From: Octopus sinensis
Lineage: Eukaryota
Length of the DNA stretch: 64,000 bases
NCBI RefSeq assembly: GCF_006345805.1
Contig: NC_043014.1
Location: 33,170,001-33,234,000, forward strand
Reading direction: 5' to 3'
Part shown: piece after piece, positions 1-64,000 of the stretch
How the letters are laid out: each line of letters opens with the position of its first letter
How positions within the stretch are numbered: the stretch's first letter is position 1
Notes under the pieces: generated by a model
Told to the model about the DNA's origin: nothing
Databases searched by the model: none
What the model saw: the letters and a program-made list of their open reading frames with translations, nothing else
Made by a program: the position numbers and the translations under genes

Positions 1-320
1 CTATGGTAATTGGTAATGGTTTAGAGATGACGGAGCTTATTTTAAGACAAGTTTTGGGTTGAGATCATCATCTTTTTATCTTTTGCTTGTTTCAGTCATT
101 AGACTGCAGCCATGCTGGGGCACCACCTTGAAAAACTTTTAATCAAATTTAAAACTTACACATTTAGAATTCCATTTCTCATTATAATCATTTTCTTTGT
201 CCTTTTGGGCCTCTCTGTTTCACCTCCATTTACCTAACTAGGCAATAGGTACTGGAGGTGGAGTGAAGTAAATTATTTGCACCCAGGAGCAGCAATAGAT
301 ATCCCTCTTCACATGTTTAA

Positions 321-536
321 CCCTTTAGCATTCAGATTATTCTATCATATGTAATGTTTATTTATTCACATTGTTTTGAATTAATCATACATTATCTAGT
401 AGCTTTCAGATTTTGATGAGGTAACTGTTAATTTTTAGAATGATATTGTAGAGTTGGTGTAAGAGGCCAAATCTGGCCAGTTTGAACATAAAACAGAATA
501 TTTTGGCCAGATATGGCTGGTTTAAATGCTAAAGGG
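321..536. mobile_element. piggyBac-type MITE (TTAA-CCCTTTAGCATT...AATGCTAAAGGG); further copies near 3177-3380, 4888-5099, 34347-34558, 61130-61580
   Basis: CCC/GGG-ended TIRs next to TTAA; recurs through the window at about 215 bp. Confidence 0.7.
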
Positions 537-1023
537 TTTGATGTAAATTAAAACTTTCCAATAAAATTTCATGTTAATAACCATTTGATGTTTAAAAAAT
601 CCTTTTGATCAATGTTGTTTTAGCCATGGCCATTTTTTTTTTAGTTTTTTTTTTTTAAGATTTCATGTGTCTAATGAGGGTAGGGTATAATTTGAGGGAG
701 ATTTGACTGATTTCTAGCAGGTTAAGCAACAACATAGACCTCCATATTGCTAGATATGAAGTATTTAACACTGTTGTTGTTTAACCCCCGAAGTCAATAG
801 ATCTCTGAAATGCATTCCAGCCATAATCTCATTATCCAACGTATTATTTCCTTAGACAGTGAGGATGTGATTTGAGAGAGATATGGCTGCTATTTTAACC
901 ATGTAGAAGCACCTTCATGTGATTGTGGTAAGATTCGTGGTGATGGAGAAGGTGAGATGGGAGGTAAGACCCTGAATGTTGCTAAAGATTTTTTTAACCC
1001 TTCTCTCTTAATTTCTGTTACAG

Positions 1024-1133
1024 GCTGCAGACACATTGGCTGTACGACAGAAACGACGGATATACGACATCACAAATGTTTTAGAAGGAATCGGGTTAAT
1101 AGAAAAGAAATCAAAAAACAGTATCCAGTGGAA
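1024..1133 (+). CDS. E2F4: E2F copy A exon 2 (DNA-binding domain, second half)
   Basis: ttacAG|GCT GCA GAC...TGG AA|GTAATT; 110 nt; [37 protein letters not shown], matching the E2F4/5 DBD sequence as I recall it. Confidence 0.97.
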
Positions 1134-1722
1134 GTAATTTTTTTTTTTTGATTTTAAATAAGTATGGTAGATGCAGGTGTAGCCGTGCAGTTAAGAACCT
1201 TGCTCCATAAACATTCTAGCTCATTCAGTTCCTTGGGTGTCTTCTACTCATGCCCTGGGCCAACCAAAGCCTTGTGAGTGGATTTGGTGGACAGAAACTG
1301 AAAGAAACCCTTTGTATGTGTGTGTGTATGTATGTATGTATGTATATAAATTTTTTGTGTCATTTGTACTCAGTGTAAGTCAGACCTATTAATATAAATA
1401 TCTCTATATTAATACACCTGAAAGTTTCTACCCTTTGCTTTCTCTTGTTTTGCATATATACATATTTTGTATTTGATGAATTTAATATATTTAGTGTGTG
1501 TAATTCAGTGTTTCTCAACCAGGGTTCTGCAAAAGGTTCCTAGGGGCTCCGCGAGAAAGCGTGAGATAAGCTAATGCTAATTTCATGATCGTAATATTAC
1601 TATACATGTACAACATATTGTTGGTTATTGTAATATAGACATCATCTTGTCTAACCTATTATCAAAAAAATATGACAACCATTGGGGATATATTTAGTGA
1701 TGTCAGTAATTTATGGACACCC

Positions 1723-1754
<32 letters not shown>

Positions 1755-4700
1755 GATATTTACTATGTGAACTATGTTGAAAAAATATGAGAAAGATATG
1801 GTATATCATTTTTTTTTGTGCTGGGGTTCTGTGAGACATTTTAAGGGTTACGCAAGGGTAAAAAGGTTGAGAAACACTGGTCTAATTTGTCTATCTGCAT
1901 AATTGCCTATATATATATATATATATACACACACACTATTGCTAAATTTTATTACTTTTAAAGGCACATAAAAAATACCCACTACACTCTCGGAGTGGTT
2001 GGCATTAGGAAGGGCATCCAGCTGTAGAAACTCTGCTAGATCAAGATTGGGGCCTGGTGCAGCCATCTGGTTCGCCAGCCCTCAGTCAAAATCGCCCAAC
2101 CCATGCTAGCATGGAAAGCAGACGTTAAATGATGATATATATATATATATATATATAATTAATCTAAGCAGCTAGGTGCAGTGTGATACCATAAAGGAAA
2201 AATTCAATCATTAAGTGTGATTAAACATGTCTATATATATATATATATATGTTGTGTGTTTGTCTATATGTACCTGGGTCTTGACATTATATGACAGGTG
2301 TAAATCAGTCTTCTGTGAAACACATCTGGCCATAGCAGAATATTACCATGCTTGGAAAAAAAAAGTGAAGGTTGGTGGCATTAAGGGCATGCAGTTTTAG
2401 AAAATCTGCCTCAAGGAATTCTGTCTAACCCATACAAGCAAGGAAAAGTGAATGTAAAAATGATGAAGCAATGGCAATGGTTTAGAGATGTTGGAGCTTA
2501 TTTTAAGACAAGTTTTTGGGTTGAGATCATCATCTTTTTATCTTTCGCTTGTTTCAGTCATTAGACTGCAGCCAAGCTGGGACACCACTTAAAGGAATTT
2601 TAATCAAACTAGCAGTATAGCCAAGCGATGCTCGGGCTTGTTTTCTTTTCGACCCTTTAGAATTGGAATCTTTGAAAAGTAAAAATTTTGCATTATGTAG
2701 CTTCTTATTCTCTTTAAGTGAACATTTTTCTGGTTGAAATACACCGAAAAATGGTGACACAGCAGTAAAAAAAATCGTAAAAATAGAGATTTTCATAGAA
2801 AAAAGCACCTTTTTGATGTAAATAATTTTTGGTGTTAACATGGTCCAATTTGAATTTTTTCTTCTACGTAATAAAGAGCAAGCCTTCTTCTATCATGCTC
2901 TCAATTTTGGTCAACTTGCGCCTAGGGTCTCGGAGGAGATAATGTTAATTGGGGGCTACCAAACCTGCCATACACAGACAACTTCAGCTTTATATATAGA
3001 GAGATTTAAAACTTACACTTTTAGAATTCCATTTCTCATTATAAGCATTTTCATTATCCTTTTGGGCCTCTCTGTTTCACCTCCATTTACCTAACTAGGC
3101 AATAGGTACTGGAGGTGGAGTGAAGTAAATTATTTGCATCCAGGAGCAGTAATAGATATCTTTCTTCACATGTTTAACCCTTTAGCATTCAGATTATTCT
3201 ATCATATGTAATGTTTATTTATTCACATTGTTTTGAATTAATCATACATTATCTCATAGCTTTGAGATTTCATTGATGTGTACAATGACACTCTAGATTA
3301 GATGTGAAAAGCTGTACATGGCCAGTTTTAACATAAAGCGAGGAGGAGATTTGGGCTGGATGTGTCCAGTTTAACTGCAAAAGTGTTATAATGTTGTCGT
3401 GCTATTGAAGTCTTAATATTAGTCCTGTTTTAATACATACTCTCTTTCTCAGAGGAGCAGGTCCAGGCTGCACTTCCAAGGAAATATCCAATCGGCTTTC
3501 AATTTTAAAGAACGAAACTTCCAGGTTGGACCAGCAGGAGAAGGCCCTCGACTCTCATAAGAGCTGTATACAACAAAGTATTAAAAATATCACTGAAGAA
3601 GCATCCAACAGTAAATATCATTTTTTTGTTTTTGTTTTGTTTGGTAATCTGATGGACATGTTATTGTTTTGTGTGGTGGGTGTTTGTGGATTGGATTTTG
3701 AGCACTTGGTGTTAACAGGGAAACGAAAAGAAAGAAGCTGCTAAGAAAGAGAGAGAAGATATGCAATGGCTTTACCAGCTGGAATCAGAGAGACTAGCTC
3801 AATAACATGTGTGATAGCATGTGTGATAAGAGAGAAGGAGCTCCATGGTTGCTGATTGGCTGTAGGCATGGCACAGAAAAAATTGTGTTTATAATAGTGA
3901 TGAGGTGTGAGAAGGACAGAGGTGATTACTGCATTGCCTCAAATCAGCCCTGATTAAGAAAATCCAGTCAAAGGTGTTTCAGTTTTGACTATCCCATTTT
4001 TTTTGTATTTTCAAGATTACTTTATCCAACATGTTCTTTTTTTTTTTTTTTTTTTTTTTTCAAGATGGTAAAGTGTTTTGTGAAGCAGTTTTGGTCAAAT
4101 AATCATAGATTCCCTCAGTGATTTGTGTATATATGTATGTTTATACAGTAGCTACAATATAGTAATCATCATCATCATCATCCAGTGTTTTAAATCTAGG
4201 TTTTGTTCCTGTTAACAGGGATGGCTGGATCTACCTCAATGCCATAGCAACTGAGGTAGGTAGGTGCAACCCACCCCAAACTTTGGGCTGGCTGGTGCCC
4301 ATTCTCCTTTGCTATCATGAGGCTTTCTTAGAGCTGGATTTTCTTCAGGGAGCATGCCCTTGCTTACCCCCAACCTCAGTATCTAGACTTGAGTGGTCCC
4401 GAGACTGAGGCCTCTACCACGATTTTTAAAGAATGTGGTGGTAAACTAGCTCAGGAAGGTAGGGATGCTACTCCCTGAGACCCCTTTCAGAGCTCCCCTC
4501 CCTACCTATAATGAATGTGAGAAAAACTGCTTTATGGTACTGGAAGCATCTACTCCAGGCAAATTGTAGCATCCCAATGCTTTCCACTTACTCAGCCTGT
4601 GCTGAGCCTTGAACTATCAAATGGACTGACTGAGTCACCAACGATGAAGTCTTGCTTGATTCATGCCCCAACACCAAGCCTTCTCATCTTACTTTGATAA

Positions 4701-7700
4701 TGATGCCTTTGGTAGTTGGGCCACATATGCTACATGTTAGATAAGAGGATCTTAAAGACTTGCTGTACAAGTAACTGACCTCCAGTAAGCGAACATAGAG
4801 ACAACATGTCCTCTCTATATGAACATTGAAAGGTGGGAAGACATTGTTAGTGATCTTGTTGTAGACTGGAACTAAACAAGGGTTTAAGCCTTTAGTGTTC
4901 AGATTATTCTGCCACTTATTAATTCATATTGTTTTGAACTAATCAAGCATTATCTTGTCACTTCAGGATTTTGATAATGTGGTCGTTTATTATTAGAATG
5001 ACATTATAGAGTAAATGGGGGAGGCCAGATCTGTCCAGTTTGAACATAAAACAGGTGGAATAATTTGGCCAGATTATGGCTGGTTCAAATGCTAAAGGGT
5101 TAAAAACAAGAACAGAAGCCAAAGCTTGCCAAACAAAACCAGGAAAATAGCACCAGGACAATACTTATTTCTTTATTGCCCACAAGGGGCTAAACATAGA
5201 GGGGACAAACAAGGACAGACAAAGGGATTAAGTCGATTATATTGACTCCAGTACGCAACTGGTACTTAATTTATCGACCCTTGCCAAAGCTGACTTTGTT
5301 TACCATTGTTCTGCTGCCAAAATGGACTTTATTTTCTTTCCTTCCATGGTTAATATACCAGTCTTGTACTAGAGTCAAATTTATAATGGCTTCATCTTTT
5401 TTCACAAGAAATTCATGGCCTTATTCCTATTTTAGAAGTCATTATTTTTGACAGGTTTTGTTGATATAATGTTAGGACATCTATCATGTGAGTTTGTGGC
5501 AGCCAGAAACTTTTATAGGCAGTGAACTGGCAGAATTGTTGTGCAAGACAAAATAGCTAAGCAACAATTTTTCTGGCTTTACATTCTGAGTTCAAATTTC
5601 ATCAAGGTCAGCTTTGTGTTTCATCCCTCAGGATCAATAAAGTAACAGTTGATCACTAGGGTTGATGTAATTGACTAACCCCTACTCACTAAAACTACTG
5701 GCTTTGTGATAAAGTTTGAAACCATTATTATTAAAGTGGCGAGCTGGCAGAATTGTTAGCACACTGGGCAAAATGCTTAGCGACATTCTGAGTTCAAATT
5801 CTGCCAAGGTCGACTTTGCCTTACATCCTTTCAGGGTTGATGAAATAAGTACCAGTTATGCACTGGGGTTGATGTAATTGACTAACCCCGTCTCTCAAAG
5901 TTTCAGGCCTTGTGCCTATAGCAGAAAGGCTTATTATTATAAAATATTAAAGCAAACTCTACTTCAATGTTCTTTTACAGATACCAAGATGGCCTATGTA
6001 AGTTATGAAGATGTTTGTAGTGTTTTTCCTGGGAGTATCTTGTTATCTGTACAGGCACCATCAGGGACACAACTTGGAGTACCACTGCCAGAAATAGTAA
6101 GTGGCAAAAATTCTTATTGTGTAAATGTCTTAAGGTGAGTTGTGTTACCACAATACTACAATTATAATTTTTCTGGGTACTAGTTGGGGGGGGGTAAATT
6201 TTTTAAGGAAAATTTCACTTCAGCATGATCAAATAAGTCACTGTTATTGGCATGTGGATTGACTTATAAGATACTGAGTAGGTTGGTTGATGTTTCAGTG
6301 TTAGCAATCTGTAATCATTTGTATTTAGGGGCACATTATAGATGTAGGCATGACTGTGTAGTTAAAATGTTTGCTTTGTTCTCTTGTGTCAAGTGTTCAA
6401 GCCTGGTGCATGGCACAATGGCCAAGTGTCTTCTACCATAACTTTGAGTTATTTCAAACCTTGTTAGTGAAGGTGGATAAAAAAATGTGGAAGCTCATTA
6501 AATGGTTTGTGCCTATTTTGAAGTAGTATATACTTAAACTGTTGCATGAGTTAACACCACATACACTCACCACCATTGAATGCTTTTAATGGAGTACACT
6601 GTTTTATATCCCTTATCTGAGGATAACAAGCTTCCTTCTTAGTCATAGGAGACCTTTGTAAAAAAAAAAAAATTATGGCTATATAATGTTTATAAATATT
6701 GTCATAGGCATGGGTGTAGCTCTGTGGTAAGAAGCTTGCTTCCCAACCACATAGTTCCAGTTTCAGTCCCACTGCAGGGCACCTTGAGCAAGTGTCTTTT
6801 ATAGCCTCGGGCTGGCCAAAGCCTTGGCGTGGATTTGGTAGACGGACACTGAAAGAAGCCCATTGTGTGTGTGTGTGTGTGTATATAATATATATATATA
6901 AATAGTATGTGTATCTTTGTGTTTGTCTTTCACCACCACTTGACAACCGGTGTCAGTGTGTTTATGTCCCCATAACTTAGTGGTTTGACAAAAGAGACTG
7001 ATAGAATAAGTACTGGGGTCAGTTCATTCTTCTAAAAATTCTTCAGTGCAGTGCCCCAGCATGGCTGCAGTCTAATGACTGAAACATGTAAAAGATAAAT
7101 TTATTTTCAAGGAACAATTTTTGTAGATAGAAAATTTAATGGATTTATGCCTGATTTTCTGAAATGAGATATCTCTAAAACAGTTTGAATTTCTGATCTT
7201 CTGATCATTGGTTATTATCTTATGTGCCTCTGTTCTTTAAACTATTTTCTTAGCTTCATTCACCAGTCATCAAATACCTTATTTCTTCATGCATAACATA
7301 ATATTAGGCTGAGGTCTTGAACATGCCCCTCCCCTTATTTCTAATGCAGAAACGCAATGCTATTTACTGCCCTGATGGATTTAAATTTCTCATTTTAAAG
7401 TATCTTGCATGCACACATACACACACATGTACTTTTGCCTTACAGACCTTTGTAATTTCTCTTTTACTCAGGTGAACCCTCATAAACATTTAATGTTTAA
7501 AATAGTTCCTATTGTATTTTTATAATTAAATATTAGGAATTGTATAAAATATTAAAATATTTTGTGCATTGTAGAAATATAATCAACTTATTGCACAAAT
7601 TTTAACAAAATCTTTTGTGGACCCCAGTTGAGAACTACTGATGTAAATTAAACAAATATTGTATTTAATTAATAATCATATGAAACATAGCTACATGTAC

Positions 7701-8403
7701 ATTGATGTAAATTAATGTGGGTTATAAGAGGTTTTGGATCATCAGTGTTTAGACAGTCTTGATCATAAATATTTGACTTAGTTTCCATACACACACTCTT
7801 TCTCTCTCCCCACCCCTCTCTTTTATTTACAATGCTGGAGTTATGAGAAGATTATGTCTGAAGAAAATATTTGTTCAAAGTGCCATAAAGTGAGATTAAC
7901 TTAGGGATGTCATAATTGCAAAGTGAACTGCTTAACCATTTGCTCATGGCGCACACAGAGATACATACAACAGAGCTGTTGAAGATTTTCATGAAAGTAA
8001 AGATTCCCTTTGGTCATGAATGACCTGGGATTGCACTTAGAAAGTTCCCCTCCAAGGCACAAGTCCAGGCAAGGTTGTTTATGGAAGACCAGCAGTCACC
8101 CATGCATACCAGCCTCCCCTCTCCATGCAACCAGTGTTATCCAAGGGAAAGGCAAAGGCCTATACAATTTGGTACCCGTGACATTGCGACTCATTTCTAC
8201 AACTGAGTGAACTGGAGCAATGTGAAATAAAGTGTCTTGCTCAAGAACACAATACACTTCCTGGTCCAGGAATCGAACTAACTATCGCATGATTGTGAGT
8301 CTGATTTTCTAACCACTGAGCCATGTGCCTTCATGAAATACACCTATCAGAATGCATTTCAGGACAGAAGAATACATGATAGAGTTAATATGAATGCATT
8401 TAT

Positions 8404-8439
<36 letters not shown>

Positions 8440-11400
8440 TTGTTGAAGAAACATGTTCTTTGTCTATCTACTTATCCTCTTTGTGATTTTGGATAATAAG
8501 AAAACTATACAAATGAGTCCTTCGAATTTAACTAAATTCTATATTTTAATGCAGCTGAAGATTGCTCTACATTTTAAAATTTATGTAATATTTGCATTGT
8601 TCAATTAAATGGAGTCGCATGAAACGATCGTACTGCATTATCTCTGGATATCCTTGTTGCTTATTTTGATTACATATATATATATATATATACACACATA
8701 CATACATACATACAGGGTGTCCCAGAAGTTGCACACCATCCTGGTTTTTTAAAAGAATACACCTTTATTGATTTCAAAAACACTTTATTGAAATTAATCG
8801 TAACAAATGCTCAAATTGAGCACCCTCTACAATAAAACATGCAGAATAAAATGTAATAAAATAAAATGCTTTAATTATTTTATATGTAAACCAGAATGGT
8901 GCACGACTTCTGGGACACCCTGTATATATATATATATATATATGAGCTAGACATTTTAAAGAATCCCATCATAGAAAATGCTGTGCAAAAAAACATGAAG
9001 TAGGATTACACACACATAAACCACCTCTGGGAATTTCTTTGACATGTGCTTGTCAAGGTACTTTTGTGAGAGAAAATTGCTTTTATTTGCCGTCCCTTTA
9101 CAGGTTACCATGAACATTTTTGTTAATCCACTTGTGGGACATAAAGGCACAAGCTGAGCAACGTTTTTAATGGAAACCCAGCAGATACCCATGCATTCAA
9201 GTTACTCCTGATCCCTTGCATTCAAGTTACTCCTGTATACACCACATACACTGTCCAAGGGAATAGCAAGGGCCAGTACAATTTGGCACCAGTGTCAGCA
9301 CAACCATTGCAGAAAGAATCCAAAGATCCAGAACAAATACCAGAAGGCATCCAACATTGACTATTCTCTCAATAAAGAGAAAGCTGACCTTGGGATTTAC
9401 ACCAAGGGTGCTGAACCTGAACAAATACGACAGTGTCTCTGGCAATTTGTTCTCTCTTTCATTCCTGCTCTCATTTCCTCTCTCTCTCAGTTTACCCACT
9501 TTCCAATCTCTGGTCCACTCTACTATATACACCACCTTGTAACTTGGGTGTATGATCCCTGTCTCTTCTCTTGTCACATCTACACCATTTTTCTTTCCTC
9601 GCTCCCTCTCTTCTCCATCTGAAGAAGCCATGCCTGACACCTTTCTGTCCTTCAGTACAATTCCCTCCACCCATTTGAGGAATCTTGTCCTGCAAGTTAC
9701 TTGGTGACTTCACTGTTGCTGGTGCTGTGTAAAAAGCACCCAGTACACTTTGTAAATTGGGTGGTGTTAGGAAGCGTATCCAACTGTAAAGAGTTTGGTG
9801 TAATCTTTTGGTTTGCCTGTTCTTTGTCAAACCATCTCAACCTATGCAAGCATGGAAAACTGGGCAGTAAATAATGATGATTCTGATGGTTCCCTCCCTC
9901 ATTTTCTCTCTCATAATCACAAGCACACATGCATACACACATCTAATGGAAATTTTAATTTTCTTTTTATATCTATTTGTCCATCTCATTTTTGTAGAGT
10001 CTGGCATTAAAAGCAATATCTTTATATTTTTTTTAATTATTTTTTTTTTAGGGCCCAGGTGTCTTAAGGAAGTACCAAATCCATTTGAAGAGTACGTCTG
10101 GTCCCATCAATGTAATGCTGGTGAATAAAGATACAGACACTTCAATTCCTGAAGTTGTCCAAGTTCCACCATACCATGATGATAAGAAGATGGAGATATC
10201 CCAGAAACAGATGTTGATACCTGCTGTCAACAGTGTGAAGTCTCCCTTAAAGACTCCACACAAACAGCTAAGAAAGGTATATCTTTGCGTTTTAAGAAAT
10301 TTAGAAAAGCTTTTAGACTTTGTGCACATTCATAGGTAATAGGAGTGGCTGTGTGGTAAGTAGCTTGCTTACCAATCACATGGGTCTGGGTTCAGTTTCG
10401 CTGTAAGTGGAACCCCCTCCTTTTTTGATAACAAATACTCCAGTTCAATTAATAAATTTTTTTTATTCCTTTTGTGTGAGTATTCCACTGGCATTTGTGC
10501 CTGTAACTTATTTTTCAGACAGAATCTGTGTAACACTGTTGTGGGACAAGGTGACCATTTGAATTACATTTGGTCATAGACATCTATCTATCCGCTCAGT
10601 CGAAGTCGACTCTCGGTTACTCGATGGATCAGTGTCCTCCAGTCAGTTCTATCCTGGGCCGCTTCTTTCAGATTGGCTATGTCCATTCCGGTATCACTCT
10701 TGATGGTGTCAAGCCAGCGGGTTCTTGGTCGGCCTCTTCCTCTCTTAGCCCGGGGGTCCCACTGTTTGGTACCATCATATTAGAATTCTTACACTTTTGA
10801 TCCATAGAGTATATTGGCCTGGTCTTTCCCCAGGCCAGAGCCGTTTAGCCAGCATACTTACCATATGCCGTTGCCAACCCCAGCACCACGGTTAGGAGAA
10901 CGGTTGGGCTTTGGAAGGGGGTTCTTAGACATATTAATACATATATACATGCAGACCTGCATACACACACTCTTTACATGGCACCAGCACAGATTTTATA
11001 GACTAATCCTCTTCATTAGGGAGAGCAGCATAAATACTTACACTGTGGAGGATGGGTTTTCTTGAGTACAGCAAGATACCAGATCCTTGGCCTTTGTCAC
11101 CTCTAAGGTTCAGTGCCCTGAGATCATCCTTTGTCCCATGTCTTCCTGGGTCTTCTCACACAAGTAGAAGGAATGAAATAAGTAAATAAATAAATGTCTA
11201 AGTAAAACCTACTAATTGGAAATAGAATCATGTGATGTCATTACAATTAACTGTTTTTTTTCTTGTCCTCACCCTCCTATTATTTTTCAGAAATCTCCTC
11301 TGAAAACACCTCTTTCACCTGTGAACCGAATGACCACACGATCATCACCACGCAAAATGTCTCAACCCTATACGAATATATTACGTATGTTATCTTCGAG

Positions 11401-14400
11401 TATTTTTACTCTTTCTGCTTGTTTGTCTTTTCATTTCTTTTTTTATCTGCTTTCCTTTCTCCCTCTCTCCTTCTCATCTTTCTCTTTCTCCTCTTTTTCA
11501 TCCCTTATTCTCCCTCTTTGTCCCTCCTGTCCTGTGATTTTTTTTTCTCCTTCTCCAAAAACATTTCTATAACAAATAAGCAATCTAGCCTATCCTATCT
11601 GCTTCAGCCAGCAAGCATGTCAGTTCGTAATAATATATATATATGTGATAATTTCAGTTAATCATTAAATATTTTTAACACATGCACATAGCATACACTT
11701 TTTAAAATCAAAATCACTACTGCACTAATACTTAGTTTTTCTATAATGCATTGCCAGAATTTGAAATGGATTCAGAATATAAATATATATATATCTATAT
11801 CTATATAGGTGCAAGAGTGGCTGTGTGGTAAGTAGCTTGCTTACCAACCACATAGTGACAGGTTCAGTCCCACTGCATGGCACCTTGGGTAAATGTCTTC
11901 TACTATATAGCCTTGTGAGTGGATTTGGTAGATGGAAACTGAAAGAAGCCTGTCATACACATATCTATATGTGTGTCTGTGTTTGTCCCCCCCACCATCG
12001 CTTAACAACTAATGTTGGTGTATTTACATCCCTGTAACTTAGCAGTTTGGCAAAACAGACCAATAGAATAAGTACTAGGCTTACAAAGAATAAGTCCTGG
12101 GGTTGATTTGTTCGACTTAAAATGGTGTTCCAGCATGGCCACAGTCAAATGACTGGAACAAATAAAAGAATATCTTTTACATGATGATTGTTTTAGGAAA
12201 TTGATTCTTCATAAAACCATGATTTTCTTTATTTTGCAGCTCATACCAACAATCAATTCACCAGTTCCAACATTACTGATAATCTCACAAATGATCTACT
12301 TTTCAACAGTACAAAACCTTCATTTAGTAAGTATTGCACTTCGTCTGTTACTTCTGCTACACATTACACTTTCAGTCTTATACTTTTTCTGTTACACTCT
12401 CTACAGTGTTCTCACCAATATTACAGACATCCAGCCACCACAATTATTAAAGATCCCACCCATAAAACACACTTCTAACCATGCAACCCCTACAACATTC
12501 TTGCTTCTAACAAGCAGATGTGTTTACTTCAGTGTTTTTTCTTGAACTGTTAGAAATAATAGCTAAATTTTCTTCAAGTTACTCATGATAAAGATTGATA
12601 TGGTAGATAATTCTGTTGGAATTCACAATAATTGAAATCCAGACGTAGTAGTCGTGGCTTGATTTTTGGTTCAATGCCCTGAGGTCGTCCTTTGTCCTAT
12701 GTCTTCCTGGGTCTCCCCACACACAAGTAGAAGGAATGAAATAAGTAAATATGGTTTTGCCTGATGGAAGCTGACTTGGAACTAAATAATTTCTTAGAAA
12801 ATCTCATCTAGAGCTAAACTCTTCTTACCCCTTACTACATCCTTCACTAATAATGCTACTCATACTGTAACATCAGCTACGCCACTATGATGCTCTCATC
12901 TGATGTCACACGCTACTTCCTACAACACAACCACGAACCAACTACCTGCTAAAAATATTGGCTTCAAATTATGGCACAAGGCCAGCAATTTCAGGGAAGA
13001 GAGCAAGTCGGTTACATTGACCACAGTGCTCAAGTGGTACTTATTTTATTGACCCCATAAGTATGAAAGGCATTCCTGCTGGGATATTCCTATCATTTTC
13101 TAACTTTTATGTTAACTTAGGACTACATGTGTCTTTTCTTTTTAGAAGAAAGCAGGATAAGATTTGAGGGAGATTGAGCTGCTACTTGTAGCAAATCAAG
13201 TAATTGCATTGAGGCCCCTTCAGTGGTACGATATGGCTATGGCATTGAGGATGATGGCTAACAGTCCTGCATAATGTCATAAAAACTAGCAACAAGAATT
13301 TTGATGAGTCCATAGATCCATGTCAAATTTTTGAAGGAAAATTACCAATTAGAAACTGCTCCTAAGCGAAGATGACTTTGGCTGAATTTGCACTCAGAGC
13401 ATAAAGATGGACAAAATGCCACTAAGCATTTTGGCAGGGAATGCTAAAGATTCTACCAGCATGCTACTTACCTGCTAGAAATACTAGGTTGATGGAAAAG
13501 TTTGTGTGCTTTGTTAAAATAATGAATTGAATGAATACACACACCACAAAAATATATAAAAAAGCGTTATTTTAACATGGTGCACAAACTTTTTCCTTAA
13601 CCTAATATTAACCAAATCATTCTCATGGAACATCCAATCTATTGTTTTTAAGAAATATACGAAAACTTGAATTAATGAAAGTGTCAAAGTTGAAATATTT
13701 TTAATTGTAGGCTTGTAGCTCTACATGATCAGGTTTAATTTGGGATTAAACTAACACCATTACCACTATCACACACCTTCACCACAATGTGTGTCCACTG
13801 CCGTTGCCACCACCACCACCAATACTACATGTTGCCATCCCTACATAATTCTTATCTCATATTTCCATCTAAAACTATTTTCACTTCTTACTTTCAGGTG
13901 GTAAAGAATTTATTGATGATCTTGGCTTCATCTCAGCTGACGGTTCGTTTGTTTCTAATTAATATTTATTTATAATTGTTGCTGATGGGTGGGTCAATGC
14001 ATATCTCCTCCATTATTATTGGGTCAGCAAATAGATGATGGGAGGGTCACAGTCTCTTCTCTTTTTTATATAGCGGTTACAATAGAGGGTGAGTGGGTTT
14101 GTGAGTCTCTCTCCAATCTCTGATTTGGTCAACAGATAAAGGCTGTATAGGTCACACTGTCCCTTTTCCTCTGGTTAGCACATTAGATTGTGTGTAGGTC
14201 ACCATGTGTCTGCTCCTCATCTCTAATTGGTCAGTATGGTAAAAAGAAAAAGCTGGGTGGGTCACCATCCATCTCCCTCTAAGCATGAAAGAAGATGAGT
14301 AGGTCACTGCCCTTTCTCCTTCTCTGAATGATCAATCAGATAGAGAGTGAGTAAATCAGTGTCTTGCTCCCCTCCATCATTGTAGGAGTAGTTCCAGATT

Positions 14401-16799
14401 TTTTGTCCTTATGTTGTTCTGTTGCTGGTGTTTTTGTTATTTTGAATTAAGCCATAGTAAACTTCACCTCTCATCCACCTGAGATTGTTAGTCATTTAGT
14501 GAGTATTGATTAAAACACTACCCAAAAGTTGTAGTAAACCCTGTATTCATGTAACAAATGGGGTGGGGGAAGGTATCTTTTTTCTTCACAAATGTAAATA
14601 AACCCAATCTGTTTCTTAAACGAGGGACATATTCATACGGCACAGAATGTTTTTTTACCTCAATGGACGTCTGTGATTGGTTAAAATTGCCGAAATGCTC
14701 GAAATTAAAGATGAAATATCTTACAACATATAGAATTTTCTCAATAAACCAAGAAAAAAATGATGTTTTATAAACACATTCTACCAGTATATGAAGTTTA
14801 AAACTTTTTAGTTACCTAGAAATTATGTTAAAAACCGCCGTTGAAAAGGAAAAGATCCAATGTTACAAGTTATTTTGTTGTTGCTGTTGTTCTAGTAAAG
14901 TTGCTAGTTGTAGCTGTGATGTTGTTTAAAGTTACAGGGCACTCAAGCTAAATTTGACAGCATGAAAAGAAAAGGAAGCATAATATCCCATCCAAAAATT
15001 AAAATATTTTTAAAAATATCAAATAAAGCTGGGAACAATTTACTCAAAGTAGCTGTCCTCAACGTCGACCACAGTCTCAAGATGGCCCCCAAACCTGGAG
15101 CATGCATTCTTCACTGTGTTCTTAGGAAGATATTCAAACCACTCCTTGATTTTGGCCACTAGCTCAACCTTGGTGTTACAGGCGGTGTGGTTGGTGTCTT
15201 TCTCAACTGTGTTCCACACATAGTAATCCATGGGATTACAATCGGGGGAATTAGGAGACCAGGAACTTAATGCTGGTGAAGTTATAGAAATATTCCAACA
15301 ACCACATCTGACTCTTTTTGAAGGTATGGCAAGAAGGCAAATCCTGCTACCATGCTTATGGCCTTCCAGCAGCAACCCTCTCCAGCCATTGATTAACCAT
15401 AATCTCCAGCAGCTTCACATAGCTGTTTGAATTGAACCTAAGGCCCTGTTCATCGGTTGCTGGATGAATTCTAGTGTTTGTATGCAGTCAGAATGCCTGC
15501 TGTGTCCCTTCCTGCTGGCCACAGCCTTGTAGTCACCATAGCAGCTCTCCATGTCACATCTTACAGCCTTTACAGTGTCCATAGAGCATTGAGCAGTAGT
15601 CATAATGTCAGCATTTCATCATGGTACAAATCATCATGATGCAGGTAACTCTTTTCCAATATGCAGATGGCTTTCAATTCTCTATGTCAGCTAACTTTTT
15701 CTCAAATACAGTTTTGAGGTTTGTGCTCTCCAATGCTATTAACACCAAGCTGTTCCTGACAAAAAAAAGTGTCATAAAAAAATCATCAAATTTAGTCCCA
15801 ACTCCCTGTAGTTTAACAGGTCGGCTTGTAGCTGACAAAATCACTAATGTATTGTTTAACTAAAAGTTCAGTGGACCACGCTCTTCTCTCTCTTGGTGTT
15901 CTGGCAGAGAAGAATATTGTTAACTAAAATATAAGCAACGAAATTTGTGTGGTTGGGTTAGTGTGTTTGATGGTTTTTGTTATTGTTGTTGGTCAGCTTC
16001 ATGTCAGCAGTCCTTATTGAGCAGCCCTGTGATGATCAAAATCAATTCAGCTGTGACCATCTTCTCTTTCTTTCAAACATCGTATATTTACAACTTCATT
16101 ATCCAATATATTCTTTGTTTAAGATGATGTGGTGTGATATGAGGAGAGGAATATTTGGCTGCACTTTCCAGCAGGTCAATTGACTTGAATGTTGCATTTC
16201 TATGTGGATAGGAGCAGTTCCTAATTGGTAATTTTCCTTCAAAAATTTGACATGGATCTATGGACTCATCACAATTCTTGTTGCTGGTTTTTATGACATT
16301 ATGCAGGTCTGTTAGCAATCATCCTCAATGCCATGGCCATATCGTACCATTGAAGGAGCCTCTATGCAATTACTTGATTTGCTACAAGTAGCAGCTAAAT
16401 TGTCCTCAAATCGTATCCTGTTTTCTTTTAAAAATAAAAGACACATGTAGTCCTAAGTAAACACAAAAGTTAGAATATGATAGGAATATCCCAACAGGAA
16501 TGCCTTTTGATCATAGATCTGCTACCTAGGGTCTTACCTGGGGTTGCACAACAACTAGCTGTTTTAGCAAAATTTTGAAATTGAAATTTAAAAATCTAAT
16601 GCAGATCATGAATAAAATGGGATTTTTCTCCTTTTTTTTTTCCACAGGCTTGGAACCGTTGTTGCATCTAAGTCCTCCACCTAGTGAGAGGGATTACCAT
16701 TTCCATTTGGATGATAGTGAAGGCGTCTGTGATTTCTTCGATGTTCCTCTACTACCCCCCCATGCTACTGCTGCATCTTCAGCCACCCCCTTCTACTGA
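1024..16799 (+). CDS. E2F4: E2F4/5-like transcription factor, copy A (5'-partial; join of 1024-1133, 3453-3610/3614, 5981/5985/5988-6096, 10052-10276, 11291-11384, 12240-12326, 13898-13942, 16648-16799)
   Basis: Eight exons with compatible phases give one open frame of 984-987 nt. It contains the DNA-binding domain ([22 protein letters not shown]), coiled coil, marked box and C-terminal pocket-binding motif [17 protein letters not shown]. Exon 1 lies upstream of the window. The low-complexity exons 6-8 are less certain. Confidence 0.92.
2609..3004 (-). mobile_element. Non-autonomous Helitron (396 bp)
   Basis: On the minus strand it begins TC and ends CTAG, has a subterminal hairpin CCGAGC-ATC-GCTTGG, and is inserted between A and T with no TSD. 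The empty site is visible in the paralogous segment at 147/148. Confidence 0.85.
3453..3614 (+). CDS. E2F4: E2F copy A exon 3 (coiled coil); ends at 3614 (AT donor) or 3610 (GT donor)
   Basis: tctttctcAG|A GGA GCA GGT CCA GGC TGC; [53 protein letters not shown] aligns with E2F4 GVGPGCNTREIADKL...QQSIRNVTED. Confidence 0.93.
4560..4850 (+). mobile_element. Decayed RTE-clade LINE 3' fragment (boundaries approximate)
   Basis: Frameshifted translation [26 protein letters not shown] resembles the RTE C-terminus RWLGHV.RM.D.RIPKDLLYGEL. Confidence 0.5.
5981..6096 (+). CDS. E2F4: E2F copy A exon 4 (marked box N-part); start 5981, 5985 or 5988
   Basis: [36 protein letters not shown]|GTAAGT aligns with E2F4 [35 protein letters not shown]. 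Confidence 0.93.
6707..7097 (+). mobile_element. tRNA-derived SINE family 1 (representative copy)
   Basis: A/B-box-like head (TGTGGTAAG...GTTTCAGTCCC), shared body ACCTTGAGCAAGTG...GAAAGAAGCCC, internal (TG/TA)n, tail GACTGAAAC...TAAAAGA. Confidence 0.75.
8713..8922. mobile_element. Tc1/mariner-type MITE (210 bp)
   Basis: TA|CAGGGTGTCCCAGAAGTTGCACACCAT...ATGGTGCACGACTTCTGGGACACCCTG|TA; about 35-bp TIRs with TA TSD. Confidence 0.85.
10052..10276 (+). CDS. E2F4: E2F copy A exon 5 (marked box C-part plus linker)
   Basis: (t)nAG|GGC CCA; [27 protein letters not shown]...KQLRK|GTATAT; matches E2F4 [21 protein letters not shown]; phase 0-0. Confidence 0.92.
10581..10757 (-). mobile_element. 5'-truncated RTE (BovB-like) LINE 3' end
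   Basis: Minus-strand frame [52 protein letters not shown] followed by a short GATA-like tail; resembles the BovB C-terminus. Confidence 0.85.
11291..11384 (+). CDS. E2F4: E2F copy A exon 6 (S/T-P rich)
   Basis: tttttcAG|AAA TCT CCT...TTA C|GTATGT; [31 protein letters not shown]; phase 0-1 fits its neighbours. Confidence 0.75.
11808..12171 (+). mobile_element. tRNA-derived SINE family 1
   Basis: Full head-to-tail copy GGTGCAAGAGTGGCTGTGTGGTAAG...GGTTCAGTCCC...AAATAAAAGAA in intron 6 of copy A. Confidence 0.8.
12240..12326 (+). CDS. E2F4: E2F copy A exon 7 (low complexity, predicted)
   Basis: attttgcAG|CT CAT ACC...TTT A|GTAAGT; open in phase 1-1 ([28 protein letters not shown]). Supported by splice signals and phase only. 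Confidence 0.6.
13898..13942 (+). CDS. E2F4: E2F copy A exon 8 (45 nt)
   Basis: cttactttcAG|GT GGT AAA GAA TTT ATT GAT GAT CTT GGC TTC ATC TCA GCT GAC G|GTTCGT; [14 protein letters not shown] is positionally equivalent to E2F4 LLEELMSSE; weak donor. Confidence 0.65.
14935..15808 (-). mobile_element. Deleted Tc1/mariner (maT/DD37D-like) element
   Basis: TA|CAGGG...CTAAATTT TIRs at both ends; minus-strand remnant [21 protein letters not shown]...KNACSRF...SYFE. Confidence 0.8.
16648..16799 (+). CDS. E2F4: E2F copy A last exon (pocket-protein binding / transactivation region, TGA stop)
   Basis: tttttccacAG|GC TTG GAA CCG; [49 protein letters not shown], compared with E2F4 [31 protein letters not shown]. 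Confidence 0.95.
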
Positions 16800-19529
16800 T
16801 ACCTCAGGCATTTGTCTCTTCTCTTCACCTCTTAAAACATATCTTCAACAGCCACTTATGCCTACTATTACTACTACTACTACTACCACCACCATCACCT
16901 CCACCACTATTCTCACTGTCGTCATCACAGTTATCACACCATTCCATATAAATGTTCATTCCTATTTTTATAAATAGGTTTGTATGCTCCTCCTCTTCAC
17001 TATTTCAATATCCCTTTTCCAATGGTAGGTATAGAGTGGAGATAGTAATGGTGAAAAGTGGTTCTTCAACACACACATACACACACACAAATGAAAAGGG
17101 ATCTTATAATAGACATTGTCAAGATGTCTTTATCATTGTCCTCATCCAAGGGAACCATACTACTCACTCTCAGGGTTTAAAATACTACATAGATCACAAA
17201 ATATTCCACCTATGTCATCACAGTTTTAATTATTCATTTTACTTTTTCTTTATCTTTCATTTATTTTACCTTTAATTGTTATTTCTAAGTGTGGCAGATT
17301 GGTAGAATTACTAAAGCATCACATTAAATGCCTTGCAGCCTTTTTCATGTTCTGAGTTCAAATATTGCTAAAAGTCAACATTGCCTTTCATCCTTCGAGG
17401 ATCAATGAAATATAGAATGAGTGAAGTATGGTGCTGCTTATGTTAGAAATTATTCGAGAAACATTTCAAGTCCTATTATTACTCAGAACTTAATACTACT
17501 AATTAATTATTGGTTTCAAATACTGGCACAAGGCCAGCAAGTTTGGAGGAGTAGGCAAATCAATTACATCAGGCCCCCAGTTCTTGATTGGTACTTATTG
17601 ACCCTGGTAAGATGAAAGGCAAAGTTGTTCCTTAATGGAATTTGACCTCAGAATGTAGAGACAGGCGAAATGTTGCTAAGCATTTTGCCCTGCATGACTG
17701 CTAATGCATAATTACTAACTACTATATATATATATATATATATATATACATACATACATACACATGTATATCACTTGTAAAACATACGCACCCATGTGGT
17801 TAAAAAGTTTGCTCCAATTAACCTTAACCACTATGTAATGGAGGTTTTAATGTAATTTCAGTAAAAATGTTCAGTGTATCTTTGGTTTTGAAAATAGGAA
17901 CACTTTATCCCAGAGTGTTGTAAAAAGTGATTAAAACGGTTTGTATCTGAAAGGACATCTGGCCAGAAAACACTACCTCAAAAAATATCCCTTCCTAACT
18001 GTTCTAGAATGGAAAACATGGATGTGATAACAATGACAGTCAAGGTTTGATCTGAATGGAAAGCTAAAGAGGGTTGGATTGTGTTGTGATTATGGTGTTG
18101 GTACCATGGTAGGAATAAAAAGCAAGCACCAGTAATATACTGTCCAGCCCAGTAAACTCTAACTTACTCCAAATTAGTGACTGTTGCAAATGTGAGAGAT
18201 TGTTATTGGATTGGTAGAATTGAGCATCAGACAAAATGCCTTAGTGAGATTATTTAGTTCTGATTTCAGATCCTGCTGTAATTCTCCTCTTTTAGTTGGA
18301 ATGGAAATCAATAAAAATCCACTATACCCCTTTCCTTTATTGTCGTGGGCCCGTTTTAAAAATTGTTACTGCTAGTTGGAGTGGTGAAAGGGAGTAAAAA
18401 CAGTCAATTTTGTGGTATCTTTTAGTCCAACCCATGCCAGCATGGAGCATGGTCATTAAATGATGACTATGATCCGAGTTCAAATGCTACCAAGGTTGGC
18501 TTTTGCTTTTTATCCTTTCAGGGTTGATGTGGGAGGGAAAGGGGGTCAGTTGCATTGGTTGTTTCTTGCTGTCACCAAATTTTACGACCTTGTGCCAATC
18601 TTTGAAATTAATTATAAAATAGTGAATTTGTTGTTCTGGGTTCAGATTTTGCCATGGTTAAACTTTGCATTTCATATCTCCATATTTGATAAAATTAAGT
18701 GCCAGTCATGGACTGGGACCAATTAAAATTAACTAACTTCCAACCAGCAAAATTGCTAGCCTTGTGCCTATATTACAAAGAATTATTTTTGGAAAGGTGG
18801 TGGATTAGTGGAATCATTAGAATATTGGACAAAATACTTTGCAGCATTTCTTCTGCTTCTGTACATTCTGATTTAAAATTCCACTGAGGTCAATTTTAGC
18901 TCTTAAGTTCTTGAGTATGATAATAGACCAGTGACATACTGGGGTTGATATAATTGACTGTTTCCTTCCCTAAATTTTCTGGACTTGTGCCTATTATTAT
19001 TATCATTATTATTATTAGCAGAGTGGGCAAAACTAATAAAAGTTTGTTAACAGTTATTATTATGTTATAATAAACCACTTTTTATTTTTTTAAGACTTTA
19101 TTTTTACTGAGTTATGAGGGCAAATTTAATAAATAATGCAATTGTTTTCATTTTTAAATACATGACAGGTGGCATTACTTTTTTTTTATTATTATTGTCT
19201 TTGCCACTCTTACAATTTTGCTGCCTGGCTGCAGAAATTATTATTTGTTTTAAGTTTTTGCAATACTACAGGGCTGCTATAGTCTTTACATAGCTTTAAA
19301 AATTGCTCCCAAATTAATTTTTCTTTTTTGATATCTGTGTGGTCTACACACGTACACATATGTTAACAAGCTAAAATATATTGATGGCTGATACTTTGTC
19401 AATAGGTACTTCTGAATGTTTGATATCATTGTTATGTCTAGACATGTACACACATGTATATGCACACACACACATGTATGTGTGTGTAGATATATTTTGT
19501 GTGCGTGTGTAATATATATTTTTAATTAA

Positions 19530-20617
19530 CCCTTTCGTTACTATATTTCTGACCAAAATACACCCCTTATGTGTTTCAATTAATTTCTAACATAATCATA
19601 AATTTAGTCTGGTTTCATTAAACAACTATAACTTTTTTATTTATCAATATATTAATGTGATTTTTGGAAGATAATTTAATGAAATGTTCTCAACCAATTC
19701 TATACTATAATTTTTGTCACAAAGTGACTCTAATTGCAGGTAGATACAGGTAAATTCAACAAAATATAAAATTATTAAAATTTTTGTTCAAACATCACTA
19801 TAGAAAATGGGTTATTAGCTAATATTCAATTGGGTATACAACAAAATTTTACTATAGAATTTGTTATTCTGGGTAACTTTCTGATACCCATAATAATATT
19901 TATGGCAAAATAGGCCTTAATTTCATTTAAGGTTGTGGGAAACCACAAACTATCCTTTCCTTCGCTTTGTTTACATTTAGCGTAACAGTTCGTTTCTGCT
20001 GTAATGATTTCAAATAGGCTCATTCGAAAAAGTAAAAAAGAAATAGTCTAAGGCTTTACTCTCCTGGGAAAGACTGTGGCTTGGTCCAGTTTCTTCAGAA
20101 AAATCATCGAAATAAACAGTTTTTAAATTTTCACTCCATTCAGGTGCCAATTCATTTTCTTTATCGCTGTCGGAGCTCTCGGATTCACTGTTTTCACTTT
20201 CGGAAAATGAAACATCGGATTCATTATCAAATACCTCATGCTTTTTTTTTCAGTCGTAGTTAGATTTATCAAGGTCTTCAGTAGAAAAGCCTTCGAATTC
20301 TGACTCGCTGCTTGATATAATGAAATTCGTATAAAATTTTTTGTCAGAATTACAAATTTTGAAAACACAATAGGAACAAATTTCGGAAAAAAATCTCCCA
20401 AAATTCACGGAATTAAAATTACACTTTGATCATTGTACAAAACTGTAGATGAACTGTTTACGAAGTATAATCACATGTTTTCACGAATGTACTAAAGAGA
20501 TTTGCTCTGATATTCTCATTTAAATATGAATAGGTAAATACGGGCAGGTTTGGGCGGTTTGGTCACATTAACCAAAATTTTTTTCGGGCGGCTTTGGGCG
20601 GTTTGGTAACGAAAGGG
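19530..20617 (-). mobile_element. Internally deleted piggyBac element (1088 bp)
   Basis: TTAA|CCCTTTCGTTAC...GTAACGAAAGGG|TTAA; minus-strand remnant WFPTTLNEIKAYFAINIIMGIRKLPRI is typical of the piggyBac transposase N-terminal region. Confidence 0.88.
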
Positions 20618-21558
20618 TTAAACTAATGATTCACTTTGTCACTATTTAGTTTCTGACAAAGTGCAATAATGTAACAGGTTTTTCTTAAATGGTTGCATTT
20701 GTTGAGAAACTCTGAGTATTGATGGACTTAATCATGTCTAAAATAAATGAGTTCTACTTAAAGAATTTTATCTATATATATGCACACACATACACACACG
20801 TGTGTGTGTGTGGTAAAAATATTTTGTTTTCAACACCAGCTTAACAATGAAAGAGTTCTTTTATTGAATCCCTCCAAATTCATTATTAATTTCACTAGAA
20901 ATATAGTCAAAGGAAGGTTAAATATTATAACATTAACTTGTCTGTTTTTTCATACAGATGGCAGCTATTTTTTTTTTTTTTTTTTTTTTGTAATTCCTAA
21001 ACATATTTTTTTAGTTGCCTTTACCAATCCCCGCAAACAAAAAACAAACATAAACCAAGTGTTTCATTCATTTTCACTTCATGGATTATTATAAAAGAAG
21101 GCAGCATCAAACTACTTAGGCAAAAAAAATATATATATATATATGGCGGTGCCCCAGCATGGCCACAGCTTGTGAGCTGAAACTAGATAAAATAAAAATA
21201 AAATAAAATAAAAATATATATTACTTCAAACATTGTATCTGCTAATATTTGAATTTGTTAAAATATTGCAGAAAAACAACAAAAGAGAACTCATTTGGTA
21301 AAATAAAACTCATATGCACACAAACACACACCTTACAATCTTGGTGCCTTCTTGTTTGATAAAATTTTTAATGTGAAAATAAAAACAAATGAATACATTT
21401 TATTTTCTCTGAATTCCTGTCAGACAAAAGACAAAAAAAATACAAGCACAAACGCATACATATATTAGCATATGATCAAAGTATTTTCCAAATTACTTTT
21501 TGAAGACCTTTTTAAAGTGCATTATATGCATTTCATCTAATTACATGTATTTTTATAG

Positions 21559-21594
<36 letters not shown>

Positions 21595-22136
21595 AAATCT
21601 CAATGTCTCACTCTTTCTCTTATGTGCACACAGCACACATACACTATTGTATACATCCATACACACACTCACACTCATGTATGTGTATGCATGTAACCAT
21701 GAAACTTTCATTTTCAGCTCACTGATTTATAGTCTACCAATGAAATCTGGTTGCATGAAACCTTTAGGTATGGCTATATAAACTTGTTTATTACATACAC
21801 TATACACTTGTAAATTCAAGAGTGTAGTTATCATTTACATGTTTTTGTAAAATAAAATTTAAAAAAAAAACAATATGATTTAAATTTTTGGTGTAAAGAT
21901 TCAATATTTATAACCAAGAACAAAAAAAAGTGACTGTATTTTTATTTGAATTAAAATAAAAAGGAAAAAAAATTGTTAATTTGTCTATTGGTGGTTGTTG
22001 AACTTTATTACCTGTCTGTATCTTTTCTGTGCTTCAGTCATTAGACTAATAATGAGATAAGACATTGGGCAGTGTTCAGCACTGAACAATTTAGGTGATG
22101 GATAAAAAATGGTTAAGTGGTTGTGTAGATATGTGT

Positions 22137-22518
22137 AAGGAGGCGCAATGGCCCAGTGGTTAGGGCAGCGGACTCGCAGTCGTAGGATCGCAGATTCAAT
22201 TTCCAGACCGGGCGTTGTGAGTGTTTATTGAGCGAAAACACCTAAAGCTCCACGAGCTCCGACAGGAATGGTGGTGATCCCTGCTGTACTCTTTCACCAC
22301 AACTTTCTCTCACTCTTACTTCCTGTTTCTGTTGTACCTGTATTTCAAAGGGCCGGCCTTGTCACTCTCTGTGTCACGCTGAATATTCCCGAGAACTACG
22401 TTAAGAGTACACGTGTCTGTGGAGTGCTCAGCCACTTACACGTTAATTTCACGAGCAGGCTGTTCTGTTGATCGGATCAACCGGAACCCTCGTCGTCATA
22501 ACCGATGGAGTGTTTCGC
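22137..22518 (+). mobile_element. tRNA-derived SINE family 3 with 10-bp TSD
   Basis: GGAGGCGCAATGGCCCAGTGGTTAGGGCAGCGG head; TSD AGATATGTGT at 22127-22136 and 22519-22528; partial minus-strand copy at about 49243-49424. Confidence 0.85.
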
Positions 22519-23555
22519 AGATATGTGTGAAAGTGAATGAACCTTATTTTGAAAGCTTAAAAATAACTGAGAATAATTTGGCCGATTAATTTTGGTTGAG
22601 ATTAACTGCTTGTTTATTAGTGAATGGCGACAGCAGTTTGGGACACTGCCTTGAAGAACTGACCCCCACCTCACCCCCATTATTTTTATTTTTGAAGTCT
22701 TTATTCTGTTGGTCTTTATTCTGCCAAACTGCTGAGTTATAAGGAAGTATACAGACCAAAAGCAGTGGTGAGGTACAAACACACATGTGCACACGCATGC
22801 TTCTTTCAGTTTCTACCTACCAAATCCACTAACAAGGCTAAAATAGAAGACATTTCCTAGGTGTCACAATAGGACTGAACCCAGAACGATGTGGTTTGGA
22901 AACAAGCTTCTTACCACACAGACATGCCCACATCTAGAGTATCATCTTTGATTGAGAGATCAAAGCCTTGTGTTTGTGGTGTTGCACTTACGATTCCAAG
23001 ATTGTAGTTTCTATTTCTAAAACTGGGTACCATGTTTTGTTCTTGAGTACAGCACTTCAACTTGCATTGCTCTGCAATCACTTCAGCTGATGTGTGGCAC
23101 ATTGTGCACCTGTACAGGCAATGTTGATTTAATGGGAGAGAGAGCTAATGTACACCAAAAACATTTGATCACTATAAACAAATCATCTGTACTGGCTGAT
23201 CAGCAAGAAATTACAAAATCCTCATAATTCATCTCTGACAGTAAAGTCCACAATATTATGGGTTGTAAGATCAACATAGTATTGCATCTTGTCTCCAGGT
23301 AACTTCTTTATATCACATCTGAATTAGTTCAGTAACTATCACTGTTACACACCACCACAATTCTTACTCTTACACATATACTATAATCCCTTCAGTTCCC
23401 TGAAACATGCTTGTTGCATATTACCTAAAACACAGCTCTGTTATATATATGCTGCAACTACAATGACCTTTACACAACTATATTAGGTGGTTGAATATCA
23501 CTGACCTCATTGGTGTGAGTGCCACACGTGTGTGTGTATGTATATATATATTTAT

Positions 23556-23908
23556 ATAGGATCATCCCATAAATAATGTTAAGATAAGGTTCTCTTAATC
23601 TAAAATATACTCTTTCATTTTCTACAATGTTCTATCCATCTGGTACACTTGCAGGGCCCCTCTTCCAAAATTCACTTGTCTGTGATGAAAAATACTCCTC
23701 CAGTGCTGTTCTGACCTTGTCTACAGAATTCATTTCTTTTCCTTCCAAATGATTTTGAAGACTGCAGAATAAATGATAATCAGATGGGGCAATGTCCGGT
23801 GAATATGTTGGGTGGGGCATCGTTTCCCATTCAGACTGCTCCAGTCTTTGGAATGTCATCCTTGCTGTATGTGGCCGAGCATTATCCTGATGGAAGAACA
23901 CACACAAA
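23556..23908 (-). mobile_element. mariner transposase C-terminal remnant
   Basis: HQDNARPHTA...HPTYSPDIAPSDYHLFCSLQNHL (DD34D C-terminal motifs) followed by a TIR-like end. Confidence 0.88.
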
Positions 23909-24054
23909 AAGAGATGACAAAGGAATAAATGCATATCTTAAGAACTTCATTAGCTTACAGCTGTTTCCACTATGAGATGTAGTGGACTCAGTTGATTGCC
24001 TGAGTAACACTTTAGTTTCATCAGAACCTCAAACATGAAGCCTGCATGTGTGTG

Positions 24055-24095
<41 letters not shown>

Positions 24096-24187
24096 AAAAG
24101 TTCTATCTCCTAGATAAAATACCACAGTGAATGCTTTTTGCTTACAGAAGTATGCTGTCCTCATCTACCTATATATATATCTCTCTT

Positions 24188-24390
24188 TACTCTTTACTTG
24201 TTTCAGTCATTCGACTGCGGCCATGCTGGAGCACTGACTTTAGTCGAGCAAATCGACCCCGGGACTTATTCTTTTGTAAGCCCAGTACTTATTCTATCAG
24301 TCTCTTTTTGCTGAACCGCTAAGTGACGGGGATGTAAACACACCATCGGTTGTCAAGCAATGCTAGGGAGACAAACACAGACACACAAAC

Positions 24391-24427
<37 letters not shown>

Positions 24428-24598
24428 CATATATACGACAGGCTTCTTTCAGTTTTCGTCTACCAAATCCACTCACAAGGCATTGGTCGGCCCGGGGCTA
24501 TAGCAGAAGACACATGCCCAAGGTGCCATGCAGTGGGACTGAACCCAGAACCATGTGCTTGGTAAGCAAGCTACTTAGCACACAGCCACTTCTGCGCC
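24188..24598 (-). mobile_element. tRNA-derived SINE family 1 (minus); similar full copies at about 32100-32488, 53512-54021, 63029-63442 (-) and 56046-56450 (+)
   Basis: Near-identical body and head/tail to the 11808 copy, reverse-complemented. Confidence 0.8.
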
Positions 24599-26325
24599 TG
24601 ACCTCACTCTCCAGTGGGCCCTCTTCGCAACCCTCACACAAACCAGATCACTGACGACCCCAAGGAATGCGCAGAACTCATTGCCGAGTGCTATGCAAAC
24701 ATATTCACTGTTGAAAGTCAAATGTACCATCTTCACCATCACTAACAGCAAACTCCATAACAACTATGGAATTTACACCTGCAATGTTGCGACGTCACCT
24801 TCAAAATAAAGCGCAACTATGCCTCCCCTGGTCTCGATGGAGTTACATACCTGCTTCTCAAACGTGGCAGGCACTCCTTTTACACCAGCTTTCTATTTTC
24901 TTCCAGTACTGTCTCAACAATGGTGCTACTCCGGAGCAGTGGAAAACTGCCAGTGTCATTCCTCTGTTCAAAAAGGGCGACCGCACATCACCTGTCAACT
25001 ATCGCCCAGTCAGTCTCACTAGCTGTATTGCAAAACTGATGGAATCGTGTGTCAGAGAAACACTCTGGAACTTCTGGAGCTCTCACAGTCTCATCCGACC
25101 CTCACAATATGGATTTGTCCCTAACTCCAGCTGCAGTGACCAGCTTGTCGAGTTCCTTGAGGACATTACTCAGATCACTGACAGTGGCTCATGGGTGGAT
25201 GTTGTCTACTTGACTTTGCTAAGGCTTTCAACTCTGTGCCACACAAAAGGCTTATGGTGAAACTCTCTGCAATGGGTGTGGGGATGACCTTTTTAACTGG
25301 TTGAAATCCTTCATCCTCAGCCGAAAGGAGGTAGTCACAGTTCTAGGACAGCACTCTACCCATATGAGATGTCATCGGGTGTACCACAGGGATCTGTCCT
25401 TGGTCCCCTCTTGTTTGTGCATACATTAATGACATAGATGCCAATTTAAAGAATGCCACAGTATTGAAATATGCAGACGACATCAAGCGTACCTTGAAAT
25501 CAAGAGGACAGATCCTGATGTCTACAACTCTTCCTGCAATCCGACCTAGACACAATGCAGCAATGGATCACAGACTGGCAACTGAAACTGGCTGTGGACA
25601 AATGTACCACCATGCATTTTGGGAGAAAAAACCTGCGTCCACATACTCCCTCCACAACACTGATATCAAGAAATCCTCTTGCGAGCGTGACCTAGCATCA
25701 CTGTCAGCAGGATTTGCGTTGGACAAAGCATATCTCTAAATTGTCAAGAAGGCCGAGGGTGTCTTGGCATCACTCAGCAAGACTTTTGTTAGTCGCTCTC
25801 AGCCATCTATTTAAAACTGTATACAGCTATGGTACAACCACACTTGGAATTCGCATCATCAGTTTGGAACCCCTATCTTGCTCAGAACATTGACCTCCTG
25901 GAATCTGTCCAGAGACGTGCAACCAAACGCATACCCTCCATCAAACCTACCATATTCTGAGTGCCTTGTTTCCCTGGGCATGGATTCACTGAAGCTCCTG
26001 TGTCTGGCGACGGACTTGGTAAACGCCCACAAAGTTATCAACAACACTGACACACCTTTTTGATCTCCATGTGTCTAACACCGTGGACATGCCCACAAAG
26101 TCAGAAAACAACACAGCTCCCATGACTTTCGGAAACATTTTTCACGCTCAGAGTTGCTGAAGCATGGAATAAACTGCCTGCGTCAGTTGTTGACTGCCAT
26201 GACACTGCTCCTTTAAGGCCCTCATGCTTTCCGAATCCGCCGAAACTACACCTGATTATATATACACTTTAGATGAGTTGTAGTGACCCTGAGCACTGTA
26301 CACAATTATTTATTATTATTATTAT
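24599..26325 (+). mobile_element. CR1/L2-clade LINE, 5'-truncated, frameshifted reverse transcriptase
   Basis: WKTASVIPLFKKGDR..NYRPVSLTS..KLME, QYGF, PQGSVLGPLLF (from 25381), KYADDIK; ends in an (ATT)n tail. Confidence 0.92.
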
Positions 26326-29300
26326 AAATATATATATAAATAAATGTGTTGAGCTAATCTCCAAATGATGTCAGCTGATTGCTTTGATGTAATTTTGCCT
26401 CTTTAGTCATTTAAAACCAAGCCATAACTTTTGTCCTTGACAAAAATGTATATGTGTGTGTAAACCAGCAATCAGTATGTTTGTTGGTACATGCTACACT
26501 TGGCTTGTCAATCTGGAATTTAGTATATGTACACAATGTAGCAAGGATCAAGATAAAAATGTGTGCAGAATGAGAGGCATTTGGCACAGGAGTTTTTGTC
26601 TGGTAATTTGTCAACATTACTCTTGACTCAGCTTGATGTGTCTTTGCATACATGAGTCTACTGAAAGAAAATTTTAATTCTGAAACAACCCTATACCAAG
26701 TTTTTTTTGCATTCTTAACAGGTGTGTGTAAAAAGTAAACATACACATCTGTATTTTGATCATCACTGGTTTGTGAGGATGTAAAATATGTATATGTGTA
26801 TGTATACATAATGAGTTTCCATCCACTAATTTCACTCACGTGGTATCAGTAAGCCCAATGCAATACAAGAAGATACCTGCTCAATGTGCTGCACAGCGGA
26901 ACTGGAACTAGTACCACTTAGTTTCTTGCACAATGTGTGTGTGTATGTATGTATATTTATATATATATATGTGTGTGTGTGTGTGTATGTATTTAAGTTA
27001 CAATTTATAGATTCAATTAATCCAGTAGTATTCATAAAAAAAGCTCCTCAATATATCATTTTGCAATACATATAGAATATATAGTGTGGTGTAAGAGAAA
27101 GCAATAAGGAATTTCTTATTGTTAAACAAAATTTCATCAAACTGTCTCTTTGTCATTTATGACTTTATATATGCCTGCATGCATGTATGTATATATGAAT
27201 AATTATGAAATGTGTGCACACAATAGAAGCACAATATGTGTGTGTATATATGTATATGAACAAGCACATATATCTAGATGTGTGTGTATACACATATATA
27301 AACATGTAATGATTAACCAAAATCCAGGGCTGTTATATATACTAGCTGAAAGACCACCCTCTGGGCAGAGTGCTAGTCAAACTTGGAGTGTGTGTTTATA
27401 TTACAGAGACCGTGTGTGTGAGGGGCAGAGAAAACATTGAAAGCAATGAATGAAATAAACATTAAATGAAAGAATCATATAAATAAAAGCTTGTTAAAAA
27501 CTATCAGCATTCTTTTGGTTGAGCTCTTAGAAATGCCAAAATGAAGAGCTGGTTTTGTTCCTTAATTTCCATAAAAGATTTTTACTTATTGCCTTTGCCT
27601 TAGCAAAGGCAGATGCATTGTTTTCAGTCATGTTTGTTTGTCCATAGACAAGATATCACAACAACTGCTGGATGGATTCAGATGAAACTTTCAGGGATGT
27701 TTGACCTCATGACTAGCACAAACTGATTAGAGTTTGGGATCAATCACATACTGGACAAGGACTCTGGATTATTTTTCCTGTTTTTTAACTTAATTTTGAG
27801 AATGGCCAGGTTCATTTTTAATATTCTTGTTTGTGAGAGCAGTCGAGTTTATTTCAGATATTCTCATTTTAAAAATCATCTCCGGCTAATTGTTGAGAGG
27901 ATGTTGGTGTTGCCTTGGCATAGGCTTGCACTCTCTGAGTGCTCTTGTTTACTTTTGTTTTAAAGTGAAAGATGTATGTATGTAAATATGAAATTGATAT
28001 GTGTGTGAGAGAGAGTGCCACTTAGACATCACTGTCTCTCTCTGTCACACACATACAAAAAAGATGTATGCATATGTATTTATGTATCTGTGTATACATG
28101 ACAACACACCCCTTCACTCACTTTGTTTGTCTCTCACACACACACACACACACACATAAATGTATACAAATGTACATACAAAAACATCTGCATGTGTGAC
28201 TGACTACAAATACATAGACCTGAACATGGTGCACAATAAGTAAATAAAGAAAAAAAATTTATAGAAATTAATGAAGTGTACAGGTTCAAGTGAAAGAATG
28301 ACAAACTATCTTGTACCAAATATTTAAATTTGTGAACTTGAAATATTCAGTAATAAAAGGAAGTTCAGAAAGTAAATTTTCCTGTGAACTTCAATTTATT
28401 TAAAACCTCACTTGCTTAGTAAATATTTTTTTCAGTAATTTGTCATAGTTGTAATATATCTGTAATTTAACCAGAGTTCAAGGCTTAGCATGCTAGAAAT
28501 AGCAAGGCTTATAGCGTTCCAAACAGCCTTACCAACAAAATCATTTAAAAAAAAAATTATACCAGTATATTAAAAAATGTTCATTTTATCAAAAATAAGT
28601 CTCAAAGTTATACAGTTATTTTGTCTAATAGCATTCATTCATACAATAAATAATTTTTTTATATTACATGTATAGAATAAACTGTGGGTTTTGCAAATAG
28701 CAACTTAAAACTTGAAATGAATATATATTAAATCATCATTAATGAAAATAGAGGTGAGAGACTGTTGCAAATGGAAATGGAAAATTTCACCTGCAGCGAA
28801 TTAATATTGTTTATTAAATCTACTCTGCAATGAATGCAATGGATATTTAAATTTGTGAAAAACTTGTAGTTCAAATATTCAATACACTTCAGAAATTGAA
28901 ATTATAGGAAATTTCTTGGAACATGAATTTATAACAAAAATAAACAAATTTCCAGATGGTCAAGCCTTTAATAATTGTTGTCTTTTAGTAATTATTACAT
29001 ACCTAATTAATAAGCAACTTTATCCATTATAATGTAGATGGATATAAACATGTGTGTGTTTGTATTTGTATCCTTACATATATAAATGCATAAGTTTATG
29101 CTTGGTCACCTCAAAAATAAATTGAAATTCAATAACCCCTACAATGACCTACAGTTACACACACTCCCCTTAACACCCATACTATTATCCTCATTCACTA
29201 ATAAGCAAGCAGTTAATCCCAACCAAAATTATTCTCAGTTATTTTTAGGCTTTCAAAATAAGCTTCGTTCATTTTCACACCCATAGTTACACAACCACTT

Positions 29301-31305
29301 AACCATTTTTTATCCATCTTCTAAATTATTCAGTGCTGATCACTGCCCAATGTCTTACCTCCTCATCACTTGATATTCATCAGCAACCCATCAACTGTCT
29401 TTAAATCTCCTTACTTGTCTACACTCCATTGCTTGTCACTAAAAGCATTCCCTTGTTTCTCCTTAAAAACTATTCTTATGCTTCTCTCTAAAAACACTCC
29501 CATACTTCTATCCGATTGTAACACACTCATAATATGGAAACATGCCAAACGGTGCTGGTCAAATTGGTGCACTAACTCAGATGAGACCTAAGCAAATACT
29601 TAACCAAATCATATACACATCAACTATTCTCATATCAACTACCCATTCCTCCCAGTATCCATTCAACCCTTTGACTCCACCAAACTCACTCTAAAACAAC
29701 TATTACCTTCTGTAGTTCTCAAAGAAGACTATTTTTTTCCTAAATATAACTTGAAACCCATGAAAATATTTACTCAGCCTAAAGAATCACAAGAGGAAAC
29801 CGCCAGTCACCAAACTCTATTTGTCTTTCCACTTCCTAAAATGAATATTTCACTATACAGGATATTAGATTTTCTGTTTCTTAGCAATGTGCATACAAGG
29901 TACTCAAGCTTTTCAGTTAGATTACTGGCACTTTGTCAGTTACGATGACAAATGTTCCAGTTGACCCAATCAACCGAACCGCCTGCTCATGAAATTAATG
30001 TGCAAGTGGCTGAGCATTTCACTGACACAGGTACTCTTAATGTTGTTCTCAGAGAGATTCAGTGTGACACAATGTAACAAGGACAGCTCAGTGGACTGGA
30101 GCAATGTGAAATAAAGTGGCTTGCTCTAGGACACACAACACACTGCCAAGAATTGAACTTATGACCTTACAATCACAAGCCGAATACCTGAACCATTAAG
30201 CCATGCACATTCATTTAGACACAAATACACACATACTGGACTGCACAATTTATTTCTAATCATTTATGGCTTTTGGGGAAGTTTAGATAAGAATTAGCAC
30301 ATTACATTTTAAATATAGTGGACTAAGTAAATATTTATTAATTCAATTTACACCCATAGTAACAAAAAAATTCTTTGCTTTAAACATTTAATTCTGGTCA
30401 TGAAAGAGACAAATTCAAATAAATTAAATAAAATTGGTGCCATATTTGTCAGTACAGTGATATTATGAATATGTTTCAGTATTATTAGAGCTTATTGAAG
30501 TATATAGTCTCAACATTACTGTCAATGGTCAAAGTAGATATAGGAATTATATGAATTATATTGAGTGGCAGGATATACTAAAAGAATAACTAGGAAAATA
30601 ATGCCTATGGGCACCTGCTGCATGTAAACGGAATAGTAAAAGGAGTACTAACTTATCTGATTTTCTAAATCTCAGTAAGTTACAATGATGCTATTTATAA
30701 ATGTGTATGTATGTGTGTATAGAAACAGCTATGTTGCTTTTCTTTGTAAGTGTGCATGCATGTGTACATAATAATAATGATAATAATAATAATAACAATG
30801 GTTTCAAATTTTGGCACAAAGCAAGTGATTTCAGAGTAGGGGTAAGTTGATTACATCGACCTGTCTGCTGCTACATTCTGAGTTCAAATTCCGCCAAGGT
30901 TGACTTTGCCTTTCATCCTTTCGGGGTTGATTAAATAAGTACCAGTTACGCACTGAGGTCAATGTAATCGACTTAGTCCCTTTGTCTGTCCTTGTTTGTG
31001 CCCCTTGTGGACAATAAAGAAATAATTATTCAACTGGTATTTATTTTATCGACCCTAACAAGATGAAAGGCAAAGTCAACCACTGCAGAATTTGAACTTA
31101 GAATGCAAAGACAGATGAAATGCTGTACTATTGATTCTGCCACCTTCAAATAATAATGATGATGATGATAATTTCAAATCTTGGCACAAGGCCAGCAGTT
31201 TAATGGGGGGGGGCGAAGTCAATTACATTGATCCCAGTACTCAACAGGTACTTTTTTATCCCCCACAAAAGGATGAAAAACAAAATTGATATCTATATAT
31301 ATGTA

Positions 31306-31870
31306 TGTATCATCATCGTTTAACATCCACTTTCCATGTTGGCATGGGTTGGACGGTTTGACTGAGGACTGGCAAGCCAGGAGGCTGCACCAGGCTCCAA
31401 TCTGATGTATCAAGGTTTCTACAGTTGGATGCCCTTCCTAATGCCAACCACTCTGAGAGTGTAGTGGATGCTTTTTATGTGCCACTGGCATTGGGTCCAG
31501 TCAGATGGTATTGACATCGGCCATGCTTGAATGGTGCTTTTTACATGCCACCGGCATGGGGGCTAGTCATGCGACATTGGCAATAACCACACTCAAATGG
31601 TGCTATTTACATGCCAATCAGATGGCACTGGCAACGACCATACTCGAATGTTGCTTTTTATGTGTCACTGGCACAGGACCCAGTCAGGTGGCACTGGCAA
31701 CGACCATGCTCGAATGGTGCTTTTTATATTGACACCAGCATGGGAGCCACTCAAGCAACACTGGCAACAACCACGCTCGAATGGTGTTTTTACATGCCAC
31801 TGGCACGGGAGCCAGTCAGGCACCACTGGCAACGACCATGCTTAAATGGTACATTTTATGTGCCGTCGTT
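31306..31870 (-). repeat. GAT-tailed SINE-like element with an internal ~65-bp minisatellite (about 6 units); related copies at ~33829-34226 (+) and ~42123-42690 (-)
   Basis: Unit ~GCCACTGGCACGGGAGCCAGTCAGG..ACTGGCAACGACCATGCTCGAATGGTGCTTTTTACAT, degenerate and without unique spacers. Confidence 0.7.
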
Positions 31871-33206
31871 AAGAAGTCTGCTTCCCAACCAGTTGATTTT
31901 AAGTTTAATTCGACTGTGGAACCTTGAACAAGTGTTTTCTACTGTAGCACTGGACAGAGCAAATGAGTTTGGTGAACAGCAATTGAAAGAAGCCTAACAG
32001 ACACATGCATACAAACAAACAGCCATCCGTCTGTTCATCCGTATATTAATGATCTGTGAGTGGCGTGTTTTTGAGTAGCAAAGATGAATATAGACATATA
32101 CTCTTTTACTGGTTTCAGTCATGTGACTGTGGCCATGCTGGAGCACCGCCTTTAGTCGAGCAAATCGACCCCAGGACATATTTTTTGTAAGCCTAGTACT
32201 TATTCTATCAGTCTCTTTTGCCGAACTGCTAAGTTACGGGGACATAAACACACCAGCATCGGTTGTCAAGCGATGTTGGGTGAGACAAACACAGATACAC
32301 AAACATATACATATAATATATACGACGTGCTTGTTTCAGTTTCTGTCTACTAGATCCACTCACCACAAGGCTTTGGTCGGCCTGAGGCTATAGTAGAAAA
32401 CACTTGCCCAAGGTGCCACGCAGTGGGACTGAACCCAGAACCATGTGGTTGGTAAGCAAGCCACTTACCACACAGCCACTCCTACGCCTATAAAATAGTT
32501 TACGCCCGCAGAGGGACATATTAAATAACGTGCAAGATAAATTGATTTAATGAAATTATAACCACTTCCAGAGATGGTAGACCAAGTTGATTGATGGCAA
32601 CTGGTACTAACTTTAAATGAGAAAGGGAGATAATTTCAAGGATTCTCTAAAACTGACATGCTATTAAGCAGAAAATTGTGATTGTTCTAAGACAAGGGGA
32701 CAGCTGTGGACCCATGTCAATAGGCATCGCCAGCATAGCAATTGTCCTGTTTTCTTCAGTTGATGAAGCACTTTGAGTGGAAAACATTCTTTTGCAGATG
32801 AGAGTAAAGAATAGAAAACATTTATGGCCTTGGTAATTTGCATAGATGAAATGAAAATGAGCTATGAGAAATAATTCAGTATGGCCACACTTGTTAATTG
32901 TAAGCAAACATAATTAGTATACAAGCAATATCATTTGTTTGCAGTATATGTCCAGTCATTGCATTATTCATGTTTAAGGGACAAAGGAAAATATTACCTT
33001 GCTTGGAAAAAAAAAAGTGAAGGTTCACAAAAGAAAAGGTGTCTAGTCATAGAAAATCTGACTCAATGAATTTGCATTGATCCATGTAAGCATGAAAAAG
33101 TGTATGTTTAAACAACGATGATACATACAAGCTATATTTTCTTGTATCAATTTCACCTAACTGGCATGGTCATGTTATAGTAGATGTCTGTATATGTACA
33201 GACATG

Positions 33207-33620
33207 TGGTGAGCTGGCAGAAATGTTAGCATGCCGGGCAAAGTGCTTTGCGGTATTTCGTCTGACGTGACGTTCTGTGTTCAAATTCCGCCGAGGTCGA
33301 CTTTGCCTTTCATTCTTTCGGGGTCAATTGAATAAGTACCAGTTACGCACTGGGGTTGATATAATTTACTTAATCCGTTTGTCTGTCCTTTTTTTGTCCT
33401 CTCTGTGTTTAGCCCCTTGTGGGTAGTAAAGAAATAGGTATTTCGTCTGCCGCTATGTTCTGAGTTAAAATTCTGCCGAAGTCGACTTTGCCGTTCATCC
33501 TTTTGGGGTCGATTAAATAAGTACCAGTTACGCACTGGGGTCGATATAATCGAGTTAATCCGTTTGTCTGTCCTTGTTTGTCCCCTCTGTGTTTAGCCCC
33601 TTGTGGGTAGTAAAGAAATA
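33207..33620 (+). mobile_element. tRNA-derived SINE family 2 with tandemly duplicated 3' part; other copies at ~5746-5938, ~30868-31025, ~58441-58655
   Basis: GGTGAGCTGGCAGAA head, GTTCAAATTCCGCCGAGGTCGACTTTGCC body, GTAAAGAAATA tail, with the 3' part present twice. Confidence 0.75.
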
Positions 33621-36600
33621 TGTATATATACATACATAATGATGCATAAGCACATTATGTATACTATGGTTTGACAAGAGCTGGCAAGTTGGTGCAACTC
33701 CCTAGCTTGCTGGCTCTGGTTAAACCGTCAAACCCATGCCAGCATGGGCAACAGACATGAAATGATGATGATGACAATTCACTATAAACACACAAAAAGA
33801 TATAAATATAACTATATAAATATAACTCTGCATGTGGAGACCTGTTGAGGCAAGTGAAATCAAAATCGAAATCGATCAAAAATCAATGGAAATTGCAGTT
33901 GTGATATCAGTGCTGGTGGCACGTAAAAGAACCATCCAAACATGGCCGTTGCCAGCACTGCCTCGACTGGCCTCCATGCCGGTGGCATGTAAAAAGCAAC
34001 AACCAATTGTGGCCGTTGCCAGCCTCACCTGGCACCTGTGCTGGTGGCACATAAAAAGCACCCACTACACTCATGGAGTAGTTGGAGTTAGGAAGGGCAT
34101 CTCGCTGTAGAAACACAGCCAGATCAGACCGGGCCTGGTGCAGCTTCCTGGCTTCCCAGACCCCAGTTGAACCGTCCAACCCATGCTAGCATGAAAAGCG
34201 GACGTCAAACAATGATGATGATGATGAGGATACATATATAACTATGTTTGTTCCTATTTATGTGTTTTTCTGTTCAAATGGTATTTGTACAGTGTTGTTT
34301 TTATTCAGCCCCAGGTTAAAATTAATCCCAACAGAATTGTCATTAACCTCTTAGTATTCATATTACTCTATCAAATGTAATGCTTATTTATTCACATGGT
34401 TTTGAACTAAGCATACATTATCTCATAGCTTTTGAGATTTCATTGAAGTGATGTGAAGTTTTATAAATATATAGTAGGGTAAGTATGGAAAGCTGGATAC
34501 AGCCAGATTGAACACAAAACAAGTAGAACTGGATATCACTGGTTTAATTGCTAAAGGGTTAAAGTTATTTTGGCTGAGACCCTCTTACTTTTCATAGGTG
34601 GAGAAAACTGGTGTGCCCTTCCTTGTTAAAAGGATAGTATGGGAGCCATGGCAGTGTTTTTTTTTAACAAAACAATAGAATGCAATGGCAGTACCTTCAT
34701 TTGCTTGTGTAAATGTTAATCTCTGTTATACCAGTATGTCATACTACATGTATTTGTGTGTGCACATGTAACCTATATGCACGACACGACTCTATTCAGA
34801 GTCCTTTGTCCTGCTTGTGATAGCAACCAAATTCCCTCAAATTACACTCTGCTATCTTTGTGTCATTGGATAGTGAGTGTCTCATTCTATCTATGTATTA
34901 TAAAAGATTATAAACTGAAGCCATTCCATTCTATTCATTATAAATATTCCATTTCATATTTATCCTTCGTTATATGTACCCAATGTTTTGTGTTGTCCGT
35001 CCTTGTTATGTCCATACTTAGTTCAGGCTACATGCCTATAATAAAGGTTAAATGTATAGTAAAAGTAGATTATTATAAATAGTATGCTAAGGGAAGTAAC
35101 TAAAATGGTCCATTGGAATGAATTTAGGTAATTCATATAGATGATGTACTGTTCATCATCATCATCATTATCATCATTTAGCGTCCGCTTTCCATGCTAG
35201 CATCGGTTGGACGGTTCAACTGGGGTCTGTGAAGCCGGAAGGCCGCATCAGGCCCAGTCTGATCTGGCAGCGTTTCTACGGCTGGATGCCCTTCCTAACG
35301 CCAACTGTTAGACATGCAAAATCAGTTTTAATGAATTGAAATTTATATCTTAGTTTGAGAGAGAAAAAAAAAAAAGGCGTTGCAGGAATTGTTAGTGACA
35401 CACAGAAAAGGAGAAATTATTTCAAGAAAGTATAGATTAATTTCACAGTAAATTGAATGTCTATTCTTAGGAGGAAAATCTAAAACTTATTAGCAAGCGA
35501 GAAGACAGGTTTGGATATTGTTTCGGTCTTATTAGATTCATCAGTGACAGAGTACAACGGCTATTTAGATTTTTAGCCAGTATATATATTGTTTAATAAG
35601 AAAAAAAGTGAGCCAAGGGAAATAATTCAAAAGGACCAATGGCATAAATTTAAATAATTCAAGTTGATGATGATATAATTAATTCAGTACACACGTGCAG
35701 CACCTTAGGCAAATGTCTTCTGATTTAGCCAAGAGCTGACTGAAACCTTAGTGATTTTGGTAGATGGAAACAGAAAGAAGCCCGTCGTGTGTTTGTGTGT
35801 ATATGTGTATGCGTGAGTGTATATGCATGTACACATCTATGTGCGTGTCTGTGTTCGTCTCCCACCACTTCTTGGACAACTGGTGTTGGGTTGGTTATGT
35901 CCGATAACATAGCGGTTCGGCACAGGGACTGATAGAATTAGCGCTAGACTTCAAAAATAAGTACTGGGATCGATTTGTTCGACTAAACCCTTTAAGGCGG
36001 TGCTCCAGCATGATCGTAGTCCAATGACTGAAACAAGTAAAAAAAATGACATTTGTTTCTGAATTACTTGAGAGTCATTTGCGATCACCATTAGGCTTTT
36101 GTATTCTTTCTCTAAGAATCAAAATTTCGATTCATTATAAATTATTGTGTACGTCATTCAGTACGCCAGCATCTACCCGAATTATACTAGACTGAACTTG
36201 ATATAGTTAGTGCTCGCGCGCGCGCACGTGTTTGTGTATGTGTGTGTGTGAACACGTGTGAGTTCATATATCGATGTGTATCTAACAGTGCATGTATATT
36301 TCACCGATGCTAGTAATAGCAACTAAATCTCTCTCAAATCACTCTATACTGTCTTAATCAGAGAACGATTCGTTCGTTACTGATATACAAAAAGACGAGA
36401 TAGTCATGGTTGGATTGCCTTTAACCACAAGTCTGATCAACCAGGGTTAAATCACATTATGACTATTATTTAATATCTGTGCGTACATATAAATAAATAA
36501 ATATATATATGTATATATATCATTATATTTATATCTGCATGTGGTTTACTAACTTATATATACATATATATATATCTCAGTATATACTACACATCTCGTA

Positions 36601-36881
36601 TGTGTTTGTGTGTCTGTTCTACAAGGTGTATAAGCACCGCAAGGTGTGCTGGAGTAAGCAACCAGCGATAGCAGCAGTAACAATCAGCATGAGCGAGAGA
36701 AGCAGAAAGGGGAGGAGGGGGAAGACAAGAAGGAGAAGCAACAACAGCAGCCAGAGAGGAGGAGGAGGAGGATATAGTGGTGTTACGATGGTGGTGGAGG
36801 TGGAGGTAGTGGTGGTGTTGGTTGTTGCCGTACCCAGTGAGCTGTTTGTTCGTCCAACCAAACGGTTGGTGCTTTTGCTAG

Positions 36882-37001
36882 ATGATGGCTGCAACCGATC
36901 ACACCACACCCAGTCGACACGAGAAGAGTCTTGGACTACTCACCACCAAATTTGTATCTTTATTACAGGAAGCCAAAGATGGAGTACTTGATTTGAAAGT
37001 G
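36882..37001 (+). CDS. E2F4: E2F4/5-like copy B exon 1 (start codon, DBD first half)
   Basis: tag ATG ATG GCT GCA ACC...AAA GTG|GTGAGT; [40 protein letters not shown]; in-frame TAG immediately before the ATG; phase-0 donor matches the exon 2 acceptor. Confidence 0.96.
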
Positions 37002-38391
37002 GTGAGTTAACCATTTATATATGTAACACGCATATACACATATGTGTGTGTACACTGATGCATTATGTTTAATGATTTTGTGTGTCGATCTATATGAAAA
37101 TGTGCGAGGCTGCCTATGTTTGTAGTGTGTGAGTAAGATATATATATATTTATATGTATACACACACACATATATATATATACACATAACACGCACACAT
37201 ATATATATATATACACAGACACACACACGTATACACACTCATTCATAGAAGTAGGTCATAACTAGTTTGTTCCTGTGACATAAACAGATGAAATAAAACA
37301 AATATACGTCAAAGAAAAACTATAAATTTGAAAAAAGTAACCGAAAAATTATGAAAAACAACAAATAAAACTTGTTTCGATTCTTGCGAATAACGGTGAT
37401 CCATTTCAAATTGTCCTCTGTTTGAATTATTTCCGACTGTTAACGACAGGTTCCCGTTTAATTTTTCGAATAATTTAAATTCAAATAAACACTTTTTCAG
37501 CAGGTATTTCCTTGCACAATGAACTCTGTACACATAGTCTCGATATAAATACAAATATAATTTGCAGTTTGTTTTTCTTCAGTGTTTCCATGTTTTATCT
37601 ATTTGTTTTGTTTACTAATAGTATTAGTAGCAGTTAAGGTTTTGTTCAACTCCTTGAGATCACCAGTAAACCACAACAAAAACGAAAATAGAAATTTATG
37701 TTCACTTAAAAAAACTATAAAGGACACCCTAATGTTATTGTCTTAGTCCTAGATGATCCCTGATTAAGGGAATTCCATCCGTGGCCTTCTTGCCTTTTTA
37801 GGATCTCTAAGACTATATTATGTTTCGGCGATCTTTTCCTGTTTTAAAAACAGTAGAATTTGATGTATATTTAGCAGGTATTTCTAGCAGGTGGAATGAC
37901 CGCTTAAAGGTTCCCTCATTGGCTCCAAGGTACCCTCAAGATGTCGTATATCAGACTCCAAGTCACATCTCTGATAAAAAGACTTCCCCTCCATAGCCAT
38001 CCCATCTAAGTGTATCTCTAATTACATGCCTTTCACTTTCTTTTTCCAGAGAGTAAGATGTGATTAAGGGATGCTACTTCTAGAAGGTCGAGCTGCGATA
38101 CAGGCTCCCCGTTGAGTCGTCGTCTATCCTTATGTAGATGAAAGTGGCAGGTGTTTGACAAAAGGTTTTTAGATAAAGCATGGGAATAGCAATACATTTT
38201 GGAAGAGTTCTCAGCAACCATACGGGATTTGTGAAATGTCCTCGCATCCATCCCAAGGATGCGGAAATTGCACTTTAGCTAGTCTATTTTGTATACTTTA
38301 TTTCTTTCCTGATGTCTCTGTAAAATAGATACCAGTAAGATACTCAGTCAATTTAAAAGGTTACTTTCTTTAACAAGAAATCTTCAATTAA

Positions 38392-38769
38392 AGCGGCGTC
38401 AGTTAAAGAAGCCCAGCAATGATGAAGAATGTATAAAAAACTTCGCTACTCTAGATGACTGAAACGAATACGTAAACTCTTAAAAATCGGTTGTTTATTA
38501 TTTATTATTTAATTTGTGAAGCTGGCATTACTAAAAAGTAAACAAAAATTCTGTTATTTATTTGTAAAAGAAAATTATGAATGGAGTTATAAGCCTGGCT
38601 CGATAAAATTTAAATAAATATATTTGCACTATATTGTAGTGACTTAGTCAAGATAAATTTCGAAAAGATGCGATTTCTTGTCTGTTTTATTTAATCAATA
38701 ATAAGTAAAAAGCCTAATAAAGTTTGTACTTTCACCGTTATTGTTAGTGCCCTATTAATTGACGCCGCT
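38392..38769. mobile_element. Kolobok-type MITE (378 bp)
   Basis: TTAA|AGCGGCGTCAGTTAA...TTAATTGACGCCGCT|TTAA; TTAA TSD with purine-purine TIR start. Confidence 0.65.
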
Positions 38770-39049
38770 TTAAGTAAAGATTACCTTGACCTTGTATTTT
38801 GATTTTTGTAATGGTAGTGATAATTTCCACTTTATTATTTGGACACAAAATCACACATTTTAGTGTTGCCCATAATTTATTGACCCCGGAAACGTACTAG
38901 GCAAAGTTGACCCAAGTGGGAACTGAACTTAGAACGTAAAAAAAAAAGAAACTAAATTCTGCAAAGCATTTAATTATTGTCTTCTGATTTTAATTAAATT
39001 AGTTTCTCTGTTCTTTCCAATAGTTGTTTGATAAGCGTACAATTTTTGT

Positions 39050-39960
39050 TATAGTCTTTATTATACACAGGTTGGTCCCAAAGCACTTTTACTATTGGGA
39101 AACTTGAATTTTGTAGCAATGTTTTCTACTCCTTTCGGTCTTAGTCTTTCTTCATATCTCTGAGGATTTCATAATAATTCATATCTCAAGATCATCGAAC
39201 AAGCCTCTTCTTGGTTGCCTTCACTGTTTACCTTCCATTTTTCTCCAAACGTGCTTATTTTTGCAGACGATTCTGTCATCCTTCTGATGTGAGAGAACCA
39301 CTGCAGTGTTTTCCATTTTTCAGTTTCTATAAGTTTTCTCTCCCTAACCATCACATTAAATTGTTCCAAGTTTGACTGGTTGTACCAGTAACCCTACAAT
39401 GTAATACCAAGAATTCTGTAAAAAACATCTCGTTTCGAATGCTGGTAATTTCATCTCAATGTTTTTATCTACGTCCATATCTCACATCCATAAATACGAA
39501 TGCAGTCATCATAGATCGTATTCGTCTTAGTTTGTTACTCAATACAATGTTCTTACTGCTTAAATATTGTTTATTTCCATTGCTAATTCTGTTGTGGCTA
39601 TTGCAGTTTGTGTCTTTATCTCGATTTTGCATGAATGCATCCCCTGATTCTGACTGAATGTCATTGATTTTAACTGCATCCATGCTGGTACCATTGTTCT
39701 GTGTTGTTCTCCTGTCACAATGACCTGGTTTTTTTTCACAATTGATTTCCTTGTCTTATCTTACGTCTCTTTGCGACATCAGATAATTTGTCTAGCAATA
39801 TCAGCAAATTGTCATCATTCTTCCATCAGTCTACTGTGCCCTCCTATATAGTGCATCTGTCATAATTTATTTAGGTAAATTGAAAAGCTTTTTAAGCCCT
39901 TTGGGGCAGCTCCGTCTTACACCATTGCTTGTTTAACTCTTACATTGTTTCAATGTTGTT
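39050..39960 (-). mobile_element. Decayed RTE LINE fragment (approximate bounds)
   Basis: Minus-strand LQWFSHIRRM...GN motif and a degenerate FAD-I motif near 39800. Confidence 0.5.
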
Positions 39961-40744
39961 TAGAACTGCACAAATACTTTCCTCATATAGCTTTTACAGT
40001 TTTCTGATTAGATGCATTGGGATATTGTATTTATTTATGATACACCTCAACGCTTCTCTTCTTAACTTATCAAAAGTTGTTTGGAAGTCAACAAATGTAT
40101 GGTATAATTACTTTTGATGGTTTCTGTATTCTTTAGCATGTTCTCATGTTTTGCACTACTGCAGCTGTCTTAGAACCTTACTGCTGGTAACCAGGTAATT
40201 CAGTGCTAGCTACGTGCTCATGGTCGAGTGGTTAGCAACTTAACTAATCCCCTACTAGTCTTTCCCTACTGAGCAGGATCTGTTAGCATTTGGCAAGATT
40301 GGACTACTCCTACCACTCAGAAAAAAAAAGCCTGTGAAAGGTTAATGAGTTTTACTTGAGCTAGTGGCTATAATAACCCGAGGAGGAGCCATAGAAATAC
40401 CAACTTCTTGGAAACTCTTGAATTAAATACTGTGTAGCACCTTGGGCAAGTATTTTCTATTGTTGTCTCTGTTCAACCAATGCCTTGCAAGTGAATTTGG
40501 TAGATGGAAACAGTGGTTTTCTATAGTAAGAAAGATAAGGGGTTTCAAGAAAAAGTTGATGAAGCGTGCAGTTCTGGTCACATTTAAATACAATAGCAGA
40601 ATTGTGCTGTTAGAGAGATGGTGGGTAGTGGTGATGTCTTTAGTGAATTGGGCAGTCAAGGTATGGTTTTTGTATGTCAGAGGCAGTTGTGCATTTGCGC
40701 GCACACACACATTGTGCTTCCAGAATCTCAATTTTGCTGAGGTG

Positions 40745-42120
40745 AGTGTATCTTCTTGAGAACTGCATATTGCCAGTTATATCAGTCCTTTGTCTTCTGC
40801 ATGAGGTTTACCACTTTGTCCTATACCTTCCTGGGTTTCTCCACTTCCGTGGGTCCCATCCACATTAAGTGATAGGCACTTTGTAGTGCAACTGTCCGCA
40901 TCCATACATATCACTTGTCCATACCTTTGTAGTCTTCTTTCTTGCATGTCATTGGATTCCTCTCATGTCTCCTGCCCAGTTTTTCTCTCAACAGATTTGC
41001 ACTTTGTTGTTCAGGCCCAATTACACTGCACATCCAATGGAGCATGCTAGCTTCATTTCTCTGCAGCTCTTTTTCATGTTTTGTGTATTTAAGACCCATA
41101 TCTCACCTCCCTGCAGCATCGCAGTTCTAAATCCAAGCATCATACAATCTACTTTTCACTTTAAGGGAAAATACTTGTTGCCATCACCAGTAGAAGCTTC
41201 CTGAATTTTTCTAACTGATTCTTACCCTGGTTACTGTACTTTTTGTTAAGTACCTCTCCTGCTAATTACATCTAGGTAACAAAAGCTACTTCTAGTGAGC
41301 CAACTGGGCATATAAGAGAATCTGTTTCTGCTGTACTCATAGTACATATTGCTCCCAGTGCATCAGTCATAGATGAAACTTATTTTCACTTTGTTTGCCT
41401 GTGATTCCACTACACCTCTTGTACGTCCATAGCTTACTTTGAGTATAGCATATGGTGTTTACACCTACCTCCTTTTATGCATATTGAGGAAGGCCATTTC
41501 CTTGAAGATACCAATGTCATGACTTCTTCCTTATTCACTCTTTGCTAAGTATACCCTGAGGCCTCTCAATCTTAGGTTTAACTTCTACGTCTGTACTTTC
41601 CTCTGTAATTCCCAAATAGATTCAATTATGAGAACTAGATCATCAGCATACAGGAGTTCTTATGGACAACTAGGCTTGAACTCCTCTGTAATGACCCATA
41701 GGACCATCTGTAATGATAAACATGAAATTTTGTCAGCCCATCCAGGACTCCTGTGTCTCAGCCTACTTTTGCTCTACATAGAATTATTTTACCTTTTTGG
41801 AATCAGGGTGATTATGGGATTAAAAATCTGCCCTTCACTTCGTTCTTGGATATCCAGCATTGGGATGAGGATTTGTTATATGCTAACAGTTGCATCTTTG
41901 TATATAGTTTGTACAGTTTTCACAAGCCACTCATCTTCATGTAGTTTTCTTTGTGACCACCAGATTACTGAAAGGGGATACCCTGTGAAATACCTTTTCT
42001 AAGTTTCTCTTGCAGTTCTCTCACTAGGAATATTGCATCTGTGGTACCTCTTCTGGGCTCAGGATCAAACTGCATCTCTCCTAGGTCTACTTTGTTACAG
42101 ATCACTTGTGCTGTGACTCT
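40745..42120 (-). mobile_element. Decayed RTE LINE fragment
   Basis: Minus-strand ELLYADDLVLI (~41640) and ELQRNEASMLHWMCSV...LLREKLG; many stops and frameshifts. Confidence 0.75.
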
Positions 42121-43340
42121 CTTCATCATCATCATCGTTTAACGTCCGCTTTCTGTGCTAGCATGGGTTGGACGATTTGACTGAGGGCTGGCGAACCAGA
42201 TGGCTGCACCAGGCTCCAATCTTGATCTGGCAGAGTTTCTACAGCTGGATGCCCTTCCTAATACCAATCACTCTGAGAGTGTAGTGGGTGCTTTTACATG
42301 CCACTGGCATGAGGGCCAGTCTGGCGATACTGGCAACGACCTCACTTGAATCTTTTTACACATGTCACCGGCACAGGTGCCAGTAAGGCGATGCTGGTAA
42401 TGATCACGCTCGATTGGTGCCTTTCATGTGCCACCGGCACAGAAACCAGTTAGCCGCTCTGGCAATGATCACACTTGGATGGTGCTCTTAGCACCCTACT
42501 AGCACGGGGCACAGGTGCCAGTAAGGCGATGCTGGTAATGATCACACTCGAATGGTGCCTTTCATGTGCCACTGGCATGGAAGCCAGTTAGCCGCTCTGT
42601 CAACGATTACACTTGTATGGTGCTCTTTGCATCCCGCTAGCACGGATGCCAATCATCGGATTTGATGTTGATTTCACTTGCCTCAACCACCTTCATAATC
42701 TGATTTAGTAGTTTGATTCTTCTTCTGTTTCTTCTCTCAGAAGTATCCCCATTACCATTTTTGCAGTTTATGATGAATACTATTACGCAGATCATTGGGT
42801 ATGACATCTTCCTCTGTAACTTATTTAACCGTCTGAGTGATAATCATGCGTACCACCTTCAGCAGCTATTTCAAGCATCTCTGCCACTATCTCTGATTGT
42901 ACTTTAGCTTTCCCTTTCTTCATGCCTTTGATTGATTTAGCTACCATGCTGCTGTCTACTTGAATTGCTGGGTCCTTTGTAGGGTCACTGTGAGGTGCTA
43001 GTGTATATATATATGTGTGGTTGTGTGTATGTATGACATAAGAACTGGAGTTACATCATCACCTTTATTAGCTTACAGTTGTTTCTGCTATAAAGAACTG
43101 TGCAACCAGAGTTGAGTGTCAGTGTGTCGTTATAACTTCCTGTCTATACGTGTATGTATGTGTGTATAATATATATATATATATATTTAAAATGAAATAA
43201 TATAGGTAGAAATTGATATTAATCAATTAAAACCAGTGGCTTAGCATATTTTAAAAATCCAAAGATTAAAAATTGTGTTACATACAAAAGTTAGGTAATG
43301 GCGATTTGACGTCTATGTTTAGCATATAGGCGTCCACTTT

Positions 43341-43355
43341 AGTGGTCAGTCCTCT

Positions 43356-43392
<37 letters not shown>
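43341..43392. repeat. (TA)n microsatellite (longest of many)
   Basis: About 50 bp of uninterrupted TA. Confidence 0.95.
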
Positions 43393-43415
<23 letters not shown>

Positions 43416-43947
43416 GATTCAGATGAATATGGTACTCAAGTTGAGGCACCAGAATTTAATATGGTAATTATCCATACAATTTAAAATAAGGTGATTAAAA
43501 TTAAAATAAGCAACAGAGGTAATGCAGTACGATCGTTTCATGCGACTCGCATGAAACGATCGTACTGCATTGCCTCTGGATAAGTGCTAAGCGGTGAATG
43601 CACAAATATAAAGTTATTACCAGTTCAAATATGCTTGAAACATTCGAACTCCTAACCCCCCCCCCAAAAAAAAAAAAACCAAACCATTCACTGTATTTTG
43701 TTATGGAGAAAAATTCTCACTGTGTAGACTAATAGGTGCAAATGCACTCCCTATCCAGATCGATATATATATATATGTCTCTTTCTCTCTCTCTGTGTCT
43801 CTGTATATGTATATATATATATATATATATAAGTTCAGCAAAAATTTAGATTCAAATGAATATGGTACTTAATTTAGATGCACCAGAATTTTGTATGGTG
43901 TTATCCATAAAAATCCGTGGGGTGATTATAATCACAATATATATATA

Positions 43948-43987
<40 letters not shown>

Positions 43988-45365
43988 GTGTGTGTATGAA
44001 TAAGGTGAAAAAATTGAGCACCTCTCAAGGAAAGTCAATGAACTTCGGATGTACAGGGAGAGAGAAAGGAAAGCACACACGCTTTTTAAAAAGTTTTCCC
44101 ACACGTGTTTTCATGTTGCTGTTTTTGTGTATCCCACGCAGATTTTTAATGACATTTCCCCTACTTTAGTGAGACACCATTGCTCCCGCTACCATAACTG
44201 CTAATGTATGTATATCTCTATGAGCCTACATCACGTGGCGCAACTTCAATGACAACAAGAAATAACAACAACGGTACCTCCACGACCACCGCCTTCCCTA
44301 CTTCCAACCGCCAGCTTCGTCACAATGGTTGTGTGGTCATGTAACTATTATACTCCACCGTTTTTGCTAATAATACCACTACTTCTTAGATCCTGTACGT
44401 GATCAGTCGATTTGCTAAAAGGAGTAGCCAAATCTCCTTTAAAGTTCACCTTATCGTCTATTTAAAGGGAAGACATAGCATTAGGTTGTCTAAGATAGCC
44501 CCAAAGAAACAGGACGGTCATATATGGAATGACTTTGATCATAGGCTTACTCAATCAAAGCTGACCTGGTGCTAAACAACAACCACGTTGTTACCGTCTC
44601 TCTCACTATCACCATTCATCGTAATCACTACCGATCGGTCCAACAAGGGAGTCTGAAAGGAGCGTGTAGGTTCACTACATCATTTAGAAATAGCAGCCAA
44701 ACCCTCCTTCAAATCATATTCTGCTTCCTTTGGAAAAAAAGTGATCCTTGGTACATTATGTCTAATAGAGGTGATGGTCACGGTTGGAACAGCTTTAAAC
44801 GTATGCCTGCAGCATCAGAGCTGACCTGGGCTAAGCAACCACTGCTCTCATTCACCCCCCAACCATTTCATTGACATTGATTTAAAAAAAACGAGTTCAC
44901 CGTTGCCAAAAATATGCAGAGAAACAAACACAATATCCCCTCCCTTTCTATCTAAGTCACTAATATTTCTAAGTAAACAGATCTTGGTTTGCTTTCATTT
45001 GTTGACGAAATATTCACATAGGCACTTATGTGTACATGCATGTGGATATGAGCTTATATAGACGTACATATTTATTATATGCGTATACATTGGACGTTCA
45101 CTCGATATATAATACTACCACGTGGCTTGTAAATTGAAAAGTTTGAATATTGCCTTTCTTACTGGACACTGTGCATGTGTTTATGTAACGCTTGTGTGCG
45201 CGCACGCGTATATACGTCTGTATGTGTGTGTATATATATTGGTGATGCTAACAGGAAAATTAGAACTCAAAATATGAATAGTCATGACTAGTCGATCTTT
45301 ACTTTGTGTTTTTGTGTTTTATTTACTTTGTTTAACAAAAAAATATTTACTTTGTGTTAAAGATT

Positions 45366-46219
45366 GGATCTTTTCGGTTTGAACGGCAGTTATTTCTAGC
45401 GGTGTCATATGAAATTGTCACCCATAATTATGACCCTAGTATCGATCTATTGCATTTCTTTCAATCTGTTTTAGGGTTAGGGGTGGGGGAAAGGGTAGCT
45501 TTTTTTTCTTTGCAAATGTAAATAAACCCAATCTGTTTCTTAAACGAGGGACTTATTCATACGGCACAGAATGTTTTTTTTTACCTCAATAGACGTCAGT
45601 GATTGGTTGAAATTGCAGAAATTGAAGAAAAAGAAGACAACAAATATCTTACAAACTATAGAATTTTCTCAATAAAGCCAAGAGAAAAAGATGTTTGGCA
45701 ATCTTTCGTCTCTTTCCGTCGATTTCCGTAAAAAATTTTTTTCTTTTTACATATGGGCTTGCGGGAACTTTTGAAGTAATGAGAGCGAAAGAGACTAAGA
45801 GAAAGCGATTGTATGATGAGGGAAGCTCTTTTGAAGTTACTGTGCATGTGAAGCATTGATGTACATGTGTGTGTGTGTGTGTGTGTGTGTTTGATGGGGT
45901 GTGGGAGACAGACAGTATGTTGTGTAAGTGAAGTGCTTCTGTTAGTGTGTGTGAAGAGACAGAGTAATGTGTGAAAGAAAGAGATAACTGAAATTTTTTA
46001 CTCGGTGTATGTGTATATGTATGTATATTACTTCAAAAGTTCCCGCAAGCCCATATGTAAAAAAAAAAAAAAAATTTTTACGGAAATCGACGGAAAGGTC
46101 TACTAGAGACGAAAAATCGCCAGATGTTTTATAAACACGTTCTACCAGTATGCGTAGTTTAAAATTTTTTAGTTACCTAGAAATTATGTTAAAAACTGCC
46201 GTTCAAACTGAAAAGATCC
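45366..46219. mobile_element. GGATC-TIR MITE interrupted by a second MITE at 45697-46121
   Basis: Same TIRs as 54032-54467; the inner element has ~85-bp GGC..GCC TIRs and an 8-bp TSD AGATGTTT. Confidence 0.85.
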
Positions 46220-47354
46220 AAAATTATTTATTTTGTGTTTTATTTACTTTGCTTGGCAGTCGTTGTAGGATCGACTAGTCACGACTAGCTAGCGCGGATA
46301 CGCAAGTGCGTTCAACGGGACCACTGTTCTTTAAGTAGTACCAATATATATATTTTTATTAATATTTAGTAAAAGCAATAGAGTGACTCAAGGGCTGTAA
46401 GTGTCGTGTGTTGTTACTTATCGAACTTGTATGTGTGTGTGCGTGCCTTAACACACACAAGGTGAATGGAAATATAATAAAACTGTCAAATTTAATTATT
46501 TAAATATCCTAAATATCAACGAAAAGAAAAGCAAGTTTCTTATTAACTAACAATAAATATACACGGCTTGTACAAAATGACAATACAATTGATTTAATGC
46601 CATTACACGTAATTGGGAAAATATCAATTATCAAAGAAACAAGAACCACAAACAAGCAATTAAATCAGGCATTTATTGAAGCTTCGTATGGCCTTTTTAT
46701 CTGACTTTTTATTCCTTGACATTTTCCCTCGACTCAATATATATTTATATAAAATCATCATTTGATGCCTGTTTTCTATGCTGGTATGAGTTAGACGGCT
46801 TGACCGGAGCTGCACCAGGCTGCAGCCATCTGTTTTGGCTTAGTTTCTACGGATGGATGCCCTTCCTAACGGCAATCACTTTACAGAGTCACTGGCACGG
46901 GTGCCCTTCTGCGTGTCAACGGCGGAGTTAGCAGATCCTTTTAATACTTTGCTAACTCCGTTTTTTGATATTTGTCATGGGTATTTGTGGATCTTCAGAT
47001 AATTCGATTGGCAGAGTGAAAAATCATCTCCACTTTTCAATTTTGTGATAGCCTTATACCTGTGGAAGAGCTTTATTAGGACTATATATCGCCATATATA
47101 TATATATATATGTGACACTTCTGTCCGGCATTTGCCATTATAGATCGGTAGCCACTACACATTTTTTTCTCTCCTTGCTTCTTTCTGTGCTCCTTTCTGT
47201 AAAAGAGCGTAGGCTCGAAACGTTAAAGACTTTTCAATTCCCGAGCATTTTATGTTAATACATCTGTTTGTTTTCTACATCACCTGTCTTCGTCTTTTGT
47301 TTTTTTTTTCGTGACCCCCCCCTACACACACACACACATATATACACACACACA

Positions 47355-47839
47355 AAGTAATCCCTCGACTATCGCGGGTATTATTTTCCAAAACGCTCTG
47401 CAATTGGTGAAAATCCGCGAAGTGGAAACAGTACTGTATATTTTTAAAAAAATATTTTTGTAATTTGTATATATTTATTTTATTCTAAATGCAAAACAAC
47501 ACCTCACACTCTCCTCCCGAGTTTCGTTTTCCATACAGTGTCTGCGATTCTTTGTTTTCTCATCAACGGTACACTACGTATTTTCTATTAATCTATTTTA
47601 ATTAATGTGTTATACAATGCAGTACTTTACTGTATTTTTATTTATTAATTTTTAGGCGTGAAAATGTTTTTTTTTTACCACAGAAATTATTAAAATCTAA
47701 AAAATACAAATACCCATCGACCGCAGAAACCCGCGATATACAGAGGAGTCCGCGATATAAATTTACATATATTAGCTGGAAAAATCCGCGATGTACTAAG
47801 GGCGCGATAGGTGAACCGCGATATGGCGAGTGATTACTG
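47355..47839. mobile_element. pogo/Tigger-like MITE
   Basis: AAGTAATCCCTCGACTATCGCGG...CCGCGATATGGCGAGTGATTACTG|TA inverted termini. Confidence 0.65.
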
Positions 47840-47847
47840 TATATATA

Positions 47848-49054
47848 TGTCGGGTCATTCCACAAGTAATGTCCGGACTTCTATATTTTCAATTTGTAAA
47901 TGCTTTAACAGTATTTTAGAATGTCCAATGACATCAAGTGATATTACATGTATTTGGACATATTTAAACTAATTAAATTTTATTTTGCAGCATAATCTAA
48001 TTGAAATTTCACTAATTATAGCTCCTGAAACCTGGAAGTGTCTAAGGAGCATTTGAGGTACATAATGCTTTATGAGTTTAAAAAAGGGAACTCTGTAACT
48101 GAAGTGACTCGAAATATTCACTCAGCTTATGGAGAAGAAAGCCAGAATGAAAGACCTTCCAGAAGAGGGTTTGTAAAATTCAGAAGTGGAGATTTCAGCC
48201 TTGAACACGAGGCCCGAATAGGATGTCCAATTGAGTTTGATGACAAGCTCCTTTTGGCAGAACTTAAAAAAGATCATGCATCTTCAGTTGAAGAATTGGC
48301 AAGCAAGCTTTGTTCAAGCCATACAACTGTTTATTGATAACTTCAACAGTGTGGAAAGGTCCCAAAACTCGGAAAATGGGTGCCTTGTGATTTGTCTGAA
48401 ACCAACTGCAAATCCCGAGTGGACATCTACTCTTCTTTTCGTTCTTGTGAACTAATCTCGCCCTTTTTGGACAGACTGTTGACCTGTGAGGAAAAATGGG
48501 TCTTTTATCAAAATGTGAAGTGTCGTACCCATTGGCTTAGTAAAGGATAAAAGGCCCAACCACAAGCGAAAAGGGAACTCCATGGGAAGAAGGTTCTTCT
48601 CTCTGTTTGGTGGGATTGCAAAGGAGTCATCCATTGCTACCAACTAATGCAACAATCAATGTTCAAATCTATTGTCAGCAAGCAGAGCAATTGAACGCTG
48701 CTTTGAAAAAAAAAAAAGGGCCAGCTTTAGTGAATCGAAAGGGAGTAGTGTTTCATCAGGGCAATGCAAGACCCCCACACTGCAAAGATCACATCACAGA
48801 CCTTGCTCCTTCCAATTACCATTTGTTCCATAGTTTACAGAATCATTTGGATGAATTAACTCTAGAAACAACTAGAGAAGTCGAAACTGACCTTTCAGAG
48901 TGCTACTCTTCGAAACTGAAAAGGTTTTCCACTAATGGGATTAAAAAGCTTACGAGTACATGAAAAGACGCCATGGAAACTATATTGATGATTAAGTTTC
49001 ATTTAAATGTTTTCGTTATTAAAATCCGGACATTACTTATAGGATGACCTGATA
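47848..49054 (+). mobile_element. Near-full-length dead mariner element (1207 bp)
   Basis: TA-flanked ~33-bp TIRs; frameshifted transposase SKEHLRYIMLYEF..., WVP, TCEEKW, HQGNARP, LAPSNYHLF. All three catalytic Asp positions are altered (E, G, N). Confidence 0.92.
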
Positions 49055-51552
49055 TATGTTCAATCGAAGTGGATTGCTATCGTATGTAACACGCAATACA
49101 GAATACGAATGTAGAGTTTAACTTTTTCTTTCTCTGTGCGTGTATGTTCATTTTTTTATGCGCCCTTTTCAAACCTAGCCAGGCTTGGTTTCTGTGGCGT
49201 ATGTGTTCCCCCTAGCTGGACGGGACGCCAGTCCATCGTAGCGTTACTCAAGAAACAGGAAGAAAGTGTGGGAGAAAGAGTACAACAGGGGTCGCCACCA
49301 CCCCCTACCGGAACCTCGTGGAGCTTTAGGTGTTTTCGCTCAGTAAACACACACAACACCCGGTCTGGGAATCGAAACCGCGATCCTCCGACCGCGAGTC
49401 CGCTGCCCTAACCATTGCGCCTCCACGTATGTTCTTTGATTTTATCCAAACTATAGATCAAACATGGCCAACGTCTTTCAAGAAACGGGCCCCTCTGCTA
49501 AAAAGAAAAAAGAAAGAAAAAATCTGGGTAATTTTTCGTTAGGTGTGCCATTCAGAAAGCCAGCGGGTCGAAGCTTGCCCATTACTGTTTGTAGATGTTT
49601 GTACAGATATGAATGTTTAATCTTCCTCGTTTTTGTGACATTTGTCATTCTATACACGCTCGGTCACACACATGCATTCACAGAAAAGTAATCCCTAGAG
49701 TTGATAACATCAAAGAAAACAGTTTTGACTGTTCTTAATTCGTTACTTACACTTCGACACATCTAACACTTTTGTTATAAATTAATGATTTATGTAAATG
49801 TTATGTGAAGGGGCATGGCTCAGTAGTTAGAGCGTCGGGCTCACAATCATGAGGCAGTGAGTTTGATTCTCGGACTGAGCGTTGTGTTCTTGTGCAAGAT
49901 ACTTTATTTCGTGTTGCTCCAGTTCACTCAGCTGTAGAAATGAGTTGCAACGTCACTAGTGCCAAACTGTATCTACCTTTTCCTTGAATAACAACAGTGG
50001 CGTAGAGAGGGGAGGCAGGTATGTATGGGCGTCTACTGGTCTTCTATAAACAACCTTGCCCGGACTTTTACCTCAGAGGGGAACTTTCTAGGTGCATCCC
50101 GTGGTTATTCATGATTGAAGGGAATCTTATATATTTATTATACACATACACACTCAACTATACAATGGTCTTTCAGTTTCTGCCTACCAAATTGACTTGC
50201 AACACTTAGGTAGGTCTAGTGCAATAGAAGGCACTTGTGACCGAAATGGGTCTTTATAAGTGTTACATATTGGACCAAAAACGAAGCTTTTCTCTAGACT
50301 GTAATATATACAATGTAACACACACAATGACCCATATAAAGAAAGCGGCTGATAGGTACTTGAATAAATAAATTTAACGAAGCAAAAATATGCACAAGGT
50401 TCCATAGAGAAATTCGAGATTGTTTTTTTTTTCCCAGTTATGCGAAGAAAAAATAGTTTATTCATAGTTATCAATCTGTTGCAAAAATTCAAAAATACTG
50501 TTAAGAGGAATTAATATGAAATGGATGTTTATAAAATACCGAGGAACTAAAATAATAAAAAAAAAAGAGCAAGATTTTAACCTAATTCTACTTATAGAAT
50601 TGCAATGTTTTCGGCATACTGGCAGAATGAAATTTCCTAGAATAAAATTGTTTTTATGACGACATTTCGAAATGAGTTCAGTCCTAGTAGTCAACCATTT
50701 GAGAAGAAACGCGAGCGTGTATACACGCACGCACGCACCATGTTCTGGCTGTGATAAGAAGTTTGCTTCCCAACCACATGGTTCCAGGTTCAGGCCTCTG
50801 CATGATACTTTATGCAAGTGTCTTCTACTGTAGCCTCGGGTCGAGCAAAAGCCTTGTGAATGGATTTGGTTTACTGAAACCGATAGAAGCACGTCATCTA
50901 TATATATATATATATATATTTATTTGTGTGTGTGTCCTTATGTCGCAAACACTACGACAATCGGTGTTGGTGTGAAAGACGTCTCCGTAATGTAGCGTCA
51001 CGACAAAGAGACCTATAGAATAAGTACCAAGCTTTAAAAAAAAAAAAGTACTCGGGGTAGTTCGCTCGTCTAAGTTGGTGCCCAACATGACCGCAGTCTG
51101 ATGACAAACAAGTAAAAGATATATATGTTTAATGTACTGTTCCGTGATGGTAAGATCAACAAAAAAAGTACTCCATCTGGTGAGAGATACATATTATTTA
51201 ATAGACACGACACATCTTTTTACTACCAGTAGCACATAAAACCATGTATTGTCTATGAAATAATTATGCACCAACATACCTATATACCCCCCCATATATA
51301 TATATATATATAACGACCGTTGTCCATGCTGGCATTAGTTGGACGGTTTGATCAGAGCTGGCAAGTGGGGAAGCTGCCCCAGGTTCCAGTCCGATTTGCC
51401 ATGGTTTCTATGGCTGGATGCCCTTCTCAACGCTAACCCCTTTGCAGAGTGTGTTGGGTGCTTTTACGTGACACTGCACGGGCGCTCTTATATGTTGCCG
51501 CACGAGCATTTTTACACAGCGCCCTGAGGTCGCTTACATATATATATATACA

Positions 51553-51553
<1 letters not shown>

Positions 51554-51645
<92 letters not shown>

Positions 51646-51659
51646 ATATATATTATATA

Positions 51660-51702
<43 letters not shown>
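51554..51702. repeat. Compound (TC)n-(TA)n-(GA)n microsatellite
   Basis: Directly visible; self-complementary arrangement. Confidence 0.9.
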
Positions 51703-54031
51703 TACTGATACAATCATATCCTTGTATAATTTTTAAATGTGTATCTATGCCAGGCCGTCTGTTTTCAATGGACTTCTAACACAAATAGAACAAAACATTG
51801 AAATTTGTCCCCCACTCTCTCTCTGTATGTGTGTGTGTACAAGAAAAGGCATAAATAATGGGCTTTACATTTATTTGTGCACCGTAGACTTACAACTGTT
51901 TCTGATATTATTTTAGGTGCGTTCATTGTTCCGTTCACAGCTCAGTCGGAGTACACACGTATGAAATTATTTCTATATCTCGATCTATAATAATAAATGT
52001 AAGAAAAATCATCATGGTATATTAACTGAATCTAGAGGGAAAAAATTCACAAGAAAAAATTTCAGTTAAAGCACATTTTCAAATATTATTTTTATAGAAT
52101 AAATAGAATTATTTCCTACATACTTCTAAGACCATTATATTAAGTGTGTTATCAATATGTATTGTCAAATTATTGATTAGCAACAGAAGGATATTTGTGT
52201 CAGGAAGTAAAATGCGACTTTTCTTTTAAAAATTCAAATTGTGGGATTTTTCCCTCTTGTGACGTTATAATATCCATTCGACACTGTAACGACAGTTTTT
52301 CGATATTTTTCATTACTCATTTAATACGGTATATTTCATTAAAAAATTTTTTTCAGTAGTTTTTATATATAACAGTAAAATAAATTATATCTATTTTTAT
52401 CGGGTAACTTCCACAAATACACAGAAATAATTCCACAACAAAATCATGTTTAGATTATATCATAATCAAGGCTGTCTTTGCTGCATTAGGCTCCTGCATA
52501 AATCAATGTAGTGGGGCTTATAATATTTATTTTATTGACTACCAGACATAAGCATACATTGATTAAAGTTGGGCCTTTAAGATCTATAGGACTTATGGGT
52601 AATGTCTCTGTGCTTTGTAAGTTATAAAAATGTTAAGAACTATGTTTCGCATTTGCTATATAATTTTAAGATGGCAGGTGTGACGTTTAATATTATACAG
52701 CAGGGCTTTCCGAGAAAATGATAGTAATTGCTTTAACGACCCAGACAGATAAACAGACATAAAAATCTTTCTTTTTAGTTTTAATTTCATTGTAAATCAA
52801 AATAAATAAATTACTGTTTAGTCTCAAATCAGCCTCGATTCAGCAACGTATAAGGGAAGGCGCTCCATCCGTGACCATTCCGTCATATCAAGGATTATAT
52901 AAGCCAATTTTTTCTTTAATATGGTGGGGTGTTTTGAGGGGGTGGAATTTGTTGTTTTCGCTAACAAGATAAAGCGACCATGTGTTAAGATTGCTGACTT
53001 TATCAAGAGACTAACTTCCTGATTCAAGATTGTATGGACAAACATACACAAACCGTACGAGGGAGTGATCGAGCAGACCAATGTCAGAGTGCGTGTGTGT
53101 GTGTGGTTGGTTGCTTGCTAATATTTACTACACGTGGTTCCAAACAAAACCGTAATTTGTCGGTTAAGAAAAAAAATAAAACTCAGAACAAACCATATCC
53201 CGCTGCCTCTCTCTCTCTCACACACATTCATTCTCTCTGTCTGCCCCTCTCTCTGTCTCTCTCTCTCACTCTCTCTCTGCCCTTCCTATTGTATAGCCAC
53301 GGCAACAACGGTAACAATTGCATAAAGCACACGGTCGGATAGATATAATGGCTGTGGTGTAGTGGTTGGAAATGGAGCTGATGGTAGTAGTGAATGTGGT
53401 AGTGGTGGTTGTATAGTATTGCGTTTATCTTATAATAGTTGTAATTTCATTATATTTATAGCTTTGCCTCGTGCATGCATATATACATGTGTATATACTC
53501 TTTACTCTCTCTTTTACTCTTTTACTTGTTTCAGTCATTTGACTGCGGCCATGCTGGAGCACCGCCTTTAGTCGAGCAAATCGACGCCGGGACTTATTCT
53601 TTTGTAAGCCCAGTACTTATTCTATCGGTCTCTTTTGCCGAACCGCTAAGTGACGGGGACGTAAACACACCAGCATCGGTTGTCAAGCAATGCTAGGGGG
53701 ACTAACACAGACACACAAACATACACATATATATCATCATCATCATCATTTAGCGTCCGCTTTCCATGCTAGCATGGGTTGGACGGTTCAACTGGAGTCT
53801 GTGAAGCCAGAAGGCTGCATCAGGCCCAGTCTGATCTGGCAGTATTTCTATATATATACGACAGGCTTCTTTCAGTTTCCGTCTACCAAATCCACTCACA
53901 AGGCATTGGTCGGCCCGGGGCTATAGCAGAAGACACTTGCCCAAGATGCCATGCAGTGGGACTGAACCCGGAACCGTGTGGTTGGTAAGCAAGCTACTTA
54001 CCACACAGCCACTCCTGCGCCTATATGTGTG

Positions 54032-54467
54032 GGATCTTTTCGGTTTGAACGGCAGTTTTTTTCTAGCGGTGTCATATGAAATTGTCACCCATAATTATGA
54101 CCCTAGTATCGATCTATTGCATTTCAATCTGTTTTAGGGTTAGGATTGGTTAGGTTTAGGGGTGGGGGAAAGGGTATCTTTTTTTTTTCTTCACAAATGT
54201 AAATAAACCCAATCGGTTTCTTAAACGAGGGACATATTCATACGGCCCAGAATGTTTTTTTTTTACCTCAATAGACGTCATTGATTGGTTGAAATTGCAG
54301 AAATTGAAGAAAAGACAACAACAAATATCTTACAAACTATAGAATTTTCTCAATAAAGCCAAGAGAAAAAGATGTTTTATAAACACATTCTACCAGTATA
54401 CGAAGTTTAAAATTTTTTAGTTACCTAGAAATTATGTTAAAAACTGCCGTTCAAACCGAAAAGATCC
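54032..54467. mobile_element. Intact MITE (436 bp) with perfect 28-bp TIRs; partial copy at ~14550-14858
   Basis: GGATCTTTTCGGTTTGAACGGCAGTTTT...AAAACTGCCGTTCAAACCGAAAAGATCC. Confidence 0.88.
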
Positions 54468-55202
54468 TATATATATTATATAAAATCCGTTCTGTCTCTG
54501 TGTGTGTGTGTCTTCTAGGATCTCGGGCATCTTCTATCCGATTGCGCTCAAATTTCATATGTAGATACCGACGGTATCAGGGCGTGTATAAGTCTTGAAA
54601 AAATTACAAAAATCGACTCCAGGTGAGAATGCGATCGATAAAGCCGTGGGAACGTGCATTTGTATGCGCAAGTACATCAGCTGTTGCAATGTACTTACTG
54701 GTACTTTAAACTCTTCGGTTGCATATTTGTGTGAATAAAATCGTTTTTCTTTGGAATAGAAAAAAAGTCTGTCTTTATTTCTTCTTTTGCTGGTGTCTTA
54801 AATTTAGGTTAAATCAGTTTTTCATCCCTTTTGCCATTCTCTTCAAAAGATTTTTCCATTTTTTTTTTTTCCATATTTCTGCAACAAATCACTGATGGAA
54901 ACCCATTGGGGAAGTTAGCCTCATTCAACTGATGTGGGGCCTGAATATTGAGCCTAATGACATAACTAAGTTGATGCAGATGGCTTTTAACACTTCATAT
55001 TGGATATTTAGAGAATACCTATGCTTAATCTGGTTGTATAACAAGAGTTGGTATTGCTGTCACTCTCAGCTGGCTGGTGAGAGCGAGATGTATTATGAAG
55101 CAAAAAATTTTCAGCTTCACATCTTGAAGACCCACTTCTGGCACACATGTACCATAACAGCATCCTCTCCTTGGCTGTGTGTATATATATATATATATAA
55201 AT

Positions 55203-55713
55203 GTGACCTCGTGTGTACCATTGGCGATTTTTTTTTCCTCTGTCTTCCCTTCTCTGGATCTTTCCTTCTATGTTTCCGACGAAGAGCTCCGCTCAAAACG
55301 TTAAACCCTCCTTCTTTACTTCTTTCCTGAACGACCAATAATACTATATTTGTTCCACGTCCTCGCGTTGTTGTGTTTTTTTTTTGTGCTTTCTTGTTTG
55401 GATTAACTATATATATATATATTCTTACCTTGGCTGCATGGTAAGAATATACATATATTTACTTATATAGGTATATATATATATATATATTCAGAAATGT
55501 AACCACGTGGACTGTTGGTGATTTTTTCCTTATTTTTTCCTTCTTTCTCTTTGAACTTTCTTGTTTCCGATGAAGACCTACTCTCAAAATGTCAACAATA
55601 ACTCTCTCACTTCACTGAGCTTCAAATTAATATATTTCCTGTGTATGTCCTCACGTTTGTTTTTTCCTTTTTTTTCTCTGTTTTTTTAATTGTTTGTTTA
55701 TTTGAATTGACTA

Positions 55714-55744
<31 letters not shown>

Positions 55745-55942
55745 ATCCAAGCATGAAAACAAAGAGAAAACAACAACGCGAGGACGTGGAACAAGTGTAG
55801 TGTTATTGGACGCTCCGGAAAGGAAAGAAAGAAGGAGGATTTAACGTTTTGAGCAGAGCTCTTCATCAGAAACATAGAAAAGGGAATGGTCCAAGGAAGG
55901 GAAGACGGAGGAAAAAAAATCGCCAACGATACACACGCGGTC
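55203..55942. repeat. Inverted pair of ~205-bp Penelope-like terminal fragments carrying hammerhead-like motifs (55203-55410 +, 55741-55942 -)
   Basis: Reverse-complement similarity by eye; each arm has C(T/C)GA(T/C)GA-A-GAGC-NNN-GCTC-AAAACGTT. Confidence 0.55.
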
Positions 55943-56933
55943 ATATACCAATGCATCTCACATACACGTTGGAGGTTTGGTGCATATTGTCAGTGCCGTG
56001 CTTGCGTGTCGTCCAGTGTGCAGAGCTGGCTGGGGATCGAATCAAAGAGTGGCTGTGTGGTAAGTAGCTTGCTTACCAACCACATGGTTCTGAGTTCAGT
56101 CCCACTGCGTGGCACCTTGGGCAAGTGCCTTCAACTATAGCCTTGGGTTGACCAAAGCTTTGTGAGTGAATCTGGTAGGCAGAAACTGAAAGAAGCCCAT
56201 CGTATATATTTTTATATATATATACGTTTATGTGCATCTGTTAGTCCTCCTACCATTGCTTGTCAACTGATGTTGGTGTGTTTATGTCCCTGTAACTTAG
56301 CAGTTTGGCAAAAGTGACCATTAGAATAAGTACTAGGCTTACGAAGAATAAGTACTAGGCTTATGAAGAATAAGTACTCTGGTCAATTTGTTCGACTAAA
56401 GGCGGTGCTCCAGCACGGCTGCAGTCAAATGACTGAAACAAATAAAAGAATTATATATATATGTGTGTGTGTTTGTCCCCCACCATCACTTGACAACCAG
56501 TATTGTAACTTAGTGGTTCAGCAAAAGAGACCGGTAGAATAAGTACCAGGCTTTATAAAAAATAAGTACTGGAGTTGATTCGTTTGACTAAAATTCTTCA
56601 AGGTGGTGCCCCAGCATGGCCACAGTCTAATTACTGAAAAAAGACAAAGAAGATATACTGTGCATATATTCCTTCAGGTTTCTTCCACCTTTTTGCCATT
56701 TTTAAATAAAAAAGCATGAAATGTGGATGAGGTTTGTTCTGGTTTGCCATTTCCAGGGTGATCCCAAGCAAACGACTTGCAACCTGTCTTGTCGCAAGTT
56801 TGCATCTATGTTGAAGTGTCAAGCCTAAAATGAGTGCACGTGTGCAGGGAGCAGACTGGAGTTAGCTACTTATTAGATTTCTTGAAGTTTAGTATCAGTA
56901 AAACATGAACGAACTTTTTGGCCAGCCAAATTC

Positions 56934-56964
<31 letters not shown>

Positions 56965-57178
56965 CATGCATACATATGTGTGTATACAAACTCACTCACA
57001 TGTTCACGTGTGGACATGGCTTAGTGGTTAAGAGGTTCATTTCACAACCATGTGGTGTCCCACTTGCTCAAGGTGCAAGACCTATTGAGCAAGTGTCTTT
57101 GCTATAGCCCCATTCAATGAAAGGCTTACAAGTGGATTTGGTAGCGAGAAACTGAAAGAAGCCCTTCTTATATGCATG

Positions 57179-57213
<35 letters not shown>

Positions 57214-57391
57214 CAATTGCAGCGTGGAAGGTGTTTGTAAGCCATTTAAGAAACACACAAAAGCCGTTTGATTCACTTCAACAGTTAAGTTTAATTTGTC
57301 AAAATATTTTCGTCGCTTTAAGACCGTGACCTGTTCAACGGCTTTTGTGTGTTTCTTAAATGGCTTACAAACATCTTCCACGCTGCAATTG
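57214..57391. mobile_element. Fold-back MITE (178 bp) with ~55-bp TIRs
   Basis: CAATTGCAGCGTGGAAGGTGTTTGTAAGCC...GGCTTACAAACATCTTCCACGCTGCAATTG, with one mismatch. Confidence 0.85.
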
Positions 57392-57599
57392 TTTTCGTTT
57401 CAGCACACGATCTCAGATCAAATCACTTGCTATGCAAGTACATCTATATATATATATATATATTTGATGTTTTGTTGAGGCATAGCAATACTAATAGCCT
57501 GGTGTTAAAACTCGGTATACATATGCTTCAGACTAAAGCATTAGTTGTGTACACAGCATAATATGGAATTAAGTAAATAAAGAAAGAGAAAATTATGCT

Positions 57600-57735
57600 A
57601 TGAATTTCATTAGCTTACAGCTGTTCCTGTTATAAGATGCAGTGCTCCAATGAATCTATAAGGTGATGCACAAGCACTTAGCCTTCAGTGCACTGTATCT
57701 CATAACAGAAACAGCTGTAAGCTAATGAAGTTCAT
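57600..57735. mobile_element. Short fold-back MITE (~135 bp)
   Basis: ATGAATTTCATTAGCTTACAGCTGTT...AACAGCTGTAAGCTAATGAAGTTCAT; single arms also occur at ~23943 and ~43066. Confidence 0.7.
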
Positions 57736-60035
57736 TATGTAATATCCTGATCACTTGACATTCATTTAATTACATACATGTGTGTGTGTCTGTGTGTTTG
57801 TATATGATCCAGGGATCCAAATGTAGGGAATTTGTAAGCTTGAAGCAGTAGGTGGTTAGTATAGAGAAAAAATGGACAGTATATGGTAAGACACAATCAA
57901 TAACTATTTATTGACATCAAGAGCTACATGTGTTTTCGCATACTGAAATTGTAAAAAAATTTGTTCAGTGGATAGTTTCTATACACTGTTAGCAACTAAT
58001 AGTGCTAAAAATGTGATTAAAATTCCAAACTGAAGGAGTGGAATAGGTAAAATGTAAGCTATATGCATTTCTTAACTGGTTGAAGCTCATGCAAGTGTTG
58101 CACAATGAACTTTCTTCAGCATAGCTAATCATCAGGCTAAAATTACTTTAATGAAGTTTACATTGCTGCATGGAATTCCTAAGTCAGCCATAACACAACG
58201 GTGAGTCCAACTGAATAGCAAAGTCAATAGTAAAGAATAATAAAGACAAAAGTTGAGAGAACCAATGAACATTTTAGCACAAGGTAAGATCCAAAATATG
58301 CATAGAGTGGGAGTGGTTTGGAGTCAAAGAGTAGGAAGCAAAGGAAAGGAAAGGAAAGAAGAAAAAGATTATGGGAAATAACAGGGTATGTATTGGGGTA
58401 ATAAAACCCTTTTCAAGAGATGTTGACTGCAGATTTTGGTAGATAGCACGCCAGGCGAAATGCTTAGCGGTATTTCGTCTGCCGTTACGTTCTGAGTTCA
58501 AATTCCACTGAGGTCGACTTTGCCTTTCATCCTTTCGGGGTCGATAAATTAAGTACCAGTTTCACACTGGGGTCAATGTAATCGACTTAATCCCTTTGTC
58601 TATCCTTGTTGGTTCCCTCTATGTTTAGCCCCTTGAGGGTAATAAAGAAATAAGATTTTGGCAGACAGTATGTTGTCCAAATTTATGTGAGTGAATGGGT
58701 AGCGAAGTCAGATTGTTCATGCCATCTGCTCTATTGGGGTTACCATACAGCTTGCAGGACTATTAACCCTGGGAGAGGTGGGAGATTAACTTCATGTTAG
58801 GGGACAAGGGGTTAAACTGTGAGAAGGAAGGGAGGTTCTTCTAAATATTAACACCAGTCCATACCAAGTAATATTCTTCAAAGACGGCATTTCTGGCATT
58901 TAGAACTTAAAAATGAACTGATGACAAACTTAATTCTTTTTATTGAAAGACACTACAAAATACCAGTCATGGATTTGAATCAAAAGCCTATGGACCAGTA
59001 ACCTACTACATTATCTGCTGACATTGTTCATCACAGTGTTCTATAATGTTGGTTGTTGTTTAAACTCAGATCATTGTCTCTGACCTTTAAGATGATGGGG
59101 TGGGGTATAATTAACCCTTTTGTTGCCATATTTCTGTTGACATATAATGCTTTTGTTTCAGTTTATTTTTAAAATAAAGAATTTAGTGGAATAACTTTCT
59201 CATTATTGAGCTGGGGGCTGGAACAAACTGACATAAAATTTCAATGGAAGATTATAATTTAGATCACATTAAAACAGTAAGTTTGTCATAGAGCCAGGGA
59301 CACTCTCAGGTAGTTTGGTTTTCAAAGGTTTAAAATAAGATGTGGTTGCTTTTTCTAGCTTGTTTAGTTATCACATTGAAGTTCCCCTATTGCTATATGT
59401 GAAGGTGGTATTGTTTAGCCCTGATCAATCAAATACATTCCGGTTGTGACCATCATGCCTTTTACCTATGTGCAGGAAACTCAGGACCACATCATCCTCT
59501 TTTTTTTTTATGTCCATTGTCCATGTTGGCATGGGTTGGACAGTTTGACCAGGGCTGGTAAGGCTGTACCGGGCTCCAGTCTAATTTGTCTTGGTTTTCT
59601 ATGGCTGGATGTCCTTCCTAACGCCAACCACTCAGAGTGTAATGGGTGCTTTATGTGCCACCGGCACAGGTGCCATTTGCATGACACTGATATCTTCCAC
59701 GACTGCAATTGTTCTCAGCATGATGGGTTTTCTTCTCAAGCACTACATAATGCCAAAGGCCCAACATTCGAAAGGAACCCAGCCACTTTGATCCATGTGG
59801 CTCAACACTCAAAAGGAACTCAGTCACATTGCCTGCATTTAAAAAAAAATTTTTTCCTAACTTGGAAATGGGTGATTTGACTGCTAGTTGGAGCAAGTCA
59901 GCCAACCACCACATAGGTACTCACTAACTGGCTTATATCTAATGTTTATAATGGTGTTGGTGTGTGGTCTGGTGTGGTGTAGCAGTGATACTGCTGAAGT
60001 TTTTTTTAACCCTTCTCTCTTAATTTCTTTTACAG

Positions 60036-60145
60036 GCTGCAGACACATTAGCTGTGCGACAGAAACGACGGATATACGACATCACGAATGTTCTAGAAGG
60101 AATCGGATTAATAGAAAAGAAATCAAAAAACAGTATCCAATGGAA
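60036..60145 (+). CDS. E2F4: E2F4/5-like copy B exon 2 (DBD second half); gene continues past the window end
   Basis: ttttacAG|GCT GCA GAC...TGG AA|GTAAGT; 110 nt, protein identical to copy A exon 2. Intron 1 is 37002-60035 (23,034 nt). No exon 3 homolog found before 64000. Confidence 0.96.
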
Positions 60146-63100
60146 GTAAGTATGCATTCCCATACATCATCCTGTAATGCACCAGGACACATTGTGTTTG
60201 ATGTTTCCTGGGTTCGTTAGGTATTTTAGGTCTTTCAACATTAGACAGCCTCACCCAGATGACCCAGCTGGGATTAAAATCAATCCCCAGTTTTGTCTAG
60301 TTGGCACTATCTCTGGATCCCTGGTAGCAGTGCCCCTTCCAGGGTTTGCACCTCCTGATCTGCAGTCAACTTGAAGCAGCCTTTGCTGCCTCCACAACCA
60401 ACCTAATGGTCACCTGCCTTCTGGCCCTTTTCATTCCAAGCATATTACTGTAAGCTCTGTGGAGGGACTGACTTACAAACCCTCTGTACCCCACCTTGAT
60501 GGCAACACACCTTACTTGCCACTCATTGCTTTGGCATAGCTCCACTTGGTCATCATATTTTCTTCCTCGGTGCTAAAAACAATAATGGTTTTAGATTTTT
60601 GGTACAAGGGCAGCAGTTTTTGAGGAGAGGGGGAAGCTGATTACATCGATCCCAGTATTTTACTGGTTCTTATTTTATTGACCCCAAAAGGATGAAAGGC
60701 AAAGTCAACCTCCGTAGAACTTGAGCATAAAAATGGGCAAAATTCCACTAAACATTTTGTTTAATGTGATAATGATTCTGCTAGCTTACCACAACAACAA
60801 CAATAATAATGGTTTTAAATTTTGGCACAGGGGAGTAGGTAAGTTGATTATATTAACCCTGGTGCTCAACTACTGCTTATTTAGTTGACCCTGAAAGGAT
60901 GAAAGGCAAAGTTGACCCCAGTTTGTCATGTTTAATAAAATTAGATGACTTTAAACTGTTCAGATTTGTGCAATTCCAAAGGGTAGTATTGAATTATATG
61001 GATGCCAACTCCATTTTGTCTTCTTATTAATGGTGGGTGGTTTAAATGTTTAAAGGATACCAAAATATCTAATTCAGTGGTTCATAAACTGGCAAATACC
61101 ACTGAATTTTTGGTATCCTTTAAACATTTAGCATTTAAACCAGCCATATGAGGCCCAAATATCCTATTGGTTTTATGTTCAAACTGGCCAGATCCAGCCT
61201 TTCATGCACATCTTACAATGTCAGTTTAAAAATAATCACGTCTTCAAAATCTCAAATCTGGCAGATAATGCATGATTAATTCATACCAGCATGAAAGACA
61301 GACATTAAACAATGATGATGATGAATAAATAAGCATTATATTTGACAGTAATCTGAATGCTAAAGAGTTAAACTGGCCATATCTAAACTGCCCAAATATT
61401 TGTTTTATGTTCACCCCCAGCTAGTTTCAGCTCTCACATCTACCTTACAATGTCATTCTGAAAATAAACAATCACATTATCAAAATCTCAAATCTGTGAG
61501 ATAATGCATGATTAATTCAAAACGATATAGATAAATAAGCATTACATTTGACAGAATTATCTGAATGCTAAAGGATTAATCTTATCTGTAGTAGAGTTAC
61601 TATGTAACCATTTCATGTCATTTCTGTATGGCTTCTTTGTGTTTCCTCTAATAACTCACAACTTTCTCTGATTCAGGAAAACCCCTTCCCAACAGTTCTC
61701 TTGTTTTCTGTAAATCCCACAAACTTAAATTTGAAAGCAGCAATATATGATGAACTCGCACACCCACTCACCCTCTCTAATCCCTTGGTCCACTTCACAG
61801 TATACACCTCTCTGTAATTTGAGTGAATGGATTCTGTCCTCTGTCCTCCTCCCTGGCAAGTTCTCCATGTTTTCACCATCTTCTCTATCTCTCTCTTCCC
61901 CCACCTGAAGTAGCCATGTTTCTCCTCTAATGCAAAACACCTATTTTTCCATCCCTCACTATAACCCCCCCACCCATTTGAGGGGTCTTATCCTGCAAGT
62001 TACTTCACTTGGTGAGCTTACTGCTGCTACTGGTACCACCACATAAAAAGCACCCAGTCCACTCTGTAAAGTGGTTGGTCTCAAGAAGGACATTCAACTG
62101 TAGTAGAGCCTTGCCAAAGCAGGCAGCAGAGCCTTGGTGCAATCTTCTGACTTGGCCAATTCCTGTCAAACTACCCAACCCATGCCAGCATAGAAAACAG
62201 ACATTAAATGATGATGATGGTGATGATGATGATGATGATTTTCTCTTCACACCAGTTGTTGCCATGATGATAATCTTTGTCATGAGGTAAATTTTACCCT
62301 TTTATCCCTCTTTGACTCTTGTACAGCATGACAGACAAGCTATTATGAAATCTGACTTTTTCCATTCTTTTCTCTCTTGACATTCACTCCTTCTGTGTTT
62401 CTTTATTTTTCCATACCATTTGCTTTGTGTTTTTCAAATTTTTCCATTACGTATGCTCACTTCTGTTTTTCGTCAATAATTTAACTCATTACCATCCACT
62501 CCCCACCCATACAGTTCATCATACCGCTTTAGCTGCTGGCCTCTTCTTCAGTATGTTTACATCCAGTCCACAAGCTCAAAAGACCTGATCTAGAATAACT
62601 TTCCCAGGCTTAGCTTTTATACATTGAAGAATGTGGTAATTTATTCAAGATGGATGCATTCGTATACAATATATCCTTGCCATGGCTCAACGTTTACTGT
62701 AACAGCTGGTTGCAGAAATGATGAAATATCTTGCGCAATATTTCTTAGTTTCATGTATAAATCACATGCAAAAAAAAAAGAGTGGTATATAAAAAAAGTG
62801 CAACTTATATACACAAATAAATAATCTATTTATGTTTGTGTGATGTGTGTATAACAAAACAGGAAATTGAAAATTTTTTCTTATTTATTCACCATTACAT
62901 GTGTTTCATTTGCTAATAGAAATTACAAAGTTTTACATGTTAGATAGACATGTAAGGAATTTTCCTGTTAGAAATTCTTGACAGAGAAATCATATAGTGC
63001 ATATACATGTGTGTGTGTGTATATATATTACTCTTTTACTTATTTCAGTCATTCGATTGGGGCCATGCTGGAGCATCGCCTTTAGTTGAGCAAATCAACC

Positions 63101-63223
63101 CCAGGACTTATTCTTTGTAAGCCTAGTACTTATTCTATCGGTCTCTTTTGCCGAACCACTAAGTTACGAGAACGTAAACACCGCAGCATCGGTTGTCAAG
63201 CGATGTTGGGAGGACAAACACAC

Positions 63224-63286
<63 letters not shown>

Positions 63287-64000
63287 TACAACGGGCTTCT
63301 TTCAGTTTCCGTCTACCTAATCCATTCACAAGGCTTTGGTCGGCCCAAGGCTATAGTAGAAGACACTTGCCCAAGGTGCCATGCAGTGGGTCTGAACCCG
63401 GAACCATGTGGTTGGTAAGCAAGCTACTTACCACACAGCTACATCTGTTGCCACTTTTGTGTGACTGTTCTATGCAGAACAAATGTTACTGCATTTTAAC
63501 CCCAGGAAAATATCTTTTCCTGCTGGTTAACGACTCACTGTTACTATGTGAATCTCTTTCAGAGATTTTAAAACCAGCTACTTTACCTTTTTGTAAGATC
63601 AGTGACTGATTGTTGCTTCTCTGTTTATATATTATGAGTAAGGACGGATAGCTGCTATCTTTAGCCGGCAAATGTCCAGTACTGAAACAAGTAAAAGAAA
63701 AAAATGTATATATGTATCACTGTATCCAACAGACTGTAGGATGTTGTTTTACATTGTTGTTCACAATGCGCTTCCTGACACCCTTGTAGCTTGTGTATGA
63801 TGTCACCCAACTGGCTAGGCAGGCAGTGGGTTGACATCATTCCCTCTGAATAGAACACCGGTCTTTTGCAAGGTTACTTACTTACAGCCAAGTGGACTGG
63901 AGCAATGTGTGATGAAGTGTTTTGCTGAAGAACACAATGTACCATCACTCTGGAAATTGAAACCACGATCTTGTAATTGTGAGCGCAACGTCCTAACCAC

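Follow-up and report, generated by a model that had tools for sequence, protein, structure and literature searches.

Organization of the Locus

The window analyzed in this work is a stretch of 64,000 nt, which corresponds to positions ~33.170-33.234 Mb of Octopus sinensis chromosome CM016876.1 and matches the O. sinensis assembly at 100% identity. It contains exons 2-9 of one E2F4/5-type gene (gene A; paralogue A, XP_029647495.1) and, head to tail with it, exons 1-2 of another (gene B; paralogue B, XP_029647496.1). The two genes lie on the same (+) strand and consist of nine exons each. For both, all nine exons could be chained exactly, and the final gene models were rebuilt from database proteins. 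Annotations of the two genes already exist in RefSeq and public records; we found no paper describing the pair.

Exon 1 of gene A is located ~20.9 kb upstream of the window. The first exon of this gene that falls within it, coding exon 2 (1024-1133), codes for the DNA-recognition helix with its RRxYD motif. It is followed by exon 3 (3453-3610), which covers the end of the DNA-binding domain and the start of the coiled coil, exon 4 (5981-6096) with the CC-MB domain, and exon 5 (10052-10276) with the marked box and a linker. The chain continues through exons 6 (11291-11384), 7 (12240-12326), and 8 (13898-13942) to exon 9 (16648-16799), which carries the pocket-protein-binding motif and ends with a TGA stop codon at 16797-16799. 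The exon chain reproduces exactly the 368-aa protein P0121. The spacer between the genes (16800-36881, 20.1 kb) contains a fragment of LINE reverse transcriptase and tandem repeats; an E2F exon was sought in it, and none was present. Gene B begins at the ATG of coding exon 1 (36882-37001), and position 36882 is the exact start of the RefSeq model XP_029647496.1. Its coding exon 2 occupies positions 60036-60145, and exons 3-9 lie outside the window, at window-equivalent coordinates 64424-76478. The positions originally given for the two copies of the 110-nt exon 2, which are bounded by AG and GT, for the end of gene A (16799), and for the start of gene B (36882) were all correct.

The Rfam scan of the window gave no match reaching the threshold. 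The E2F site TTTSSCGC occurred 0 times in the window, with 1.8 occurrences expected by chance, and autoregulation through such sites was therefore set aside.

Assignment to the E2F4/5 Family

Both proteins contain the Pfam domain E2F_TDP (PF02319) at residues 14-78, with E-values of 2e-26 for A and 5e-27 for B. The best PDB match for the DNA-binding domain was E2F4 (1CF7, E = 7e-37), and the RRIYD motif was read directly in exon 2. The E2F_CC-MB domain (PF16421) was found in A (E = 2.2e-27) and in B (E = 2.7e-31), and its PDB matches were E2F4 (5TUU) and E2F5 (5TUV), both at about E = 1e-30. At the C-terminus, the pattern DYxFxLxxxEGxxDLFD was recognized from the sequence in a 19-residue stretch of each protein, and pocket-protein binding is predicted for both. 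In A and B, only a short N-terminus precedes the DNA-binding domain, which begins at residue 14; E2F4/5 proteins lack the cyclin-A-binding/NLS N-terminal extension of the activator E2F1-3. All named top matches were E2F4, E2F5, or E2F4_5, and the sole other PDB match was E2F8 (E = 2e-11).

Over exons 1-2, vertebrate E2F4 proteins from the database were 91-99% identical. The 77-aa query protein search returned short fragments only, with no cephalopods among them. The exon-2 peptide presumably equals that of human E2F4, a sequence which served only as a probe for locating exons. The two paralogues have also acquired changes of their own. Paralogue B lacks six residues of the marked box (PEIGPG) that are present in A, in cuttlefish, and in other molluscs, and paralogue A, for its part, is altered in the pocket-binding motif, where it has DFFD and B has DLFD, and in the front half of the DNA-binding domain.

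Quiescence is enforced by the DREAM/pocket-protein repressor, whose DNA-binding arm is E2F4/5. By homology, A and B, as repressor-type E2F4/5 proteins, would act in the repressor/DREAM role together with DP and p107/p130-like pocket proteins.

Tandem Pair in Four Octopod Species

In O. vulgaris, O. bimaculoides, and Argonauta hians, each assembled independently, the genes stand in the same A-to-B order, and the spacer measures 18.7 kb, 12.5 kb, and 8.6 kb, respectively. An assembly or haplotype artefact, in which a single gene was assembled twice, had been named beforehand as one outcome that would overturn the original prediction of a head-to-tail pair. The similarity of exon 2, taken by itself, speaks for such an artefact, but the A and B proteins are only about 63% identical, the lengths of their exons differ, and four independently assembled species have the pair, with an orthologue of each copy in each. 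The chance that one gene was counted twice is thus negligible, and the tandem pair of E2F4/5-class genes, both with the two Pfam domains and the C-terminal motif, is real.

The further suggestion of a larger cephalopod E2F array was not borne out. The locus holds two copies only, with a BCL11A-like zinc-finger gene on its upstream side and a kinesin gene on its downstream side. A tBLASTn search for a third copy, in which proteins A and B and that of cuttlefish served as queries against the window and all the retrieved loci with their 10-kb flanks, detected only the known exons. The kinesin gene, which is the neighbour on the B side, also adjoins the single E2F4/5 gene of cuttlefish.

Both copies are intact in the four species, and each is under purifying selection as judged by dN/dS, which agrees with the prediction that both have been retained. 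In the comparison of O. bimaculoides with O. vulgaris, omega was 0.17-0.21 for A and 0.06-0.08 for B, and between Octopus and Argonauta it was about 0.05 for both. Splicing of gene B is shown by an intron-less copy of nt 190-947 of its coding sequence on the O. bimaculoides scaffold LGKD02062228.1, which may be a retrocopy or derive from cDNA. Gene A may be transcribed as well; it has gene models in RefSeq and ENA. The two copies may divide the labour between them.

Similarity Island around Exon 2

In O. sinensis, exon 2 of A and exon 2 of B encode the same 36-residue peptide and differ at 6 of 110 positions (TTG/TTA, GTA/GTG, ACA/ACG, TTA/CTA, GGG/GGA, and CAG/CAA). As had been noted, all six differences are synonymous, and every one is a transition. 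The probability of six synonymous changes out of six is 1.2e-4 if all substitution types are equal and 1.4e-3 if only transitions are considered. The introns had been described as otherwise non-homologous, which is essentially right, but ~44 nt of similar sequence upstream of the exon had been missed. The full similar tract extends over 158 nt, from 980 to 1137 in gene A and from 59992 to 60149 in gene B, and is 94.3% identical. It starts with ~44 nt of intron 1, among them the 3' splice region, takes in exon 2, and ends with 4 nt of the donor site. No other colinear homology between A and B was detected by blastn; the remaining matches were dispersed repeats, non-colinear and in both orientations.

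The four species were then compared inside and outside this tract. Exon 2 of A and B is identical in Argonauta (110/110), and differs at 2 positions in O. bimaculoides, 5 in O. vulgaris, and 6 in O. sinensis, while 12-15 positions differ between Octopus and Argonauta. Across the Octopus species, exon 2 has no site diagnostic of A or B. Among its quartet-informative sites, none groups the sequences by paralogue and 10 group them by species; in the 41 nt of intron upstream of the exon, the respective numbers are 0 and 22 (Fisher P about 4e-10). Outside exon 2, by contrast, 118 informative sites support grouping by paralogue, 17 by species, and 13 the other arrangement. The intron tail of ~40 nt is common to A and B within a genus and completely different between Octopus and Argonauta. 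The borders of the tract fall between -39 and -44 upstream and between +4 and +9 downstream in all four species.

The near-identity of exon 2 had been taken as a signature of purifying selection. Under that explanation, the exons would have stayed alike since the duplication just through selection on an essential DNA-binding peptide, perhaps together with constraint on synonymous sites, and it is in keeping with the invariance of the peptide from octopus to vertebrates and with the synonymous nature of all six differences. However, selection on the protein can hold neither synonymous sites nor intron sequence. Octopus and Argonauta orthologues differ at 12-14 of ~24 synonymous sites of exon 2, and paralogues within a species at 0-6; the orthologue dS between the genera amounts to 0.78-1.09. 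In addition, the intron tail shared within each genus is unrelated between them, and folding of the 158-nt tract gave z-scores of -0.43 for Octopus and +1.47 for Argonauta, i.e., no stable RNA structure. These dS values and z-scores speak against any constraint of exon 2 at its synonymous sites or at the RNA level, which was rejected, and purifying selection as the sole cause is highly improbable. The grouping of exon 2 and the intron tail by species could also mean that the gene was duplicated independently in the Octopus and Argonauta lineages and that the copies resemble each other within a species as a result of recent origin. This is contradicted by the sites outside the 158-nt island, which group by paralogue (118 vs. 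17), by the A and B clades, each with 100% bootstrap in the neighbour-joining (NJ) tree, by the A-specific and B-specific residues and distinct exon lengths common to both genera, and by saturation of the A-vs-B synonymous sites, and the possibility is practically nil. The likeness of exon 2 is mainly a signature of gene conversion, and the pattern of sequence similarity points to recurrent interlocus conversion that probably took place in both the Octopus and the Argonauta lineages. Since the O. sinensis copies already differ at six exon sites, the last conversion in that lineage was not a recent event.

Age and Origin of the Duplication

Outside exon 2, synonymous sites are saturated between A and B (pS 0.73-0.82), and dN is 0.25-0.31. 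The tandem duplication is older than the split of Octopus and Argonauta. With respect to its upper limit, one E2F4/5 gene is annotated in the cuttlefish Acanthosepion pharaonis, and other molluscs gave one E2F4/5 match per species, so that the pair is not an old pan-molluscan duplication, an outcome that had been listed as contrary to the original prediction. For decapodiform or Nautilus paralogues, a protein search with the cuttlefish query, in a collection free of squid and Nautilus proteins, yielded a single cuttlefish cluster and, inside it, two Logan transcripts.

The duplication most likely occurred after the octopod line parted from cuttlefish. In the NJ tree (Kimura distance, bootstrap), the A+B clade received 95% support and either alternative 2-3%, a value that long-branch attraction could inflate because both octopod branches are long. 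Outgroup-polarized derived residues outside exon 2 are shared seven times by A and B, four times by A and cuttlefish, and not once by B and cuttlefish, which gives the A+B grouping only moderate backing. The competing view is that the duplication was coleoid-wide or earlier and that cuttlefish lost one of the copies; A and B would then group together artefactually, owing to long branches or to wider conversion in the past. The long branches, the four residues common to A and cuttlefish, and the conversion apparently active in the pair all lean in this direction, as does the size of the decapodiform sample, which is one annotated cuttlefish proteome, so that the dating rests on one outgroup cephalopod. 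Against it stand the bootstrap values, the seven residues of A+B compared with none of B+cuttlefish, and the lone cuttlefish gene, which sits beside the kinesin neighbour of octopod B, with no second E2F4/5 protein annotated. We regard the older date as unlikely. The duplication was predicted to be lineage-specific; this holds for an octopod pair, and on present data it is not cephalopod-wide.

Proposed History of the Pair

The reading that we favour, with a probability of about 0.88, is that of an old tandem pair in which both copies are under purifying selection and an island of ~158 nt is recurrently homogenized by conversion. According to this scheme, the tandem duplication preceded the Octopus-Argonauta split, and purifying selection has since kept both copies, with each gaining its own substitutions. 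Interlocus (non-allelic) gene conversion would have repeatedly homogenized exon 2 in its entirety, together with the final ~40 nt of intron 1 and the opening bases of intron 2. Exon 2 may be the sole stretch similar enough for homologous repair to pair the two genes, because its peptide is invariant across animals. Every conversion would restore this similarity and make the island self-sustaining, which would explain its persistence with the same borders in two lineages; for the coinciding borders, we offer this account by argument only.

A bolder version of this history can be envisaged, in which exchange of the island has gone on without interruption since the duplication, favoured by selection and with unchanging borders. 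Conversion would then keep the DNA-recognition helix and the splice acceptor the same in subfunctionalized E2Fs, locking the target while partner specificity diverges, and the pair would amount to an independent E2F4-vs-E2F5-like split of quiescence/DREAM functions. We consider this version improbable.

Comparison with Known Systems

The E2F4/5 gene of invertebrates is co-orthologous to vertebrate E2F4 and E2F5 and is single-copy in those sampled so far (PMC3224931). The octopod pair resembles vertebrate E2F4 and E2F5 in that a single ancestral gene turned into two, and in its architecture, i.e., the short N-terminus, the E2F_TDP winged helix with RRxYD, the CC-MB domain, and the pocket-binding motif. 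The two duplications are independent, however, and the vertebrate genes are on different chromosomes, whereas the octopod genes form a local tandem and probably trade one exon via gene conversion; their function is assigned by homology.

A tandem pair of Dlx genes with gene conversion has been reported in Capitella teleta (McDougall et al. 2011, PMC3199776). That case is likewise a spiralian lineage-specific duplication of a usually single-copy transcription factor, with closely linked copies and part of the pair shaped by conversion, but the Dlx genes belong to another family and are arranged tail to tail, and the octopod tract is one island of ~158 nt, made of an exon plus splice sites, with the same borders in two genera. 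Gene conversion was also described in the tandem clusters of reflectin and tyrosinase genes of Argonauta argo (PMC9635652), another instance of concerted evolution of octopod tandem duplicates in which paralogues group within species. These clusters consist of multi-copy effector genes that are highly expressed; their tracts exceed 1 kb, and the conversion was read as dosage-driven (PMC9635652). E2F4/5, in contrast, is a two-copy regulatory gene of otherwise saturated divergence, with only ~158 nt homogenized. In primates, short-tract conversion operates between the tandem gamma-globin paralogues HBG1 and HBG2. Like the E2F4/5 pair, these are mosaic genes, in which a limited segment is identical within a species and the flanks give the true age, although conversion tracts are longer in the globins, where the duplicates are also much younger.

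The octopod E2F4/5 pair is a new example of a known phenomenon and is of modest interest; it does not change existing knowledge of E2F biology or of gene conversion as such. It exposes a methodological trap: when the conserved exon alone is compared, a very small conversion island gives an old duplication a young and "purified" appearance. When dN/dS is calculated or duplicates are dated from conserved exons in cephalopod genomes, a check for conversion islands should be made. For the family, this long-retained, octopod-specific pair offers an independent natural counterpart to the E2F4/E2F5 split of vertebrates, and since each copy is altered in a different partner-binding region, it could be used to ask how the functions of a repressor E2F divide.

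Gene Structure and Products

At 100% identity, the window corresponds to about 33,170,001-33,234,000 of chromosome CM016876.1 in the Octopus sinensis assembly GCA_006345805.1. Gene A, the upstream member of two same-strand E2F4/5-type genes, consists of nine coding exons, the first of which is situated 20.9 kb before the window start. Exon 2, the 110-nt coding exon of the DNA-binding domain, was located at 1024-1133, with AG before and GT after it. It is followed by exons 3-5 (3453-3610, 5981-6096, 10052-10276) and 6-9 (11291-11384, 12240-12326, 13898-13942, 16648-16799). The translated exon chain matched exactly the 368-aa protein P0121, which is XP_029647495.1 of O. sinensis; the same sequence is found in O. 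vulgaris (CAI9737685.1). The downstream gene B begins with exon 1 at 36882-37001 (ATG at 36882) and exon 2 at 60036-60145, likewise flanked by AG and GT. Its seven further exons lie past the window end, up to window-equivalent position 76478, and its product is the 348-aa XP_029647496.1.

Both proteins contain the E2F_TDP and E2F_CC-MB domains, match the solved structures of the E2F4 DNA-binding domain and the E2F4/E2F5 CC-MB, and have a pocket-protein-binding motif as their C-terminal end. This shows that the original prediction of a head-to-tail pair of E2F4/5-type genes was correct. Protein A is characterized by LLTSKFVSLLQDTEDGVLDLR in the N-terminal half of the DNA-binding domain and by DYHFHL...DFFD in the pocket-binding motif. 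Protein B is without PEIGPG, has YQIYLKS in the marked box, and has kept the ancestral form of the pocket-binding motif, DYQFNL...DLFD. The DNA-contact helix is the same in A and B, and the paralogue-specific changes are located elsewhere.

The A-B spacer carries a non-LTR retrotransposon fragment, a 164-aa ORF at 24766-25260 (+) with an RVT_1 match (E 7.5e-7) just below the Pfam cut-off, which lies at the GC-rich peak of 24-26 kb. Related 66-nt units in tandem arrays, and a separate 185-nt unit present twice, were observed at 31469-31859, 42366-42645 and 33252-33625. The 66-nt-unit arrays sit in the spacer and in gene B intron 1, and all these repeats probably belong to the interior of a dispersed element. 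Many interspersed repeats of 200-400 nt, 70-92% identical and in both orientations, are common to the gene A introns and B intron 1 (e.g., 14560-14861 and 54159-54470, 11813-12171 and 56045-56451, 6715-7017 and 63122-63443). Since they are not colinear, they represent transposon copies and not remnants of the duplication. The segment directly preceding the ATG of gene B (36650-36830) is purine-rich and of low complexity (AGG/GGA/GTG repeats). No canonical E2F site (TTTSSCGC) was found in the whole window.

Age and Lineage of the Duplication

The A->B order was also present in O. vulgaris (spacer of 18.7 kb, 92-99% identity to the window), in O. bimaculoides (BCL11A-like zinc-finger gene, A, 12.5 kb, B, kinesin gene) and in Argonauta hians (A, 8.6 kb, B, kinesin gene). 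An assembly or haplotype artefact is thus ruled out by three other assemblies. The two genes are already annotated side by side in four species as 'E2F5' or 'E2F5-like' models. The O. bimaculoides RefSeq model of gene B, XP_014780551.1, is short (311 aa) only because exon 5 is interrupted by an N gap (CM046620.1 locus, from about 37189). At the same locus, part of exon 3 occurs twice, about 380 nt apart (31135-31298 and 31517-31628), which is probably a local assembly duplication.

The A and B proteins are only 63% identical, and several exon lengths differ. Outside exon 2, synonymous sites are saturated (pS 0.73-0.82; dN 0.25-0.31). The residues specific to A, and those specific to B, are common to Octopus and Argonauta throughout; when four sequences were compared, grouping by paralogue was supported by 118 informative sites, grouping by species by 17 and the third arrangement by 13. 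Taken together, these data indicate that the duplication is older than the split between Octopus and Argonauta. In the cuttlefish Acanthosepion pharaonis, a single E2F4_5 gene is annotated, adjoining the same kinesin gene, and protein searches returned one match per species in other molluscs.

In a neighbor-joining tree, A and B grouped together with 95% bootstrap and the cuttlefish gene as sister, while the A, B and cephalopod clades each received 100% support. Outgroup-polarised derived residues in common numbered 7 for A and B, 4 for A and the cuttlefish, and 0 for B and the cuttlefish. These results favour an octopod-specific duplication, to which we assign a probability of roughly three in four. 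The dating is based on a distance-based tree, with long branches in both octopod copies and one decapodiform proteome, and this leaves some room for an older duplication with loss of one copy in the cuttlefish; we consider it unlikely given the bootstrap value and the 7:0 count of derived residues. Both octopod copies have evolved faster than the cuttlefish gene: A has 21 lineage-specific derived residues and B has 14, against 4 in the cuttlefish.

Probable Gene Conversion at Exon 2

The exon 2 copies of O. sinensis differ at 6 of 110 positions, in exactly the six synonymous codon pairs listed originally. All are transitions, and both exons encode one identical 36-residue peptide. The probability of six synonymous changes out of six is 1.2e-4 under unconstrained change and 1.4e-3 if only transitions are allowed. 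The likeness also takes in about 44 nt of the upstream intron, a point that had been overlooked; differences are very few in this part, beyond which the similarity breaks off sharply. The segment 980-1137 versus 59992-60149 (158 nt, 94.3%) is the sole colinear similarity of the A and B regions, all other matches being dispersed repeats. The gene A donor in O. sinensis (1134-1150) reads GTAATT followed by a T run, a weaker consensus match in this assembly than the GTAAGT of O. vulgaris, O. bimaculoides, Argonauta and every B copy. The O. sinensis A exon also has a private CAG at 1126-1128, with CAA in the others.

Exon 2 with 150-nt flanks was aligned for A and B of O. sinensis, O. vulgaris and Argonauta, for O. 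bimaculoides B and for the cuttlefish gene; O. bimaculoides A was added later to the difference counts and tract comparison. In the alignment, the tract grouped by species and not by paralogue. A and B differ at 0 exon 2 positions in Argonauta (110/110 identical), 2 in O. bimaculoides, 5 in O. vulgaris and 6 in O. sinensis, compared with 12-15 between genera, and no site in exon 2 distinguishes A from B across the Octopus species. The intron tail before exon 2 reads ATATCATATAATATTGCATCA(C/T)ATCATATTATATTTCAG in A and B of Argonauta and TTTTTTTAACCCTTCTCTCTTAATTTCT(G/T)TTACAG in A and B of Octopus, and the two tails are unrelated. Of the informative sites in exon 2, none grouped by paralogue and 10 by species; in the 41 intron bases upstream the counts were 0 and 22, and further up the signal was gone (tract versus rest of gene, Fisher P about 4e-10). 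The tract borders are nearly equal in all four species, lying at -39..-44 on one side of the exon and +4..+9 on the other, for a length of 158-160 nt.

The near-identity of exon 2 had been read as a signature of purifying selection. Selection on the protein cannot hold silent sites or intron bases, and between exon 2 orthologues 12-14 of about 24 synonymous sites have changed (dS 0.78-1.09), a level similar to that of exon 1. The silent sites are not under unusual constraint, and folding revealed no notable RNA structure in the tract. Separate duplications in Octopus and Argonauta are excluded by the pre-split age of the pair, as sites outside exon 2 group by paralogue. The species-wise pattern is the standard signature of interlocus gene conversion, with at least one event per lineage after the genera split as judged from the alignment, and possibly a further one in O. 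bimaculoides. Because its peptide is invariant, exon 2 would be the only stretch where the paralogues stay alike enough to pair; each conversion would re-create homology, including a little neighbouring intron, and so permit the next. We infer that such an island may be self-sustaining inside fixed limits. The 6:0 synonymous count can still be validly read as showing that post-conversion changes were filtered by selection, and it says little on the age or fate of the duplicates.

Maintenance and Significance of the Pair

The nine-exon reading frames of A and B are intact in all four species. Comparing O. bimaculoides with O. vulgaris gave omega values of 0.17-0.21 for A and 0.06-0.08 for B, and the comparison of Octopus with Argonauta gave about 0.05 for both, though with saturated dS. 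An intron-less gene B coding sequence of 758 nt follows an N run on the unplaced O. bimaculoides scaffold LGKD02062228.1 (1509-2266). It spans the middle of exon 2 to exon 9 (CDS nt 190-947), matches the chromosomal exons at 99.5-100% identity, and supplies the part of exon 5 that an N gap replaces in the chromosomal sequence. This copy is either cDNA-derived assembly sequence or a very young processed retrocopy, and it indicates that gene B is spliced. The corresponding support for gene A comes from existing RefSeq and ENA models. Comparative evidence indicates that both copies are maintained, as originally proposed. The pair is also real and lineage-specific, on present data to octopods and not to cephalopods as a whole; the selection signature is better read as a conversion island, and the proposed larger cephalopod E2F array did not hold up, tBLASTn over the window and the compared loci with 10-kb flanks having returned only the known exons.

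Surveyed invertebrates have a single E2F4/5 gene that is a co-orthologue of vertebrate E2F4 and E2F5 (PMC3224931), so the octopod pair arose by an independent duplication. Earlier reports of gene conversion concern the linked copies of a transcription factor gene in a spiralian, Capitella Dlx (PMC3199776), and octopod tandem clusters, the reflectin and tyrosinase genes of Argonauta argo (PMC9635652). We found no published account of an octopus E2F4/5 duplication in the literature. The pair adds to event types that are already known, namely tandem duplication within one lineage and conversion of a short tract, and with its conversion island would be no surprise to specialists. Homology to vertebrate E2F4 and E2F5 predicts that A and B, together with DP, occupy the E2F site and bring in p107/p130-like pocket proteins. 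Conversion keeps the DNA-contact helix alike in A and B; a split of partner preference between them is plausible but speculative. The octopod pair offers a neat case of molecular evolution and a possible handle on the subfunctionalisation of repressor E2Fs.

Follow-up and report, generated by a model that had tools for sequence, protein, structure and literature searches.

The E2F4/5 paralogs of the window

The window, a stretch of 64,000 nucleotides of Octopus sinensis DNA that is 93-99% identical to Octopus vulgaris DNA, contains two tandem E2F4/5 paralogs, copy A and copy B, and all features given below lie on the forward strand. In copy A, exon 2 (positions 1024-1133) encodes the end of the winged-helix domain (AADTLAVRQ...NSIQW-K), with 100% identity to E2F4/5 proteins by tblastn, and ends at the intron 2 donor GAA|GTAATT. 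Exon 3 encodes the coiled-coil part and runs from 3453 to 3610 with a U2-type donor or to 3614 with the ancestral junction, and exon 4 (5981-6096, donor ATA|GTAAGT) begins the marked box. These are followed by exon 5 (10052-10276), exon 6 (11291-11384) and the last exon (16648-16799), which carries the pocket-protein-binding tail and the stop codon. Exon 1 falls outside the window, and exons 7 and 8 were sought in copy A and none was recognised. The exons flanking intron 3 are genuine E2F exons, with Pfam scores well above the cut-offs for PF02319 (E2F_TDP, 59 bits, exon 2) and PF16421 (E2F_CC-MB, 97-98 bits, including exon 3). The E2F winged-helix domain, the CC-MB domain and the C-terminal pocket-protein-binding motif were all found, and the closest homologs of copy A are E2F4/5 proteins. 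Copy B begins with exon 1 (36882-37001) and exon 2 (60036-60145), is annotated as an 'E2F5-like' gene in O. vulgaris and O. bimaculoides, and has its intron 3 about 0.5 kb past the end of the window.

Judged by its coding sequence, copy A appears to be a live gene. Its six exons (about 300 codons) contain no stop or frameshift, and every splice site other than those of intron 3 is canonical. Compared with copy B, pN is 0.215 and pS 0.82, and the changes in exon 2 comprise 0 non-synonymous and 6 synonymous ones. Copy A also retains residues of ancestral type where copy B no longer has them, for example GTQLxVPxPEIGPG..KYQIHLKS. A silent or dying duplicate, in which splice signals drift without selection and the question of the spliceosome is moot, is thus very unlikely. 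Such a state would fit the unrecognised exons 7 and 8, an exon 1 that lies outside the window, and the protein searches, both word-indexed and exhaustive, in which neither a transcript-derived open reading frame nor an annotated protein of copy A was found, whereas two species have an annotated copy B. This negative is a weak one, as the word-indexed search also missed copy B and the collection seemingly holds no octopus transcripts.

Intron 3 at the same codon position in other animals

E2F is a cell-cycle transcription factor family noted for a conserved minor intron, and E2F1-6 appear in lists of genes with minor introns (PMC6717393, PMC6865273). In O. vulgaris and O. bimaculoides, copy B intron 3 reads CA|GTATCCTTTAC ... 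TTCCTTCAC / TTTTCCTTCAC-N14-AG|G at the same phase-2 codon position and is a textbook U12-type intron in both species. At this position, chiton, gastropod and bivalve genes show GTATCCTT ... AG, with branch boxes TTCTTAAC, CCTTAAC or TTCTTTAAT located 9-11 nt before the intron end, and rodent E2F5 and sea urchin show ATATCCTT ... TCCTTAAC ... AC. The 3' intron end is AG in all four mollusc lineages and AC in the deuterostomes. The proposal that vertebrate E2F genes carry a U12 intron in this region is borne out by rodent E2F5 (ATATCCTT...AC) and by the matching donors in the minor-intron table of PMC6717393 for E2F4 (CTG|ATATCCTC) and E2F5 (TAG|ATATCCTTT). Copy B, chiton, gastropod, bivalve, rodent E2F5 and sea urchin agree in having a U12 intron exactly where copy A has intron 3, and descent of the latter from a U12-type intron is therefore well supported.

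The subtype of that ancestor differs from what had been proposed. The original prediction took the ATATCA of copy A for a worn ATATCC donor, which does not hold, as the four mollusc lineages all have GTATCC...AG; for the same reason, the mollusc ancestor of copy A intron 3 was most likely of the GT-AG subtype and not AT-AC. Other molluscs do have GT-AG here with no ATATCC donor, as had been named as contrary evidence, but this is so only to the letter, since those introns are U12-type (GTATCCTT) and not ordinary GT-AG introns.

The copy A donor motif by itself means nothing. Matches to ATATCCTTT with at most one mismatch numbered 36 in the window against 30.0 +/- 5.6 expected, indicating no enrichment; this is about 3e-4 matches per position and strand. 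What gives the motif weight is that it occupies the exact nucleotide of the U12-type donor in copy B and five other animals.

U12-type and U2-type signals of copy A intron 3

All strings and coordinates originally given for copy A intron 3 are present base for base. The intron reads AA|ATATCATTT ... TTCTTTTAC..AA|G. Its degenerate U12-type donor ATATCATTT (3615-3623) starts at the same nucleotide as the GTATCCTT or ATATCCTT of the orthologs, its weakened U12 branch box TTCTTTTAC lies at 5970-5978, and the AA at its ancestral 3' end (5986-5987) lies 10 nt away from A5977, the candidate branch base, and is followed by G ATG, beginning at 5988. A candidate U2-type donor, ACA|GTAAAT (3611-3616), is found 4 nt upstream of the ancestral junction, and its GT derives from a Ser codon AGT that is also present in copy B. 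A candidate U2-type acceptor AG (5979-5980, TGTTCTTTTACAG|A) precedes the ancestral 3' end by 7 nt; the acceptor string TTCTTTTACAG| has its last base at 5980, and the branch box doubles as part of the pyrimidine tract. SINE-like dispersed repeats of two families (D1 and D2, 5581-5899), with many blastn matches elsewhere in the locus, lie within the intron, whose interior is mostly repeat and whose final 45 nt or so are unique.

Read as a U2-type GT-AG intron, intron 3 spans 3611-5980 (2370 nt, phase 1) and its removal leaves no stop in the joined frame; read as an AT-AA intron, it spans 3615-5987 (2373 nt, phase 2). Three junctions had been described as in frame, and they are: 3610^5981 gives NNTKMAY, 3614^5985 gives NSNKMAY and 3614^5988 gives NSKMAY. 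In U12 introns, the branch site is 10-15 nt from the 3' splice site, with an optimum of 11-13 nt (PMC3584512 for the optimum). The AT-AC junction 3614^5985, which uses the AC at 5983-5984, is the least likely of the three, as the sole candidate branch A is just 7 nt away from this AC and the junction adds a residue. An AG at 5987-5988, one base past the AA, is at an optimal 11 nt from branch A 5977, and it is out of frame and leads to a stop with either donor, in two junctions that the original prediction did not list.

Three bases of copy A intron 3, at +1, at +6 and at the very end, are not those of copy B, and its branch box has weakened. With a GT-AG-subtype ancestor, the likeliest changes are G>A at +1 and again at the last base, together with C>A at +6. 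The U12-type 5' splice site |RTATCCTT is near-invariant across the first nine intron bases. The copy A donor ATATCATTT departs from it, matching the AT-AC consensus at 8/9 positions and the mollusc GTATCCTTT at 7/9, and it alone among the nine introns compared has a base other than C at +6. Among the roughly 1370 human and mouse minor-intron donors of PMC6717393, +6 is C in 1311, T in at most 56, A in 5 and G in 1, so that by these counts a C>A change at +6 costs about 8 bits. When positions +4 to +7 of a U12 donor change, cryptic U2 sites in the vicinity are reported to become active (PMC2831892).

The branch box TTCTTTTAC matches TTCCTTAAC at 7/9 positions, with a single A left and in addition a U-U mismatch, and its spacing is like that of the chiton TTCTTAAC-AG-N5-AG. 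Both elements have counterparts in PMC6717393, where position weight matrices class an intron as 'minor' with a donor score above 50 and a branch score above 65. The 9-mer ATATCATTT is identical to the human RNF123 entry, the sole ATATCA donor in the table (59/100), and the 12-mer TGTTCTTTTACA (5968-5979) is identical to the mouse Flnc branch site (71.2/100). Annotated as AT-AA, copy A intron 3 would thus rank as 'minor' under these criteria.

Outside the motif, similarity between the intron 3 flanks of copies A and B is undetectable, and synonymous sites are saturated. That 7/9 donor positions were kept despite this saturation indicates that the U12 donor was constrained through most of copy A history, and this constraint may still be operating.

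The strength of the candidate GT-AG pair is normal when compared with about 14 reference sites from the two genes. Copy B intron 5 has an annotated donor, AAA|GTAAAT, with the same hexamer as at 3611, the donor of copy A intron 2 (GAA|GTAATT) resembles ACA|GTAAAT, and the acceptor TGTTCTTTTACAG| is near-identical to that of copy B intron 1, TTTCTTTTACAG|G. With an A at both -1 and +5, the candidate donor would count as weak in a vertebrate. GUAAAUAU pairs with the 5' end of U1 snRNA at 7/8 intron positions. A -4/-7 pair of U2-type sites was absent from copy B and the other orthologs compared.

Predicted removal of intron 3 and its precedents

What is observed is the ancestry, how the sequence has changed, which junctions stay in frame and that the U2-type sites resemble those of the sister gene; from this we infer the site pair used by the cell. 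It is predicted, at about an even chance, that copy A intron 3 has been converted to U2-type removal through the shifted GT-AG pair. The intron would descend from a U12-type intron of the GT-AG subtype, still kept by copy B and other molluscs, whose signals then decayed: the donor from GTATCCTTT to ATATCATTT, the branch box by loss of one of two adenosines, and the 3' end from AG to AA. The major spliceosome would remove it through a staggered pair, with the donor at 3611 (-4) and the acceptor ending at 5980 (-7). Because both intron ends shift, the intron phase would change from 2 to 1 and Ser would be replaced by Asn-Thr, adding one residue to the linker from the coiled coil to the marked box.

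The protein alignment leans the other way. The linker has 10 residues in all 86/86 clean homologs, a length that the AT-AA reading retains, and against Pfam CC-MB the AT-AA junction scores 1.6 bits higher than the U2-type junction. It is possible, though on balance unlikely, that intron 3 is still U12-type and of the rare AT-AA subtype (3615-5987), with a weak donor and branch site and with the nearby GT and AG as bystanders; it could then be an intermediate stage in a switch from GT-AG to AT-AC subtype. As a rule U12 introns have AT-AC or GT-AG termini, and in rare cases AT-AN or GT-AT. AT-AA and other AT-AN are natural, competent U12 termini (PMC1557818), and among animals this intron has already switched subtype once, between GT-AG molluscs and AT-AC deuterostomes. 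The two table entries above their cut-offs, the chiton-like 10 nt from branch A to AA, a donor motif that survives despite silent-site saturation between the paralogs, and a GT at -4 that belongs to a Ser codon common to copy B all favour it as well. What tells against it is the coincidence of three handicaps, namely A at +6 (about 0.4% of donors), AT-AA termini (about 0.6%; 8 of roughly 1300 in PMC1557818 Table 2) and a one-A branch box with a U-U mismatch, whereas the listed precedents each pair one weak element with a strong one. The out-of-frame AG at the optimal distance one nucleotide further on, and the competing U1-type site that overlaps the donor, are further points against it.

Use of both site pairs, which would make intron 3 a true hybrid, is distinctly unlikely. 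Two E2F4/5 proteins would result, with Ser or Asn-Thr in the linker that joins coiled coil and marked box, and their ratio could be set by tissue or by minor-spliceosome activity. Both pairs are in frame and of middling strength, and introns with mixed signals form an intermediate class that responds partially to minor-spliceosome inhibition (PMC11347168). Annotated mammalian E2F5 variants with one extra residue at the same junction (NNSTFSYV), which fit an AG 3 nt before the AC, are also consistent with it. On the other hand, alternative splicing involving U12 introns is reportedly rare (PMC3584512), and the U1 and U11 sites overlap in the copy A donor, so that binding of one would exclude the other, and U1 is far more abundant. 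Another U2 donor, TTG|GTAATC at 3644, has the consensus G at -1 and can be joined in an open frame to the AG at 5980, but this would insert 11 mostly hydrophobic residues into a linker of fixed length, and with no such insert among the homologs compared, its use is most improbable.

Burge, Padgett and Sharp reportedly described in 1998 the conversion of U12 to U2 introns through a cryptic 5' splice site of U2 type lying close to the old U12 one. That a nearby cryptic U2 donor is a recognised route, as had been stated, is confirmed by a review (PMC3584512), and surveys are available (PMC2831892, PMC10639083). As in known conversions, the copy A ancestor was of the GT-AG subtype, the commonest to convert, the donor changes include one within +4 to +7, a U2-type GT lies a few bases off, and the direction is from minor to major. 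Unlike them, copy A shifts both ends (-4, -7), with a change from phase 2 to 1 and one residue more, and the unconverted state is kept in a tandem paralog about 60 kb off in the same genome, with use of the U2 sites being predicted. Copy A intron 3 is thus a clean but unproven example of a known conversion route, and the idea that the duplicate is escaping rate-limiting minor splicing is speculation.

Other systems resemble copy A in part. AT-AA U12-type introns are listed for human (3), mouse (4) and Arabidopsis (1), for example in RASGRP4 (PMC1557818 Table 2); copy A is like them in that its ancestral junction has AT...AA ends, its donor resembles the U12 type and its branch box precedes the 3' end by about 10 nt, but the listed introns were picked for good U12 donor matches, unlike copy A with its +6 A and weakened branch box. 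Copy A shares family and codon position with the conserved E2F intron of rodent E2F5, sea urchin and four mollusc lineages, yet it fits neither the AT-AC form of vertebrates and sea urchin nor the GT-AG form of molluscs, and alone departs from TATCC. Like the 'minor-like' or 'hybrid' introns of PMC11347168, it mixes minor and major signals and is orthologous to clear minor introns; those introns have the minor consensus at one junction together with AG at -2/-1, whereas the signals of copy A are staggered by 4 and 7 nt.

Minor-to-major conversion is usually inferred from distant orthologs, which leaves intermediate steps and effects on expression invisible, and here a 'before' (copy B, clean U12 GT-AG) and an 'after or during' (copy A) stand in tandem in one genome. 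If the shifted GT-AG pair is used, this is a well-documented conversion through a double shift of splice sites, at a defined cost of one residue and a phase change, and the two copies could probe whether minor splicing limits E2F expression. If both pairs are used, the major and the minor spliceosome compete for the same intron, which would be a living conversion intermediate in a minor-intron-rich animal; the unconverted U12 paralog would serve as an adjacent built-in control, and it could be tested directly whether a cell-cycle regulator changes its expression on leaving the minor pathway. Should splicing go through the AT-AA junction, copy A has an unusually degenerate U12 intron that still functions and would be informative for intron classifiers. 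Either way, annotators expecting canonical splice signals may mis-model or drop copy A.

The two E2F4/5 genes of the window

Identity of 93-99% to the Octopus vulgaris chromosome record OX597833.1 attests the octopus origin of the window, which was 86-92% identical to O. bimaculoides. Two E2F4/5 genes were found in tandem, both on the + strand. Exon 1 of copy A lies upstream of the window, and exon 2 (1024-1133), exon 3 (from 3453), exon 4 (to 6096), exon 5 (10052-10276), exon 6 (11291-11384) and the last exon (16648-16799) follow, while exons 7-8 were not recognised by tblastn. The copy A protein carries E2F winged-helix and CC-MB domains and a C-terminal pocket-binding motif, and over 1024-16799 the exons are open and the splice sites canonical. 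For copy B, which carries the annotation "E2F5-like" in both O. vulgaris and O. bimaculoides, exon 1 (36882-37001) and exon 2 (60036-60145) were located, and exon 3 lies just past the window end.

The two copies cluster as a pair in a neighbour-joining tree, and the paralogs are old. Over exons 3 and 4 pS was 0.82, meaning that synonymous sites are saturated, with a pN of 0.215, and blastn between the copies gave no alignment for exons 3-4 or any intron flank, the exon 2 region excepted. In that region, exon 2 together with 44 nt of the preceding intron (980-1137 in copy A, 59992-60149 in copy B) showed 94% identity, and its changes comprised 6 synonymous and no non-synonymous ones, which looks like local gene conversion over the DNA-binding exon.

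An Rfam scan of the whole window returned no match, indicating that no snRNA gene lies nearby. ORF fragments resembling reverse transcriptase of a non-LTR retroelement and Tc1/mariner-type transposases were observed at 24715-25890 (+), 48544-48960 (+) and 15043-15414 (-). The window also has numerous short dispersed repeats and tracts rich in (TA)n, and all of this content is ordinary for octopus.

The same intron in orthologs

Minor introns are a classic feature of the E2F family (PMC6865273, PMC6717393), and conserved minor introns are relatively plentiful in molluscs, Octopus sinensis included (PMC10639083). The genomic loci of orthologs were fetched and the homologous junction was read in each (a slash marks an exon-intron boundary). 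The original prediction had called for comparison with copy B, and its intron 3 proved to be a clean U12-type GT-AG intron in both O. vulgaris and O. bimaculoides, reading AGT CA/GTATCCTTTAC at the 5' end and TTTTCCTTCAC-N14-AG/G TTG GCA TAT at the 3' end. The ends were CA/GTATCCTTG and TTTTCTTAACAGTTTGCAG/A in the chiton Liolophura, CG/GTATCCTTAC and AACCTTAACGTAATTCAG/A in the gastropod Gigantopelta, CA/GTATCCTTAT and TTTCTTTAATGAATAATCAG/A in the bivalve Pinctada, AA/ATATCCTTC and TTCCTTAAC-N14-AC/G in rodent (Peromyscus) E2F5, and AG/ATATCCTTTC and TCCTTAACTCTTTCACAC/A in sea urchin. Every one of these introns is in phase 2 and falls in the codon directly before L/F-A/S-Y-V. The human and mouse minor-intron table, from which the E2F4 donor was taken, lists CTG/ATATCCTC for E2F4 and TAG/ATATCCTTT for E2F5 (PMC6717393), in agreement with the NSC and NNR codons of the junction. 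Across bilaterians, then, the intron at this position is of the U12 type, with AT-AC termini in deuterostomes and GT-AG termini in molluscs. In Nematostella (locus L005, 5034-5081) the intron is missing and exons 3 and 4 form one continuous stretch, as they do in cnidarian-like genomic ORFs (P0121-P0135), so that in cnidarians it was either lost or never gained.

Since copy A pairs with copy B, the ancestor of its intron 3 was most likely GTATCCTT...AG. The original prediction had assumed a worn ATATCC donor, which does not fit the GT-AG form of the molluscan introns. The motif ATATCATTT of copy A is placed on exactly the homologous nucleotide of the orthologs' donors, and matches to the motif with at most one mismatch numbered 36 in 128,000 positions (~3e-4). 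A chance origin is ruled out by position and not by frequency, and the likeness to a U12 donor is therefore inherited. Two perfect GTATCCTTT nonamers, 60 nt apart, were also seen in copy B intron 2 at 61052-61060 (-) and 61113-61121 (+); they probably reflect chance or belong to a repeat, since RTATCCTT occurs 7 times in the whole window against 5.6 expected.

Some vertebrate protein models show irregularities at this junction. In bird E2F4 and rodent E2F5 models (P0070-P0072, P0080, P0106, P0110, P0117) an "RYP" is inserted exactly there, as in QNSRYPLSYV and NNRYPFKFSYV; this is the translation of ..A/ATATCC.. running into the intron, and the inserts look like annotation artefacts of an AT-AC U12 intron. 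Some mammal and bird E2F5 models (P0040, P0042, P0050, P0055, P0075) have one extra junction residue (NNSTFSYV versus NNRFSYV), consistent with an AG 3 nt before the AC (GACAG/TAC/G in the Peromyscus E2F5 locus L004, ~15895-15909), which would make the U12 intron an AT-AG variant there; should such a variant be real, the linker tolerates one extra residue.

Decayed U12 signals and a candidate U2-type pair in copy A

The strings and coordinates of the original prediction match the sequence exactly. Exon 3 of copy A ends ...GCA TCC AAC A/GTAA/ATATCATTTTTTTG, with a GT at 3611-3612 and ATATCATTT at 3615-3623, and the intron ends ...CAATGTTCTTTTACAG/ATAC/CAA/G ATG GCC TAT, with AG at 5979-5980, AC at 5983-5984 and AA at 5986-5987. 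All three junctions proposed there, GT-AG (3610^5981), AT-AC (3614^5985) and AT-AA (3614^5988), are indeed in frame, giving NNTKMAY, NSNKMAY and NSKMAY, while two extra junctions through an AG at 5987-5988 lead to stop codons. A perfect U2 donor consensus, TAT/GTAAGT, was also observed at 5998-6003 within copy A exon 4 (codons Tyr-Val-Ser), 18 nt past the candidate acceptor; splicing from it would give a micro-exon of 17 nt, copy B reads TAT GTT AGC at this position, and the site is probably silent.

Relative to copy B, copy A has changed G to A at +1, C to A at +6 and G to A at the final intron base, and its branch box TTCTTTTAC has one A where the TTAAC core has AA. Given how far the decay has gone, most of the five changes are predicted to occur in O. 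bimaculoides as well. Copy A is alone among nine sequences in lacking C at +6. For this position the published table lists C 1311 times, T at most 56, A 5 and G 1 (PMC6717393), counts that correspond to a penalty of ~8 bits for the change. Substitutions at +4 to +7 of a U12 donor reportedly activate nearby cryptic U2-type sites (PMC2831892), and AT-AA termini are natural yet rare (PMC1557818 Table 2). The candidate branch A at 5977 lies 10 nt from AA/G, which is the chiton spacing and slightly below the optimum of 11-13 nt from branch to 3' splice site (PMC3584512), 7 nt from the AC and 11 nt from the out-of-frame AG. The AT-AC junction, which was among the proposed options, is consequently the weakest of them, being unlikely by its 7-nt branch distance and one added residue.

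The GT lying 4 nt upstream of the old junction derives from the Ser codon AGT and is present in copy B as GTCAGT and in copy A as GTAAAT. The candidate acceptor TGTTCTTTTACAG/ lies 7 nt upstream of the old 3' end, and in the chiton an AG likewise lies at -7, immediately behind the branch box. The combined -4/-7 pair was found in none of the orthologous U12 introns compared. The shift would add 3 bases with the frame kept, change phase 2 to 1 and replace Ser by Asn-Thr. The candidate donor hexamer is that of the annotated copy B intron 5 donor (AAA/GTAAAT), it is not weaker than the copy A intron 2 donor (GAA/GTAATT), and the candidate acceptor nearly equals the copy B intron 1 acceptor, TTTCTTTTACAG/G. 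By the known snRNA sequences, 7 of the 8 intron positions of the stretch GUAAAUAU pair with U1, and U11 and U6atac would each face an A-G mismatch at +6 of the copy A donor.

Alternative readings of intron 3 and copy A expression

From these signals, U2-type GT-AG splicing is predicted, with about an even chance, to dominate in copy A intron 3, which would then have begun as a U12 intron and now show its earlier signals in decay beside a working U2 pair; with the ancestral GT and AG gone, the new sites would have no frameshifting partners. Conversion is favoured because a functional U12 intron would be exceptional if it joined +6 A and AT-AA termini to a branch box with a single A, because decay beside a U2 pair would produce the picture seen here, and because the frameshifting partners have been removed. 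A sequencing error at ATATCA stays conceivable as far as direct evidence goes, but would leave four other changes unexplained. Minor-to-major conversion is established, including via a nearby cryptic U2 donor (PMC3584512, PMC2831892), in agreement with the original prediction, which had called this a recognised route; its further idea, that the duplicate is escaping rate-limiting minor splicing, is speculative. The particular value of the present case is that an unconverted paralog adjoins it and the substitution path is fully traceable.

Continued use of an AT-AA U12 intron is unlikely, but some features speak for it. The U12 signals were rated by identical k-mers and their published scores: the donor 9-mer is identical to the human RNF123 table entry (score 59, cut-off 50) and the branch 12-mer to that of mouse Flnc (score 71, cut-off 65; PMC6717393), so that an annotated AT-AA intron here would rate as "minor" by the table criteria. 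The AT-AA junction also retains the 10-residue linker, as in 86 of 86 clean homologs, and has a Pfam score 1.6 bits higher; both are expected under either reading, since the old junction was inherited. In addition, 7 of 9 donor positions are kept while no other intron sequence can be aligned between the paralogs, indicating that the U12 donor was constrained through most of copy A history. Any conversion would accordingly have come late in relation to the duplication or be incomplete. Use of both site pairs is somewhat less likely still; mixed-signal introns have been described as transitional (PMC11347168). Use of another donor is very improbable; the distant TTG/GTAATC at 3644 is in frame and would add 11 hydrophobic residues.

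That copy A is a silent or dying gene is improbable. No copy A protein or transcript ORF was found in word-indexed protein searches with the 203-aa model, exons 3 and 4 alone, or exons 5, 6 and last, nor in an exhaustive HMMER search with exon 5, the best matches being 54-79% identical. This is a weak signal in an incomplete protein index, in which the query of exons 5, 6 and last missed copy B, and octopus RNA assemblies seem to be missing from the collection, since copy B had no Logan source. The gene may be unannotated, mis-modelled via its odd intron, or silent. The ortholog comparison reached the copy B loci with 10-kb flanks, L001 (O. vulgaris) starting at window ~27.1 kb and L002 (O. 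bimaculoides) at ~20.2 kb; as copy A ends at 16.8 kb, the flanks fall short of it by 10 kb and 3.5 kb, respectively. Upstream of O. bimaculoides copy B, what seemed to be a further E2F copy was rejected as an artefact of two loci sharing one file. Within L002 (31133-31675), the copy B exon 3 end and U12 donor are duplicated across a run of N, most likely an assembly artefact.
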